Virus record (IMG/VR): IMGVR_UViG_2841800567_000010
Reading direction: 5' to 3' (one strand)
Source of the DNA: an uncultured virus (IMG/VR IMGVR_UViG_2841800567_000010)
Lineage: Duplodnaviria; Heunggongvirae; Uroviricota; Caudoviricetes
DNA: 64,000 bases
Part shown: piece after piece, positions 1 to 64,000 of the stretch
How the letters are laid out: each line of letters begins with the position of its first letter
How positions within the stretch are numbered: the first letter of the stretch is position 1
The notes under the pieces: model-generated
The model's database searches: none
What the model saw: only the letters and a program-made list of their open reading frames with translations
What the model was told of the DNA's origin: nothing
Position numbers and translations under genes: made by a program

Positions 1-585
1 GACATTCCACATCCATCGGGTGCGCATGGCGTCCTTACGGAAGCTGATTTTTCGCCACTTTCCGTGCTCATCAATACCGCCGCAGGTGACGGAGACGTGG
101 ACATGGGGATGCCAGTTAAGGCGGCGGCCGTACGTATGAATGGGGCAGAATATACCGATATCCAGCCCGCGTTTTCCTGCCGCATACAGCAGGTTGTCGA
201 CGGCCAGGCGGCAGAGGTCGTTGAGCAGCCAGCGGTTGGCTTCAAACAGGGCCCACAGCGTGTCGGGCAGGGTGAAGACCGGGTGTATCCAGTTGCATTC
301 CGGCAGGCGGTTAAGCTGCGCGGCAATCCACAGGTCTGTGGCCTTTTTACCGCAGGACGGACAGGCACGGCTGTGACAGGCGTTGGTAATGTACCTGACG
401 TGAGGACACTGCGCGTTGTCGCAGGCATACTCTTTCACGCCGCTGATGCGGGTGCCGCAGGCCAGCATTTTTGTGACGGCTTCAACTTCGATATCACGCA
501 GGCCGCCGGCATCCAGAAAGGAAGCCGAGCACTGGTTGGTGGTGAAGAGCTTTTTGAGCGGACGGGGGCTGAAATCAGAAACCAC
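1..585 (-). mobile_element. IS91-family (IS801/IS1294-like) HUH transposase, 5' part; runs off the window
   Basis: Minus frame from GTG 585 reads VSDFSPRPLKKLF...KMLACGT...CHSRACPSCGKKA...HTYGRRLNWHPHVHVSVT (Zn finger plus HUH motif). Upstream hairpins at about 856-890 and 927-942 may be terIS. Confidence 0.85.
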
Positions 586-593
586 GGGACAGA

Positions 594-782
594 TTAATTT
601 CCGGCTTCCTGTAGTCGGGTGAGTGCTGCTGCATCGTGATGATGCTCAAGTATGGCGCTGGCGACCATTGCCGGAAGTGGAGCCATGGGCTTCATCAGCT
701 TAATCCAGTCCCATTCACGCTGGGAAAGCTTATCAGCGGCAACGGAGAGCAGGACGGTGTCGATACTTTTACGTGTCATCAT
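594..782 (-). CDS. Small accessory ORF upstream of the IS91-family transposase
   Basis: 62 aa MTRKSIDTVLLSV..., GG-rich RBS, directly precedes the transposase. Confidence 0.55.
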   Translation of the reverse strand: MMTRKSIDTVLLSVAADKLSQREWDWIKLMKPMAPLPAMVASAILEHHHDAAALTRLQEAGN

Positions 783-1037
783 GGTGGTGGTCTCTGAGCA
801 AAATATGTAGCCAGATCATACATATTCGAACCAGTGAATGGCAACGCCGGGTCAGGCTGACGGCACGGTTTTCAATTTGCGGCCGTCAGGCTGCCCTGTT
901 CTCTTCAGTACCGTCTGGCGCCTTCATGCGCTTACGCGCATAAAATACTCTTAGGCCTGTTTGTGATTTATTCTGCGGAAACGAATATGTCATTGCTGAT
1001 ATGATCGTGACTCAATTAAGGAAGAAAGGAATGTCAC

Positions 1038-1697
1038 ATGGATACGGATGAAGGTGTGAAAATTGTCATGTCCCCGGTACAACTGGCGGCGCTTTTATCT
1101 GACAAAAGCGTCAGCGAGGGAGAAACCATGAGCAACCGCCTCTATGGTGGTCTGGGACTTGCCAGCGGCATTGTTGAAATGTTTGGGGCCGGTGCGATGT
1201 GTATCGTACCGGAACCTACGATGCTGACCAAAGCAGGATGCGTCATCGTGGGCACTCACGGTCTCGATACCATCCAGTCCTCACTCCGTCAGGTCTGGTC
1301 CGGGCGTGATATCCGCAGTGATACGTATAACGTGGCGGTTTCACTGGCCAGCTCTCTGGGGGCTGACAGAAAAACGGCAATGAAGGTGGGATTTACGGTC
1401 GATCTGGCCATCCCTGTTGCATTCTCACTCGCAATTGGTGCCGTGCGGGTCATTTCGATCAGAAGTGGCCGGATAAAATTGGCGTCTTATGAGGCTCCTT
1501 CCGGAAGCCGTTCTGGTGGACACACCATCGAAAAGCACGCAGGCAAATCAGCAGATGAATTATTTACACGGCTCGGGTCGTCCCCGAGGCTCATGCAGTC
1601 GAGCAGTTTCATCTCTGTGCAGGATGCAGAAATCCTTATTTCAAAAGTACTCAGGAACAATAAAAATCAGATTGCCATTCTGGCTAAAAATGTCCCA
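1038..1697 (+). pseudogene. Polymorphic-toxin-like protein with CdiA-CT RNase A-like domain, truncated by IS91
   Basis: AAGGA RBS; GGHTIEKHAGKS..L..RL...SSSF motif; the frame runs into the IS at 1698. Confidence 0.7.
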
Positions 1698-3150
1698 GAA
1701 CGTAGCACGCCTGCGGCGTGAGCGGCGCTGCTGCGCAGCTTCGGGTGTTTGCATGACCGGCGCTCCGCTTTATACTCTGCAACCATGCATATCCCCCGCC
1801 CCGCCAAACTCCTCTTCACCGTCGATGACGGCTGGAACCGCTACCTCGAAAAACACGGCGACAGCATCAGCCAGTGGACCCGTCTCTCCGTTGAGCGCAT
1901 GCTCGCCTGTGGCACCTGCGCCATGGGCGTCCGCCGCTAATGCTGCGCCTCGCCGGACTGCACACACTCCCGTTTCTTCTGCCAGAGCTGCAAGTCAAAG
2001 GCCTGCAGCGCCTGCGGCATGAAGTCCACCGAGCAGTGGATCGCGGAGCAACAGCACGTCCTCCCCGACTGCGAATGGCAGCACATCACCTTTACCATGC
2101 CCCACCTGTTGTGGCCGTTCTTCAACAACAACTGGCCCCTGCTCAATGACCTGTTCCGCTGCGCCACCCGGGCCATGCTGAAGTGGGCACGCCGGCAGGG
2201 CATAGAGGTCGGTATCTTCTGTGCCCTGCATACTTACGGCCGGCAGCTGAATCAGCACCCGCACATCCACGTTTCCGTCACCCGTGGCGGACTTGACGTA
2301 AAGCACGGCGTCTGGCGCAGCCTTTTCTTCAAAAAGAAGGTCGTTGAAGAAATCTGGCGGGGGGCCGTTACCCGCCTGCTGCGCGGCAGCTATGAGCGGG
2401 TCAGTCCCGGCACCCTGCCGGGCCTGGGCCACATCCGCGATGAGCGCCAGTGGCGGCGTTACCTGAAGGCACAGTATGGCCGGCACTGGAAGGTACACTT
2501 CGCGAAGAAGACCCGGGGAGCCTGGCACAGCGTGAAGTTCCTGGGACGCTACCTGAAGCGCCCGCCGGTATCGGCTTCACGGCTGCGACACTATGCCGGC
2601 GGCGCGGTGGTCCACCATTACCTCGATCACCGCACGGGGAAGCATAAACGCCAGACGCTGAGTCAGGAAGAGATGATCGGGCGCTATATCAGCCACGTTC
2701 CGGCGCGGCATTTTAAGATGGTGCGCTACTCCGGCTTTCTGTCCAACCGCAAGCGGGGTACGCTGCTGCCGAAAGTCTGGGAAGCGCTGTCGATGACGGA
2801 ACGGGAAAAACCGAAGCGGCCCGGGTTTGCGGTGCTGATGAAGGGCTTCCTGGGCACGGATCCGTACCAGTGCATCCTCTGCAAAGGCCGGCTGCGTTTT
2901 GCCGGCGCCGTGGCGGGTAAGCACGCCACAAAAATGCTCTCTGACAGGCTGCATCAGATGGCGAAAAAACGATGGCTGCGGATGCCTGAGCTGGATCGGT
3001 GCGCCTGAAAAACAGGTTTCAGTTTAAAAATACGTCGAAGATGACATTTTTACATCAAACCCTACGTAGATTCCCGGCATCACAGGAAAGGATCATGCCA
3101 CTTTTCATGGTCAGGCGATCTAAAAAGAAGCGATTCAATTTCCTAACCAT
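1698..3150 (+). mobile_element. IS91-family element copy 1 (1453 bp)
   Basis: Begins GAACGTAGCACG, ends TTCCTAACCAT, followed by target GAAC; matches 11361-12813; no TSD. Confidence 0.95.
1785..3008 (+). pseudogene. IS91 transposase with in-frame TAA at 1938-1940
   Basis: MHIPRPAKLLF...MGVRR*CCASPDC...CKSKACSACG...HPHIH...YLKRPP, all in one frame. Confidence 0.9.
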
Positions 3151-3486
3151 GAACGCGGTGCACACTTCCGCTCTTTAACAGACAGTATTGATACCAGCAC
3201 CGCTATGGGGCGATTCTTTTTCCACGTGATGTCGGCACTGGCGGAGATGGAACGCGAGCTAATCGTCGAACGAACACTGGCCGGGCTGGCAGCGGCCAGA
3301 GCACAGGGACGCATAGGTGGAAGGCCCAACGCATTAAAGCCGCATGAGCAGGAACAGATTGGGCGGCTATTGGCTAAGGGGCATACTCGCCAGCAGTTGG
3401 CCATTATCTACGGTGTGGGGTTATCGACGCTTTATCGATATTTTCCGGTGGACGGTCAGAGAGAGGATCGCCCAGTGGGATTGTAA
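3151..3486 (+). pseudogene. Hin/Pin-type serine DNA invertase, 3' half
   Basis: ERGAHFRSLTDSIDTSTAMGRFFFHVMSALAEMERELIVERT...GGRP...STLYRYFP; 5' half missing. Confidence 0.9.
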
Positions 3487-3570
3487 TTCTTTTGCAAATA
3501 TTGAAACGCCGCAGCGAAGCCATTTATCTCACGGAAATGGGTGCATTTATCGCGCGGCGCATCAGCATCT

Positions 3571-3747
3571 CTATCGCCTCTGGAGGATCTCGCCACGCGC
3601 CAGTAGCTCGCTAATGATCATCCGCCCTAATTCCAGCACAGAAATGCCGTGCAGCACCATCGCCTGACAGGCAAACGGCGTATGCAAACCATGCGTGATG
3701 ACGATACGATCACCCTTTCGGGTCAGCAACGATAACGTTTCAGACAT
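3571..3747 (-). pseudogene. fadI: Acetyl-CoA C-acyltransferase FadI, 5' remnant
   Basis: MSETLSLLTRKGDRIVITHGLHTPFACQ...LGRMIISELLARGEI resembles the FadI N-terminus; syntenic with yfcZ-fadL. Confidence 0.75.
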
Positions 3748-3920
3748 GCTTTTCCCCTTTAGAATCGCAACGGGCCGTTTGGCCTGAAGAGGTCTGACCT
3801 GTTTATTGTTAATCAGGTTCTTACATTTTGCACAAGGGAGATGCTGAAAACAGGAGAATGAACACATTTTAGCGAAAAGCAAGCGGGCTGGCTCGTCCGC
3901 CAACCCTTCAGAAGAGGACG

Positions 3921-4217
3921 TTATCGCAGACCAAGCTGAAAAATCATGGTTTCAGCCTGACAGCTGAAAGTAAAATGTGCGTCAAGCTGAACGCCTTGCG
4001 GCAACTCCGTCAGACTGGCATTGATTTTACAAGGCTCCGATTCCACACAGCGTGCTTTTTCAGTCAGTTCCGCCAGCGTCTGCTCTGCCTGCTGACGACT
4101 GGTGAAAAGCTGACGCCAGATGGCTGTACAGTCTGTGTTGTCAATAATGGTGCCAACATCGACACAGCAGCAGGTTGCCGTTTCATTAGCACTGCATTTT
4201 TTTATCGCATCAGTCAT
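3921..4217 (-). CDS. yfcZ: YfcZ/YiiS family (DUF406) protein
   Basis: CSANETATCCCVDVGTIIDN...FSCQAETMIFQLGLR; synteny. Confidence 0.9.
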   Translation of the reverse strand: MTDAIKKCSANETATCCCVDVGTIIDNTDCTAIWRQLFTSRQQAEQTLAELTEKARCVESEPCKINASLTELPQGVQLDAHFTFSCQAETMIFQLGLR

Positions 4218-4586
4218 ATAAGGTCTCCGGTTAGACGGTGTTTGCACACTGGCTTTGCATTAGCAGAATGCCCACAGTTTACTCAGCTGCGTTTAATTTG
4301 TCCGCTGACGGATTCGGCTCATGACGTTAAGTGACGAATATCACAGTAAAAATTGATCTGAAACATCTCTGACGCAAACAACCGCAGAACATTGTTATTT
4401 TTTGTTATGATTAACGCTTTTCTTGGATCATTTCTGAAATATTTATAAATCAATATTGCCACTGCGTAACAGGTCAGACCTATACTGGGGCCACTGGTCT
4501 GATTTGTCAGTTGTTATTCCGTCCCTGCACTCCCCGGCATTTGTTACTTGATGCAACAGAGTAAATAATAATCAGATAATGAGGTT

Positions 4587-5876
4587 GTGGTCATGAACCA
4601 TAAAAACCTGTTTGCAAAGTCGGCTTTAGCCATGGCAGTGGTGCTTGTTTCTTCAACCGTCTGGTCAGCAGGCTTCCAGCTTAATGAATTTTCCGCTATT
4701 GGTCTGGGCCGGGCTTATTCAGGTGAAGGTGCGATGGGGGACACGGCAGCCTCAGCCAGCCGTAATCCGGCAACCATGGTACTGATGGATAGTCCTGAGT
4801 TTTCCATTGGCGCGGTGTTTATCGACCCCGACGTCAGCGTCAACGGCGGCAGTCCGACCGGATGGAGTCTCAACGCCAGTAATATCGCGCCGTCGCAATG
4901 GGTACCCAATATTCACTATGTTCAACCATTAAATGATCGTTGGTGGCTGGGCGCGTCGGCGACATCGAATTACGGGCTGGCGACTGAGTACAATAATGAC
5001 TACACCGCAGGGTTCTACGCCGGAAAAACGGGCCTGCAAACCATGAATCTGAATTTGAGCACGGCTTATCGGCTCAACGAACATTTTAGCTTTGGCGTGG
5101 GATTCGATGCCGTTTATGCAAGAGCCAAAATTGAACGCTATGCCGGTGAGTCAGGCCAGGCGCTGGGGTTACCCTCAGATACTCAAATCGCACACCTGAA
5201 AGGGGACGAATGGGGCTATGGCTGGAATACCGGGGTTTTATATGAGGTTGATAAAGATAACCGGTTTGGTTTCACCTATCGCTCTGAAGTCAAGGTTGAT
5301 TTTGACGGCAATTACAGAAGCGACCTGCCTGGCTCCATTAACCCGCTAAACCAGACGCTGAACCTTGGGTTACCGTACGCAACCAGTGGCTCAACCATCC
5401 CCGGAGCCTTAACACTCAACCTGCCTGAAGTATGGGAAGTCTCCGGCTATCATAAGGTTGCTCCTCAATGGGTCATTCATTACAGCATGGCCTACACCAG
5501 CTGGAGTCAGTTCCAGGAGCTGAAAGCAACGGGTAGCAGTGGCCAGACGCTGTTCCAAAAAGATAAAAGTTACAGAGATGCTTACAGAATCGCGTTAGGT
5601 ACATCTTACTTTTATGATGATGACTGGACATTCCGCGCAGGCATTGCCTTCGATGACAGCCCGGTACCGACCGATAACCGCACCATCTCCATACCCGATC
5701 AGGACCGTTTATGGCTAAGTACCGGTACCTCTTATGCTTTCAATCAGGATACCTCAGTTGACCTGGGTATTTCCTATATGCACGGCCAGGATGTCACCGT
5801 TAAAGAAGGCCCTTACACTTTCCATTCAACCGGCAAAGCATGGTTGTATGGCGCGAACTTTAACTATAAATTTTAA
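4587..5876 (+). CDS. fadL: Long-chain fatty acid outer membrane transporter
   Basis: [25 protein letters not shown] motif, C-terminal NFNYKF. Confidence 0.97.
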
Positions 5877-5923
5877 TGGCGACACATATGCAGCAGGCCT
5901 GTCATTGACAGACCTTTTTTTAG

Positions 5924-6685
5924 CTAGTTGGCATCAATATCATTCAGATCGCCCTGAATTGCCGCCGCATTTGAATTCTCCTGCGGAGTGAGTTTCCCCC
6001 CTCTCGCCAGGAAGTCATGACGCTGGAAGTAGGCTGCCCTGACGAATGAATAAGGGTCGCCGGTATTATGCAGCATCGCATCGCTGTCAAGCAGCCGCGC
6101 ACGGGTTTCCACCACCTCCAGCGTCCATTTGCCAACAGACATCCACCACGTCAGCAAGCCCAGCGGGGCGTAAAGATTATCAACCAGGCCACCTACATCT
6201 TCCCGCGGGGTAAAATTGCCATAGCCCGGCAGAACTACATAGGTTCCATAGCCCACGCCATAGTTGCCCAGCGTACTGCCAAAACGGTGCGGTTCTTCTT
6301 TAGCCAGCGCAGGATTTGCCATTCCGGCAACATCAATAAAACCGCCCATTCCAAGAATAGTGTTCAGGAAAAAACGATTGAAATGGATCATTGCTTTGTA
6401 GGGCTTACCTTCCACAAAATAGTTCACCATGGTCGATGGCTCACTGAGGTTCCCCAGGAAATTGCTTATACCGGTTCGCGCTGGGACAGGAACATAGTCA
6501 CGCCATGCCACTGCCACGGGACGGACAATGTAAGGATCGAGCACAGTATAGTTAAAGTTGAACATGGAGCGGTTAAAGCCTTCCAACGGATCGGGTCTGC
6601 CCTGCGGCTGATCCGCCCTTTGTGAACTGGCACAGCCAAACAGCAGCATACTGGCGAGCGCGATGCCCATCACACGGTAGCTCAT
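5924..6685 (-). CDS. mlaA: Phospholipid-binding lipoprotein MlaA/VacJ
   Basis: Lipobox LLFGC; DPLEGFNRSMFNFN; synteny. Confidence 0.97.
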   Translation of the reverse strand: MSYRVMGIALASMLLFGCASSQRADQPQGRPDPLEGFNRSMFNFNYTVLDPYIVRPVAVAWRDYVPVPARTGISNFLGNLSEPSTMVNYFVEGKPYKAMIHFNRFFLNTILGMGGFIDVAGMANPALAKEEPHRFGSTLGNYGVGYGTYVVLPGYGNFTPREDVGGLVDNLYAPLGLLTWWMSVGKWTLEVVETRARLLDSDAMLHNTGDPYSFVRAAYFQRHDFLARGGKLTPQENSNAAAIQGDLNDIDAN

Positions 6686-6814
6686 ATCATTCTCCCTGTA
6701 GCAAGTAGTAGGTATGTATATTTTTGTTGATGAATGTTAACGGACTGAGAAAGCTTGCACTTAAAATATAGGACCGTGGATCTGCTTAAGTGCAAAAGAT
6801 AGCAGCTCCTCTAT

Positions 6815-6853
6815 CGACTGTTAAAAGAGAGATACACTCTCTTTTAACAGTCG
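6815..6853. repeat. Perfect 17-bp inverted repeat with 5-nt loop
   Basis: CGACTGTTAAAAGAGAG-ATACA-CTCTCTTTTAACAGTCG. Confidence 0.9.
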
Positions 6854-7043
6854 TGCGCCAGAGTAAAACAGCGACAAAAATATACATTACTCTGCCTGCA
6901 GGCAACATTTTTTCTGGCAGTATTATTATCGGACGTGATGGAAAATCAGCCTGCTGCAGCCTTCATCGCTGCAAGGTCAGATAATCACGCTGAAGTTATT
7001 GAGGTTAAGTAACGTATTTCTGTTTCTCTGCTTTGCGCACAGA

Positions 7044-7433
7044 TTAACGCTGGCCCAGTCGACGTATTCTGGCTCGTAAAAGAATGAGCGCTGCCCCTAA
7101 AAATGCAAAAAGTGCAGGGCCGGCCCAGAGAAGGAGATTAGAAGACCGATCAACCACATCGGGACAATGACTGTCCACCATTTGCGCGTTTATTTCGTCA
7201 GATTTCTTTCTTATCATCTGCGACTGAAACGTTATGAGCCTCATATCAGCCGCAATAAATGAACCGGAATCAGCAATACTTTTGTACTGACATTCAGGGC
7301 AACGTAGTGTTTCAGTGAAGTAAGGATATTGTTGTTCCGCAATTGCAGAAAATGTTGAGCTGTAGGTCGTCTCAGACAGCACCTTAGTCGCCGCCAGCAG
7401 TAATGACATCAGTAAAATGATGCAGATCTTCAT
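7044..7433 (-). CDS. Orphan CcmH/NrfF-like cytochrome c biogenesis protein, probably degenerate
   Basis: Signal peptide, LRCPECQYKSIADS motif, C-terminal LLWAGP transmembrane segment. Confidence 0.7.
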   Translation of the reverse strand: MKICIILLMSLLLAATKVLSETTYSSTFSAIAEQQYPYFTETLRCPECQYKSIADSGSFIAADMRLITFQSQMIRKKSDEINAQMVDSHCPDVVDRSSNLLLWAGPALFAFLGAALILLRARIRRLGQR

Positions 7434-8387
7434 GGATTTCGCCTCCTTGCCTGATTTATCTTTCAGTTACTTTTTGAGTATTCCCTCACCCACTATGCAA
7501 ACCGTCTTACTTTGTGACAATGAACATTTCATTGCCATTTTTCAGAGGAATCCTCAGGACGTCCTGAGCACTTTCATTAGCCCAGAGCATACCGTCACCC
7601 TCTCACAGACTCAATTAATAAGCATTATCCGGAGCAATTATCCGCTTTAGTTCTTTAATCAGGTTTCTTACAGGATTACATTTCATTTTCCGATAATTCA
7701 TGAAGTTACACTTTTTTTACTAAGGATCCCGGCCACCTCCTCAACAGGCTTTACGCCACTTACTCTGTGTTATGAACCACAAGGAATGAGAAACAGCGTA
7801 GGCAGGAAATAAATGAAAAAAAACGGGATTTCGCGGGTATGGAATCGGCTTGTGGCACTATGTTATAGATTAACCCTGCAAAGAAAAGTGCATTTTTTGA
7901 AATGAGAAAAAATTCTGTGTAACTGCTTTTGAGTCACTTATTCTGATAAAGCGAGGGACCGCATCAATCAGCGTTTAAATCATTTTTAAATCGCCTTTAG
8001 ACAACGGGGCTAATGAAGCCCCTCAACCCGTTTGCTTGTCACCTGGCTTGTGGCCAGATACTGACGAGTGAGTCCTCTCTATGTTGGCTAAAAGCTCAAG
8101 ACGCTCCTGGTCTGTCATGGAATCGTATCTCAGAGCCATGACCATAGCGTTGTGCGATATGCCGGTTTTCTCTGGAAAGTCATCAGGCCAAGGGAAGAAA
8201 GAAAAAAATGCCCGGGACGGCTAGCTATCAGATCTGCATAACTCACTGGTATCAATCGCAACTAACCTGTTTAAAGCAAACACGGTAAGCTGCGATTTTC
8301 AAAGGACGGACTGAAAGCCAGACATTATTTTGTCGCCTGGCAATATCGACTGCTTTTCTGCTAACCCTACAGCACGGACCGCGGCGC

Positions 8388-8489
8388 TCAGTTAAACAGG
8401 GCGAAAGTACTGGCGTAATATCCCGCAGCAAACACAATGTAACTTAGCCAGATAGCAATAATTATGGTGAGCGTTAATTTGGTTGGCAT
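8388..8489 (-). CDS. 33-aa small membrane protein
   Basis: GAGGA RBS, MPTKLTLTIIIAIWLSYIVFAAGYYASTFALFN*; below the ORF-track cutoff. Confidence 0.5.
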   Translation of the reverse strand: MPTKLTLTIIIAIWLSYIVFAAGYYASTFALFN

Positions 8490-8737
8490 AGTAAATTCCT
8501 CAGGAATGATTCAGACAGGGGATTTCGGATTAAAGTATTCCTGAGTGATGAGAGTAATATTGATCTGGCCCAACTTTTTCGGGAATTGCACGTTTCAGTA
8601 AGGGCAGACTCAGAACCGGGGATGATGGCTTATCGACGAGCATCAAGCCCCTGGCAAAGAAAGCATTGATGACAAAAACATCAGTCAGATAGATAACTGC
8701 TTAATCTGCTGATAAAACTACAATATACTGCCGACAC

Positions 8738-9630
8738 TGTCTCCTTAGAGCCTGTCTCAACAGGATGTTATTCCATACGATAAGACCACAGGCAAAATGC
8801 AACAGGACCTCGTCATTTTCAGACGTCTTTTCCCGTCGGGTCAGGGGCTGGCGAAACCGGTTCATCCCGCTATGAACCCTCCCGACGGCCCACCTGTGGA
8901 CCCTGACCTCCCCTGATTTACTGGCATCGGATTCCTCTTTTCGGGGCTGAATATGAGGCTCGTAACGGCGGCTTTGCAGCTATGTTTTCAGCCAGACCGC
9001 TTCGTCGCCGTTGCCCGGGCATAGCCCGGGTTTTTGCACCTGACGCCCCGTCTGAAGAGCATCAGGTGTATCCGCAACCAGTCTGATATCATGGGTGTTC
9101 GCCGCTGCAACGACCCGTGAAAGAGGAAGCCCGCGGGCATCTGTCATCAGACTGCGCTTTACGCCCTGTTTCCCTCGGTCCGTGGGGTTGCGGCCAGTTT
9201 TTTGTCCCTGACAGCGGCGATGTGGTCATGCAGCCATCTGTTGATAACCATGACCAGTCAGTGCCGTCCGGATGTTCGCAGGCAGGCAAGGCGTTCTGCC
9301 AGAAGCGTTCAAACACCCCGGCATCCCGCCCCTCCTGAAATCGTCGGTGGGCAGAGCCTGACGAGCAGCGCTCTGTGGCATTGAGGGCATTCCACTGGCA
9401 ACCCGTTCTGAGTACAAAGAAAACAGCGTTCATTGCAGCACGATTATCAACCCGCCGACGATGCGTACCCGGCGGATGCTGAGTTTTATGTTCAGGGATG
9501 GGAGGAGCCATTTTCTCCCAAAGTTAAACGCTGATTTGCCACTTGCTGCCCGCCATTCTTCGCCCTCAGAAATTGCCATTTTTTAGTATCTGGCAATCCC
9601 TTCCGGGATAGGTTCTTAGTTAAATGGATA
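8738..9630 (+). other. attL of prophage 1 (copy of the tRNA-Arg 5' end), split by IS5
   Basis: TGTCTCCTTA[IS]TTAGTTAAATGGATA reconstitutes the 22 bp at 22495-22516. Confidence 0.9.
8748..9615 (-). mobile_element. IS5-family element with degenerate transposase
   Basis: Imperfect TIRs GAGCCTGTCTC/GAACCTATCCC, TTA duplication, VLRTGCQWNAL motif, stops and frameshifts. Confidence 0.85.
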
Positions 9631-9839
9631 AAAATAAAACAATAAGTATCATATACATAATATGGTTGTTTTGTTTTTTATGTACCAATCCATGTACGCA
9701 CTATCATTCGGTTAAACTCATCTCTTAGTCTTTTCCCGTAATGTTGAACAACTCCCAAATTTTCTCATTACTGATTTATTCATTGTTAATCCACTACTAA
9801 TTTTCTGTATATTAAACCAGTATAAATCAGAGGTGTAAT

Positions 9840-10085
9840 ATGTACGTCGAACTCATCTATGACAAACGCAATGTTGAAGAGCTGCCGAACGCTAAAGCGC
9901 TGATCCTGGCTGAACTGGAGAAGCGTGTGCACCGTATCTTCCCTCAGGCAGAAGTAAAAGTGAAACCAATGATGGGTAACAGCAGCATTAACACCGATGC
10001 CAGCAAAAGCGAAAAAGAGAAGCTCAACAGACTGCTGGAAGAAATGTTTGAGGAGGCTGATATGTGGCTGGTGAATGAAGTTTAA
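9840..10085 (+). CDS. DinI-like family protein
   Basis: MYVELIYDKRNV...EMFEEADMWL; typical prophage-end gene; GAGG RBS. Confidence 0.85.
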   Translation: MYVELIYDKRNVEELPNAKALILAELEKRVHRIFPQAEVKVKPMMGNSSINTDASKSEKEKLNRLLEEMFEEADMWLVNEV

Positions 10086-10255
10086 AAATAGTCCTAAGCC
10101 TGGTGTGCCGGGCAATTGAGTCCCCGCGCCTGTGTTTAAATCTGTACGCCCATCCAGACTGTTTAAATCACCATAATTTACTAATGTTAAGGCCAGGTTA
10201 TGATTAGGTAATCCGATGAAGGGATTTCAATAGCGCTGGTACAAGGAGATTACTG

Positions 10256-10730
10256 ATGGATACTGTTGAGAAAATTGATGGATACTTCTATGGCGGATTA
10301 TCGCGGATTCACCAACCTGTCTCCAGGTGAGCTTTTTTTCTGGGTGTCCGTAGATGTTGTCTCTAAACATTTTGTCGGGCTGGTAACATCCACAGTGAAT
10401 CTTGCTGCCGCAGCAATTCTACTCGCTGGTGATAACAATATCTACGTTCCTGGCAAATTAGGTGGCGCAACGTATGGCACGTCACGCGCCTCCCTGTGGT
10501 GCCGGAAATATATTAAAAACTTTACGCTTTCCCGCCCCGTCCCAACCCTGGTTGGCGGCCCAAATCCGTTCAAGGTGAAGATTCGGACGACAAATAATCT
10601 TGCCGCTGCAATTGGAAGAACAATACCAGTAGTAGGATGGGTGATTGTTGGTTCTGATATTGGTCTCATCATGTGGAAAGCTGTTAACAAATACAACAAT
10701 ATAGTCAAGAAGGAAGACCGTATATGGTAG
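10256..10730 (+). CDS. STM2901-like putative toxin/membrane protein; 5' frameshift from a 10-bp duplication
   Basis: AAGGAG RBS, MDTVEKIDGYFYG; GKLGGAT.GTS.AS and GRTIPVVGW motifs. Confidence 0.6.
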
Positions 10731-11029
10731 ATAAAAATATCGAAAAGTCCGTATTCGATTTAATTGAAACCTATAACGGACCTGGGCTTTTCAGTAGTAA
10801 GCGCCCTGTATTGAAGAGAGAAACCGATTTGAATGATGACTTCAGGATGCTTCCTGAGGACGCCTATGATTTATTGGTTAAATATGCTGAGACATTCAAT
10901 TTAAATCCTAAAGACATTAATTTTCAGAGATATTTCCCCGATGACCTGAGCGCTCCTCACGCCCCAATTACGATAGACCTTTTAATTCGTTCAGCAGAGA
11001 TTGGGGTATGGCAGGATATTAAATTATGA
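10724..11029 (+). CDS. DUF1493-like putative immunity protein
   Basis: Overlaps the upstream gene; TDLNDDF...INFQRYFP...PITIDLLIRSAEIGVW. Confidence 0.7.
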   Translation: MVDKNIEKSVFDLIETYNGPGLFSSKRPVLKRETDLNDDFRMLPEDAYDLLVKYAETFNLNPKDINFQRYFPDDLSAPHAPITIDLLIRSAEIGVWQDIKL

Positions 11030-11070
11030 ATGATATTTACCCATCATAATTTTAAATTTATGGACAGTAA

Positions 11071-13000
11071 TCAAACCCGGCCATACCGGCACGGGTCTTT
11101 TGTGCCTGCCTTAAGACTCTGCCGGGGAGCGGTGGGAAGAGACTTAGTGCCGTCAGCCGCAGCAATATAAGCCCTGAGCGCTTTCCTGTAGATTGTCCAC
11201 GTCGCCTTCTGCGCCTTCACCGATTCCTCTGTGTTCGCGTCGTTGTAATCGTCATCATCCATACGCTGTTGCAGTGCTGTGATGTGCTCAGGCACAGAAT
11301 CGTACTCATCCTGAGCCGTCTGTAAATTTTCTGCGGCGTGGTCCGGCTCAGGGACTTTTTGAACGTAGCACGCCTGCGGCGTGAGCGGCGCTGCTGCGCA
11401 GCTTCGGGTGTTTGCATGACCGGCGCTCCGCTTTATACTCTGCAACCATGCATATCCCCCGCCCCGCCAAACTCCTCTTCACCGTCGATGACGGCTGGAA
11501 CCGCTACCTCGAAAAACACGGCGACAGCATCAGCCAGTGGACCCGTCTCTCCGTTGAGCGCATGCTCGCCTGTGGCACCTGCGCCATGGGCGTCCGCCGC
11601 TAATGCTGCGCCTCGCCGGACTGCACACACTCCCGTTTCTTCTGCCAGAGCTGCAAGTCAAAGGCCTGCAGCGCCTGCGGCATGAAGTCCACCGAGCAGT
11701 GGATCGCGGAGCAACAGCACGTCCTCCCCGACTGCGAATGGCAGCACATCACCTTTACCATGCCCCACCTGTTGTGGCCGTTCTTCAACAACAACTGGCC
11801 CCTGCTCAATGACCTGTTCCGCTGCGCCACCCGGGCCATGCTGAAGTGGGCACGCCGGCAGGGCATAGAGGTCGGTATCTTCTGTGCCCTGCATACTTAC
11901 GGCCGGCAGCTGAATCAGCACCCGCACATCCACGTTTCCGTCACCCGTGGCGGACTTGACGTAAAGCACGGCGTCTGGCGCAGCCTTTTCTTCAAAAAGA
12001 AGGTCGTTGAAGAAATCTGGCGGGGGGCCGTTACCCGCCTGCTGCGCGGCAGCTATGAGCGGGTCAGTCCCGGCACCCTGCCGGGCCTGGGCCACATCCG
12101 CGATGAGCGCCAGTGGCGGCGTTACCTGAAGGCACAGTATGGCCGGCACTGGAAGGTACACTTCGCGAAGAAGACCCGGGGAGCCTGGCACAGCGTGAAG
12201 TTCCTGGGACGCTACCTGAAGCGCCCGCCGGTATCGGCTTCACGGCTGCGACACTATGCCGGCGGCGCGGTGGTCCACCATTACCTCGATCACCGCACGG
12301 GGAAGCATAAACGCCAGACGCTGAGTCAGGAAGAGATGATCGGGCGCTATATCAGCCACGTTCCGGCGCGGCATTTTAAGATGGTGCGCTACTCCGGCTT
12401 TCTGTCCAACCGCAAGCGGGGTACGCTGCTGCCGAAAGTCTGGGAAGCGCTGTCGATGACGGAACGGGAAAAACCGAAGCGGCCCGGGTTTGCGGTGCTG
12501 ATGAAGGGCTTCCTGGGCACGGATCCGTACCAGTGCATCCTCTGCAAAGGCCGGCTGCGTTTTGCCGGCGCCGTGGCGGGTAAGCACGCCACAAAAATGC
12601 TCTCTGACAGGCTGCATCAGATGGCGAAAAAACGATGGCTGCGGATGCCTGAGCTGGATCGGTGCGCCTGAAAAACAGGTTTCAGTTTAAAAATACGTCG
12701 AAGATGACATTTTTACATCAAACCCTACGTAGATTCCCGGCATCACAGGAAAGGATCATGCCACTTTTCATGGTCAGGCGATCTAAAAAGAAGCGATTCA
12801 ATTTCCTAACCATCAAGGTACGGCCCGGCTTCATCAAACACCCCATAGCAGCCATCAGGCGGATTAAAGAAGGCTGCGTAATCCTCATCGCTTATGGCCT
12901 GCCGATCATCCGGCAGCGTCGCGGCTTCAATATAAGGTTGCTGTTCTTCTTCGCCTGCAGGATAAAATCCCTTCGTCTTCATACTGTACAAATAGCTCAT
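11071..13000 (-). pseudogene. Tail fibre assembly protein split by IS91 copy 2
   Basis: Removing 11361-12813 restores ...DEAGPYLEKVPEPD... in frame. Confidence 0.85.
11361..12813 (+). mobile_element. IS91-family element copy 2 (1453 bp); transposase 11448-12671 with TAA at 11601-11603
   Basis: Same ends and translation as copy 1; followed by target CAAG. Confidence 0.95.
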
Positions 13001-13001
13001 A

Positions 13002-13670
13002 TTATCTGCCTGTTGCGATGAAATTTATACGCATCATTGCGTTAGCGCGGTTGACTGCGTGATAGTCAAAGCCTGCGGTGCGTGACTGGTTAAAATTAAT
13101 GCCGTAAATAGTGCCATCCGATGTGTTGTGGCCATTATCACCGTTCATTATCATTACCGTATCGGCCCGCGTCGTAAAAGCTGAAGAGTATGATATCGTC
13201 CCCTCGCCAGCCGCATTAGCAATTACAACCATGCTGCCAAATTTTATTGTAAACGTCCCGATAGAGGTATGTACGGTAACGCCGAACTGAGAGCCGTTTG
13301 TATCAATAGCGGTGAAGCCACTGTTGCCGAGGCTGGTTTGCAGGATCGCCGCTGAAATCCAGTCCAGCGCCCCTTCATGGTTCCACCCGACACTGGCAGT
13401 CCACCCTGCGCGGTAATAGCATCTGCCGTGCTGGTTTTTCCCGTACCGCCCTGCTCAATACTCAGTGCTGTTGTCAGCCCGGTGAGTGAAGTGATATCAC
13501 TGTTCGCGCCACTGGCCGCTCTTCCTTTGATGCCATTGCTGATTGTTTGCTGCATGGCAGGCCAGCCGGGGCCGTTTACGGATGTATTATCAGGAAGACT
13601 GACGGTAATATTTCCGTCAGCTGAGTAGAATTACTGCCAGTTGACTTTATCCAGAATCATTCCCTGCGTC
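13002..13670 (-). pseudogene. Phage tail fibre, fragmented 3' part
   Basis: ASGANSDITSLTGLTTALSIEQGGTG motif; stops and frameshifts; C-terminal FIATGR. Confidence 0.75.
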
Positions 13671-14168
13671 ACCCGTGCAGAGTCAGGTTTCTCTGGCTGC
13701 CGCCAGTATTTATAACTGCTGCGATGAACCCCAAACACATTGCACACAACGGCAACAGGAAACCGCGCTCTGAGTTTCTCAATTAATGAGAACTGTTCAG
13801 GGAGTCTGACATCAGGAGCGCGGTAGCCTTTTTTAATATATCTCTTTTCATTTCAACGTGTTGAAGTCGTTTCTTAAGTTCGCGTATTTCAATTTGCTCA
13901 GGTGTCATGGGTGAAGCTGTAGGGGATTTTCCCGCTCGCTCTTCTTTCAACTGCCGAACCCACTTATCCATCGTGGATTTACCGACATTCATTGCCGTGG
14001 CAGCAGCGGTGACGGTGTCGTTCTGATCAAGAACAAGTCGGGCAGCTTCGAGGCGAAATCCGGGGCTAAAATTGCGTCTGTTACGTCCGGTCATAATGTC
14101 ACCTGTTTTTAACTATGAGACGATGATATCACCTCTGTTCAGGTGGGCAGGTTTAGTGTGCCACTACA
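13670..14168 (-). mobile_element. IS3-family partial element (orfA 13783-14094, truncated orfB)
   Basis: Left end TGTAGTGG at 14168; [13 protein letters not shown]...ILKKATALL. Confidence 0.85.
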
Positions 14169-14651
14169 GTTTCCTGGGAGAGAAAGCGAAAGTCACCGAC
14201 ATTTTCTTCAATTTGGGGAGATCTGATTTTATTATGAAGGCTGTAAAACCACGCGGCGGTTTTCCGTTTAAAGTGGCTGTCACTTTTTCTGTCACATCTC
14301 TTGGCCAGCACAACCGACCAACCCTCCTGCCACTTACTTATTAGTGATGGAATGATTTCAATTGGATCCTGAAGGTCAACATCAATCGGGATAACCGCAT
14401 CGCCAGTTGCATTCTCCAGACCTGCTAACAGGGCCAGCTCTTTGCCAAAGTTACGAATGAAGTTGATTGCCTTAACAGAAGTATCAGTTTCTGCAAGCGA
14501 GTTGATAATCTGCTCAGTAGCATCGGTACTGCCATCATTGATAAATGATGATTTCAATATTGTAAGTGGAAAGCTTTTCTTTTGCGCTACGGTAGAAAAT
14601 GGGTATTGCGTCTTCTTCATTGAAGACCGGAACAACCAGAGAAATTTTCAC
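14169..14651 (-). pseudogene. gtrB: Bactoprenol glucosyltransferase, frameshifted and truncated
   Basis: GTG start, [36 protein letters not shown]. Confidence 0.9.
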
Positions 14652-15007
14652 TTTTTCTCCCTGAAAACAATGAAATTTGAGTAGATAAAGCCGAATGCCA
14701 GGCTGAGAACTGAGAACGCTATGAGCATGATTACCGGGTTAATATGTGCATGGTCGGCTAATTTTCCGATACCAGCCGCCATAGAACCCATAAAAAATAC
14801 ATAAAGGCCATAGCGAATGGTCGTCGCTTCAGTGTTGAATGTCCAGCGTGCATTAGCAAAAAATGAGAATGTAACGGCGATACAGAAAGCCACAAGGTTT
14901 GCCAGGGACTGGCTGACTTCTTGTGAATAAAGCAACGAGAAGACCAGCCAGTGTATTAGCGTGTTAAAGACCCCTATAAAGGAATATCTGGCGAATAGTT
15001 TTAGCAT
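14648..15007 (-). CDS. gtrA: GtrA bactoprenol-glucose flippase
   Basis: [20 protein letters not shown]...[10 protein letters not shown]. Confidence 0.92.
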
Positions 15008-15068
15008 ATCAGACGACCGGATAGACCGGGTTCCTTATCAAAAATCAGATCCTGCCAATGACTTTATC

Positions 15069-16268
15069 TGTACCCGCTCAGACCTGTTCTGACAGTTACC
15101 GGTTATTTATACAGGTGCCTGTCGGATTACATCCGGTTCAGATTCTTTTCTGCACAGACCCGTTTTCCATCAGGTAACGTGGCCGCTGGCCTTCGCCCGC
15201 CGCACATTTTCCCCTGATGAGTCCGCTCATTATTGTCATGCCACAACCCGTTGTCCAGATCTGCCTGCAGGCTCTCCAGGTCCCCATATCACTTCTTGCG
15301 AAACGTAACCTGATAAAAATCCTGCAAAATAGTTTTATGGAAGCGCTCGCAGATGCCGTTGGTCTGTGGGGACATCGCCTTCGTTTTCGTATGGTCGATA
15401 TCGTTGATGGCCAGATACAGCTGGTAATCATGCTGCTCCACCTTACCACAGTACTCCGTTCCCCTGTCGGTCAGTCTTCTCAGCATCGGCAGTCCCTGAG
15501 CCTCACAGAACGGCAGTGCGCGATCATTTAGCAGGTCGGCGGCAGTGATCGGCGTTTTACTCGTATACCGCTTGCAGTGCGCCACTTTCGGGTACGTATC
15601 CAAGAACGTCTGCAGGCAGATACGGCCCACCCCTTTCAGATTGCCAGCACAGAAGGTGTCCTGCGACCCGGGATAGCCCGGGTGAGCGGTCTCGATTTCG
15701 CCACTGGTCTCATCATCATGCGCCTTTTTCTCCAGCGCGGCGATTGGGGCACCGGTAAGCACGATACCTTCTCTGGCGAGCTTTTCCTCAGGCACCTTCA
15801 GGCGTTTACGGAAGTTCTCCAGGTCGTGTCGTTGCCAGATGGCGCGCACGCCGCTGCCGGAGGTAAACACGCCTTTTTTACGCAGCTCATCACTGGTCCG
15901 GTGCTGCCCGGGGGCCGGGAACTCAACGGCATATTCAACAACCGCGCGTTCAGTGGCTTCGTCGGCGCGGTTCGTCAGGTTGGGACCCGGCGGTTCTGGT
16001 TAACCAGCGCGTCAATGCCGCCTTCAGCAGCCAGTTCCTGATAACGGTAGAAGGTGTCGCGTGACACGCCCGTGCTCTTGCAGGCTGTTGAGACGTTACC
16101 GGGTTATTCGGCGAGATTGAGCAGGCTGGCGTTGTGTTTGATGATGGGATTGTGAGTATGGAGCATGAGGGTGACCTCGCGTTTTGTTTAAGGATTCGAC
16201 ACCCATATCAGAACCGGCAACCCTCAATCTTTCAGAGTCCGGTGTCAGATCACGTCGCGACTAATACA
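15069..16268 (-). mobile_element. IS481-family element with pseudogenised transposase
   Basis: TGT...ACA ends; LTDRGTEYCG, PQTNGICERFHKT; flanks do not form a TSD. Confidence 0.88.
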
Positions 16269-16495
16269 TAATCAAATAGCGCGATAAAATCACTCATCTG
16301 CTACGTTCGCCACCCACGCGATCACCTTAATGAAAGGAGTTGAGGCAGGCGGTAAGGCGTTGCCGCTTTTCTCCCCATCGGGATAACCTTCTGAGCATTT
16401 TGCTACTTCCACACGGCTGGTGCAAGCCGGATAGGGTGGATGATTTTATTGCTGTCACTACGCGAGGGCGGCAGAACTACCTTGACACGCACCGA

Positions 16496-16966
16496 CTAAT
16501 CGGAGGCGACTTTTATAATGTCACCATTCTGGCCTAAGCGATAATTATCACCATCATATATAGTAAAAACAGTACCTCTATTTTTACTATTAGTCACAGT
16601 GAATACAGCATCTTTTTCAATACAGTTTTTTTTGGTTTTCATATCATTGAAACAGAATCTGTCATATTTCCCCTCCTCTTTATAACCATCCCCAAACAAC
16701 CAGACGGTAACCGAAAAAGAACCATCCTCCGCCGGGTCAGGAACGTTATACTTTTCTTTAAAAATAGCTTTGTTTTCCATCCACCAATTTATTTTACCCT
16801 TATCTGTAATTGGAGGATTTTCAACCAAAATAGCACTAAAATTATTCCCTCTATGATGAACGGCAATAATCTCTACTGGACGCAGCGACAACCAAAGCCA
16901 GTAGCCAGGCAACACGCAACCAGCAAGGAAGAGCAAAGCCATAGTTTTCTTATTTTTTACTCTCAC
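16496..16966 (-). CDS. DUF943-family protein
   Basis: N-terminal TM, LRPVEIIAVH, PITDKGKINWW, CF.DMKT..NCIEK. Confidence 0.8.
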   Translation of the reverse strand: MRVKNKKTMALLFLAGCVLPGYWLWLSLRPVEIIAVHHRGNNFSAILVENPPITDKGKINWWMENKAIFKEKYNVPDPAEDGSFSVTVWLFGDGYKEEGKYDRFCFNDMKTKKNCIEKDAVFTVTNSKNRGTVFTIYDGDNYRLGQNGDIIKVASD

Positions 16967-17798
16967 TTTCGGTCTCCAGTAATTTCTATGGTGGCTTCCA
17001 TGTTGGTCATAAATGGCCTGAAACCAAACTGATTATAACGCTGGAGTACAAACCAGATACGAAAGAAGCGGAACTGGTTGAACTTGAATTTTGAAATATC
17101 GTCAACATCAAGGCCAAAGTGATCCTGGACTTTGTAATGCACCACCGCCCGGTAACGATCATTATCAATCTGGAGTGATTTAATCGTAATATGCGTTGCC
17201 CAGGTATCATGGACGGTGATCCCCATGCCGTTGAAATTATCCTGGAAACGGTCAAATTTAGGGAGTTTACCTTCAAGAATTGTTTCTTTTAGCCAGTGCA
17301 TTTCTTTTAATGGGTAACATTTTTCTTCCCAGTCAATTTTGTCATTTAAAGTTTCCCCAGTCTCAAGCGAGTACTATTTTTTGTATTATCCCTGAGAATA
17401 TGTTCTCTCAACGCCCTATCCAACGCTATATCACGAAAGGGGGTGCCGTTGCCGTTCTGCATGTGAGTAATCATCTTTTCGATGAGGTGGCTGTAAGGTC
17501 CATACACCGAGAACAAACGCGATAAATTGCGGAATTCATCAAACAGGATAGCCGCGCACTGCTGACGGGTAATTTTCTCACCTTCTCCACGGGAGCCATA
17601 AAACATAGACTGTGGCTGAGTAAACGGGGTGATTTTCGTCAGGGTGTAAGGGTTGGCCCTGGTGGAAACATCCACCAGCCGGTACTGTGATTTTAACTGT
17701 GCTTCGGTTAAATCCCCGCCGCGCATATCGCTGGCGCTGTAGTCGTCCATCCACTTCCGGGTTTTAAATATCGTACTGGGGAACTGTAGTGCGGTCAT
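16963..17798 (-). pseudogene. DUF3289/YPO3983-family protein, 1-nt frameshift near 17355
   Basis: MTALQFP...MDDYSASDM; C-terminal VQDHFGLD, FRIWFVLQRY; adding one G to the G4 run joins the two ORFs. Confidence 0.8.
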
Positions 17799-18231
17799 TG
17801 TGAAACATTCCTTGTGTAATCGTCCGTGGAGGTCTTCACAGGGAATAATACACGGTGAAAGGTCAGAGTGTAAACGTTGTACAGCCCCTGCCCGTAATTT
17901 TTTGCAGATTCCGGGCAGGGGGGATAGTTGGACGCTCTACGCTCTCAGGCCATCATCAAAATACCATGTGGCATCTTTCAGGCTTCCGGGGATTTCCTGT
18001 GCTATGCCTTTCGCGTCGGTGGCTGCGTCTGGATCTCAATATTGTCGATCCGCACGTCTGTACGCTGCGAAACCTGCCGGGATGAATTGCTGATAGCGTT
18101 ACCGGTCATGGAAGTAATCGGATTGCTGGTGGCTCCAGTCAAATTTAAAATTTGATTAAAATCAATTTATTATAATGGATTTAACCATGCAGGTTGAAAC
18201 GTTTTTGATGAGAAATGATGAGGGCTGAATA

Positions 18232-18687
18232 ATGCGCGATATACGGGCAGTGCTGAAACGTTGGGGAGAATGGGCGGCGCATGAAGAAAACCGCTCTGCA
18301 TGGCCCACGGTCTGCGCCACCTTCCGGGGAGTACTGGCGGGCAAATCATCTTTACGTCTGTCCTGTACCGACGATGACGGCCTGATAATCGACGCCTGCG
18401 TATCGGGGCGGCACATCGCCGGACGCGATGCAGAACGCGAGGTGCTCTTTGCTTACTACGTCCTGCGCCTGTCTCAGCGCGATGTGGCTGATTTATTTGA
18501 AACCAACCGTATGCAGGTGCGTAATCTGCTGTCCGGGACTGAGAACTTCGTTAACGGTGGTCTGGTGGTGCCTGGCGTCAGGCTGGATATGGATCTGGTA
18601 CTGAAAGCCACCGGGCAGATGAGAACGCCTGCATTTCTGCTGTCCGGCTTTGAGGATATTTCTGGTTGTGCGCTGGCGGCGGGTTGA
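18232..18687 (+). CDS. Stand-alone phage antiterminator Q-family protein
   Basis: MRDIRAVLKRWGEWAA...CTDDDGLIIDACV. Confidence 0.8.
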   Translation: MRDIRAVLKRWGEWAAHEENRSAWPTVCATFRGVLAGKSSLRLSCTDDDGLIIDACVSGRHIAGRDAEREVLFAYYVLRLSQRDVADLFETNRMQVRNLLSGTENFVNGGLVVPGVRLDMDLVLKATGQMRTPAFLLSGFEDISGCALAAG

Positions 18688-18905
18688 TGGTCGAGAGTTT
18701 GACCATCCTTCAAAACTGAAGGATGAATTCCTGCACTATAGGAAATTAATTTTAATCAGTTAGTTATCCGACTTCCTCCAACAAAGGGACTCAAATAAAT
18801 CAATTACTTACCCATTTTGCGAATCTGTGCAGGTTTGCATATTTATCGCCGCAGCCACCAGCCAGAAAGATAGTTTATCCCGGCTGGTGGCATTAGCTGG
18901 CACGG

Positions 18906-19265
18906 CTACGCCGCTGCATCGTCTGAATTAAACTCAATGTGTATCCGGTCATAGGGTAAAGCGATCTTCTCGCCGTCTTTGTCCAGAACGCCCCCGTTCA
19001 GTAGTGACTGAACATCGTTGTATACGCCGCGAAAATCACGATTAACAATGCGCGATAACTCGCGGATAGACAGGGCCTGCTTTCCTTCCATTGCTTTGAT
19101 GATCTGCCAGCGGTTAGGGGCAAGCATGGTTTTTGCCAGTTTTTTTACCGCGGGGAATACCAGCTCTGAACCGATAAAATCCCCTTTCATTGCGCGGGAG
19201 GCGTCCGACATTGCCGCCCGGAAAGCATCATCAGTGGTCATTACTCTGACGGTCAGTACTCGCAT
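18906..19265 (-). CDS. HTH putative antitoxin (HVO_A0114/TumA-like)
   Basis: LAPNRWQIIKAM...SIRELSRIVNRDFRGVYNDV...PYDRIHIEF. Confidence 0.75.
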   Translation of the reverse strand: MRVLTVRVMTTDDAFRAAMSDASRAMKGDFIGSELVFPAVKKLAKTMLAPNRWQIIKAMEGKQALSIRELSRIVNRDFRGVYNDVQSLLNGGVLDKDGEKIALPYDRIHIEFNSDDAAA

Positions 19266-19269
19266 GGTG

Positions 19270-19553
19270 TTACCTCCTCAACAGGTTAATATCTGCCTGA
19301 AAACTGGCGATCAGGTTTTCAATGGCGGTGAATATCACCGGGTATTCCTGTTCGCCAATGTACTTGTGATCGCCTTTGCCGCGCTCGTTGTCGTACCGCA
19401 TGACGCACACACCATCCACAATGTAGGCCCGGCTGTATTTGTACTGGTGTGTGCGTCCTAAGATTGCCGGGTCTACTTCCAGAATGCGGATTGAAGCAAA
19501 AGCGTTATCAGAGCTATCTGGATTCGGCGCTTCATCAACTCAACAGAGTGCAT
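19270..19553 (-). pseudogene. DUF6516/TumE-like toxin, frameshifted near 19512
   Basis: MHSVELMKRRIQI, then shifted frame ...YKYS..YIVDGVCVMRYDNERGKGDHK. Confidence 0.75.
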
Positions 19554-19757
19554 GGGTTTATCTCCTTGTTGATGTAAATAAATACATCAATTCGCACCAA
19601 TTTAGCGGGCGAGGGGTAAAAATCAAAACCCTTTTAAGGTGAATAGTATTAATACTTGGTGAATACTAAAATTATAAGTATTCACCTGTATTTTTACTTA
19701 TAAATCATTTGATTATTATGTTTGGTGAACAGTGTGAATACTTATATCCAGAAATTA

Positions 19758-21070
19758 GACCCTGTACATGATTCTGTGTAAATGCCTTTTCTCAGTAGTG
19801 GCCGTCCGGGCGGTCACCGAACCCGATAATAAAACGGCTCATTGCCATGCGCCAGTCTCTCAGTGGCATCCTCCATTTCTGTGATGCGGCCTGGATTGCC
19901 AGCCACACCTCCTTTTTCACTGCGTCGTCAGTCGGGAACACCTTCCGCTTCTTGATGGCATCCCGGATCACGCTGTTCAGCGACTCGGTGGCGCTGGTCG
20001 TGTCGAGCGTCTTGCGGATGTCTGCCGGGTAAGCGAAGAACGTCAACAGGCTGGCCCGGTTTGCCTGCCAGCTCCGGCTTATCTGCGGGTAGCGGCTGTC
20101 CCGGGTGCCGGCGAGCGCTTCCCGCGCCTGCTGACCGGCTTCTTCCGTGGGGGCCTGACAATGGCTTTCAGGCCACGGGTGACGGCTTTGTAGTCCTCCC
20201 AGGAGACGAACCGCAGACTGTTGCGCACCATATGCACGATGCACAGCTGGACGCGGGCCTGCGGATACACTGCATTGATAGCGTCCGGGAAGCCCTTCAG
20301 ACCATCAACACAGGCGATGAGGATATCGTTCAGGCCGCGATTTTTTAATTCGGTCAGCACATGGAGCCAGAACTTCGCGCCCTCGTTTTCGGCCAGCCAC
20401 ATACCCGGCAGTTCTTTCTGACCTTCGATGTTGATACCCGGGGCAAGGAACACGGATTTATTGATGACGCGACTGTCCTGCCGGACCTTCAGGACGATAC
20501 AGTCAGGGTAAACGATGGGACAAACGGCATCCAGTGGCCGGTTTTGCCATCCGGTGACCTGCTCCATGACGGCATCAGCTACCTTTGAGACCAGCGCTGG
20601 CGAGGCATCGGCGTCATACAGCTCTTTGAATGCGGCCGCTATCTCGCCGGTGGTCATCCCTTTGGCGTACAACGATAGGATCGGGTTATCCACCCCGGTG
20701 CTCCGGGTCTGGTTTTTCTTTACCCGTTGCGGTTCAAAGGAGCCATCACGATCGCGCGGTATACGCAGCTCCGGCGGGCCATCGCCGGTGATAACCGTCT
20801 TTTGGGTGTGGCCGTTGCGGGCGTTGGTCGCCGGTCTGGGCTGATTTTTATCGTCGCCGGGGTGACGGGTCATTTCGGCGTTGAGCGCCGTTTCGACGGT
20901 GAGCTTCGTCAGCATTCGGGAAAACTGGTTAAGGTCAGCTTCGGTTTTAAGACCTTTAGCCCGTTCAGCCGCAAGGGCTTTAAGTTTCTTTTCGTCCATA
21001 ATTTGCCTGTCCTCGTTGTTGGAGTGAACATATCAAAAACAGGAAATTACACAATTTTAATTACAGTCTC
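19758..21070 (-). mobile_element. IS256-family element, frameshifted transposase (19792-20999)
   Basis: TIRs GACCCTGTAC/GAGACTGTAA; PRDRDGSFEP, DGLKGFP, CIVHMVRNS. Confidence 0.9.
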
Positions 21071-22300
21071 CCGGTTTTAACACACCCGGCCCGATACAGC
21101 CGCCAGGCAGTACTAAAATGGATTGATGATGGTGGTGTTAACCGATCTAGTTCAACGTGCCAAAAGACTTTATCAGCGTACAGCTCATAAACTTTGCGCT
21201 GGTCTTCCAGCCAGTCATGCTTGTTATAGACGGTCATTACTCCTCCAGGCTCATGCCCCAGCATCTTTTCGGTGACATGGGGCATAATACCCTTTCCAGA
21301 TAAATTCGTTACCAGTGAGCGCCTGAAGTCATGGGTACGCCATTCAGGTATATCAATTTTCTTTCTTAAGTTTCTCATGTAGAGATTAGAAGATGATCGG
21401 TTAATTGCCTTATCCAGTTCCTGCCCAGGAAACATAACCGGATTTTTCATAGCCAACAGCCGTTCAACAAACGGTTCAGTCTGTTTAAATATTGGCCTGC
21501 GAATGACATTTCCCATTTTCGAATAGGTAGATGGCGTTGTCCAAATCATGTCTTCCATATTGAATTCTTCAGGAGTGGCCAGACGTAATTCTGACAACCT
21601 TAAAACCCACAGCAAAAGCATCTTATGCAATAATTTATTGGATGAAAATACTTTGTTGTTCTCCAGGGCAAGCCAGATTTTCGCCAGTTCTGTCTAAGTA
21701 AGAACACGGTCACCCATATCAGGCTTTTTACCAATATTTTTGACGCTAAGTTTCAGCACCTCACACGATGGGATTAACTGTCTGCTGATGCACCAGTTCA
21801 TGACAGAGTGCAGTTGCAGCAAAAGTACCCTCGCCTTTTTCTTATTATTACTTTCCTGTTTATCGAAGAACTGCACCCAAAGCGAAACAGGAACACTGGC
21901 GACCAGTACATCACGAAACTCTGTGTACATGGCGTTGTACACAACTGACTTGTAAAGAATACGAGTGTTTTCTTTCAATCTACTAACGTACTTTCCCCAC
22001 CATTCATCCAGACATTCTCTAAGTGTCAGCTCTCCGGTACTGCTGGCGAAATAGGTTTTTGGGTTAACCCCCTTCATGTACAATGCCCGCATCTCACCAG
22101 CGGCGATCCGCGCGTCTTTTAATGTTGTTGAAGGATACGGTTATCCTCGTAGGTGCGGCTTTCCAGCGGAAACGATACTGAAAAGTGATTGTCCCTGCTG
22201 GAGTTATGCGAACACTAAGGCCGCCCCCATCGGTTACTTCTGACGGGCCACTGTATGGTTTGCCGCTGATGCTGCGAAGCTTGGTATCGCTGAGAGCCAC
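21071..22300 (-). pseudogene. Tyrosine integrase of prophage 1, multiple lesions
   Basis: VALSDTKLRSI.GKPYSGP...GLSVRI; HDFRRS, LGH, VYNKH across three ORFs. Confidence 0.9.
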
Positions 22301-22426
22301 GTTATATATCCTGTACACATCGGTGTTTTGCATTCTGTGCTCAATATGTACGCTTTGGCAAGTGAACGAAACGATGGCAAGCGGGGACACACAGAAACAA
22401 AGAGAAATCAAAAAGGAACGTAACAC

Positions 22427-22456
22427 TTGAAAAAAAATGAGAAATTACGATAGGAT
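22427..22456 (+). promoter_or_regulatory. Candidate prophage-supplied sigma70 promoter for tRNA-Arg
   Basis: TTGAAA-18 nt-TAGGAT, 40 nt upstream of the tRNA. Confidence 0.5.
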
Positions 22457-22495
22457 AGAGACACAATCGAACGATTTGAAACGTAGCCGCGCAAT

Positions 22496-22570
22496 GTCTC
22501 CTTAGTTAAATGGATATAACGAGCCCCTCCTAAGGGCTAGTTGCAGGTTCGATTCCTGCAGGGGACACCA
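22496..22570 (+). tRNA. argW: tRNA-Arg(CCT)
   Basis: Cloverleaf, anticodon loop CTCCTAA, GGTTCGATTCC T-arm, encoded CCA. Confidence 0.97.
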
Positions 22571-22686
22571 TTCAACAGTTCGCCCCCATCCGTAGCAGTT
22601 CGCTAAAACCCAATAAATCCAAGCATCCCGCAAACTGCTCGTTCGCCATAGTTCGCAATCGTTCGTTGACAGCCGCACACTTCGGC

Positions 22687-22730
22687 GGGTAAAAAACGGG
22701 TAAATAATTTTACCCACCGGAATTTTACCC
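22687..22730. promoter_or_regulatory. Integrase arm-type sites in attL / int promoter region
   Basis: GGGTAAA x2, then inverted TTTTACCC x2, directly before the int ATG. Confidence 0.7.
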
Positions 22731-23882
22731 ATGCTGACCATTAAGCAGATCGACGCGGCCAAGCCAAAAGACAAACCCTACCGCCTGCTGGACAGCAATG
22801 GTCTGTACCTCTACGTTCCGGCGTCCGGTAAAAAAGTCTGGCAGCTGCGGTACAAAATCGATGGCAAGGAGAAAGTTCTGACGGTGGGAAAGTACCCGCT
22901 GATGTCATTACAGGAAGCCAGAGATAAAGCCTGGTTGGCAAGGAAGGATGTTTCGGTGGGCATAGATCCGGTTAAAGCGAAAAAGCTGTCGGTCAAGGAT
23001 AATTCTTTCGGTGCTATTTACCATGAATGGTATGAACACAAAAAACAGGTCTGGTCGCTGGGATATGCTGAGGAACTGGCGCGGATGTTCCGCGATGACA
23101 TTCTGCCAATGATCGGCGGGCTGGAAATTAACGAAATCGAGCCGATGAAGATACTGGAAGTGATCCGCAGGTTTGAAGAACGCGGCGCGATGGAGAGAGC
23201 CAATAAAGCCAGGCGCAGGTGTGGCGAGGTTTTCCGCTATGCCATAGTGACTGGCCGGGCCAAATACAATCCGGCACCCGATCTGGCTGATGCGATGAAG
23301 GGATACAGAAAACAGAACTACCCTTTCCTCCCCGCTGACCAGATACCGGCTTTTAACCGTGCGCTGGCGGGCTACTCAGGCAGCATTGTTTCTCGTATAG
23401 CAACACAGATTCTTCAGTACACCGCGCTCCGAACGAAAGAACTCCGGTCTATGCAATGGGCGAACGTCGATTTTGCAACCAGGACGATTACGATTGCGGC
23501 TGAAGTGATGAAAGGCCGCCGTATCCACATCGTCCCAATGTCAGATCAGGTTATCTCCCTACTGGAGATGCTCAGGCCAATTACGGCGCCGGTGTCCGCT
23601 TTTGTGTTCGCTGGCCGTAATGACAAAAAGAAGCCGATCAGCGAGAACGCCGTTTTGCTGGTTATCCGCCAGATCGGCTATGAAGGGCTTGCCAGCGGCC
23701 ACGGCTTCCGGCACCAGTTCAGTACCATTATGAATGAAAATGAATGGCCTCATGACGCCATAGAGCGCCAACTGGCACACACCGATAGCGGCTCTATTCG
23801 CGGCATTTACAACCATGCGCAATATCTGGAGAAGCGCCGGGAGATGATGCAGTGGTGGGCTGACTGGCTGGATGGCGCATAA
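22731..23882 (+). CDS. intS: IntS-like tyrosine integrase
   Basis: MLTIKQIDAAKPKDKPYRL; R, HGFR, LAH and YNHA catalytic motifs intact. Confidence 0.92.
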   Translation: MLTIKQIDAAKPKDKPYRLLDSNGLYLYVPASGKKVWQLRYKIDGKEKVLTVGKYPLMSLQEARDKAWLARKDVSVGIDPVKAKKLSVKDNSFGAIYHEWYEHKKQVWSLGYAEELARMFRDDILPMIGGLEINEIEPMKILEVIRRFEERGAMERANKARRRCGEVFRYAIVTGRAKYNPAPDLADAMKGYRKQNYPFLPADQIPAFNRALAGYSGSIVSRIATQILQYTALRTKELRSMQWANVDFATRTITIAAEVMKGRRIHIVPMSDQVISLLEMLRPITAPVSAFVFAGRNDKKKPISENAVLLVIRQIGYEGLASGHGFRHQFSTIMNENEWPHDAIERQLAHTDSGSIRGIYNHAQYLEKRREMMQWWADWLDGA

Positions 23883-23947
23883 ATCAAAACGGCAGCCTGT
23901 CATCCCACGCATCATCGATAACACCGGGAGCAACGTCATGGTGTGAT

Positions 23948-25216
23948 TTACACCACTACGTTAATCATCAGGTTTCTCGGCTCACCAGCCGGACCGCGGA
24001 CAATGCCTGCAATTGAGCCATTCTTAATTGATGATGTTAAATCCGTAGTAATGTATTCGACGATGCGCTGGTCCGGCCACGTATCCGATACGCTGATTTT
24101 TGCTGTTGAAGCTGAAATTTCTACCAGTTCCGCACCACGCAAATGGTTTACCCGAGAAAATGCCATCGATGGGATATCCCCCGCCGGGGTATTAGCACAC
24201 AAATTCCAGGTATGTTCGCTGCCCTTTTCGGCTGTAAGCACAATGCACCCTACAAGCGCCAGAGACGATGTCAGATCTCCAAAAATCATAGCTCCTCGGG
24301 ACTGCGCCCAGCCGGATAAAGTGGCGTCATCATTATCGGGAACAGTATCAAGAATAATCCCACGCACATCCAGAAGGCCACCGGTGGATATATCGAAGCC
24401 CATTACGCCCAGAATTCGAGTCGTTTCGTTATAATCACAGTGTGCCTTAATAGTCGGCCTCGCCAGGTCTTTAGCAGCGTAGCCATAGTATGAAGGCTGC
24501 TCCGGCGACAGTTCGGGGACTTTATCGCCATCGATATACGGATCGGCATACGGGATTAACGCTCGTGTACAGCCGGAAACCTGCGGGTACGTATCCAGTA
24601 TGAAAGTCTGTCCGGCATGCAGATGAATCGTATTGCTCTTGTTAGCCGGTGTCCGCGTAAGAGCCTCATTCAGGGTTTTAAGCGGTTTTTCTCGCGAACC
24701 GATATTATCATCACTGCCGTTAACGGTATCGACATACAGATTGAGCAAATCATCAGACGCTGACGTACCGTAGTAAAGCCCATCGTCGCGGATCTCCAGC
24801 AGATTGCCGCTATTCCCGGACAGTTTAACACCCAGCGGATCCGCCTCTGTTCCGTCGCCGTGCAGGGTCTGATCGTGAAACACTTTGAGCACATACGGGC
24901 CTGAGCAGCGGGGGAAATAGAATGCCTGTGCGCCGAGCTGGTCATAAACAGCAATCGAATAATCCTGCGTCACTACCAGTTTAACCACCTGCCCGCTGAT
25001 AACCGGGTAACCACCAGCATTGATGCTGATCGGCTGCGCTATAGGCGTCAGCGTGCCGTTCTCGCCCTCCTGGTAAACAGTTACGCGGTTCGTCTCAGCT
25101 GTAGGATCAGTATCCGGTTTGCCGACATAGATTTTACCGTTAAAAACGGTGCTGAACTGGCGCGGCATGGTGTAAAGTTCAACAGGGAGCGTGAGCGGTA
25201 CGGCGTTATCGGTCAT
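23948..25216 (-). CDS. Tailspike/fibre with P22-type head-binding domain
   Basis: NGKIYVGKPDTDP...QPISINAGGYPV; position after the ejection genes. Confidence 0.88.
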   Translation of the reverse strand: MTDNAVPLTLPVELYTMPRQFSTVFNGKIYVGKPDTDPTAETNRVTVYQEGENGTLTPIAQPISINAGGYPVISGQVVKLVVTQDYSIAVYDQLGAQAFYFPRCSGPYVLKVFHDQTLHGDGTEADPLGVKLSGNSGNLLEIRDDGLYYGTSASDDLLNLYVDTVNGSDDNIGSREKPLKTLNEALTRTPANKSNTIHLHAGQTFILDTYPQVSGCTRALIPYADPYIDGDKVPELSPEQPSYYGYAAKDLARPTIKAHCDYNETTRILGVMGFDISTGGLLDVRGIILDTVPDNDDATLSGWAQSRGAMIFGDLTSSLALVGCIVLTAEKGSEHTWNLCANTPAGDIPSMAFSRVNHLRGAELVEISASTAKISVSDTWPDQRIVEYITTDLTSSIKNGSIAGIVRGPAGEPRNLMINVVV

Positions 25217-25262
25217 TTTAATATCCTTTTATTGAGATAATTAATGGATAAGGAAGGTCAAT

Positions 25263-25697
25263 ATGATTAGCTTCTTTAAATCAAAATCAGAAGAAACAAA
25301 ACGCAATGAGTTAAATAAAGAAATTGAAATATTACAAAAATATGTAAGACAACTTCATTCCACCCTTAGCGATAAAGAGTACGAAGCGCAGAATAACTTA
25401 GGCATTATTTCTGAAAAATACAAAATACCTTTAAGCAAAGCTGCTACGCACCCTGAATTACAGCACCTACTATCAGAGTTGGTTCTTATCCGGCAATACG
25501 CACATTATAATACCGAGTTACTTATCCAGAAAAAACACGAACTCTATTTATTAATTAATGGCGGTGTAGAATCAGCCCCTAGCTTAAATGCTCACAGTTG
25601 GCTTACTGAAATAGTATTACCTGTAGCTGGCGAACAAGTTAAAACAGAAATTGCTGAATATGCTGAAAAACTGGTTAACAATACTATTACCTGTTAG
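25263..25697 (+). CDS. AT-rich moron, hypothetical coiled-coil protein
   Basis: AAGGAAGG RBS, antisense to the late operon. Confidence 0.7.
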   Translation: MISFFKSKSEETKRNELNKEIEILQKYVRQLHSTLSDKEYEAQNNLGIISEKYKIPLSKAATHPELQHLLSELVLIRQYAHYNTELLIQKKHELYLLINGGVESAPSLNAHSWLTEIVLPVAGEQVKTEIAEYAEKLVNNTITC

Positions 25698-25705
25698 TAA
25701 ATAGG

Positions 25706-27964
25706 CTATTCATCACCGACAATCCAGCCAATGATCCCCATGCGGGCCAGCGTGCGGCGTTCTTTTTCTGGCAGCGAACCGAAAAATTCGCGCCATTCTG
25801 ATGATGACCGTAGCTGGCTCTCGCTTTCCATAATTTTTCCGGCTGTCGACTTACCAGCCTGAGAGCGAAAAGCGGCCTGATAAGCCGGGGAGCTTATCAG
25901 CTTTTCCGCCGCTTCCGATGACGCGGACCCGCCAGCAATCCTTGCCTTTTCGGCCAGACGCGCACCTATCGCGGAACCGGCCAGAGCACCCAGCGATCCC
26001 CCCTGTGCACCTGCCATAGTGCCTACTTTCGCCGCGTATTTCGCCATCATGTCATGAGATGCCGTTACCCGGTCAAAGCGTTTGGTGAAGTCGTTCAGGG
26101 CACCCGTAGCAACCTCATGCGCTTTCGCCCGACGGATGGCATCAGCAACGGTATAAAGATCGCGTAAGCCTTTCTTCATATCTGTAGGCAGGTGAGGTTC
26201 AAGCAGGCGAATATTGCCGTTTTTCATCATGTTCTGATACCAGTCCGCATAGCCTCCCGGATTGAAATCAGCGCCGCGTTTACCCGCTGAGAGCATGTCA
26301 CGAATACCTGTGGCAACGATCTCTGATCGCATCTGCCGCGAAGGGATATTCATCATCAGCTCACGAAAGTCTTTACCGCTCCCTTTCGCCATCGAAGACA
26401 GGGCTGCCGAGGCTTTTGTCGTGACGTCTCCCGTCAGATTCTTGCCGCGCAGCGAAACCATTTTCTCTTCCAGATTTTTACGCATCTGTACCAGACGCTG
26501 AGCCACTTCAAAATCACGGCGGGCGCTGACTTCACCGAGCGCTGAACGCTGATCTTCTGATAACTGCCCATACAACCGTGAGAGCGCGTCTTCATCAGCA
26601 TCTTTATAAGGGCCGCTCTTTTTGTAGAGCGCCTGCCCTACCATTCTCCGCTGTTTGTTGAGGTTGGCGTAGGTCAGTCGCCCTTCCGGCCCGGGGTTGA
26701 CGGCCTTAAAAACTTTCTGCTCTATCGGATCGAGGTTCTCCCACCCTCCCAGCTCATCCGCCTGGTTTTCGAGATGCCGGGCGGTGTTAACAGCTTCAAC
26801 TTTTGAAGATGAAGGCAAAGCGCTGTCAACCCGCGAATATAGCTGATCGCTGCGACGCTCAAGCGAGGCCATACGGTTATCAACCTTACCGATAAAGTGC
26901 TCGTTCATCGCCAGCGCATCCGGCAGGCCAGCCACATCATCAATCATCTTCCCGGCATTTTCAGCCAGCTTCGCCGTTGCCCGGTCTTCCTGCACCCTCA
27001 GCACCGACCCCTTACGGGATTTAATTGCCTGCTCCACTGCCTGATATTGTGCGTTGCCCGACAGATGGGAAGGCAGTAAATCATCCGCAACGCCCAGCCG
27101 TTCCGCTGCGGTGATAACATCCTGGCGGGGCTTCAGGTCAAGACCGTTCAGAGACGAGGCCAGATCAGGGTTTTTGCTGTTGGAAATATCACGGATAGCA
27201 TCCTGCATTTTTTCCTGTTCGGGTGTGAAAGCACTCTTCACTTCCGGTTCTACGCCTGCCGATACCGCCTGTTTTTCTGCGGGACGAATACCCTGCTTAA
27301 TCACTGAGGCAATCCCGTTAACTGCGGGCACAACTGCACGAACGGCACCACTTGCTAATGTGTCGATCGCCAGATCTTTTGCCAGCCCTTCAGGATTATC
27401 AGCACTGCTGTTTTGGGCCAGAGCACCGGGTACGTTTTCAGCCAGCATATCCGCCGCTTTTGTCGCGAACCGTTCCGCACGTCCGGCACTGGCTGCAGAC
27501 CCCAGCGCGGCTGCCGTCCGCTCTGCCCCAACGCCGGGTATCAGATACGGGCCAATTTCCGCGCCGATTTTGGCGTACTCATCGTTCGGCTGAAGTGCAT
27601 CAGGTAGCGCGAAGCGCTGCGCCGGAGTGAAAGTACCGTCGCCCATGCCCAGCTTGCCACCTGCCCATGCAGCAGCACTCTGCACAGCGTCACCAACTTC
27701 AGGAATGATGTTAGCCATATTCACAGCGGACTGAGCAAGCCCCTTACCCGCTTCCAGAAAAGGATTATCCGGCTGGGACTGCTGTTGCTGGCCGGGAGAT
27801 GGATAGGCTGAATAAAAGGCCGCCTTCGCCTGCGATGCCTGGTCACCCGCACGGGGAGCGACAACCTCGTTAAAGTACTGTTCCTGCGCTTCGCTTTTCT
27901 GAGCGGGTGAAAGTTGCTGGTATTGTGGCGACGCGATAACATCTTTCCATGCTTTAGCCATCAT
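25706..27964 (-). CDS. DNA ejection protein (gp16-like)
   Basis: MAKAWKDVIASPQYQ.L...AQEQYFNEVVAP; gene order. Confidence 0.8.
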   Translation of the reverse strand: MMAKAWKDVIASPQYQQLSPAQKSEAQEQYFNEVVAPRAGDQASQAKAAFYSAYPSPGQQQQSQPDNPFLEAGKGLAQSAVNMANIIPEVGDAVQSAAAWAGGKLGMGDGTFTPAQRFALPDALQPNDEYAKIGAEIGPYLIPGVGAERTAAALGSAASAGRAERFATKAADMLAENVPGALAQNSSADNPEGLAKDLAIDTLASGAVRAVVPAVNGIASVIKQGIRPAEKQAVSAGVEPEVKSAFTPEQEKMQDAIRDISNSKNPDLASSLNGLDLKPRQDVITAAERLGVADDLLPSHLSGNAQYQAVEQAIKSRKGSVLRVQEDRATAKLAENAGKMIDDVAGLPDALAMNEHFIGKVDNRMASLERRSDQLYSRVDSALPSSSKVEAVNTARHLENQADELGGWENLDPIEQKVFKAVNPGPEGRLTYANLNKQRRMVGQALYKKSGPYKDADEDALSRLYGQLSEDQRSALGEVSARRDFEVAQRLVQMRKNLEEKMVSLRGKNLTGDVTTKASAALSSMAKGSGKDFRELMMNIPSRQMRSEIVATGIRDMLSAGKRGADFNPGGYADWYQNMMKNGNIRLLEPHLPTDMKKGLRDLYTVADAIRRAKAHEVATGALNDFTKRFDRVTASHDMMAKYAAKVGTMAGAQGGSLGALAGSAIGARLAEKARIAGGSASSEAAEKLISSPAYQAAFRSQAGKSTAGKIMESESQLRSSSEWREFFGSLPEKERRTLARMGIIGWIVGDE

Positions 27965-29133
27965 TCACCCCACAATGAAGAGTAAGCAGATTGCTGCCCA
28001 CCAGGCTTAGGGGGATTACCAGCGTATTCCGGCTTATACCCGTTCAGTCCAGCTTCTAATTTGCCAGCAATTTGCTCAAGTCTTGATTTTGTCGCGCTAT
28101 AAGAACCGCGGATACCATTGTCGCCAACGTTCAGTCCTGATGACATAGATTTTAAGAATGCCAGGTCTTTATCTGACATTGAGCCTTTAAGAAGGCCGAG
28201 ATTGCCAGCAGTTAACATGGATTGCAGTTGCTGTGCCTTATTAATTAAGTCAACGCTACCGCCCTCAAATTTTGGAATTCTGGACTGAAGTGAACCGGTC
28301 ACCACATTAAGATAAGGGTCGCTGGCAATTGTTCGGGCGAGTTGGGCAGCTTCATAAGACATATCCTTACCCTGTTTTATTTGCTGCTGACGTTCGGCAA
28401 TAGCAGCATCATTAGCATCAATTTTTTGCTGTGCGGCCTGCCGTTTGAGGTCATTGTCAGCCGCTTTATACTGGTTCTCCAGTTGCCTTTGTTGGTAGTT
28501 CAGCTTTTTCAACTGCATATCGTCCGCATGGAACTGCGCCGCCTGGTTCAGACCGGCCCAGCCGCGCGCGTCCGCCAGATTCTGCCCACGAGCTGTTAGC
28601 CCCTCGTTAGCTCTGTGGCTACGTGATGTCTCCGCTCGGGTCTCACGATTACCCTGCTCAGCGTAATAGTCCTTCACGCCCAGCGCGCCCATGCCTACCG
28701 TATCGATAATATGCTGCGTGCCGCGCGGGTCCTGCTGATACTGTTTAAATAGGTCCTCCGGCGTGCTGCCGACGCTCTGCAGCGTCGCGCGATGTTGCGC
28801 AGCTGCCTGGGCGAACGCCGCCGGATTGCCGCTGGCCGCCGCTATGCGTAAATCGCGGGCAGCATTGCCCAGCGCCATGCGGTGATTGTCGTCGCGAAAG
28901 CCAATCGCCTTCTGCACCGTCTCCATCTGCTGAGGATATTTCGCTACGATAGCATCCAGCGCAGCCGGATCTCCCGACGCATAAGCTGTTTGCCAGTCAC
29001 GCTGGAACTGCTGCTGGGCCTTTTGCTGCTCAGCCTGGGCTTTCTGCTGTTGCACCTGCTGATACATCCCGGCTCCCTGTAGCCCCTGCAAAAAACCGTT
29101 CCCGGACGTGTAGTCGATTGGTTGAAAATCCAT
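27961..29133 (-). CDS. DNA ejection protein (gp20-like)
   Basis: Q/A-rich; ETSRSHRANEGLTARGQN; gene order. Confidence 0.8.
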   Translation of the reverse strand: MDFQPIDYTSGNGFLQGLQGAGMYQQVQQQKAQAEQQKAQQQFQRDWQTAYASGDPAALDAIVAKYPQQMETVQKAIGFRDDNHRMALGNAARDLRIAAASGNPAAFAQAAAQHRATLQSVGSTPEDLFKQYQQDPRGTQHIIDTVGMGALGVKDYYAEQGNRETRAETSRSHRANEGLTARGQNLADARGWAGLNQAAQFHADDMQLKKLNYQQRQLENQYKAADNDLKRQAAQQKIDANDAAIAERQQQIKQGKDMSYEAAQLARTIASDPYLNVVTGSLQSRIPKFEGGSVDLINKAQQLQSMLTAGNLGLLKGSMSDKDLAFLKSMSSGLNVGDNGIRGSYSATKSRLEQIAGKLEAGLNGYKPEYAGNPPKPGGQQSAYSSLWGE

Positions 29134-29144
29134 GCTGCCGCCTC

Positions 29145-29711
29145 CTAAAACAATCCCGCAAGAAAGCCGATCCCCTGCGTCAGTGCCTGCCCATTTGCCA
29201 GCGAATTACCCACCTTGGCCGCGCCAATCTGATTGACGTTGTTGCTGTATGCGTTTGCGTAGTTGTTACCGCTGGTATTCATGACGTTTGCGGCATTCAT
29301 GCCGATGCCGGTCAGACCGGTCAGGTTGTTGTACTGGCTGCTCAGATACTGCTGGCCGAGCTGCGGCGCGATCGATGCCAGCGCATTGCTGGTTGCCGTG
29401 GAGCCCAGCCCGCCGGTTGCCTCGGCGCTAGCCAGCTGCTGATATCGTGCCTGATTTGCGAGGCCTGAATACTCAGACGAGTTGTAATAGTCCGCCAGCG
29501 TGCCACTGCGGTTATTGACCAGATTTTGCAGTCCGGTTAGCGCAGTACTGCCTGCATTGTAATACGGCGTCATGCGCTGAACCTGGTCGTTATAAATTTG
29601 CTGCGCCATCGCGTTTGACTGATTCGCCGCGCTGGTTGTGGCGCTGGCCGCCGCATTCGCACCGGTCACACTGCCTATCACATTGCCGACCGCCTTACCA
29701 ATTCCGCCCAT
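29145..29711 (-). CDS. DNA ejection protein (gp7-like)
   Basis: ARYQQLASAEATGGLGSTATSNALASIAP. Confidence 0.85.
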   Translation of the reverse strand: MGGIGKAVGNVIGSVTGANAAASATTSAANQSNAMAQQIYNDQVQRMTPYYNAGSTALTGLQNLVNNRSGTLADYYNSSEYSGLANQARYQQLASAEATGGLGSTATSNALASIAPQLGQQYLSSQYNNLTGLTGIGMNAANVMNTSGNNYANAYSNNVNQIGAAKVGNSLANGQALTQGIGFLAGLF

Positions 29712-30084
29712 TATTTTTCCCCTTTATCATCAGAACTACCTCGCCAGTGGAGCCGTCTAAAAACTCCATCAGCACAGTTTTTTCGTAAGCGAAGCCGAAT
29801 TTTTTCGCGAGATTACAGACATGGCGCGACGTCGCAAGAATCGGCGCACGCACCTCCCTGTCGCCAATCCGCACGAGTACGTCGCGCACCGCGTCGCGAC
29901 ACCGCCAGCGCTGGCCTGATTGCATCGCCATGTGAATTTCGACGTAATCGCCATGGTCCGGCAGCGCGAACACGCCGCAATCGCACCAGAGATAATAATC
30001 AGTGTCGTAATCCGGCCAGCTCTCCAGCCCCCACGCGCGAAATAATGCCTGCCCTGTGAGAGCATCAATTTTTTGAAGGTTCAT
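29695..30084 (-). CDS. gp14-position virion assembly protein
   Basis: Position between gp26 and gp7; EIHMAM, NLAKKFGF. Confidence 0.6.
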   Translation of the reverse strand: MNLQKIDALTGQALFRAWGLESWPDYDTDYYLWCDCGVFALPDHGDYVEIHMAMQSGQRWRCRDAVRDVLVRIGDREVRAPILATSRHVCNLAKKFGFAYEKTVLMEFLDGSTGEVVLMIKGKNNGRNW

Positions 30085-30086
30085 GT

Positions 30087-30578
30087 TTAGTCGATTAAGC
30101 CGTGGGCGCGCAGCGCGTCCTCTAAAGCCTTGATGCGCTGGCGGGCCTCTTTCAGGCCACCGGGTGCTGAGTCGGGATCGAAATCAGCGTCGGCGTTGAA
30201 CGCCCCGCTGCTGGCGCTGCCGGTTGCGGGAGTAAAACCGGTCACGCGGCCACCGACGACCTGAATGCCGTTAACCGTGAAGGATGTCGCACCGAGGGAG
30301 CCGCCAACGCTCTGCGCATCGGTGGCGCTTTTTGACACGTAATCACCGTTAATTTGCTTCAGCGCCTCACCCTGGCTGGCAATAGTCTTGTCCTGCTCTT
30401 CGTTCTGCTCCTGTGCCGTGTTGGCATCCCGGCCAGCTGAATTGGCCTTGTTCGCAATATTCACCATGCTGTTGCTCTGCTGCAGGACATACAGCTGATA
30501 TGCCCGGGAGAAATTGGAAGGGAGCATTTGCGCATTGATTGGTGTGGGGAGTACCTGCACATCATCATTTTTAGCCAT
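30087..30578 (-). CDS. Tail needle protein (gp26-like)
   Basis: LPSNFSRAYQLYVLQQ...DYVSKSAT...ALEDALRAHGLID. Confidence 0.88.
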   Translation of the reverse strand: MAKNDDVQVLPTPINAQMLPSNFSRAYQLYVLQQSNSMVNIANKANSAGRDANTAQEQNEEQDKTIASQGEALKQINGDYVSKSATDAQSVGGSLGATSFTVNGIQVVGGRVTGFTPATGSASSGAFNADADFDPDSAPGGLKEARQRIKALEDALRAHGLID

Positions 30579-32346
30579 AACCCGCCCTTAACTGACAGTA
30601 AGCCAGCGCGGCTGGCGTACTGGTGACAAAGCGCAGGCGAAATCCGATGTTTTTACGACACCGACCGATCCTGCGCCAGATGATCCGCTGGTCGTAGCGG
30701 TAGAGGCTGTTGGAGGTGATTAACTGCTCACGCCCGTAATTACTGCCGTCCGTCGTCACCGAGATAAAGCAGCGCTCTGCTTCCAGCGCCAGCCCTGCGG
30801 CGGATTCAATCTCAAAGTCAAACAGCAGGGAGTTGTCCGCTTTCGCCAGCGGGGTATAAAGGACCAGCTCAGCGGCTTCGTCATATTGAGACGCGAGCGC
30901 AGGATCCAGTCTGCCGGTTACGCCCTCATTTTTGTCGCCCAGCGTGACGGCTGACCCGTCCCACATCAGATCAATCCCACGGTAAACAGCGTCATACAGG
31001 CCACTTTTCAGAATGCACCATTGCGGCCCGTCACCCGAGGCACTCCCATCGAAGCAGAGCGTATGCCGGGGCAGGTGCACGATCAGCAGTTCGTGGCCGT
31101 CAAATCTGACCGACTCCAGCACGCCGGACGCCAGTTCGTCAGCGCTGTAACCGCTTATCAGTTTTTCGACGGTCGGCGTTGCAATCGCTTTTTTGCTGCC
31201 ACTGTCGATGAGGTACACGGACGGTGCGCCTGTAGCCGGGTGACTGAGCACAGCGAACGAATCGCCGTAATGGCATTTACAGTAAGTCCCTGCGATGCCG
31301 GTATTCACCATCAGCGACGGCTGTGCAATGTAAACCGCATCGCTGGTGCTGGAACTGCCGGACAGCGAGAAATATTCTGTCGTGGCCGAGCCGAAACAAA
31401 CCACCATATCCCGCCAGCTGCCCACCCCCTGAATGCCGTCTGGCATTGACTCAGCCCGGTAAAATGGTCGGTACTGGTCCGGGTGTGTTTCGTCCTCAAG
31501 ATCCGTTATGCCGAAGGTGTCCGTACCATCTTTGACCCAGATATAGCGGCTCCGGTTGTGGCAGATATCGCGGACGGTCCCGATCTCATACTGCGCATAA
31601 TCGAGCGAAATCTCGTTAACGGTCAGATCGACAGACACCGCCGTAGCGTCAGTGCCGCCGCCGTTAAATGTCCAGCTCAGGGTAACAATGCTGCCGCTGG
31701 TTTTGCTGCCGGTTACCAACACCTCAGAAAGCCATGGGCCGCTTTCAGGCTTTTCCTGAGTCTGTTCGCTGCCCCACTGGCTTTCTGTGACTGTCAGCGC
31801 CTCGCCGGTAGTGCCGTCTGATTTTGTTGGCGTAAGCGTGATCGTTATTTTACCGTCCTGCGACTCTGCCGGGACATAAAACGCATCGCTGCCGCTGGCG
31901 GTGTGCGTCCACGCGCTGAGCGTTTTCTCGTAACCCTCCTGTGATATGACCGTTTCCGGCCAGTTATCGAGCGCTGTAAGCGTCTTATCATCGTAGCTGT
32001 AAAGCAGCAACTGGCCGTCAGCCGCCACGCCCTGGCTGCTGTAGCTGTGTGCCATGCTGACCCGCCCGCTGCCGGGTATGGTGACTTCAAGATCGGAGCC
32101 CCTGGCGTACAGCTTCGCACCGGCCACGCGAAACAGCTCACTTTGTTTTGTATTGTACTCCGCGCCGCGGGAAGTGCCGTCCACCTCCGCAGCTTTCGCT
32201 ATGCCAGGAAACGAGCGCATGTAACCCGCAGCGTTCAGCACCGGTTGCGGCACGGCCAGCATATTTACGGGCAGGAGATCGACGTAGTCAGCGATAAACG
32301 GGTTCTTCCCTTTACCCTTAATTATCGGAAGCTGGATCATCGGCAT
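30571..32346 (-). CDS. Tail hub / packaged DNA stabilisation protein (gp10-like)
   Basis: Likely start MPMIQLPIIKGKGK; DYVDLLPVNMLA, YRAESMPDGI. Confidence 0.92.
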   Translation of the reverse strand: MPMIQLPIIKGKGKNPFIADYVDLLPVNMLAVPQPVLNAAGYMRSFPGIAKAAEVDGTSRGAEYNTKQSELFRVAGAKLYARGSDLEVTIPGSGRVSMAHSYSSQGVAADGQLLLYSYDDKTLTALDNWPETVISQEGYEKTLSAWTHTASGSDAFYVPAESQDGKITITLTPTKSDGTTGEALTVTESQWGSEQTQEKPESGPWLSEVLVTGSKTSGSIVTLSWTFNGGGTDATAVSVDLTVNEISLDYAQYEIGTVRDICHNRSRYIWVKDGTDTFGITDLEDETHPDQYRPFYRAESMPDGIQGVGSWRDMVVCFGSATTEYFSLSGSSSTSDAVYIAQPSLMVNTGIAGTYCKCHYGDSFAVLSHPATGAPSVYLIDSGSKKAIATPTVEKLISGYSADELASGVLESVRFDGHELLIVHLPRHTLCFDGSASGDGPQWCILKSGLYDAVYRGIDLMWDGSAVTLGDKNEGVTGRLDPALASQYDEAAELVLYTPLAKADNSLLFDFEIESAAGLALEAERCFISVTTDGSNYGREQLITSNSLYRYDQRIIWRRIGRCRKNIGFRLRFVTSTPAALAYCQLRAGYG

Positions 32347-32786
32347 GGTGTCGTTTCCTGTGAAAATATCGCGATGTGTGACGGTTACCGCTGCCGGTTG
32401 GCATCCGGTTGGGATAACTGAGATGAGGCGTTCGCCGCTTCGCCAGCCACTTGACGATCCGCTCTTTGCCATAACTGCCTTTGGCAACCAGTCCGGCGGG
32501 AGCCTCCTGTCCGTAGTCAGCCAGCATGCGAATTGCCAGACAAACCAGCACGGCGTTGATGCAAAAATCAGGCAGGTTGTGGACATCCTCCGGTAATGGT
32601 GATGCACCGCTTTCCGAAAAGGCATACCCCACATCAATACCGCGCCGTTCGTCATCCATAAGCCATTCGGACATCATCAGATCGAGGTCGTCGAGGCCAT
32701 CTTCCAGCGACTGAGGGTCAACATCCGTCAGCGTGGCATTGCTGGCGAGCGAAGCCTTACGCAGCGCTGCCAGCACAATATCGCCC

Positions 32787-32803
<17 letters not shown>
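32318..32803 (-). CDS. Head-tail connector (gp4-like)
   Basis: TKGDIVLAALRK...YPNRMPTGSGN. Confidence 0.92.
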
Positions 32804-33071
<268 letters not shown>

Positions 33072-33112
33072 GAAATTACCTCATTTAAAAAGGGGCCAAA
33101 GCCCCTCAGTTG

Positions 33113-34408
33113 TTACGCTGCCTGATTAGCCAGGCCCACGCCGATCGATTCCGGACGGGTCGCATTGACCGAGTACCACAGCGCAATACGGCATTTGCCC
33201 GCCAGCGTGCTGATATCGCCCTGGGTGGCAAAAATGCCGTTCAGGCCAACGTCAGGGATGCTGAATGATTTGGTCTTCATGCCGGAGAAAAGCTCGTGGG
33301 TGGTAGGGATCGGCTGCGAGACAATGCGGATACTGTCGTTTGACCAGAACACATTGGTTGTCGCATCGGCCACGTTCAGGATATTCACCGCCATTGCGTT
33401 AGCCAGACCGGTATTAACGTTCGCATAGGCCCTCTGTGCTGCGGAGAGGCTGGCGTCATCCAGTGCAATCGGCTTAGGCGTGATCTCAACGGTGTTCTCG
33501 TCCAGAACGCGAACAACTGAAAACGTCGCGTCGTCCGTCAGCACGTTTTTCGCCATCTGCGCGAGGTATTTCACGCCCGCAAAGCTGATTTTGTCACCGC
33601 GCTTAAGGCCGGTTGTCGCCGACAGCTTCACCTGTGCGAAACGGTTATCGACGTTCTCGCGTTCACCATCGGCATCTTCAACCCATGCCAGCGGCTTAAA
33701 CGACTGGGCGCCGGAAACCGTTAGGCCCGACGCGCCGGACGCTTTGAGCACAGGCATTTTTGGCGAACGCAGCACATCATCAAAACCCGCAACCTGTTTC
33801 TGGATAGTGCCTTTTTTATAGGCGTCCTCCGTCATGCGGCCATAAATATCGCGCCCCACCAGGTCATAGCCCGCCTTCTTGTAATCCTTAACGTTAAAGA
33901 AGTAGCTCAGGCCGCGGTTGCGGCTCAGTTCGCGGGCAAACATGATCGCCTCAGCGTCGGCGACAAAATCCCAGCCGCCGCCAGGCTTGTTGCTGATGTC
34001 CTCCGGATTGGTAACGACCAGCGAGCCCATATCGGCGGACACCTGAGCGATTTTCTGCTCAACGTTGTTAGCCAGCTTCTCAGCCGCGGCTTTGATGCGG
34101 CGGCGATAGCTGGTTTCATCCCGCAGGTCATCCGCCCGCAGCGAGAAGAAATCATTATCCGGTACGCCCATATTCACCTTGACCGCCAGCTCAAGCAGAT
34201 CCGTCTCCTTGCCGGTCAGGTCCCAACCCTCCTGGGTCGGAGATTCCATTTGCAGCGGCATCCAGTGGGTGTTATTGCTGCGCTGCATATCGCCAGCAGG
34301 CGGCGTGTAAACTTCAGCTTTCTGCGCCATTGGTGTGAGATTTGTGATTGTCTCGATCACCTCATCGACACCGTATGACACGATTTGACCTTCGTTTAAT
34401 GAAGCCAT
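33113..34408 (-). CDS. P22-type major capsid protein (gp5)
   Basis: [10 protein letters not shown]...[12 protein letters not shown]; terminator at 33085-33106. Confidence 0.95.
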
Positions 34409-34419
34409 TATTTTGATCC

Positions 34420-35328
34420 TTAAGAGAGTAATTTTTTAATTTTGCGGTAGGTTTCAACGTCGCCTTTAGTTGCCGCTGCATTCATCTGCTTTTGCAGCAC
34501 ATCGCGATTTGCCGCCGCAACGTCACCGCTTACGGGCTCGTCAACGGGTGGCGCTTTTGACACCTCTTTACCGCGTGGCTTAATCGTCAGGCGCTCTGAC
34601 AGGCGCGTCAGCTCAATCAGGGCCTGTTGTGAGCTCATTGTCAGCAATCCGCGCAGCTTTTCCGGGTTTGCACCCAGGTGGTAGAACATCGCCGCCGATT
34701 TTTCAGGGAAGAGGCTCATGATCTCCGCATCCAGTCCGGGGGGGAGGATGCTTCTCACGACATCTTCTTTTTCTTCAAAATCTGGCAGGTTCAGCTTCTC
34801 AGCGGCGTCATAGTGCGCTTTCGCCGCTGCTGCGAATTGTGACGACTGGCGGGTAAACTCCTGCGTTTTACGGCCCTGTTCAGCAACGGCGTTACTTCTC
34901 GCGTCCTGGGCTTTCAGCATCCACTCGTTCTGGGCTGCCTGAAAAGCGGCCATGGCGCGGTTAGTATCGAAGCCGTATTTTTCCAGCGCCGTATCTGACA
35001 GAAAGTCATTAAAATCAGGCTGGGATGGCAGCTCAGGTGTTACCCGCAGATTCTCCGGCACCTCACCACGCGTAACCGCTTCCGCTGCCTGCTCCAGTTC
35101 GCGCTGACGCTTGCGGGCAATGCGGCGTGCTGCAAACTTTGCATTCTCGTTTGCGGGGGTGTCCGGGTTGGCTGGTTCCTCGTCATTCAGAACAATGTCA
35201 AAGCCCTGTTCGCCCTGATCCTCTGGCTGATTTTCCGCTACTCCGGTCTGGACCTGCGGCTGTGCATTTTCCTGATCTGCGGACAGGGTTGATTCTTCAG
35301 TTACCTGAATGTCGGTGGTATCACTCAT
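34420..35328 (-). CDS. Scaffolding protein (gp8)
   Basis: [17 protein letters not shown]-terminal GDVETYRK. Confidence 0.93.
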
Positions 35329-35341
35329 GTTTTTTTACTCT

Positions 35342-37456
35342 CTACATGGATTGAGGGAACTCGCCCGAAGGCGGAAATTGACCCGGCACCTGGCCGGTGG
35401 GTATGGATTGCTGTTGCCGGGTGGCAACCTCGTGCATCAGTTTCAGCGCTTCAATCACCGCTTTGCTGTCTATGTTTCGGGCTTGTGCCAGCTTATAAAT
35501 AGTGTCAGCCTGTGAGCGCTGCGCGTCCTGCTGCGCGGTAAATGCTTTAATTTCGGTCTGCGCCGTCTCGTTCTGCGCTCTGGCAGCTTCAGCCTGCGCG
35601 GCGATCATCTGCGCCTGTGCGAGAACCATATTCGGATCCTGCTGGCCCTGTTGTGCCTGCTGAGCTTCCTGCAGCCAGCGTTCCTCTTCCGGCGTCTCCG
35701 GTTTTTTCAGACCCTGAACTACCAGCTGTTTCGTTGCGTAATCGCGGGTGATCTCGATGCCTTTACCGTCCAGCAGCGCCAGATATTGCAGCAACAGTAC
35801 GTTCCAGACCTGATGCTCTGCCGGGACCGTTTTCAATAGCTCCTGAATCTCAGCCCGGTTCTGGTCCTTCATGCTCTGGAATGACGGCCCCGCGTCGGTG
35901 TAGCACTCATAGCGCCCGCGAATATCATTGAGCACCACCACACGCCCGGACTGATAATCAACGGCCTGTGACAGGGTCTGCACCTCGTTTTCGCTGCCGT
36001 CCTCAGCCGTTGTCAGCACGGTGCGCGGCACATCGTAGATGTCATTGACCATAGCCTGGTAAATTTCACCGTCGCGGCGCATGGCGGTAGCCAGGTTATC
36101 CATGAAAACGAAGGTTTCCAGGTCGGCGCGCTGGTTCAGCTGGTTCACCGTATCAAAGGCCACCTGGTTACCATTTACCTCCTGGCCATCCACGCCCGGA
36201 TCTGCAACCTCTTTCACCGCCGCGGTGGCCGCCTCCAGCATGTAGGCGTTTGCCTGTGGCACTTCCGGATTATCCATATATGAAATGGGCCGCGCCGGAA
36301 GCTGGGCGTTCTGCTCGTCGGTACGATTCATCAGGTAATAAGGGAAATCGTCATCCCCGCTGTACATGTACTCGTAGCCCTCAATCTGCTCCGGCCAGAA
36401 TATGGGCTTTTTCTTCGGTGTGCGGGCCACGATGTCGGCGTTGAACGACATGATCATGTTGCGCAGGCGCTGGCCGTCTTTCGTCAGCCGGACAATCCCC
36501 TCGTACACCTCCACATCGTCAACAAAGCCCCACTCCCCGAAGACCGGCACAATCGGCAGGTGCTCACCGGCTATCAGCTCCCGGTTTTTCAGTACGGCAG
36601 TGTTTGAGAGAATGGTCTTATACACCCTGCGGCGGGTGACTTTGCGCTCTGCGACCTTCTCCATGCCCTGCTCAGCCAGCTCATCGATCACGTCTTTAAT
36701 ATCGCGCTTGTAATAGCTGACGGGCTCGCCGCTCAGCGGGTCCTGATAAATGAATACCGTCTCTTTCTTTTCCTCGACCTCGTAATATTCAGCGATAAAT
36801 ACGGTATCGCTGGTCTGCCAGCTGAACAGCAGATCATTGGGAGACGTGAAAGTCGGCAGCTCGTCGGCATCAAGCCCGTACTTTTTCGCGAATGACTTCC
36901 AGCCTGATTTGCTGAGGGCGTTAATCACGGTCACATGCCGCGCGTCGGATTTATCCAGCTGCTTGCTGTTCGCATCCCAGATAACGTGGGAGCATGCGCC
37001 GTGTATCGGCACGCGACGAATAATCTGGTTGTTGCTGGTCGGGTCCTGATCTTCATGTTCCGTAACCAGACGCCAGGCACCCACCCCCGCCTCGATTTGC
37101 TCGCGAACAGCAATGTTTACAGAGGTTCGGGCAGTGTTATGCCGCATGTCAGTACGGTACATGCCCATCAGCACGTCAGCGGCATCCGGATCGGCTCCGT
37201 CTTTTGGCCGGTAACGCACATCAACAGGATTCTGGCGCATTTCTGCCACCAGTTTACGAACCACCGGCCGCACAACGTCAAACTGTCCGCGATACTGCAG
37301 CGTGGTGTACTGGCTGAGCCAGTCATCCCAATGGCTGACGCGGGAGAAAAACAGGTCGTTACGGGCTTCGGTCCTCGCATCCTCGCTGGCGGTCCAGTCG
37401 CTGTCAAACTGGCGGAGAATATCGTCCAGCCGTGAGTTTTTGTCTTCGTCGGCCAT
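35342..37456 (-). CDS. Portal protein (gp1)
   Basis: [35 protein letters not shown]. Confidence 0.95.
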
Positions 37457-38979
37457 TATCTTCCTCGCTGTATCGGCCGGATGGGTGCCGGTATTTTTTT
37501 GGTTTTGGGTTTAAACAGATCGCGCTGCATTCTCGCGCTACGCCGCATCATGTACGCATAGCGGACGGCGGAAAGGATATCGTCGTTGAGTTTCACGATC
37601 TTGCCGTTCTCGTCCCTGTGATAGAGCCGGAACTCTTCGAAGAAGGGTTCACAGGTGTTAAACACCCTGAAGCGCCCCTCGGTCATCAGGTCGCGCAGTT
37701 CGGTAACCCCCGGTTCAACCGCGTTCCCGCCGTCCGGCCAGGTGGCATGCTCAGGCAGCATCTGAAAACCCGCCTCGACGTATTTCGCTTTGAGCTCTTC
37801 ACCGCCCCCCTTCTCATGCTGATAGCCGTCATGCGGCCAGGCTGTGGGAATGCCCTTACTCCAGGCCTTCACCGCGCCCCATGCCTGTACGGCTGTGTTC
37901 TCGCGTTTCTTCCAGACCCTCGCCAGATAAAAAATATCAGCGTCCTTGTCCCACCAGAGCTGGATATGAGCCTGCGGGTGATCCCATCCGAAGTCCTGCC
38001 CGTTAATAACGTAAAAATGTTCCGGGCATTCGAACGGCTGACACTTGATCGTCTCTTCGGTGATCTGGAATATGCGACCACTGCCCATGGTCGGTATGCC
38101 GCGGGCGCGGGCTTCGCGTTCATGCTCAGGATACGAAGCAATGATCTGCTCGCGCCGTTCGTCGCTGTAGTGCTCAGCATCGTAGATCGTCATCGAGACG
38201 ACTTTCTGCGCCTTGCTGGGGTTCTTCAGAAACTTGGTTACAACGTCTGACATCCCCATCAGCGGAGTGAATGTCAGAATCGAGAACTGACCGTATTTGT
38301 TGGTACGCGTCAGCCCTTCGGAATAAATTGCATAAGGCGGTTCTTCATCGAACCAAACGCCGTGAACGGTATCAGCCTGCCAGCGGGCGCGGCCCTGGGA
38401 GTAAGGCTTGAAGTAAACCAGGCTCGCGCCGTCTTCAACTCCATCTGCGTTGTGATGCTTCACCAGCACGCGGTCGATCAGACCGGGGAAAAATGGCGAT
38501 TTAACATAGCTGATAATGTCGTCTTTGGGGATGGAACCGTACCCGGGTTCGTTGCCCTCATCAATACGCCCGCACAGTATTCGCTGCGTCGATTTGGTCA
38601 CAGTCTCATTAGTTTCACCACCCACCCAGAAGACAACTGGCTCGCAGAACCTGCGCCCTTCCCACCCCCCCTGGTAAGCACCGTCAGCGGGGTAACCTTT
38701 TGTGCCAGGGTAACGGCCGGTCAGATGGAAAGCCACTTCCGCGCCGCCGGTCAGCGTTTTGCCCAGCTGGTTACCGGCCATGAAGCAGCGCTCGGTAAAC
38801 TCGCTGCCCGCATCCATGAATTCACGTTGTTTAACGTATGGGGAGTAGTCGAAGAGGCGGTGAGTGTTCCGGTATTCGTCTTCAGCTTCCAGCAGAGCGA
38901 GAAGTTCGGCCTGCTCGTCATCACTGAGACAATCAATCACAGTTTCGTTAATTTCGGGATTTTGACCACTTTTTAACAT
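37456..38979 (-). CDS. Terminase large subunit (gp2)
   Basis: [22 protein letters not shown]. Confidence 0.95.
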
Positions 38980-39181
38980 AATGACTCTTAAGCGCCCTGG
39001 CGAAACAGCACTCGTCGCAATTAATGGGTGAAAGGCTTATTTGTCGGTGAATAAATGGATATTTCGCTGAAAATGCACTGCATAAACATTGCATAAAATA
39101 GGAGCAAAAATGCATAGGGTTAAAACGTCCTGAAACGTCTGTTTTCCCATGTTTTCTGAATTTTCGACAGAACGCCTTAAA

Positions 39182-39661
39182 TCACTTTTCTGCCACCTTG
39201 TTCAGCAGTTCCTTTATGCGATTAATCCGGGTCGGGCGATCATGAACCGGTGTCACATCTTCAATTTGCTGCTGGTCTTTCAGGCCCAGGTCACGGGCAA
39301 TGATATTGGCGTTGAGCAGGTCAGCCGCAGCGCCAGAGAATTTTTGATCGTAGATCACCTGCTCTGCTCGCGTAACGACTTCAGATAAGTCTTCTCTCGC
39401 TCTGTACTGTCGCCATGTTTCAAGCGTCACATCAAGGAAGAGTGTTAATCCGGTTAAGGTCATTGCCCGCAGCTTGGGTATAGCCTCCTGTTTAACCTCT
39501 CCCTGATACGCGAACGCCTTCATTTCCCACAATGGATTAGCTTCAACCCACTCGAAATATTCACAACATGCCCGCCACAGCGCCTCAGGTGTTTCGAATT
39601 TCGGGTTTCGCCCGTGACTGCTGCGGGCCTCCCAGAATCGGTTACCCTTTGGTGCTGCCAT
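39182..39661 (-). CDS. Terminase small subunit (P22 gp3-like)
   Basis: [23 protein letters not shown]. Confidence 0.95.
39376..39397 (-). other. P22-like pac site within terS
   Basis: AGAGAAGACTTATCTGAAGTCG, one mismatch to the P22 pac sequence as recalled. Confidence 0.75.
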
Positions 39662-39666
39662 CTTGA

Positions 39667-39921
39667 TTACTCCTTGCCTGCATCGTTAACGCCATCATCA
39701 ATAACGATTTCGCTGTTAATACTGTTATTGGCCGCCGTGTGCAGCCACAAATAACCTGCGCTTGTGTTCAGAAATTCAGAAATGATTAACGCGTCCTTAT
39801 TGCTGGCGGGAGCGGACGCACTTGATGAAACAAAAACCTTTCCGGAAATAACCTGTAGGACACCATCGCCTGTAGGGTATTTTTGCCAGCTATTGCCAAT
39901 GGCGTAACGCTTAGTAGCCAT
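39667..39921 (-). CDS. Small hypothetical beta-rich protein
   Basis: [23 protein letters not shown]. Confidence 0.6.
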
Positions 39922-39938
39922 TACTCCCCCGTTAATCT

Positions 39939-40367
39939 TTATGTTGCGGTAATAGTGAGCACTGAAACCAGACCATTCCAGCGGCATGTTATTAATACCT
40001 TGCCAGCCCTGAGCAAACCGAAAATCGTCTGGCCGCTGGCTGATGGCGTTTTATATGTCGCTATTGAAGGATCGGATACTGTCCATTCGACTGTGCTGTC
40101 CAGCCTGCCGTGGCTTGTGTCGCCATCAATATCACGAAGGAATACGCCAATATAGATCGATCCGCGCGGAGCTGTAGCATTCGGCATTGCGTACTGGGTG
40201 TTACTCAATTTCTGCACAGACCATATCGATGAGGGGTCTGTGTAAGTGTCGTTCTGAATAAAAATGTATTGCGTCACTTTCGGCTGCCGGTCACCCATTG
40301 CCAGCGCACCCGGTACAGAAATACCGCCAGCAGCGTTTATTGAAGGAGCGCCGGATATATTCATCAT
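39939..40367 (-). CDS. Ig-like (Big_2-type) domain protein
   Basis: VEWTVSDPSIAT...GLLRAGKVLITC. Confidence 0.65.
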   Translation of the reverse strand: MMNISGAPSINAAGGISVPGALAMGDRQPKVTQYIFIQNDTYTDPSSIWSVQKLSNTQYAMPNATAPRGSIYIGVFLRDIDGDTSHGRLDSTVEWTVSDPSIATYKTPSASGQTIFGLLRAGKVLITCRWNGLVSVLTITAT

Positions 40368-40376
40368 GTCGCCTCA

Positions 40377-41126
40377 CTATGCCTGCGCCCGTTGATACCA
40401 GTATTCAAATGCATAATTAGGTTCAGAGCCACCGTCGCCAGACGTTACGCTAAGCGGCTTCATCGCTTTTGTCTTCAAATTGCAAAGCTGTGTCGCAGCC
40501 CCATATACAAAGAGGTAAATTTCAACCGACGGGGACGACGACGGGGACGACGTTGCCGACGCAAGCTGGTTGGTGATAATCACGAACGGAAGCGCGTTCC
40601 CGTCCGCGTCACATGGAATACCTGGTGTGTGATAGATATTCGCGCTGGCGATAACGCTGTTGCCCTTTTGGGCGGCTACGCATGAAACAGTAGTTTTCCA
40701 GTAGAGGGTTGTCCCAAATTTACCATGCGCACTGGAAGCGGACGGATCGTCCGGGTAGCCCACAGTTAGATTGCCAGTCGAGGTACTTCTGGCCCAGGCC
40801 GCCGCATCCTTACCATCTTTGCCGTCAGATCCCCGCGGAACAGCAGAGTAAGTGCTTTCGAACGATGCGGCTGGGATGTAAAGGTCCTGATTATCTGAAT
40901 CGCGAACAAGATAACCGCCGACTTCCGGCGAGAAGATTGTCACGAACATCTGAGGCTCATATATCGCGTTGTAATCACCATCCGGCACAATGGTGATTGA
41001 GCCATCGGTATGCGGCAGGATGCTGGAGATTTTAACGGCGATCACGTTTTCCACGCCGTCAGTGTAGACCGGCCACGGGTTGAAAATGTTCGTCATGGGC
41101 CATTGGGTGGCCGGAGATTGAGCCAT
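40377..41126 (-). CDS. Dec-like capsid decoration protein with extended C-terminus
   Basis: WPVYTD...DGS...FSPEVGGYLVR...LYIPAASFESTY resembles phage L Dec; GSDGKDGKD linker. Confidence 0.7.
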   Translation of the reverse strand: MAQSPATQWPMTNIFNPWPVYTDGVENVIAVKISSILPHTDGSITIVPDGDYNAIYEPQMFVTIFSPEVGGYLVRDSDNQDLYIPAASFESTYSAVPRGSDGKDGKDAAAWARSTSTGNLTVGYPDDPSASSAHGKFGTTLYWKTTVSCVAAQKGNSVIASANIYHTPGIPCDADGNALPFVIITNQLASATSSPSSSPSVEIYLFVYGAATQLCNLKTKAMKPLSVTSGDGGSEPNYAFEYWYQRAQA

Positions 41127-41180
41127 GATTTAACTCGCTATATTGTGAATGAAAAAAAGCCCCGCGTTAGTGAGGCCCTA

Positions 41181-41615
41181 TTAATGCAGGCATTGTTGCC
41201 GGATGTAATCCTGCAGGTATTTCACCTGCCCTGTGACTGTTGTGATTCGCTCTCTGAGGGTGAAATAATCCCGTTGAGCGGCGTCATCAAGTCTGGCGCT
41301 GGAAGCATCGCCCAAGCTGCCGGGTGCGGTGGATTGCTGCGTACAGGTTGCTGCGACCCGCAACCGCTTACGGCCAGCAGCAACGTCAGACTCAAGGTTT
41401 TTAATAGTGCGTTGAGCATCTGCCTGTTCCCTGATGTATTTTTCATCAAGAAGCGCAGCGTCTTTCTGCCTGCGCTGCATATCGGTAATGGTTTCCTGCC
41501 GTTCTGCTGCCAAGGTTGCCGCTTCGCTGTACTGGATTATGTAGTGGCGCGTGATGGCTGACAGCACCGCAACCGCGGCAAGCAGAGTGCCCACAGCCAG
41601 CGTATTCCCGTTCAT
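41181..41615 (-). CDS. i-spanin Rz
   Basis: N-terminal TM, GRKRLRVAATC, LQDYIRQQC. Confidence 0.92.
   Translation of the reverse strand: MNGNTLAVGTLLAAVAVLSAITRHYIIQYSEAATLAAERQETITDMQRRQKDAALLDEKYIREQADAQRTIKNLESDVAAGRKRLRVAATCTQQSTAPGSLGDASSARLDDAAQRDYFTLRERITTVTGQVKYLQDYIRQQCLH
41222..41419 (-). CDS. o-spanin Rz1 embedded in Rz
   Basis: Lipobox VSGC, PPHPAAWAM. Confidence 0.85.
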   Translation of the reverse strand: MLNALLKTLSLTLLLAVSGCGSQQPVRSNPPHPAAWAMLPAPDLMTPLNGIISPSESESQQSQGR

Positions 41616-42037
41616 GACAGAAACAGCTCGCGCTCGGCGGCGCGGCGTCTGATCAGACCCGGCAACTCCGTTTTACCTGCGTATATCCAGCGGCCAAACT
41701 CAGCCGCAGCGCCAGCATAATCGCCAGCGTTCAGTTTCCGCAGCAGCGTAGACCGGACGAAATTACCCGCGCCAACATTGAACACGAACGCTACCAGCGC
41801 GTCGAACTGGCCCTGCGTCAGTACCGCTTTGGCGTTGGTGTTTACCGTCAGCTCAGCTACCTGCAGGTCTTCCCTCAGATACTCCTCAGCCTGCCGACCG
41901 GTGACCGCGTCGCCCCGCTTAACGCCATGCGTATGACCGTAGCCAATGGTCCAGACGCCAGCCGGGCAGAGATATGCCGTTGTCTCAAGCCCTTCGGACT
42001 GCTTAATCAGGTCGAGGCCAGTTTGACTTATGTTCAA
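41612..42037 (-). CDS. Endolysin (GH24 lysozyme)
   Basis: EGL...AYLCPAGVWTIGYGHT, GLIRRRAAE. Confidence 0.95.
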   Translation of the reverse strand: MNISQTGLDLIKQSEGLETTAYLCPAGVWTIGYGHTHGVKRGDAVTGRQAEEYLREDLQVAELTVNTNAKAVLTQGQFDALVAFVFNVGAGNFVRSTLLRKLNAGDYAGAAAEFGRWIYAGKTELPGLIRRRAAERELFLS

Positions 42038-42573
42038 TTTACCGCCCTCGTGAAGGTATAACCCCTGTGTGCATTCCTGCTGGCGTTGTTGATAACTTTG
42101 TAGACCTCGCTCGGGCTAAATCCATAGCGTTGTATATCTGCCGTACCCGCAAGAATTATAATTTTTCCGCTTTCAATATTGGTAGCGACGACCTTACCCT
42201 TAAAATTTCTGGATAATGTGCCGCTTGCACTCACGTTTAACCTCGTGCGAAATGCATGTTTTTGATTTTCAGAGCGAGTAGACCACTCTAAATTCTCAGC
42301 TCTGTTATCGTCTTTCACGCCATTAATGTGATTAACCTGAGGTTTCCCCTCCGGGTTAGTAACAAAAGCTTTAGCAACAAGCTGGTGCGCCGTAAAAGCT
42401 TTAGGGGACTTGTTTTTATATAGCCTGAATGAAACGTATCCGTGCCTCAGACGGTTTGATTTGAGGATCAAATAATTGCCTTTAGGCCTTTTACTTCGGA
42501 CACGCCCTAAATTAGACACCTAATAACGCTCCTCATAGCCTGAAATGTCTTTCCAAACCTCATCAGTTTGCAT
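42034..42573 (-). pseudogene. NUMOD4-HNH homing endonuclease with TAG at 42520-42522
   Basis: MQTDEVWKDISGYEERY*VSNLGRVRS...VNHINGVKDDNRAENLEW. Confidence 0.88.
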
Positions 42574-42871
42574 TTTTCATCCCCGTCAGCCGTTCCCAGA
42601 AATAGTTCAGCGCAACGCTGCCCATAGTGCCGGACATGCCCGCGGCGACCAGCACGTAATAAATACTCAGGCCGGACTCGATAGCCAGCAGCCCGCCCAT
42701 CAGCCCCGCGAAACCTGAGATTGCAACCTGAGCCAGCGCGGCCACCCAGCTCCACGCGAGCTTTTGCGTCCGGACATCGATGATATATTTCACGAAGCCC
42801 CCGTATATCGACATTGCGGTTATGAGCACCCACGCTAACAGCCCGTAGGAACCCGGATCACGACTTGGCAT
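42563..42871 (-). CDS. Holin
   Basis: About three TM segments, ISGFAGL; first gene of the lysis cassette. Confidence 0.85.
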   Translation of the reverse strand: MPSRDPGSYGLLAWVLITAMSIYGGFVKYIIDVRTQKLAWSWVAALAQVAISGFAGLMGGLLAIESGLSIYYVLVAAGMSGTMGSVALNYFWERLTGMKNAN

Positions 42872-43040
42872 TGGTATCACTCCGCCGCCCAACGCGGGGG
42901 GCATGTGCAAAAATTGGAAAATAAAAAAGGCCGCCTGGTGGCAGCCTTAAACTTGGAGCCAGATAGCGTCTGGCGGCATAATTCTCGTTCTGATATTGTT
43001 AAATCGCTGAAGATAACCATATCAAGAAGAGGGAATTGTA

Positions 43041-43553
43041 ATGATCGAGGAAAAAGGACTTATCAGTCGTATAGCCAGCGCTGTTTCTGGTGCCAGCGGA
43101 GCGCTAAAAGGGGCCGTTAGTGCCGCGAGAGAAATTCAGTCGATGCAGGTCGATTACTCTGTCAAAGAGAAAACATATGACCTGCTCGATAAACTCATGG
43201 ATGCTCAGCAGCAGCAGATGTCACTCCAGGAACTTCTTGTGTCTGCAAAGGATCGCATCATTGAGTTGGAGGATGAGAAAAAACAACGTGATGAGTGGGA
43301 ACTCACATCCTCGTCTTACGAACTCTTTCAACCCATGCCCGGCACACTGGTTTACAGGATGGAGCCATCTGAGTATGGAAACAATCTCCCTGTTTATTTT
43401 TGTACCAGTTGCCATAACAAAAAAATAAAATCGGTGCTTCAGGCTTCTGATATTCAGGCCAGAGCGGGAATGGGGCGAACGGTTATTATGAAATGTAATC
43501 ATTGCGATGCCTGTTATCACTTTCCGCTTGGGTTAGTTAAGGCTGGTGCTTAA
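43041..43553 (+). CDS. Moron: coiled-coil plus Zn-ribbon protein
   Basis: GAGG RBS; CTSC...CNHC; antisense between Q and holin. Confidence 0.75.
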   Translation: MIEEKGLISRIASAVSGASGALKGAVSAAREIQSMQVDYSVKEKTYDLLDKLMDAQQQQMSLQELLVSAKDRIIELEDEKKQRDEWELTSSSYELFQPMPGTLVYRMEPSEYGNNLPVYFCTSCHNKKIKSVLQASDIQARAGMGRTVIMKCNHCDACYHFPLGLVKAGA

Positions 43554-43663
43554 CTCACTCACCTTTGGGTTAGTGAGACAGCGACCACGTTACCGTGTGT
43601 GATTAATTGCCCCGACGCATCATCGCGATAGTTAACTGGCTCGTCGGCCCGAGGCGAATAAAG

Positions 43664-43690
43664 CAAAAAACCCCGCCGAGGCGAGGTTTG
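43664..43690 (-). terminator. tR'-like terminator downstream of Q
   Basis: AAACCTCGCCTCGGCGGGGTTTTTT on the minus strand. Confidence 0.7.
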
Positions 43691-43776
43691 AAATTATTCA
43701 GTGGCGTATGTATGTAAGTATCCCACTATTTGGAGATAATCTACCAATTTCGGAAAAAAAGCAATACCTGATTTCG

Positions 43777-44559
43777 TTATCTGGTGACTTTTCTGAATTC
43801 CGCATCTGCATGACTCTCTTCAATCTCACACTTTGCCACCAGCTTTTCGAAGAAAGGACGCCAGTTATTGTTCCAGGTGCGCTCCTGCAACTCCGGAAGC
43901 AAAGTATGAATTGCTCTGTAAGCCCTTGTGCCTGGCGATCGCTTGTAACCTCTCCCTGAACAACGGTCACATTCCCGCTCTACCGGCGCACCCTGTCGCG
44001 CTGATTCTGCCATATCACGCACCCGGCCCGTACCGTTACACCTGCAACGGGCTGTTATCTGACCTTTACCATTGCAGTGCTGGCAGACCTCTTTCACCAG
44101 CTCCATTTCAGTGCGTGGCGGGATTACCTCTTCACCAGTGAAACTGTTGACGTGTCCGGCATACTTCACAACTTCGCGCTCAACGTGATTAAACCCTGTG
44201 CCGCTGCAACGCTGGCAGGTGCTGGTTGTGTCCGCCGAGCGGGAATACTCTTCAAAGGCCAATTTCGACAGCACCACAAGGCATTTACCAAGTTTGCCGC
44301 CTGCAGCCCGGCTGACCAGTTTAGGCGCCGTCCTGTTCGCGTAGCTCAGCAGCTGCTCAATGGTACGGTAGCAATCATCATTGCTGACTCCGGTTTTAGC
44401 CATATACACAGCCATGCCAAACGGTGACTTTGACTGGCACATCCCAATAGCCCCCATCAAATCTGTACCGGTCAGGCTGTCAGATGCGGTAGCGCGTGAA
44501 CTGTCGGTGAAAGTCTGGCTTTTGGGGCTGAAGTATTTCACTGCTGATTCAAGTTTCAT
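43777..44559 (-). CDS. Late antitermination protein Q (Cys-rich lambda-type family)
   Basis: MKLESAVKYFSPKS, multiple CxxCxGxG motifs. Confidence 0.9.
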   Translation of the reverse strand: MKLESAVKYFSPKSQTFTDSSRATASDSLTGTDLMGAIGMCQSKSPFGMAVYMAKTGVSNDDCYRTIEQLLSYANRTAPKLVSRAAGGKLGKCLVVLSKLAFEEYSRSADTTSTCQRCSGTGFNHVEREVVKYAGHVNSFTGEEVIPPRTEMELVKEVCQHCNGKGQITARCRCNGTGRVRDMAESARQGAPVERECDRCSGRGYKRSPGTRAYRAIHTLLPELQERTWNNNWRPFFEKLVAKCEIEESHADAEFRKVTR

Positions 44560-44738
44560 GCTTTCCCCTTCGATTCGTAACGTGCTTCCACTATTGCTGT
44601 TGAAACAATCATTCGGCTGTAGGACATATGCAGGTCCACCAGCCTGTCCATCCAGATCCCCACAGGGCCGGTATAGCCGCCATGAGCCAGTCGGATGTAC
44701 TGCTCAATCGTGTGTGCATCTTCTTTGGTGAGTGTCAT
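44556..44738 (-). CDS. Hypothetical nin-region protein
   Basis: ATGA overlaps with both neighbours. Confidence 0.55.
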   Translation of the reverse strand: MTLTKEDAHTIEQYIRLAHGGYTGPVGIWMDRLVDLHMSYSRMIVSTAIVEARYESKGKA

Positions 44739-45310
44739 GCCGCCTCTCTTTGTTTAATCAATACCCGCAATTTAGCCCTGTACAAAGCACGTAGCGCGTC
44801 CAGTTCTTCACGGGTGTATCGGTGAGGGTTGTTGTCAGATTCGAGCGCCAGAACGCGCTGGAGGCCAATTTTTGCTATGAGGCTGATGCGGTATTGCTGC
44901 TGATTTCCTGATAACTGGACGTTACAGCGATGACACTGTTTCGCTATATTGTCCTCGTGGTAGCGCAAATGTGATGCCGCGCCTCTTGACCTGAAGTGCC
45001 CCGCTTCCCACTGAACTGTTTCCCATGTTCCGCAACTGATACAAGGAGACGCTCGATCCCTCTCCCGGATATAGTCATTCACAACCCGCTGCGTCATATC
45101 CTCCCAATGCTTAAGGGGCCTGAGGTCTGCTTTGCGCTTGCGCAAAGATTTCCGCTCCGCCTTTGCCAGCTTTTCGGCTTCAGCTCGTCGGTTAAACGTA
45201 ATAGCGCATTTGTATTCGTGGCAGACTTTCTGAAGAGAACTTCGGGGGATGTATTCGGTGTCGCAGATGGGGCACTTCTTCGGCTTCGGAAGCTTGATGC
45301 CTTTAGCCAT
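44735..45310 (-). CDS. ninG: NinG/Rap recombination endonuclease
   Basis: YIRERD...CISCG...AGHFRSRG...QCHRCN. Confidence 0.92.
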   Translation of the reverse strand: MAKGIKLPKPKKCPICDTEYIPRSSLQKVCHEYKCAITFNRRAEAEKLAKAERKSLRKRKADLRPLKHWEDMTQRVVNDYIRERDRASPCISCGTWETVQWEAGHFRSRGAASHLRYHEDNIAKQCHRCNVQLSGNQQQYRISLIAKIGLQRVLALESDNNPHRYTREELDALRALYRAKLRVLIKQREAA

Positions 45311-46166
45311 AGATTGCCTCCATATAAGCCTCAATAAAGTGCCTTGCGGCTTCAGCGTTTATCGCATTTCCATAGCCTTTTAATCGGCCAGTTCGGTTGC
45401 GGCCAGCCAGTGCTCGTAGTGAGGACTTGCCGTGTCCCAGGTCTTTGGCAAACCTTGCAACCAGCGGGAATGTGCCGGATTCAACTGGGCGCCAGCTGCC
45501 ATCTCGACAAAATAGCCAGTCTGCATCACGCCAAAAACCGTTAACCTCAAGGGGCCGCAAATTGCCGCAAAATCCTGAGTTCTCTGCTGCGCTTTCGAAC
45601 CGTCCGGCCGGTACATAGACATTGCTCGATCCATTGATGGAGACCGGTCGTTGTTGCTGGCTGTCGGCGTGGGCCACCCAGTAAGCTCTTTCTCTGATGT
45701 GCGGCGCACCGATGCTCGCTGCCGTAAACGGCGTAAGCCCGAAGGCGTATCCCATTCCTTCCAGGTCTGCCTGTACAAGGTCGAACCATGCGTTTGCGTT
45801 ACCTGCTGCAACCTGCTCGCCAAAAATGTGCTGAGGCTTGCACTTTTCAATGAGGTACTGGAATGCTGGCCATAGGTGCCGCTCGTCATCAAACCCATTT
45901 CCTTTGCCTGCCGCGCTGAAAGGTTGGCACGGGCAACTTCCTGTCCAGACTGGTTGATCGTCTCGCCATCCGGCCTGGCGCAATGCGTAGCTCCAGACTC
46001 CAACGCCGGCGAAAAAGTGGCATTGGGTAAATCCTCGCAAATCATTTGGTGTAACATCTTCAATGCTCCTTTCGTCAACTACGCCGGCGGCGATGTGTCC
46101 TGCTTCGATTAGGTTGCGCAGCCACTGTGCTGCATACGGATCAATTTCGTTGTAATAGGCAGCCAT
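45303..46166 (-). CDS. DNA cytosine-5 methyltransferase, alpha subunit
   Basis: YYNEID, FFAGVG (motif I), GSCPCQPFS (IV), EQV (VI), HIRER (VIII), YGNAI (X). Confidence 0.9.
   Translation of the reverse strand: MAAYYNEIDPYAAQWLRNLIEAGHIAAGVVDERSIEDVTPNDLRGFTQCHFFAGVGVWSYALRQAGWRDDQPVWTGSCPCQPFSAAGKGNGFDDERHLWPAFQYLIEKCKPQHIFGEQVAAGNANAWFDLVQADLEGMGYAFGLTPFTAASIGAPHIRERAYWVAHADSQQQRPVSINGSSNVYVPAGRFESAAENSGFCGNLRPLEVNGFWRDADWLFCRDGSWRPVESGTFPLVARFAKDLGHGKSSLRALAGRNRTGRLKGYGNAINAEAARHFIEAYMEAIYG
45380..46078 (-). CDS. Putative MTase beta subunit in an overlapping frame (start uncertain)
   Basis: 232-codon nested ORF with WPTPTA and LNPAHSRWLQGLP..W (motif IX-like). Confidence 0.7.
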   Translation of the reverse strand: MTKGALKMLHQMICEDLPNATFSPALESGATHCARPDGETINQSGQEVARANLSARQAKEMGLMTSGTYGQHSSTSLKSASLSTFLASRLQQVTQTHGSTLYRQTWKEWDTPSGLRRLRQRASVRRTSEKELTGWPTPTASNNDRSPSMDRAMSMYRPDGSKAQQRTQDFAAICGPLRLTVFGVMQTGYFVEMAAGAQLNPAHSRWLQGLPKTWDTASPHYEHWLAATELAD

Positions 46167-46167
46167 A

Positions 46168-46368
46168 TCAGCTCCAGATTCTTTGTTGATACGTCCTGTC
46201 CTGCCGTGGCTCGCGGTTGTATTCAGGCAGCAGCGCACTGACCAGCCAGAGGCGGGGATCGGTAGCGAGCGTCTTTTTTGTCTGAATTTTGCGGGCGGCG
46301 TAGCGGGAGAGGAGTTCGGCGGCAGTATCGGTATCAACAGGGTCATGGACGAACCAGGTTAGCTGCAT
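46168..46368 (-). CDS. Phage hypothetical protein
   Basis: GGAGG RBS, MQLTWFVHDP...WLVSALLPE. Confidence 0.65.
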   Translation of the reverse strand: MQLTWFVHDPVDTDTAAELLSRYAARKIQTKKTLATDPRLWLVSALLPEYNREPRQDRTYQQRIWS

Positions 46369-46732
46369 TGCGCACCTCCCTGAGCAACCGGTCCATGGCG
46401 TATACCTGACTGCTACTCCTGCAGTTCTCGAAAACTCCGTTCGATTCCAGCTCAGCCTGGCGCATGGGCTCCTTCCACTCCTGCAGGATTTTCGGCTTAG
46501 GAGCACTCGGCCTTACGGTGCTTTTCTCAGGCACAAAATCAGGGTTGAGACGATAGGCTGTTTTATGTCCGCCGCCCTGAGAGAGCAGTTCGCCGGATTT
46601 GCGCATTCGGGATAAACATGGCCCCGTACCAAACGGCGAGTGCCCGCCCGAGCAGATGTAATTGTGTATGTCGCCGGTTAAAACGAACCCCTTGCCAGAG
46701 AGGTAATTTCTGATCAGTTCTTTTACGGTCAT
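46343..46732 (-). CDS. Hypothetical wHTH-like protein
   Basis: Coupled to ninB; LSRMRKSGEL...YRL. Confidence 0.6.
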   Translation of the reverse strand: MTVKELIRNYLSGKGFVLTGDIHNYICSGGHSPFGTGPCLSRMRKSGELLSQGGGHKTAYRLNPDFVPEKSTVRPSAPKPKILQEWKEPMRQAELESNGVFENCRSSSQVYAMDRLLREVRNAANLVRP

Positions 46733-47166
46733 GCTGCCCTCCCGAAATAATCATTGCTGTAGCGAACCTCGCGCAGCTTCACGCCGTTACCGACTGCCCA
46801 GGCCGTTGAGTATTCGATGAGGCTGGTCATGCGCTTGATTCCCATTTTCGCGGTCGATTCCCGGATGTTGCAAAACTCACCCTCAAGTCCAGCAACAACT
46901 TCTGCCCCAAGACCGGTCGCTACTGCATGGCCGGAAACGAACAAAGTTTTCCATTGCACCAGATTTCGCGGCTTCTCCATCCACAGGCATTGCTTGGCCA
47001 CGTCGCCACACAGCGCATGAAACATGCTGTTCTGAAGGAGTGAGCGGTCAAAGTCGGTAATGCGTACTGTGAGTGGGTGGTGGTCATTCAGGGGAAGTTT
47101 ATTGATTGCTTCTATCAGGTTTCGTCGTACCTGCTCATTTCTGAGGAAGAACGTTTGTTTCTCCAT
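46729..47166 (-). CDS. ninB: NinB recombination protein
   Basis: RSLLQNSMFHAL.GDVAKQ...WK.LF. Confidence 0.9.
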   Translation of the reverse strand: MEKQTFFLRNEQVRRNLIEAINKLPLNDHHPLTVRITDFDRSLLQNSMFHALCGDVAKQCLWMEKPRNLVQWKTLFVSGHAVATGLGAEVVAGLEGEFCNIRESTAKMGIKRMTSLIEYSTAWAVGNGVKLREVRYSNDYFGRAA

Positions 47167-47215
47167 CGATTACCTCATATACAAAAAACCCCGCCGGGTG
47201 GCAGGGTCTTGTAAG

Positions 47216-47869
47216 TTAATTAATCTGTCGAATTTGGGGGATGATGTAGCGCCAGCGGTAAGCTGACGGGTCAATATTCTTTGTCTCCCGCTGAAGAATT
47301 TCTTTCACATTTCGCAGCGTGTGACGGGACTCAAATGCCATGTCGTGGCATTCCCCCGAGTACTGCGATGAAAGTTGTTTCAAACCGGGATACAGCATTT
47401 CGGCACCTTTGCGCATATTGTCTGCCACTTTCCACAGCCAGCAGAGTGAGCAAAGTTCTTCTTCCGTCAGTGATAGCGTGTGAATGTTGTATGCGACTGC
47501 TTCTGCCTGAGTAGCTGGAGAGTGCATCGTCGGCTTGCCTGCTTCACTGTCGAGAATATCCAGCACCCAGCGACGGAATTCTTTTGCTACTGGCGTGTCG
47601 GACATCATGCCGACCAAATGAGCACCGCGAAGAGAGAACACTCTGACGGATTTCTTACGTAAGCTATTGTTTATGCCGTTGGTATTCAATTTGAGTACCA
47701 ATGACATTGAATCAGTAAACTCATCCTGATGGCGGTTGTAGATGCCAGAAACAGCACGAACGTTAGAATATTTCAAAGCTGTTGCGAGTTCTGCTGACGT
47801 GAACCATATCTGGTTACTGTGGTGTACGAGGTTAAATTTAACGTCATGAAATGCGAGCTGAGTGGTCAT
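47216..47869 (-). CDS. BRO-N / P22AR-C antirepressor
   Basis: WFTSAELATALKY...FSLRGAHL...AKEFRRWVLDIL; EELCSLCWLW. Confidence 0.88.
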   Translation of the reverse strand: MTTQLAFHDVKFNLVHHSNQIWFTSAELATALKYSNVRAVSGIYNRHQDEFTDSMSLVLKLNTNGINNSLRKKSVRVFSLRGAHLVGMMSDTPVAKEFRRWVLDILDSEAGKPTMHSPATQAEAVAYNIHTLSLTEEELCSLCWLWKVADNMRKGAEMLYPGLKQLSSQYSGECHDMAFESRHTLRNVKEILQRETKNIDPSAYRWRYIIPQIRQIN

Positions 47870-47923
47870 GATGACCTCCAGTGGTTTCTTTGTATTTCCA
47901 CCACCTTCGAGACCAATCTTGGG

Positions 47924-47998
47924 TGGTGAGCTAAACAAGGTTGGTCTTGCCGGAGAAACCGCCCGGTGAGCCTATCGGCTCCCCCATCCAGCTCACCA
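47924..47998 (-). ncRNA. c4-type antisense RNA
   Basis: TGGTGAGCT/AGCTCACCA closing stem; AGACCAA and GGTTTC segments complementary to duplicated flanking targets. Confidence 0.8.
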
Positions 47999-48106
47999 TA
48001 GAGGTAAGGCTGTCAGGCAACAAAAAACACGCTCGCGGCGTGTGTCATGTCGCGGTTTCATCAGCAGGAGACCAATCCCGACACCAGATTTTGCTGGTGC
48101 AGGCAA

Positions 48107-48136
48107 AATGTAGCCCGACCACTGACAGACAGTCAA
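48107..48136 (-). promoter_or_regulatory. Promoter of the c4-ant operon
   Basis: TTGACT-18 nt-TACATT. Confidence 0.6.
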
Positions 48137-48320
48137 TATTTTTCATCGAAATGTCCTGATTGCGTAAAACGCTCTGCATCGCGTTCTGAGAGGTTTTTAT
48201 TCTGAGACTTGTGCTTGTCGCTTTGTTTAAAAAAACTCAAGCAGATGGCTTACAGGCGTGTTTATGGCCGTTTTAAATCTCACTCCCTCCCCGCTCTGAT
48301 CCAAAAAACAAGGGCCGCTA

Positions 48321-49082
48321 TCACACCAACCCTACCGATTTGCGGCGTTTGTATTCGGCATATAGCCACTGTGCTGGAGTAACCGATCCCAGAACGCGGG
48401 CATCTGCCATCCAGCGCATCTTCAAATCGTCTCCTGTTGGTTGGTCGTTTACCGGCATCACATCGCGCTTCACTTCCAAACTTGCAACAGGGTCGGGAAT
48501 GCTATGCCCCGCTGCGACCTTCTTCGACCATTCGTCCAGTTGTTTAGCGGCGTACTTCTCGACTTCAGCCTCGCTGAGTTGTCTTTGGTACATGGCCCGG
48601 CGAGTGTCACAGACAATCCAGTACATTACCGGCTTCGACCAGGGGAACCGTTCCGCGCCGCCGGTGTGCAAGCCCTTCTCTCTGTTGTAGCGGTGAAACT
48701 CCTGCATGACCTCCTGGACTGTGACGCCGAGAATTACTGAGCTGTCTTTGCACCAGCTGATGAACTTTCCCGGCGAAGGCCAGAAGTCGGAATTACTCGC
48801 TCTGGCATGCCGGACACCTGCGGAAAGCTGCTCTCTGGTTTTGATGCCGTTCTCGGCGAACGCTGCTATCCACTGGCGTTTGGTGGTTTTCTCGGCCTCC
48901 TCGCCCCTCAGGCTTGTGCTGACTGATGCCGGGAATATTTGCTTCAGCTGCCTGAAAAGCGCGTCTACCAGCTGTTCAACTTCACTGCTGATGACTTTCT
49001 CTGTCTCATAACGACCGCCAGCCATACGAGCCATAGCGGAGCCATCACGATTGTTAATCGCTTCTACGAGTTGCAGGCTCAT
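48321..49082 (-). CDS. Replication protein P (lambda P-like)
   Basis: KRQWIAAFAENGI...FWPSPGKFISWC. Confidence 0.9.
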   Translation of the reverse strand: MSLQLVEAINNRDGSAMARMAGGRYETEKVISSEVEQLVDALFRQLKQIFPASVSTSLRGEEAEKTTKRQWIAAFAENGIKTREQLSAGVRHARASNSDFWPSPGKFISWCKDSSVILGVTVQEVMQEFHRYNREKGLHTGGAERFPWSKPVMYWIVCDTRRAMYQRQLSEAEVEKYAAKQLDEWSKKVAAGHSIPDPVASLEVKRDVMPVNDQPTGDDLKMRWMADARVLGSVTPAQWLYAEYKRRKSVGLV

Positions 49083-49780
49083 ATGAAATCCTCCCAGCCC
49101 TCACGGCTATTCCAGTGTGGGGTTTGCTGCACAGATCCGGGTTTAATACCGAGCTTCACGGCCTGCTTGTTCTGGTAGCTAATTTTTTGACTTGCAGTGA
49201 TAAACCAGTTTTTTGGCTTGTCGTGGCTGAACTCGATATCCAGCTTCTGAAGCTCGTACACCAGATCGATGCTTGAGTAGAGATCGGCCCACAACTTAAA
49301 ATCGGCGTGGTTTAGCTTCACGACATTGCCTTCAAAGGCGTAACGAGAAACGTCGAGTTGATTGTTATGGGGAGCGTGAGCAACTGGTGTTTCTTTAGGT
49401 TCTATGACTGGTTCAAAAGAGTGACTGGTTCTGGGTGACTCTGTGTCACCAGGTGGGTGACTCTGTGTCACTACCCCCGGTAACTTTCTGACACCAGGTG
49501 GTGACTCTGTGTCACCACATAAAACGAGATGATAAATGTTGCTTGAATTCCCTTTTGGACCTGATCGATATTCCTTTCTGAGCAGCCCGCATTCACATAA
49601 ATCATCTATGTGTCGCATCACTGATCTCTTACTAATTTCACATTGATCCGCGATATGCTGATAGGAAGGCCAGCACTCTCCCCTGTCATGAGCATTGTCT
49701 GCCAGCTTTATCAGCACTAACTTTCTCAATGGATTGCCAACGGTGATGCTCATGGCTTTAGCCATTAAGTTCATACTCAT
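49079..49780 (-). CDS. Replication initiator (O-like, HTH)
   Basis: RKLVLIKLADNA...CWPSYQHIADQCEIS; contains iterons. Confidence 0.88.
   Translation of the reverse strand: MSMNLMAKAMSITVGNPLRKLVLIKLADNAHDRGECWPSYQHIADQCEISKRSVMRHIDDLCECGLLRKEYRSGPKGNSSNIYHLVLCGDTESPPGVRKLPGVVTQSHPPGDTESPRTSHSFEPVIEPKETPVAHAPHNNQLDVSRYAFEGNVVKLNHADFKLWADLYSSIDLVYELQKLDIEFSHDKPKNWFITASQKISYQNKQAVKLGIKPGSVQQTPHWNSREGWEDFI
49434..49515. repeat. Phage origin iterons
   Basis: GGTGACTCTGTGTCAC at 49434, 49456 and 49500, degenerate copy at 49479; 21-23 bp spacing. Confidence 0.85.
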
Positions 49781-50475
49781 GCTGCTTTTACCTGTACCTG
49801 ATGAGCGGACCAAAGGCCGGCGATCCACTGGATGCCTTTCGGCGTGAATTTAACCTGAGTGAATGCGTGTCCGTTAAGCTGGTTCTCTCCGGTTTTAACG
49901 GTGAACCGCCCGGCGTCGATATGTTGTGAGTAAGGAGTAATCTTTCCGGCCAGCACGTACATGATCTGGCTATCCAGGAGAAACTGGCGAAAAGCGTTCT
50001 CTTTGATGTGGAGCAGCTTGCAGGTTTCTCGGAAACCAAGTGATCCGCTTGCGCTCACGTAGCTGTCGACAAACTGAGCTTTAGGCGCAGCAATGGCAAG
50101 CTGGTTTTCAAGCTGCTGGCGCTGTTCAACCTGATCGGCCCAGGCGCGTGCAGCAATGGCCGGGTTGTTGAAGTCTGGCAACTGAGGACGAATTGCATCT
50201 TCAAGCTCATGCAGCCGTTTAATGACCTTCATGCGTAGCATTGCGTTGTAACCAGTCACCAGGCATTCAGTGTGCTCGCGGTCCAGTGCATACTCAGTTT
50301 GCTGTCGATTCATGCTGTCAAAATAGATACGCTCAAAAGTGAGCGCATCTTCATTCAAGTCAGCCAGCATATTTTCAATGTCGCGCTTAACGTTTTTGTG
50401 TTCCTTGCCGGTTAACTCTGCGATCTCCCGGCTGGTCATTTTCAGGCTGTTACCTGCGATCATATTTCCTGGCAT
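49777..50475 (-). CDS. Rha / KilA-C (Roi-like) protein
   Basis: MTSREIAELTGKEHKNVKRDI; AAPKAQFVD...FTPKG. Confidence 0.88.
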   Translation of the reverse strand: MPGNMIAGNSLKMTSREIAELTGKEHKNVKRDIENMLADLNEDALTFERIYFDSMNRQQTEYALDREHTECLVTGYNAMLRMKVIKRLHELEDAIRPQLPDFNNPAIAARAWADQVEQRQQLENQLAIAAPKAQFVDSYVSASGSLGFRETCKLLHIKENAFRQFLLDSQIMYVLAGKITPYSQHIDAGRFTVKTGENQLNGHAFTQVKFTPKGIQWIAGLWSAHQVQVKAA

Positions 50476-50493
50476 ACTTATCTCCAGACATTG

Positions 50494-50799
50494 TTAGAAA
50501 GACATTGATATCTGAGAAGCCTCAGCTGTTCGTGCAGCCGGGGCTTTTTGCTTTTGTATCTGCGGGATTGCGGCGAGTATCCGCTTCGCTATTTCAAACA
50601 CCTCCGTGTCGTCCACCCCGTACTCCAGGATGGCAATAGCCATTGCAGCCTGCTGAAAGAACCCGTCTTTCATCCTGCTTACTTTCGTATCCGTTAAGCC
50701 CATAAGCTTCGCGAACTTCGTCTGCCCCATAACGGCCAGCTTCCCAAGTAACTGCGACTCAATCCGAGACGCTTTTTTGCGGTACTTTGCAGCTTCCAT
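50494..50799 (-). CDS. cII: CII activator
   Basis: IESQLLGKLAVMGQ..FA...SRMK...LEYGV. Confidence 0.88.
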   Translation of the reverse strand: MEAAKYRKKASRIESQLLGKLAVMGQTKFAKLMGLTDTKVSRMKDGFFQQAAMAIAILEYGVDDTEVFEIAKRILAAIPQIQKQKAPAARTAEASQISMSF

Positions 50800-50861
50800 A
50801 TCAGATAATTTTCCGTGTTAGTTAGTTACGTGCGGCTCCCGTGGGGTGCCACATTGTTTTT

Positions 50862-50900
50862 GGGGTGAAACACCCGCAGCCAGATTGTTTAAAGAGCGGT
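50862..50900 (-). promoter_or_regulatory. nutR (boxA plus hairpin)
   Basis: CGCTCTTTAAACA followed by GGGTGTTTCACCC. Confidence 0.7.
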
Positions 50901-50905
50901 ACTGC

Positions 50906-51121
50906 TTATGCTGCTTTGTTACGTTTGGTGCCGTTCATCAGCCAATTAGCATCACACTGAAGCGCGGCAGCCAGCTCAAACAGAAAGCGCGAGCGCTTCG
51001 TTACGCCGGACTCGATAGACTGTATGGACTGTTGTCGCATACCCGCCTTATCAGCCAACTGCGCCTGGGTCATATTGCGTTCCAGTCGCTTCTGTTTGAG
51101 GCGTTGAGAAAAAGTATCCAT
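50906..51121 (-). CDS. cro: Cro (434-like)
   Basis: MTQAQLA...[14 protein letters not shown]. Confidence 0.92.
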
Positions 51122-51133
51122 TGTTTCACCTCC

Positions 51134-51192
51134 ACAGTTTTAACTGTATTCTCCGACAGATAAATCTGTTTGTCAAATACAGTTTTGCCTGT
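51134..51192. promoter_or_regulatory. OR operators and pR
   Basis: ACAG-N6-CTGT at 51134, 51156 and 51179; minus-strand TTGACA-17-GAGAAT. Confidence 0.85.
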
Positions 51193-51220
51193 GAGGATCG
51201 ATATAAATGGAGAGGAACAT

Positions 51221-51850
51221 ATGAGCCTTGCAGATAGAGTTAAAAAAAGAAGAAATGAAACCGGCTTGTCTCAAGCAGAGGCAGCAGAAAAGGCAGGTAT
51301 AAGGCAGCAATCTTGGGCTAGTATTGAGGATGGTAAGACCCTCAAGCCTCGCAATATTGTTGGTATCGCAGAGGCGCTTAAATGTGACCCTGCGTGGCTT
51401 ATGAACGGTGGAGTTTTCCTGCCAGTCAGCGAGGTCAACACAAGGAGGATTCCATTGATCAGCTATGTTCAGGCGGGTGAACTCGCAACTAAAAGCCCAA
51501 TAGAAGCGATGGATGGTAGCTTTGAATACGTAATGACAGACATGGAATGGTCGCACTACACCTTTGCGTTACGGATTGTGGGTGACTCTATGGAGCCAGA
51601 TTTTAAGGCTGGCGATGTGATCATCGTTGACCCCGAGATTGAACCCAGCCCTGGCGAATTTGTTGTCGGTAAGAATGGAGATCACGAGGCCACATTTAAA
51701 AAATACCGGCCAACATCATTCAAGGATGGAGTGCAACACTTTGAGTTGGTTCCACTTAATAACGATTACCCGACCATGAATAGCGCAGAGCGCCACATCA
51801 CTATCATCGGTACGATGGTCGAACACCGGATCTACCGCCGCAAAAGATAA
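51221..51850 (+). CDS. cI: CI repressor (HTH plus S24 peptidase)
   Basis: VQAG cleavage site, GDSM and TFKKY; terminator at 51868-51893. Confidence 0.95.
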   Translation: MSLADRVKKRRNETGLSQAEAAEKAGIRQQSWASIEDGKTLKPRNIVGIAEALKCDPAWLMNGGVFLPVSEVNTRRIPLISYVQAGELATKSPIEAMDGSFEYVMTDMEWSHYTFALRIVGDSMEPDFKAGDVIIVDPEIEPSPGEFVVGKNGDHEATFKKYRPTSFKDGVQHFELVPLNNDYPTMNSAERHITIIGTMVEHRIYRRKR

Positions 51851-51953
51851 ACCCACCTACGCATTGAAGCCGCCTTCCGGGCGGTTTTTTTTCGCCTTTA
51901 CAAAAATAAATCTGTTTCAGATACAAGCATATACAGTTTAACTTAAAATAAAT

Positions 51954-51996
51954 ACAGTTTTACCTGTTGACCACTTAACAGTTTTGTCTGTATATT
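51954..51996 (+). promoter_or_regulatory. OL operators and pL
   Basis: ACAG-N6-CTGT at 51954 and 51978; TTGACC-18-TATATT. Confidence 0.8.
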
Positions 51997-52038
51997 TGTT
52001 CCATCAGCAGGACGCTGGCAGACACGAAACGGACTTAC

Positions 52039-52259
52039 CGCTCTTTAACAATCAGGACTGAGGGTGATACACCCCACCAAAGTGCAGTTGGCTTTGGGAT
52101 TGGATGAATGCGCAGGCTGATGCGCACCGAGATCGCAATGTAAGTCGCTATGCGCAGTGATAGATGGTATGCGCGGCGTAATGCCGTACAAGGTCTGGTT
52201 TAGTGCCATCCAGAATGCCGGAAATTACACAGCACCGGCCATCCAATCACCTAAGCCAA
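52039..52259 (+). promoter_or_regulatory. nutL and N-leader RNase III-type stem
   Basis: boxA CGCTCTTTAACA, GGGTGATACACCC hairpin; long stem 52088-52106 / 52240-52259. Confidence 0.7.
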
Positions 52260-52273
52260 TTACAGGAGGCTCT

Positions 52274-52525
52274 ATGCCACGCAATAAGCAAAAGAATCTG
52301 GCCCGAGCCGCAGCGCACCGGGCTGAGAAGCAGAAAGATATGCGGTTAGGCCGCAAGGTTGAGGCAGCCATGACCGGCTGCTCTGACCGCGTACTGAAAG
52401 CAGTCACCCAGGCACCTAACTGGCGTGTTAAGCCAGTTGAAAGCGCATCCATTTGTTTGCCCGAGGTCGCGCAGTTTGCCGCCGGGTTCCGCAAGCCAAC
52501 AAAGAGCATTTATCCAGCGAGGTGA
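52274..52525 (+). CDS. N-like early antiterminator
   Basis: AGGAGG RBS, basic N-terminus, CLPEVAQFAAGFRK. Confidence 0.75.
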   Translation: MPRNKQKNLARAAAHRAEKQKDMRLGRKVEAAMTGCSDRVLKAVTQAPNWRVKPVESASICLPEVAQFAAGFRKPTKSIYPAR

Positions 52526-52529
52526 CAGC

Positions 52530-53021
52530 GTGAGTAAGCGATTGGAGGTTCTGACAGCCTCTCTGGCAAAGAAAGAGGCGAGGTTTGATAAGCGATTACA
52601 GAATCACTTCGAAACAGTTGCTCAGGCTAATGGGCAGCCACTCAACGATAAGCGCAATGGACGCTCAACGCTGAATAAGTGGGATAAGCAGAGTGATGGA
52701 CTAAGGTCTTTACAAGACGGCATTCAGCGTACAAAAGATGCAATCGAGCGTGAGGAGAATAAAATTACTCTCGCCAGTACAGTTGACCTTCTGCTATACA
52801 TTCAGCAGGCGATTGATGAAGGGATAATAAGCCAATGGCGGAAATTTCCTCGTTTTTTCTTCGTAACTGGCGTTAAACATGGACGCATAGTATTAGATGA
52901 AAATACCGGAATTATTTCTCACAGATATTTGAGCAAAGTTTCGAAAGAAGAATATCCAGTATTTCGGGATGTATTTAACAAGATTAATAAGCAATGCAGG
53001 GAATCACAACAGGCAGCATAA
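52530..53021 (+). CDS. Phage hypothetical protein
   Basis: GAGG RBS, GTG start, ANGQPLNDKRNG. Confidence 0.65.
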   Translation: MSKRLEVLTASLAKKEARFDKRLQNHFETVAQANGQPLNDKRNGRSTLNKWDKQSDGLRSLQDGIQRTKDAIEREENKITLASTVDLLLYIQQAIDEGIISQWRKFPRFFFVTGVKHGRIVLDENTGIISHRYLSKVSKEEYPVFRDVFNKINKQCRESQQAA

Positions 53022-53065
53022 GCTGCCATTTTTATTTTACATACAGCGTGACGGTGAGGTAATTA

Positions 53066-53275
53066 ATGGGAACGCCCACGGGGAATTATGTCACCTTTAC
53101 AAAAGGTCTTGGTCGCGGTAGTGACTATTTTGGACCCTGTGAAGTGTGTGGAAAGCATGTATCAGAGACATTCGTAGCACGGGTTAAACGGGAATGGAAG
53201 CGCGAAAATGGAGAACTTTATTATGGTTGCGCCCCCAGCCTTTATGGTCATGAAAAATGTGTTACTAAGAGATAA
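53066..53275 (+). CDS. Small Cys/His hypothetical protein
   Basis: GAGG RBS; CEVCGKH...GHEKC; terminator at 53276-53298. Confidence 0.6.
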   Translation: MGTPTGNYVTFTKGLGRGSDYFGPCEVCGKHVSETFVARVKREWKRENGELYYGCAPSLYGHEKCVTKR

Positions 53276-53321
53276 AAGGCCGCAAAAGCGGCTTTTTTAC
53301 GCCTTAATATCAGGAGGGGGA

Positions 53322-53561
53322 ATGAGTAAAGAAACAGGTGGGCCAGCTTTTGCTCAAAGCGGATTTGTATCGGCAGCAGGTCAGAGCTTTGTTAGTGAAG
53401 ATTGTGGTGGTGCTGGTATGACGCTTCGCGATTATTTTGCAGCCGAGGCAATTAACGGAATCTTGTCTGATTCTGATGCAGGATTGCTTGACGACGACCT
53501 GCAATGTTATGCGGGGATTTCATATCGGCTTGCAGACGCCATGCTCGAAGCCCGCAAATAA
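53322..53561 (+). CDS. Phage hypothetical protein
   Basis: GGPAF...GMTLRDYFAA...ADAMLEAR. Confidence 0.75.
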   Translation: MSKETGGPAFAQSGFVSAAGQSFVSEDCGGAGMTLRDYFAAEAINGILSDSDAGLLDDDLQCYAGISYRLADAMLEARK

Positions 53562-53578
53562 CCCTGTAAGGAGAGAAG

Positions 53579-53802
53579 ATGGAAGAATTGATAGAAAAAA
53601 TAAAAAAATTTACCCAGCCGCTGATAACGCATTTTCATATTGCGACATGGATTTCTCTCAGCGTATGGATGCAATAAAAAAGTGGAATGCTTTATTGACG
53701 CCTGAAAATATTATGGGGCTAATTAAATACATTGAAGATAAAGACGAAGAAATTGAGCAACTTCAGGAGAAAGTATATTTACTTATAGAACAAATTGAGT
53801 GA
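53579..53802 (+). pseudogene. Ead/Ea22-like small gene, -1 frameshift at an A7 run
   Basis: AAGGAG RBS, MEELIEKIKK, then -1 frame ...LLTPENIMGLI. Confidence 0.5.
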
Positions 53803-53880
53803 CAGCCCAATGCCGTGACAGGCGGCATTACGATGTTGCCCATCATCCACTGACCTGTTCAATTAAATCAAGGAAACGCC

Positions 53881-54372
53881 ATGCAACTATCTCATTCTGA
53901 GTTGCAGTCAGTACTTTCTTATTCACCCGAAACAGGAAGATTCACTTGGAATAAGAAAAGCGGAACCAAAATAAGGAACTCAGTGGCGGGGACTCATCAC
54001 AAAACTGGATACGTAGTGATCACCATCCAAAAGAAACCTTATAGAGCACACCGTTTGGCTTGGTTTTATGTGTATGGAGAGTGGCCTACCGAAGATATTG
54101 ACCACATAAATCGAATCCGATCAGACAACCGGCTTTGTAATTTAAGGCTGGCGAATAAAAGCCAAAATCAACATAACACAGGGTTAGGTAGAAATAACTC
54201 TTCTGGCTTTAAAGGGGTTTATTTCTCAACCCGAGAAGGGAAATTTCTTGCCCAAATAATGGTGAGCCGCAAGAGGGTATCTCTTGGTTATCACCGAACC
54301 ACAATAGAAGCACATCAAGCATATAAGAACGCAGCCGCCATATATCATGGCGAGTTTTCATCTGAAAAATAA
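53881..54372 (+). CDS. HNH-AP2 homing endonuclease
   Basis: AHRLAW, IDHINRIRSDNRLCNLR, SGFKGV. Confidence 0.92.
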   Translation: MQLSHSELQSVLSYSPETGRFTWNKKSGTKIRNSVAGTHHKTGYVVITIQKKPYRAHRLAWFYVYGEWPTEDIDHINRIRSDNRLCNLRLANKSQNQHNTGLGRNNSSGFKGVYFSTREGKFLAQIMVSRKRVSLGYHRTTIEAHQAYKNAAAIYHGEFSSEK

Positions 54373-54383
54373 AAGGAATAGCC

Positions 54384-54515
54384 ATGCAACAGTATGCCGT
54401 TGCAGGGTGGCCTGTTGCTGGCCGCTCTGAATCATTACTCGACATTATTACTAAGCGCCTGCGTTCCGGCTGTCGCAAATTATTAGACACACTGAAGCAG
54501 AAAGGGAGGCCGTAA
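54384..54515 (+). CDS. cIII: CIII protease inhibitor
   Basis: MQQYAVAGWPVAGRSESLLDIITKRLR. Confidence 0.85.
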   Translation: MQQYAVAGWPVAGRSESLLDIITKRLRSGCRKLLDTLKQKGRP

Positions 54516-54640
54516 TGATATTCACCATCGATGGATTCCACCTGATTATTGCCATCAAGGGTAATATCTGCGCATTCCCAAATACAAATGCCGGATATAA
54601 GGAAATGGCTGAAGCATGGATTAGCGCGAGGTTAAAATAA
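54515..54640 (+). CDS. 41-aa hypothetical protein
   Basis: GGAGG RBS, TAATG coupling. Confidence 0.5.
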   Translation: MIFTIDGFHLIIAIKGNICAFPNTNAGYKEMAEAWISARLK

Positions 54641-54819
54641 TGAAATTTAACTCACTGGCAGCAACTATAGAAGTAAGTCACATATGGCGAAAGGCATACA
54701 TATGCACAGCTTTGGCTTATCGCCGAGCAGGTCGCCATGAAGATAAAAGACTGGCATTAAAAGCAGCCTATCTTGAAAAAATAAACTCTCGCCATTTTCT
54801 TGGCCCCGCTCCATTCTGA
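54640..54819 (+). CDS. 59-aa hypothetical protein
   Basis: GAGG RBS, TAATG coupling. Confidence 0.5.
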   Translation: MKFNSLAATIEVSHIWRKAYICTALAYRRAGRHEDKRLALKAAYLEKINSRHFLGPAPF

Positions 54820-54827
54820 GGTGATTG

Positions 54828-55463
54828 ATGAGCAAGGAATTCTATGCGAGGCTTGCAGAAATCCAACGAACACTGAACGCACCAAAAAATCAGTACAACT
54901 CATTTGGTAAATACAAGTACAGGAGTTGTGAGGATATCCTGGAAGGCGTGAAGCCACTGCTAAATGGCCTGTTTCTCTCAATTTCTGACGAGATTGTACC
55001 AATAGGCGACCGGTATTACGTGCGGGCCACAGCCACCATTACAGACGGTGAGACCACAATCACCGCATCAGCAATGGCGCGCGAGGAAGAGTCAAAAAAA
55101 GGAATGGATGCAGCTCAGGTAACGGGCGCTACCAGCTCATATGCGCGTAAATACTGCCTTAACGGATTGTTTGGCATTGATGATTCCAGGGATGCTGATA
55201 CTGACGAGCATAAAAATCAGCAGAATTCAGCAAGGCAGCAGTCATACCAGCAGAATAGACAGGCGGCAAATAATCACCCCCCTCCCGCCAGAACGCCACA
55301 GCAGATTCTCACGGCTTTCACTGAGTACGCACTGAAGTCCTCTATTGTCGAACTTGAGAGGGCGTGGAAATCAGCTGATAAAAGCCTCGCTGGCACAGAG
55401 CAGCATGGTAAGGCTCAGTCAGTGTATCTCGACAGAAAAGCTGAATTAGAGCAACCAGCATAA
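54828..55463 (+). CDS. erf: ERF-family single-strand annealing protein
   Basis: KYRSCEDILE...GATSSYARKYCLNGLF. Confidence 0.9.
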   Translation: MSKEFYARLAEIQRTLNAPKNQYNSFGKYKYRSCEDILEGVKPLLNGLFLSISDEIVPIGDRYYVRATATITDGETTITASAMAREEESKKGMDAAQVTGATSSYARKYCLNGLFGIDDSRDADTDEHKNQQNSARQQSYQQNRQAANNHPPPARTPQQILTAFTEYALKSSIVELERAWKSADKSLAGTEQHGKAQSVYLDRKAELEQPA

Positions 55464-55483
55464 CCCTCTCGCAGGAAACCACC

Positions 55484-55753
55484 ATGCCTACATCAAAACC
55501 TCATACCGGGGCGGCATCGTCATGCCCATCCGCCGCCATTGTCGCCGAAGTTGGTGAGGCATGGCTTGCAGCAAAAGAAGGAAGGAGTCACCCGCGCATC
55601 ATTTCTAAAACGCCTGAGCAGCGTAAAGCAGAGCTGCAAACCAGCAGCTACGCCAGAGATGCAGCCAGTTATCCCGAACTGCCACGCATCCACTTATCAG
55701 AATCATGGGGTGGTGTTTATGAAGGGCTGAATAGCCATGACCTCAACACATAA
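55484..55753 (+). CDS. Hypothetical protein
   Basis: AGGA RBS, in operon. Confidence 0.5.
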   Translation: MPTSKPHTGAASSCPSAAIVAEVGEAWLAAKEGRSHPRIISKTPEQRKAELQTSSYARDAASYPELPRIHLSESWGGVYEGLNSHDLNT

Positions 55754-55762
55754 CGGAACAAT

Positions 55763-56344
55763 ATGATGGAAAAATACTACGTATCGGGCGTCAAAACCGA
55801 CGCTAAAGGCCACTGTGAAATCTGTGATGACGACTCCGCGAACTTTTACACCCTCTATGAAAGGAATGAGTCAGGAGAAAGCCAGGGAATTATCGATCTG
55901 AACTTTCGTGAAGATGCAGACGCAGCGATGAAAGTTTACGTTGAACGTAACGCCCTGCAGCAGCAGGTGAACGCGCTGGCAGCTGAAGGGGCAATGATGC
56001 GCCAGATTATCGATTCAGTAACTGACCTCGATAACGAACCTCAGTATCACTACGAAGGCATGGGGTGCGGACTGGAAGACCGAAACATCACTGACCGCTA
56101 CGAGGCGATGCGTCATGGTTGGGATCAGGCGATGGAAAGCGTTTACGGCGAGTTAATCCCCTGCGCTGATCAGCTGGATTTTTCAGCTACCGATGCCGCT
56201 ATCAGGGAGATGATGGCGCAGGGTGTGGAGAAATTGGCTATTCACCTTCGTGCAAATGGCAATGATGCATCTCCATGTAATTTGATTGCAATTGGCGCAG
56301 AAGATTTTGCTGCCCAACTCCGCGCCGGTGAGGTGTCCAAATGA
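55763..56344 (+). CDS. Hypothetical early-left protein
   Basis: GMGCGLEDRNITDRYEA; AAQLRAG C-terminus. Confidence 0.65.
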   Translation: MMEKYYVSGVKTDAKGHCEICDDDSANFYTLYERNESGESQGIIDLNFREDADAAMKVYVERNALQQQVNALAAEGAMMRQIIDSVTDLDNEPQYHYEGMGCGLEDRNITDRYEAMRHGWDQAMESVYGELIPCADQLDFSATDAAIREMMAQGVEKLAIHLRANGNDASPCNLIAIGAEDFAAQLRAGEVSK

Positions 56345-56916
56345 AAAAGTTCGAACTTGTTGCTGAAATTTCCAAAGAGTTTTTCGGTAGAAAACTGTTC
56401 CGCATTCGCGCCATGATTTCGTTTGGTAATGTTCAAACTGGTGATTTGGGTGGCTGGGTTGAGAGCGAGAGTAATGTAGAACAGTCCGGCAATGCATGGG
56501 TGTACGGCGATGCATGGGTGTCCGGCGATGCGAAGGTGTACGGCAATGCGAAGGTGTCCGGCGATGCATGGGTGTACGGCAATGCGAAGGTGTACGGCAA
56601 TGCGCAGGTGTACGGCGATGCATGGGTGTACGGCAATGCGAAGGTGTACGGCAATGCGAAGGTGTCCGGCGATGCGCACTGGATCTCTATCGGGCCAATT
56701 GGTTCAGAGAATGGTTTCCTGACAGCGTTCCGGCAGCGTGATAACAGCATCATGGTCAGACGCGGATGTTTCTCTGGCACGATTGACGAGTTTGAGTCAG
56801 CTGTTAACGATACGCACAGCGACAACCAGCACGGCGATATTTATCGCGCCCTGATTCTGGTTATTAAGTTGAGGCTGGCAGAAGTTGAAGGTGAGCAGGG
56901 AGGCGACCATGCGTGA
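56341..56916 (+). CDS. Hexapeptide-repeat (left-handed beta-helix-like) protein
   Basis: G[ND]A[WKQ]V[YS] x10; GDLGGWVE, RGCFSG. Confidence 0.85.
   Translation: MKKFELVAEISKEFFGRKLFRIRAMISFGNVQTGDLGGWVESESNVEQSGNAWVYGDAWVSGDAKVYGNAKVSGDAWVYGNAKVYGNAQVYGDAWVYGNAKVYGNAKVSGDAHWISIGPIGSENGFLTAFRQRDNSIMVRRGCFSGTIDEFESAVNDTHSDNQHGDIYRALILVIKLRLAEVEGEQGGDHA
56488..56676 (+). repeat. 18-bp coding tandem repeat, about 10.5 units
   Basis: GGC[A/G]ATGC[A/G]..GGTGT[A/C]C units. Confidence 0.92.
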
Positions 56917-57133
56917 ACTCCCCACTCCATCGGATGTGCAGTTGAGCATCGTTCGCCCAAGGGGTGATTTAGAAAACCCAATCAGGATGATTATCCGCGT
57001 TGAGCGAGGGAAAACAATCACTCTGGAAATATTACCCCATGAGTTTGCCCTGGCTCTAACCGGTAGTAGTGACAGAGGTGCAAAAATGTACCTGCGAAAT
57101 ATTGAAGTGAAGCGCATCGGGGGTGACTCATGA
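56909..57133 (+). CDS. Hypothetical protein
   Basis: GGAGG RBS, MRELPTP. Confidence 0.55.
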   Translation: MRELPTPSDVQLSIVRPRGDLENPIRMIIRVERGKTITLEILPHEFALALTGSSDRGAKMYLRNIEVKRIGGDS

Positions 57134-57609
57134 ACCAGCGCCCTATTCTCGACATGTGCTGCGGCTCCCGCATGTTCTGGCTGAACAAGTCTGACCCTCG
57201 TGCCGTATTTACTGACATTCGCAGTGAGTCGCATACGCTGTGCGATGGTAGGCCATTGCACATCTCGCCGGACATTATCGCTGATTTTCGCGCTCTGCCA
57301 TTTGCTGATAACTCCTTCTCACAGGTTGTATTCGATCCGCCTCATCTCGTTCGCGTCGGTGAAAAGGCATGGATGGGTAAAAAGTATGGCCGGTTAAACC
57401 GAGAAACGTGGCAGGACGATATTAGACAAGGATTTGGTGAGGCGTTCAGAGTGCTGCGGCCACAAGGAACTCTCATCTTTAAGTGGAATGAAACGCAGAT
57501 ACCAGCCAGCCAGATAATTGCCCTGACTGACCAAGAACCGACAATCTGGCAACGTACCGGAAAGGCCGACAAAACTCACTGGATTCTGTTTATTAAGGAG
57601 CCAGCATGA
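57130..57609 (+). CDS. Small class I SAM-dependent methyltransferase, copy 1
   Basis: ILDMCCGSRMFW, VVFDPPH, LIFKWNE. Confidence 0.88.
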   Translation: MNQRPILDMCCGSRMFWLNKSDPRAVFTDIRSESHTLCDGRPLHISPDIIADFRALPFADNSFSQVVFDPPHLVRVGEKAWMGKKYGRLNRETWQDDIRQGFGEAFRVLRPQGTLIFKWNETQIPASQIIALTDQEPTIWQRTGKADKTHWILFIKEPA

Positions 57610-58328
57610 CAATTACAGCAGCTAAAGAAATTGAAAAAACACTGACTATGATAGCCCGGTCTCAGCGCCTGCTTGAAAGCTTACAAGATAACGAAATTGA
57701 CTCTGATTATTTTGCTGTTATTGCGACATCAGAGAACGGCACGGATGCCATCGAAGAATACTGCATAACTGATTTTGCCTTAAACATTGCAGCGTTGATG
57801 AGGCGAATTAAGGAAACCATCGAAGCCCAGGCGGTGCGGATTGCTGAGCTGAAAGAAGAAGCAGGACACTATAAGGAATGCTACTGGGCGTCTCAGAAAG
57901 AGCTGGCGGCGCTGCGGGAGCAGGAGCCGATCGGTTATATCGACCCGGACTCGTTGCGAGAATACCGTGGAGTTAAATCGGGTGGGAGCTGGTCAGATAA
58001 ACCCAAACGTGACGAGTACAATCAAACGACTCCCATATTCGCCCAGCCAGTACCGACCGCCCCGGTTGCTGTGCCGGAAGAGGTCGCTAACATTACTGAG
58101 GCAAACAATTATACAGCCGGAAATGCCTATGAACTGGATGCATGGATGCGCGGCGCTAACTGGATGCGAGCCGAAGTTCTGCGTCTCAACAGCGGGAGTA
58201 AGCCGCAGCGGTTTGTTGTGGCGCTACCTGGTCGCGTTGAGGCTGATTGCGACTATCAGCATTATTTGCTGGCCGAAGAGGATGTTATCGCAGCTATCCG
58301 GGCCGCTGGTGGGGAGATTGCAGAATGA
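57606..58328 (+). CDS. Hypothetical early-left (Ea-type) protein
   Basis: AAGGAG RBS; RIAEL, AIRAAG C-terminus. Confidence 0.6.
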   Translation: MTITAAKEIEKTLTMIARSQRLLESLQDNEIDSDYFAVIATSENGTDAIEEYCITDFALNIAALMRRIKETIEAQAVRIAELKEEAGHYKECYWASQKELAALREQEPIGYIDPDSLREYRGVKSGGSWSDKPKRDEYNQTTPIFAQPVPTAPVAVPEEVANITEANNYTAGNAYELDAWMRGANWMRAEVLRLNSGSKPQRFVVALPGRVEADCDYQHYLLAEEDVIAAIRAAGGEIAE

Positions 58329-58801
58329 TGAATGCAAAAGAGTCATACCAGGTAGAGGATTGGATGAAGCCTTATCTGGAGTTATTTGTAAATACCGGTG
58401 GTAATGACGTTGAAGAACTGCTGCACGATGAGAGCACAACGCCATTTGCTAATGTTGTTCGCTATCTGCTGATTGCCGCTGTACGTTCTCAGTTCGATTT
58501 ATTGAAAAGGCTGAAAGCTAAAGGGGGGCTTACTGATGCTCTCACGCCCGGGAATATGAACACATGGATAGAGGGGCAGGTATTACCAGATAGTGCATTG
58601 AAGGCCAGTTACGAAACCGGGGCAGGAAAGGTTATTTGTGCTGTAGCTGAAGTTGATGAGGCATTACAGGCTGAAGGTTACCCGGAGCTGTGTTGGTCTT
58701 ATGTTGATGTTGTTCCGGGGGTGATTATTGACAGGTGCACTAACAGCAACATAACGAATCATGTTGTGCGCTGGTTGCCGGTTGCGAGGATGCCAGAATG
58801 A
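58325..58801 (+). CDS. Hypothetical protein
   Basis: GGAG RBS; coupled with neighbours. Confidence 0.55.
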   Translation: MMNAKESYQVEDWMKPYLELFVNTGGNDVEELLHDESTTPFANVVRYLLIAAVRSQFDLLKRLKAKGGLTDALTPGNMNTWIEGQVLPDSALKASYETGAGKVICAVAEVDEALQAEGYPELCWSYVDVVPGVIIDRCTNSNITNHVVRWLPVARMPE

Positions 58802-59232
58802 ATATTGAAGAACGGCAGGCGCTGATTGATCGATGCAAAACTATTGCAGCATGGCGGGAAAAATACGGTGATTACGCAAACGTTATGATGCCAGCGCTGG
58901 AGGCAAAAAAGATAGCAGAAATCGCCCTCTCCTCACTTCAGGCTGATGGTTCCCTCACTGATGAGGATACCACCCCGCAATCGCCAGCACAGCAGTGGAT
59001 TCGGTGTAGTGAGCGGCTGCCGGTGGAAGGTCAATCAGTAGTTATCGCCAATATAGGCCACGGCTGTATTTGTGAGGCGGCGGCCGTCACATACTACCCA
59101 CCTCATTTTGCATTAATTGAAGGGCTTGAGGCCAGTAACTATGATGGCGGGGCATCAATATCCCTAGCGTTCGAAGCCACTCATTGGATGCCGCTGCTGG
59201 CAGCACCAGAGCCCGGAGGTGATGAGTCATAA
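58798..59232 (+). CDS. DUF551-domain protein
   Basis: WIRCSERLP...THWMPL. Confidence 0.8.
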   Translation: MNIEERQALIDRCKTIAAWREKYGDYANVMMPALEAKKIAEIALSSLQADGSLTDEDTTPQSPAQQWIRCSERLPVEGQSVVIANIGHGCICEAAAVTYYPPHFALIEGLEASNYDGGASISLAFEATHWMPLLAAPEPGGDES

Positions 59233-59332
59233 CCATCAACATCTTATTCATAGCCCTGTGCATTGTGGCTGCGCGAGAAAGACTGAGTCGCTGAAGCGGC
59301 TTTTTTTGTGTCCAGAATTCGGAGTAACCAAC

Positions 59333-59542
59333 ATGTATGCAGACCAAATTGACGAGGCAGCAGCACGTCAGCAGCAGATGATTGATAACGCCCTGGCTAA
59401 CCGACCAGTGCCGCAAATGACATTTACCGGCGAGTGCCACTGGTGCGAAGAGTCGATCAACAGTGGCCATTTCTGTGATGCTGAGTGCCGCGATGACCAC
59501 GCAAAAATGATATGGGCAGAGAGCCAGAGAAGAGCTGGATGA
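59333..59542 (+). CDS. TraR/DksA-like C4 Zn-finger protein
   Basis: ADQIDEA...CHWCEE...FCDAECRDD. Confidence 0.7.
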   Translation: MYADQIDEAAARQQQMIDNALANRPVPQMTFTGECHWCEESINSGHFCDAECRDDHAKMIWAESQRRAG

Positions 59543-59767
59543 ATGGAGCCAGCGACTGAAAACGCGTTGCGGTCAGTAGCCCGAAGTTGCAGGGAGGAAA
59601 TCATCAGTGCCAAGAAAGGCAAGCCCAAACCCGAGCACGACCGCATTACTACCCTTCTGTTAGACAAATACACCAAACTAATCACCGCGCTGCCGCCTGG
59701 CAGATACCCGGCCCGTCAATGGCTGGTCTACTTCGTGCGCGTGGTGGATAAGGAGATGAAGAATTGA
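59543..59767 (+). CDS. Hypothetical protein
   Basis: In operon. Confidence 0.55.
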   Translation: MEPATENALRSVARSCREEIISAKKGKPKPEHDRITTLLLDKYTKLITALPPGRYPARQWLVYFVRVVDKEMKN

Positions 59768-60237
59768 GTGAGGCAACGATTTTAGATATGTGCTGCGGCT
59801 CTCGCATGTTCTGGCTTGATAAGCAGGACAGCAGAGCCGTTTTTTCTGATGTACGAAATGAGAGCCATACGCTATGTGATGGGCGGCTACTCAATATCGC
59901 GCCGGACGTGATCGCTGATTTCCGCAGGTTGCCATTCCCTGCTGACACTTTCGCCCAGGTTGTTTTCGATCCGCCGCATCTCGACCGCGCCGGAGAAAAT
60001 GGCTGGATGCGAAAAAAGTACGGCGCGCTGAATAAGGAAACATGGCGCGAGGATATCCGGGCGGGATTTACTGAAGCATTCCGCGTATTACGGCCACACG
60101 GAACGTTAATTTTTAAGTGGAACGAAACGCAGATACCGGTTAGCCAAGTCATCGCGCTGACCGATCAGAAACCGACTATCTGGCAGCGCACCGGCAAAGG
60201 CGATAAAACGCACTGGATTTTATTCCTGAAACCTTAA
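59764..60237 (+). CDS. Small class I SAM-dependent methyltransferase, copy 2
   Basis: Paralogue of 57130-57609. Confidence 0.88.
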   Translation: MSEATILDMCCGSRMFWLDKQDSRAVFSDVRNESHTLCDGRLLNIAPDVIADFRRLPFPADTFAQVVFDPPHLDRAGENGWMRKKYGALNKETWREDIRAGFTEAFRVLRPHGTLIFKWNETQIPVSQVIALTDQKPTIWQRTGKGDKTHWILFLKP

Positions 60238-60281
60238 TCCCCCTCCCCCACACATCGCAACCAAATAATCGAGGTATAGCT

Positions 60282-60479
60282 ATGCACCAACATCAGCTAC
60301 AGCCAGACTCGCTTGTTGATCTGAAATTCATCATGGCGGATACTGGCTTCGGAAAGACGTTCATCTACGAACGCATCAAAGACGGCACCCTGCCTGCCTT
60401 ATTCGATGTATGCAGGGGACACCATCCGCGGGTATTTCCACATCCAGCAAAGTCCACAAAATTCTTTAAATCCCTTTGA
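60282..60479 (+). pseudogene. torI: TorI-like excisionase (RDF), truncated after about 38 aa and reading through attR
   Basis: LQPDSLVDLKFIMADTGFGKTFIY.RIK.G.LP, then non-homologous ALFDVCRGHH (the att core). Confidence 0.85.
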
Positions 60480-60588
60480 TATAGCGGCTTCGCAGTCTCT
60501 GTAAATGTTTTGACGTCCATTGCAATCCGCATACACGAAGGGGCATAATCAGGGGCACTTCGGTTCGATATTAAAAATGCCCCCTGAT

Positions 60589-61887
60589 ATGAAACTTACA
60601 GCACGACAGGTAGAAACTGCAAAGCCCAAAGACAAAGCCTATAAACTCGCTGATGGCATGGGGCTGTATCTGGAAGTTACCCCGCGAGGGTCCAAATACT
60701 GGCGCATGAAGTACCGTCGCCCCTCTGACAAAAAGGAAGACAGATTGGCCTTTGGTGTCTGGCCTGCTGTTTCCCTAGCTGATGCCAGAGCTAAACGCGA
60801 TGACGCCAAACGACTACTGGCGAAGGGGTTTGATCCCAAAGCAGAACAGAAGGGGGCACAGGCTGAAGCAGAGGGGGCATATACTTTTGAAACCATCACC
60901 CGCCAGTGGTATGGCGGGTGCCTGAAAAGGTGGACCCCGACACATGCACGAGCCGTATTAAGATCGCTGGAGCATTATGTTTTCCCACATATTGGCGGTG
61001 CTGACATACGACAGCTTAAAACGCGCCAGCTTTTAGCCGCCGTCAACAGTGCTGATTCTGCGAATAAGCATGATGTTGCAAAGCGTCTGAGACAACGCAT
61101 TACTTCTGTTATGCGCTATGCCGTGCAGAACGGCCTTATTGATAGTAACCCTGCGCTGGATATGGCCGGTGCTGTGGAATCAGCAAAAACAAAACACCGC
61201 CCCACCCTTCCCCATGCCCGTTTTGGCGAACTTCTTTCCCGGATAAGCAATTACAGCGGCAGGCCTGTAACCCGCCTGGCGGTGGAGTTAACCCTGCTCA
61301 CGTTTCTTCGTTCCAGTGAACTGCGTTTTGCCTGGTGGGATGAATTCGACTTTGATCGGGCTGTCTGGAATGTGCCCGCTAAACGGCCAGAAATCGAAGG
61401 TGTGCGCTATTCCTGGCGCGGGATGAAAATGGGAACCCCGCATGTTGTCCCTTTAAGTAAGCAGGCGCTGGCATTACTGGAAGAGCTAAAAGAGTTCAGC
61501 GGGAATAACAGCAGACTGTTTCCCGGCGACCACAACCCGCAACAGGTTATGAGTGAAAATACAGTCAATAAGGCGCTGAGAACTATGGGGTATGACACTA
61601 AAACAGAAGCCTGCGGGCATGGATTCCGAACGATGGCGTGCGGCGCTATGGCAGAATCGGGACTGTGGTCACGCGAGGCTGTAGAAATGCAGATGAGCCA
61701 CCAGGAAAGAAATGATGTGAGAGCGCCATATGTACATACCGCTGAATACCTGGAGGAAAGGCGCTTAATGATGCAATGGTGGGCTGATTATCTGGACGCC
61801 AACAGGTCTGCACACGTTACGCCGTATGACTTCGCTCACGATACCGGGCAGGGGCATAATGTGGTTTCAATAGCAAAAAGGAAATGA
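60589..61887 (+). CDS. P4-type tyrosine integrase of a third element
   Basis: MKLTARQVETAKPKDKAYKLADG; HGFR; WWADYLD; directly follows the tRNA 3'-end copy. Confidence 0.92.
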   Translation: MKLTARQVETAKPKDKAYKLADGMGLYLEVTPRGSKYWRMKYRRPSDKKEDRLAFGVWPAVSLADARAKRDDAKRLLAKGFDPKAEQKGAQAEAEGAYTFETITRQWYGGCLKRWTPTHARAVLRSLEHYVFPHIGGADIRQLKTRQLLAAVNSADSANKHDVAKRLRQRITSVMRYAVQNGLIDSNPALDMAGAVESAKTKHRPTLPHARFGELLSRISNYSGRPVTRLAVELTLLTFLRSSELRFAWWDEFDFDRAVWNVPAKRPEIEGVRYSWRGMKMGTPHVVPLSKQALALLEELKEFSGNNSRLFPGDHNPQQVMSENTVNKALRTMGYDTKTEACGHGFRTMACGAMAESGLWSREAVEMQMSHQERNDVRAPYVHTAEYLEERRLMMQWWADYLDANRSAHVTPYDFAHDTGQGHNVVSIAKRK

Positions 61888-61922
61888 AATTCTACGCGCG
61901 CATACGTGAGCTTTATTTTACC

Positions 61923-62021
61923 TGTTTCATATGTTTCACTGTTTCAGTGACTAATATTTATAAATAAATCATAATATTAAGTGAAACAGGTATTGAAACA
62001 GGTTTTTGATAATCTGTTTCA
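61923..62021. repeat. TGTTTCA direct and inverted repeat cluster around an AT-rich core
   Basis: TGTTTCA at 61923, 61932, 61940 and 62015; TGAAACA at 61982 and 61994. Confidence 0.75.
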
Positions 62022-62169
62022 CCCCCTACCCGGCATCAAAAGAACGAATTACGTTCTTTTCTTTATATTCAATAATATAGGGGGAATTTCCATTCTGGCT
62101 GGTGGCCGGAATGAAAACTATGCAAGTCTGCACAGATTCGCAAACTGGCTAACCACCTGATTAAAGTAA

Positions 62170-62790
62170 AAGACCCCCTTCTTAGAAGGTGGCTTTCGAG
62201 AATGCCCCCTGTAAGGGGGGCTATTGTTACCTTCCTGTTTCTACTCTAGCAATTCCATCTGCTGTTCATGCGTTTGTTCCCTTTTCTCCTGATGCCCAAC
62301 ATATCGTCTGATGATCTCTTCGTTTACCCCTACCGTATCGACAAAGTATCCACGTGACCAAAAATGGTTTCCCCATAACTTCTTTCTTATGTGAGGGAAA
62401 CGATTGTAGAGTCTGATGGCGCTACGCCCTTTCAGGTGACCCATCAAGGTCGATATAGAGATTTTGGGCGGGACAATCACTACCAGATGTACATGATCTG
62501 GCTGAACATTTAACTCCAGTACCTCACAATCTTTTATTCCGCAGAGAATATAGATTGTCCTGTAAAGTTCCTTGCCCAGCTTATCTTTCAGGATCCTGAA
62601 TCGATACTTTGGCGTTCAGACTATGTGGTATTTGCAACGCCAATATACATGTGATGAACTCCTGTAAAGCCCCATGTCGGTCTGTCTCCTTTTACTTGTG
62701 GTGAGTAAGCAGAGATATTCCGGCATGGGCATTCTTCAGGCTATAGCCTTACAGGATCAATCACCACCTCCCTAGGAGGTGGTTTAGGGA
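62170..62790 (-). mobile_element. tnpA: IS200-like element; tnpA 62241-62675 with TGA at 62616-62618
   Basis: CKYHIV*TPKYR, DHVHL, FWSRGYF; subterminal hairpins at 62763-62783 and 62172-62193. Confidence 0.88.
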
Positions 62791-62796
62791 TGACAA

Positions 62797-63319
62797 TTAA
62801 TTTCCCCCATTGGGGGAAGTTGAATAAACCCACTGATTTTCATCAACGTACAAATTTGTACCATCAACCCGCCCCAGCGCACGACCAGAAATGTCCTCAA
62901 AACCGCACAGCAGAAATGCAGGCGTTTTCATCTGCACGGTAGCTTTCAGTACCAGATCCATATCCAGCCTGACGCCCAGCGCTACCAGACCGCCGTTAAC
63001 GAAGTTCTCAGCCCCGGACAGCAGATTACGCACCTGCCATACGGTTGGTTTCAAATAAATCAGCCACATCGCGCAGAGACAGGCGCAGGACGTAATAAGC
63101 AAAGAGCACCTCGCGTTCTGCATCACGGCCAGCAACGTGCAGCCTCGATACGCAGGCGTCGATTATCAGGCCGTCCTCGTCGGTACAGGATGGACGCAAA
63201 GATGATTTACCCGCCAGCACTCCCCGGAAGGTGGTGCAGACCGCAGGCCATGCAGAACGGTTTTCTTCATGCGCCGCCCATTCTCCCCAGCGTTTCAGTA
63301 CTGCCCGTATATCGCGCAT
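62797..63319 (-). pseudogene. Antiterminator Q-family gene, frameshifted paralogue of 18232-18687
   Basis: MRDIRAVLKRWGEWAA; frameshift near 63040. Confidence 0.85.
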
Positions 63320-63872
63320 TATTCAGCCCTCACCCTGTAAACGTTCATAACTTACTGATTTTGATTAATTCCGTCTAATCGTCGGAATCACCAGCCCACA
63401 CCCATACTCAGTCTGCCCCCCTGCCAGTTATTTCGCGCATTGTTCAGCCCTCATCATTTCTCATCAAAACGTTTCAACCCGCCCCCTGCATTAAACACTA
63501 ATCGATTGAATTTGCTTAAATGCGGTATTTCACCGTGTTCACCAGCTCACATCCTGAACCCGGTTCGCATATTAAAAGTTCGCACTGGGGTTCGCACCAG
63601 AAACATCCTCAAAATCGCGCAGCAGAAAAACAGGCATTTGCTAACCTTTACCTTAATCCCCGGTACGCAAACACGAAGTACGCACTCTGGTACGCACCGG
63701 AAATACGGTCAGCGGAGTGACAGAGGCAACGATTTAAAATTGTTATCCCCACAGCCCAGGAATCTGCAAAAAATTACGTGCAGAGAGGGCGCAGCGTTTA
63801 CACTCCGGCCCACCAGCACGTATTATGCACTGTGAAGACCACAACGGACGATAACACAAGGATTGTATTAAT

Positions 63873-64000
63873 ATGACCGCACTACAGCTCCCGTGCATCA
63901 TATTTAAAACCCAAAAATGGATGGACGACTACGGCGCCAGCGATATGCGCGGCGGGGATTTAACCAAAGCACAGTTAAAATCACAGTACCGGCTGGTGGA
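63873..64000 (+). CDS. DUF3289/YPO3983-family protein, 5' part
   Basis: MTALQLPCIIFKTQKWMDDYGASDMRGGDL, paralogue of the gene starting at 17798. Confidence 0.85.
   Translation, partial: MTALQLPCIIFKTQKWMDDYGASDMRGGDLTKAQLKSQYRLV

Follow-up and report, generated by a model that had tools for sequence, protein, structure and literature searches.

Can the prophage seated at the tRNA-Arg(CCT) gene of this DNA still leave the chromosome, and what would be packaged if it fired? The window, meaning the whole stretch of 64,000 nucleotides that was analysed, holds a P22/HK620-type prophage of 37.9 kb bounded by two copies of TGCAGGGGACACCAT at the 3′ end of that tRNA gene. The features are listed in Table 1. 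An earlier reading of the DNA, made from the sequence only, had described this element as grounded (unable to excise) but competent for packaging, and its main claims are taken up below where the evidence bears on them.

The integration module and its surroundings

The tRNA gene and both att cores were recovered where the sequence-only reading had placed them, and the core was found in just two copies in the whole of G001, the genome nearest to the window and the one on which whole-genome searches were done. Targeting of the tRNA-Arg(CCT) 3′ end with duplication of the core at both ends, and an IntS-type integrase beside an attL that carries TorI-type GTTCG sites and P′ arm repeats, are traits of the KplE1/HK620-type argW module and were all present. 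Conservation of the attL P′ arm extends to HK620 and Erwinia phage 49, and the GTTCG blocks of the arm follow the TorI-site pattern of KplE1 as defined in the available text of PMC2951348. Megablast against phage records gave only mosaic matches, at about 74-78%, with P22-like phages, and none was close. Escherichia coli was considered as host and dropped, since the only parts with matches in E. coli genomes were the IS element and the tRNA region.

The pseudogenised surroundings described earlier were evident on both sides: an integrase split into three ORFs, a truncated IS256-type transposase, a DUF3289 gene broken into two and an IS200 fragment. The second, P4-type integrase to the right of attR forms the leftmost part of a tandem island outside the prophage, as the contigs of two runs (X15 and X13) match the window from position 60411 rightward. 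The idea that frames in the window are unreliable owing to 1-2-bp indels relative to G001 was also dropped, because over 44-64 kb the window is matched gap-free by the short-read contigs of runs X1 and X2 and because the coat gene, split in G001, is whole in the window and identical to that of the related provirus G002.

Table 1. Coordinates of the prophage, its attachment sites and flanking features in the window.
Feature	Position	Strand	Evidence or remark
fadL	4587-5876		left of prophage
mlaA	5924-6685		left of prophage
IS256-type transposase, truncated	20079-20999		left flank
Integrase split into three ORFs	21061-22426		left flank
tRNA-Arg(CCT), integration target, attL core in its 3′ end	22496-22570	+	ARAGORN
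attL core TGCAGGGGACACCAT, 15 nt	22557-22571		direct repeat family D8; sequence
attL P′ arm: five GTTCG in two blocks, four GGGTAAA/TTTACCC repeats at 22687-22730	22572-22730		motif scan; site definitions in the available text of PMC2951348
IntS/HK620-type tyrosine integrase, 383 aa, all three domains	22731-23882	+	Pfam Arm-DNA-bind_3, Phage_int_M, Phage_integrase; phrog_1
Tailspike, 422 aa, P22 head-binding domain and short receptor domain	23948-25216	-	PF09008; PHROG
144-aa opposite-strand ORF at the P22 sieA position	25263-25697	+	no family match
gp16, gp20, gp7, gp14 homologues (ejection and stability proteins)	25706-30084	-	PHROG; P22 gene order
Tail needle (gp26-like, 163 aa), gp10-like and gp4-like head-completion proteins	30087-32863	-	phrog_1219, phrog_578, PF11650
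Coat, scaffold, portal, large terminase, full length	33113-38979	-	PF11651 3-421/423; PF16510 1-594/594; Terminase_6N, 6C
P22 gp3-type small terminase (terS)	39182-39661	-	PF16677 1-105/105
pac-like 22-mer, 21/22 bases as in the homologous P22 gene 3 stretch	39373-39394	-	alignment; predicted packaging toward lower coordinates
Lysis cassette: holin, endolysin, Rz	41181-42910	-	PHROG, Pfam
HNH endonuclease gene inserted between holin and endolysin	42034-42519		PHROG, Pfam
Q antiterminator	43777-44559	-	phrog_127; PF03589
Lambda P-family helicase loader and O-like initiator	48321-49828	-	PF06992; phrog_8540
18-nt iterons inside O	49432-49515		repeat families D4/D5
Immunity region	50494-52525		PHROG, Pfam
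CII	50494-50799	-	immunity region
Cro	50906-51121	-	immunity region
CI, HTH and S24 peptidase domains	51170-51850	+	immunity region
N	52157-52525	+	immunity region
Truncated TorI-family RDF, 65 aa	60282-60479	+	residues 1-38 authentic; last 27 from junction, att core and DNA beyond
Deletion junction: CCCTGCC(T) microhomology and 17 retained core-proximal nt	60388-60410		149 bp absent relative to G008 (xis 3′ part and two GGGTAAA)
attR core TGCAGGGGACACCAT, 15 nt	60411-60425		direct repeat family D8; sequence; G001 count
Second, P4-type integrase, right of attR	60590-61887	+	Pfam; ORF open from 60520
IS200 fragment	62241-62480		right flank

The deletion at the right end

A short deletion at CCCTGCC had been suspected before attR. 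Alignments of this end with HK620, Erwinia phage vB_EhrS_49 and the same-genus genome G008 confirm it and give its size: the gap is clean, measures 149 bp and is flanked by CCCTGCC(T) microhomologies, one in xis and the other 17 nt before the core. The segment lost comprises codons 39-66 of the TorI-family excisionase together with both P-arm GGGTAAA repeats. The intact form of this right end is known from G008 and from one contig record, L022.

The open reading frame of the recombination directionality factor (RDF) matched excisionases of the TorI family from 31 phage records. Of the 25 matches listed, 24 started at residue 1 or 3 and ended at residue 38, with 83-95% identity, and the remaining one was 40% identical over residues 1-60. 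Past P38 the frame is unrelated sequence running through the att core, as had been read from its break after GTLP. Full-length members of the family have about 66 aa and comprise a winged helix plus a C-terminal part; only residues 1-38 are left here, so that both the wing and the C-terminal part are missing. According to the available text of PMC3509656, the substitutions R45Q and A46V in the TorI wing abolish activity in vitro, IntS is bound by the C-terminal part of TorI, and the attR substrate used for excision in vitro starts at the torI 3′ end and hence takes in the stretch deleted here. The arm repeats are absent at attR alone. Of the attR P arm with its two GGGTAAA between RDF gene and core, 149 bp are gone, and the motif scan found no GGGTAAA from 57382 to 62322, in agreement with the earlier observation that these sites are present at attL and missing before attR.

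One deletion between microhomologies would in this way have locked the prophage into the chromosome through two defects, an excisionase authentic to residue 38 only, acting in trans, and an attR P arm minus two integrase arm-type repeats, acting in cis. That the P-arm repeats are needed in KplE1/HK620 recombination seems likely from the repeat annotation of HK620 attP, from the in vitro substrate and from the lambda paradigm. From the RDF and attR defects a loss of excision is predicted, and with the two combined an RDF from another source should not restore site-specific excision. Comparison of the right ends thereby supports the view of a grounded prophage.

The distribution of the junction was investigated in genomes and, for the run comparison, in the assembled contigs of four runs (X1, X2, X13 and X15). 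G001 and the contigs of X1 and X2 have an identical junction, and 12 runs from 11 samples and 4 studies contain every word sampled from the junction stretch. G001 was the only carrier among the 41 genomes searched, the other 40 relatives being without it. The contigs of X15 and X13, of which one run shares the organism label and the other does not, match from the core rightward only and lack the prophage right end, so that presence of the prophage is polymorphic; left of the core, these two runs may have either an unoccupied site or a different element. In X1, word depth was similar for contigs of the prophage and of the flanks, but such depths cannot be ranked.

What the prophage retains and how it may behave

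About 55 ORFs of the prophage are open with end-to-end family matches, and the matches are full length for coat, portal, large terminase, gp3, lambda P, the CI S24 domain and Int. When PHROG and Pfam assignments were set against the P22 record, the full set of 14 P22 virion genes was found, open, at full length and in P22 order, the arrangement being of the Lederbergvirus type (gp3, gp2, gp1, gp8, gp5, gp4, gp10, gp26, gp14, gp7, gp20, gp16 and tailspike). The early region is lambdoid, containing CI, Cro, N and Q as well as O/P together with an origin. The sequence-only reading had called CI/Cro/N/Q, O/P, terS, terL, portal, coat, tail and lysis genes open, and this held when family profiles matched them nearly end to end. 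PADLOC gave no match for 12 accessory ORFs. Both the tailspike (422 aa) and the needle (163 aa) fall well short of their P22 counterparts in length, yet they match provirus G002, in which the tailspike homologue has 448 aa counted from the first possible start. Per-gene comparison showed coat, scaffold, gp10, endolysin and Rz to be 100% identical to those of G002, the portal gene to differ from it in a single, synonymous position, and the structural genes overall to share 98-100% identity with this provirus, for which CheckV completeness is 100%. Given this near-identity the prophage looks young.

In aligned columns, terS is identical to P22 gene 3 at 91% in its 5′ part and 82% in its 3′ part. 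The P22 gene 3 stretch homologous to the pac-like 22-mer is one which we take to be the P22 pac site, its extent included. The 22-mer is unique both in the window and in G001, and 0 of 100 shuffles gave a match. Relative to this pac-like 22-mer, the coordinates given earlier for pac (39376-39397) are 3 nt off. In P22, according to the available text of PMC8575938, pac lies in terS and directs packaging toward the 3′ end of that gene, and each headful amounts to about 44 kb. As terS is on the minus strand here, its 3′ end faces attL at 22.5 kb, and by the direction rule of that source packaging should exit the prophage across attL into the chromosome. Leftward packaging from pac, as proposed earlier, is supported by the minus-strand orientation of the pac-like 22-mer. 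The genes mlaA and fadL do lie on this path, left of the tRNA gene, at a distance of 16 kb from it and not adjoining it.

The probable explanation is a young and naturally locked-in prophage, otherwise intact, that if induced would replicate in situ and package the chromosome to its left. Judged by sequence, there is no damage to the genes for Cro, N, Q and the SOS-type CI, to O/P with the origin, to the lysis genes, to terS with the pac-like site or to the virion genes. Inactivation of the repressor would let the prophage replicate in place and amplify its flanks, as in engineered P22 Δxis or locked-in P22. Headful packaging would start at about 39.39 kb and proceed leftward through late genes, int, attL, tRNA, mlaA and fadL into the chromosome, and no particle would contain a complete phage genome. 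With half of the excision gene and the adjoining sites lost, the induced prophage should copy and package neighbouring chromosome and not yield infectious phage. P22 Δxis and Δint have been reported, in the available text of Fillol-Salom et al. 2021 (PMC8575938), to replicate in situ (escape replication), to give low titres and to increase lateral transduction, and locked-in P22 prophages to show escape replication; the phenotype expected here is already that of engineered P22 and not a new mechanism. Inducibility, particle formation and lateral transduction by this prophage are expectations drawn from its gene content, and point mutations, a CI that cannot be cleaved or a silenced promoter could leave it inert despite open frames.

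A grounded prophage that is also neither inducible nor particle-making, for instance through regulatory or missense damage not evident from the frames, and so in a first step of decay like its neighbours, is an unlikely but serious competitor. The host region is rich in decayed mobile elements, and there is no sign of expression, none of the runs listed for the junction words being an RNA run. Iteron number also differs between assemblies, the window having one iteron fewer than G001 and X1 one fewer again, a variation that could affect origin function or could reflect assembly collapse. Against these stand the about 55 open ORFs matched end to end, the structural genes at 98-100% identity with a provirus of 100% CheckV completeness, and a CI that retains its HTH and full S24 domain.

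The sequence-only reading had gone further and proposed an obligate, GTA-like element. In the form of an incipient GTA, the locked-in prophage would be a dedicated lateral-transduction engine, fixed in an IS- and pseudogene-rich lineage with its roughly 55 genes kept by selection for the transfer, and a fraction of cells would be sacrificed on SOS induction to export successive headfuls left of tRNA-Arg; this is improbable. It is likewise improbable that the prophage is a domesticated lateral-transduction device in which loss of excision was itself selected and which mobilises the chromosome left of the tRNA. The same junction does occur in G001 and in the X1 and X2 contigs, with its words in 12 runs of 4 studies, the frames are intact amid a decaying neighbourhood, and P22 Δxis offers a precedent for raised lateral transduction (available text of PMC8575938). 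Still, the runs may be one clonal lineage, and several are possible sources of the window DNA. The long-term vertical retention typical of GTAs was not seen, as the junction is in G001 and in none of 40 further relatives searched and the right end is absent from X15 and X13. Near-identity with G002 leaves too little time for selection to become visible, and by gene content control would be of the ordinary phage type (CI/Cro/N/Q, with the S24 domain in CI), with a pac-like site of its own and no sign of the host control of known GTAs. On these grounds the GTA-like and obligate character is not supported.

Continued mobility, with a helper RDF or integrase borrowed from a different element or by joint exit with the adjacent island, is very improbable: attR is followed at 165 bp on its right by a second integrase gene and tandem elements at a single tRNA site sometimes move together, but the search of G001 found no second TorI-like gene (the sole match being the truncated copy), the two core copies in G001 leave no third site to the right, and the P-arm defect acts in cis.

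For the locked-in prophage with its other genes intact, the lesion mapped to the base, the intact relative and the recurring junction make a clean natural test case. Such a case could show whether a grounded but otherwise whole prophage fires, what gets packaged, and whether exchange is greater in the chromosome to its left than in the rest. A silent prophage would represent no more than ordinary prophage decay at its beginning.

Comparison with known systems

The engineered P22 Δxis, Δint and Δint-xis mutants are the closest counterparts, being P22-type pac/headful phages unable to excise, as is predicted here. As far as the available account of them goes, their features are escape replication of the flanks, low titres and pac-directed lateral transduction above that of wild type. 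They differ from the present prophage in that its lesion is a natural 149-bp microhomology deletion which also takes the attR arm sites, and in that its module is of KplE1/HK620 type at tRNA-Arg, whereas P22 uses Int/Xis at thrW. Locked-in Mud-P22 prophages have reportedly been used to package defined chromosome segments. They resemble this element as P22 prophages without a functional end that replicate in place and package one way from pac, both predicted here, but they are laboratory constructs minus a whole prophage end, whereas the present element keeps its integrase, every phage gene and the core at each end.

The argW module of KplE1 (CPS-53), HK620 and Sf6, as described in the available parts of PMC2951348 and PMC3509656, shares with the present prophage the target tRNA, the core, the integrase by attL, the attL GTTCG TorI-type sites and GGGTAAA repeats, and an RDF gene abutting attR. 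KplE1 is described there as a small remnant still able to excise, whereas the element here is a full prophage with its RDF and attR P arm deleted.

GTAs are old, conserved and host-regulated. Like them, the Bartonella GTA included, and like PBSX-like defective prophages as far as these are described in the sources available, the present prophage is predicted to yield phage-derived particles with host DNA that do not propagate themselves. It differs from GTAs in being young and polymorphic and in keeping regulatory genes of phage type, and it would package directionally from its own pac; in described GTAs the own locus is not preferentially packaged, according to the available text of PMC12946183. 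By title and abstract, none of the 15 literature matches listed, out of 38, concerned a natural excision-deleted P22-like prophage that performs lateral transduction.

The prophage between the two core copies

A complete temperate phage anatomy of the P22/HK620 type fills the 37.9 kb between two copies of the 15-nt att core, TGCAGGGGACACCAT, the left of which lies at the end of the tRNA gene (see table). In the nearest genome, G001, this core likewise has only two copies. Pfam models are covered end to end for coat (3-421 of 423), portal (1-594 of 594), gp3 (1-105 of 105), lambda P (1-162 of 162) and S24 (1-116 of 116), and all 14 packaging and virion genes stand in the same order as in the P22 record.

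Features of the prophage and its surroundings, in approximate left-to-right order
Feature	Coordinates	Strand	Remarks
CdiA-CT RNase A-like toxin domain ORF	1038-1721		profile positions 1-58 of 113 only
Y2-transposase (IS91-type), two copies	2019-3008, 11682-12671		identical Pfam scores
Truncated IS256-type transposase, phage Q gene, split DUF3289, GtrA and glycosyltransferase fragments			farther left than the split integrase
Integrase split into three ORFs	21061-22426	minus	left of tRNA
tRNA-Arg(CCT)	22496-22570	plus	ARAGORN; single tRNA in the window
att core, left copy	22557-22571		last 14 bases of the tRNA and the next base
GGGTAAA, four copies	22687-22730		attL
Integrase, all three domains	22731-23882		Pfam/PHROG
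Tailspike with P22 head-binding domain		minus
144-aa ORF	25263-25697	plus	opposite strand, between gp16 and tailspike
gp16, gp20, gp7, gp14, gp26, gp10, gp4 homologues		minus	following the tailspike
Coat, scaffold, portal, large terminase, gp3-type small terminase		minus	beyond the gp4 homologue
Lysis genes: holin, endolysin, Rz
HNH endonuclease	42034-42519		between holin and endolysin
C5-type methylase	45303-46346		third methylase
Q, NinG, NinB, antirepressor			within prophage
Lambda-P-family loader; O-like initiator carrying 18-nt iterons	iterons 49432-49515		within prophage
Immunity genes: CII, Cro, CI (HTH and complete S24 peptidase domain), N
HNH endonuclease	53881-54372		early-left operon, upstream of erf
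Erf and the two methyltransferases below			within prophage
Repeat ORF	56341-56916		early-left; ten tandem 18-nt units at 56448-56693
Paralogous small DNA methyltransferases	57130-57609, 59764-60237		72% identical over 300 nt, within 2.6 kb
Small ORF, 65 aa	60282-60479		TorI-family RDF matches
att core, second copy	60411-60425
Second integrase, P4-type, open			165 bp right of attR core; starts tandem island (60520-64000)

Several further genes were seen inside the prophage. The 144-aa ORF occupies the position of P22 sieA and gave neither a family match nor a defence-system match. Both HNH genes look like homing-endonuclease insertions that spared their neighbours, and the tandem units of the early-left repeat ORF encode a YdcK-type beta-solenoid repeat protein. 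The number of iterons in the O gene varies by assembly, with 24 bp more in G001 and 22 bp less in a contig of sequencing run X1; the origin could truly vary, or repeats could have been collapsed by the assemblers.

The lesion at attR and its expected effect on excision

The small ORF overlapping the right core resembles TorI-family excisionases (RDF, xis) of 31 phage records, including HkaC of HK620, gp18 of Sf6 and that of Erwinia phage vB_EhrS_49. Among the 25 matches listed, 24 begin at residue 1 or 3 and end at residue 38, with 83-95% identity, and the other one covers residues 1-60 at 40%. When the protein is aligned with three full-length relatives, it shows conservation through ...KDGTLP and unrelated sequence beyond. 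Between this break point and the core, HK620 and Erwinia phage 49 carry the remainder of xis, two GGGTAAA repeats (annotated as attP repeats in the HK620 record), a spacer and a second CCCTGC located 17 nt before the core, while in the window the CCCTGCC of xis is joined directly to the 17 core-proximal nucleotides. The intact arrangement is found in genome G008, of the same genus, where the RDF has 66 aa and CCCTGCCT, an 8-nt repeat, stands at both positions. A scan for the core-proximal sequence in one genome per species found one record (L022, a genome contig), likewise of the intact form. Grounding of the prophage, i.e. an expected inability to excise, by a microhomology deletion of 149 bp, as sized from the G008 coordinates, is well supported by these comparisons. 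GGGTAAA had zero occurrences in 57382-62322. Conservation with HK620 and with Erwinia phage 49 extends to the left arm, whose five GTTCG motifs are laid out in two blocks, as PMC2951348 describes for the TorI sites on KplE1 attL. The sequence-only reading had described the prophage, the truncated RDF, the attR deletion at CCCTGCC and the distribution of arm sites correctly in every checkable particular.

As to whether the junction is real or an assembly artefact, it is identical in G001 (100% identity), and the stretch 59728-60933 is spanned unchanged by short-read contigs of two runs with differing organism labels. Every word sampled from the junction stretch was present in 12 runs (11 samples, 4 studies); several of these runs are marked as candidate sources of the window DNA and may represent one clonal lineage. 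Over the 64 kb, 52 substitutions and 50 small indels, the latter of homopolymer type, separate the window from G001. Short-read contigs match the window where they cover it (44-64 kb), and the coat gene is whole in the window and split in G001; the frames of the window were therefore taken as reliable, and the low completeness of G001 (94%) and its apparent pseudogenes may for the same reasons be partly assembly error.

TorI is essential for excision, according to PMC3509656, where F22I, R45Q, A46V and a mutant of Tyr28, all lying within the winged helix, had no activity at all in vitro and the integrase was bound by the C-terminal part of TorI. In the truncated RDF, all of the protein from the position matching TorI residue 38 on is missing. 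A search of G001 for a second TorI-like gene matched the truncated copy alone. The attR substrate that the same source used for excision in vitro has its start at the torI 3' end, and therefore contains the stretch that is deleted in the window. Losing the P-arm repeats damages the prophage in cis; a requirement for them is inferred from the way HK620 is annotated, from the substrate used in vitro and from lambda as a model.

Neighbouring elements, age and distribution

The broken integrase sits immediately upstream of the tRNA's 5' side and faces away from it, an odd position for a tRNA-targeting element; its breaks are common to G001, with zero differences across 20543-23624. More copies of the Y2-transposase element lie nearby in G001, and the toxin-domain ORF is probably an orphan or broken CDI toxin tip. 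Over 15062-16268 the window shares 88% identity with the left portion of provirus record G002, and some 30 of the substitutions relative to G001 are packed into 15247-15617, a patch that resembles gene conversion among related remnants of prophages. To the right, the tandem island includes an IS200 fragment, and a third core copy marking its far end was sought in G001 and not found.

The late region is common to the window and G002. Identity reaches 100% for coat, scaffold, gp10, endolysin, Rz and one unknown ORF, portal shows one synonymous change, and in terL 13.5 synonymous and 4.5 non-synonymous differences were counted. This near-identity indicates that the prophage is young, and its open frames thus need no special explanation, even beside broken neighbours. 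Contigs of runs X15 and X13 agree with the window only from the first core base (60411) rightward, so that the adjacent island is present there and this prophage end is absent; one of the two runs has an organism label common to many of the runs with the junction words. The junction was found in none of 40 relatives besides G001. Phage-type control is retained in CI/S24, Cro, N and Q. The proposal of a GTA-like element is unsupported in a young element with patchy presence and phage-type control: a domesticated GTA does not fit the near-identity to G002, the runs without the prophage end, the 0 of 40 other relatives and the retained regulators. The very first step toward a GTA would still be compatible with the data.

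Small terminase, pac-like site and predicted packaging

The small terminase gene, at 39182-39661, shares just 68% identity with its G002 counterpart, while the genes on either side are 98-100% identical, and the gene has therefore been swapped. Judged from sequence, the swap is a clean change of predicted packaging specificity to the P22-type gp3. Against P22 gene 3, aligned columns are 91% identical in the 5' part and 82% in the 3' part. A pac-like 22-mer, unique in the window and in G001, agrees in 21 of 22 bases with the homologous stretch of P22, which we take to be the P22 pac site. The sequence-only reading had recognised this 22-mer with coordinates 3 nt off, its true place being 39373-39394.

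According to PMC8575938, the pac site of P22 sits midway along terS, packaging is directed to the terS 3' end and one headful measures about 44 kb. Since terS is on the minus strand, packaging from the window prophage would head to lower coordinates. Late genes and int, 16.8 kb in all, would be taken in first, followed by attL and the tRNA; packaging would next cross 16 kb of decayed mobile DNA and after it mlaA (5924-6685) and fadL (4587-5876); the first headful would finish near or past the left edge of the window.

It is a reasonable prediction that the prophage would behave as a locked-in, laterally transducing P22. The mechanism proposed earlier, replication in situ with leftward headful packaging into the chromosome, is sound, with a direct precedent in P22, and is already known rather than new. 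In PMC8575938, P22 Δint and Δxis prophages amplified flanking host DNA, gave much lower phage titres and exceeded the wild type in lateral transduction, and in situ replication of locked-in P22 prophages is there said to have been known earlier. The value of the prophage is mainly that of a clean natural test case, and it would be a natural instance of what is already known from P22 Δint and Δxis.
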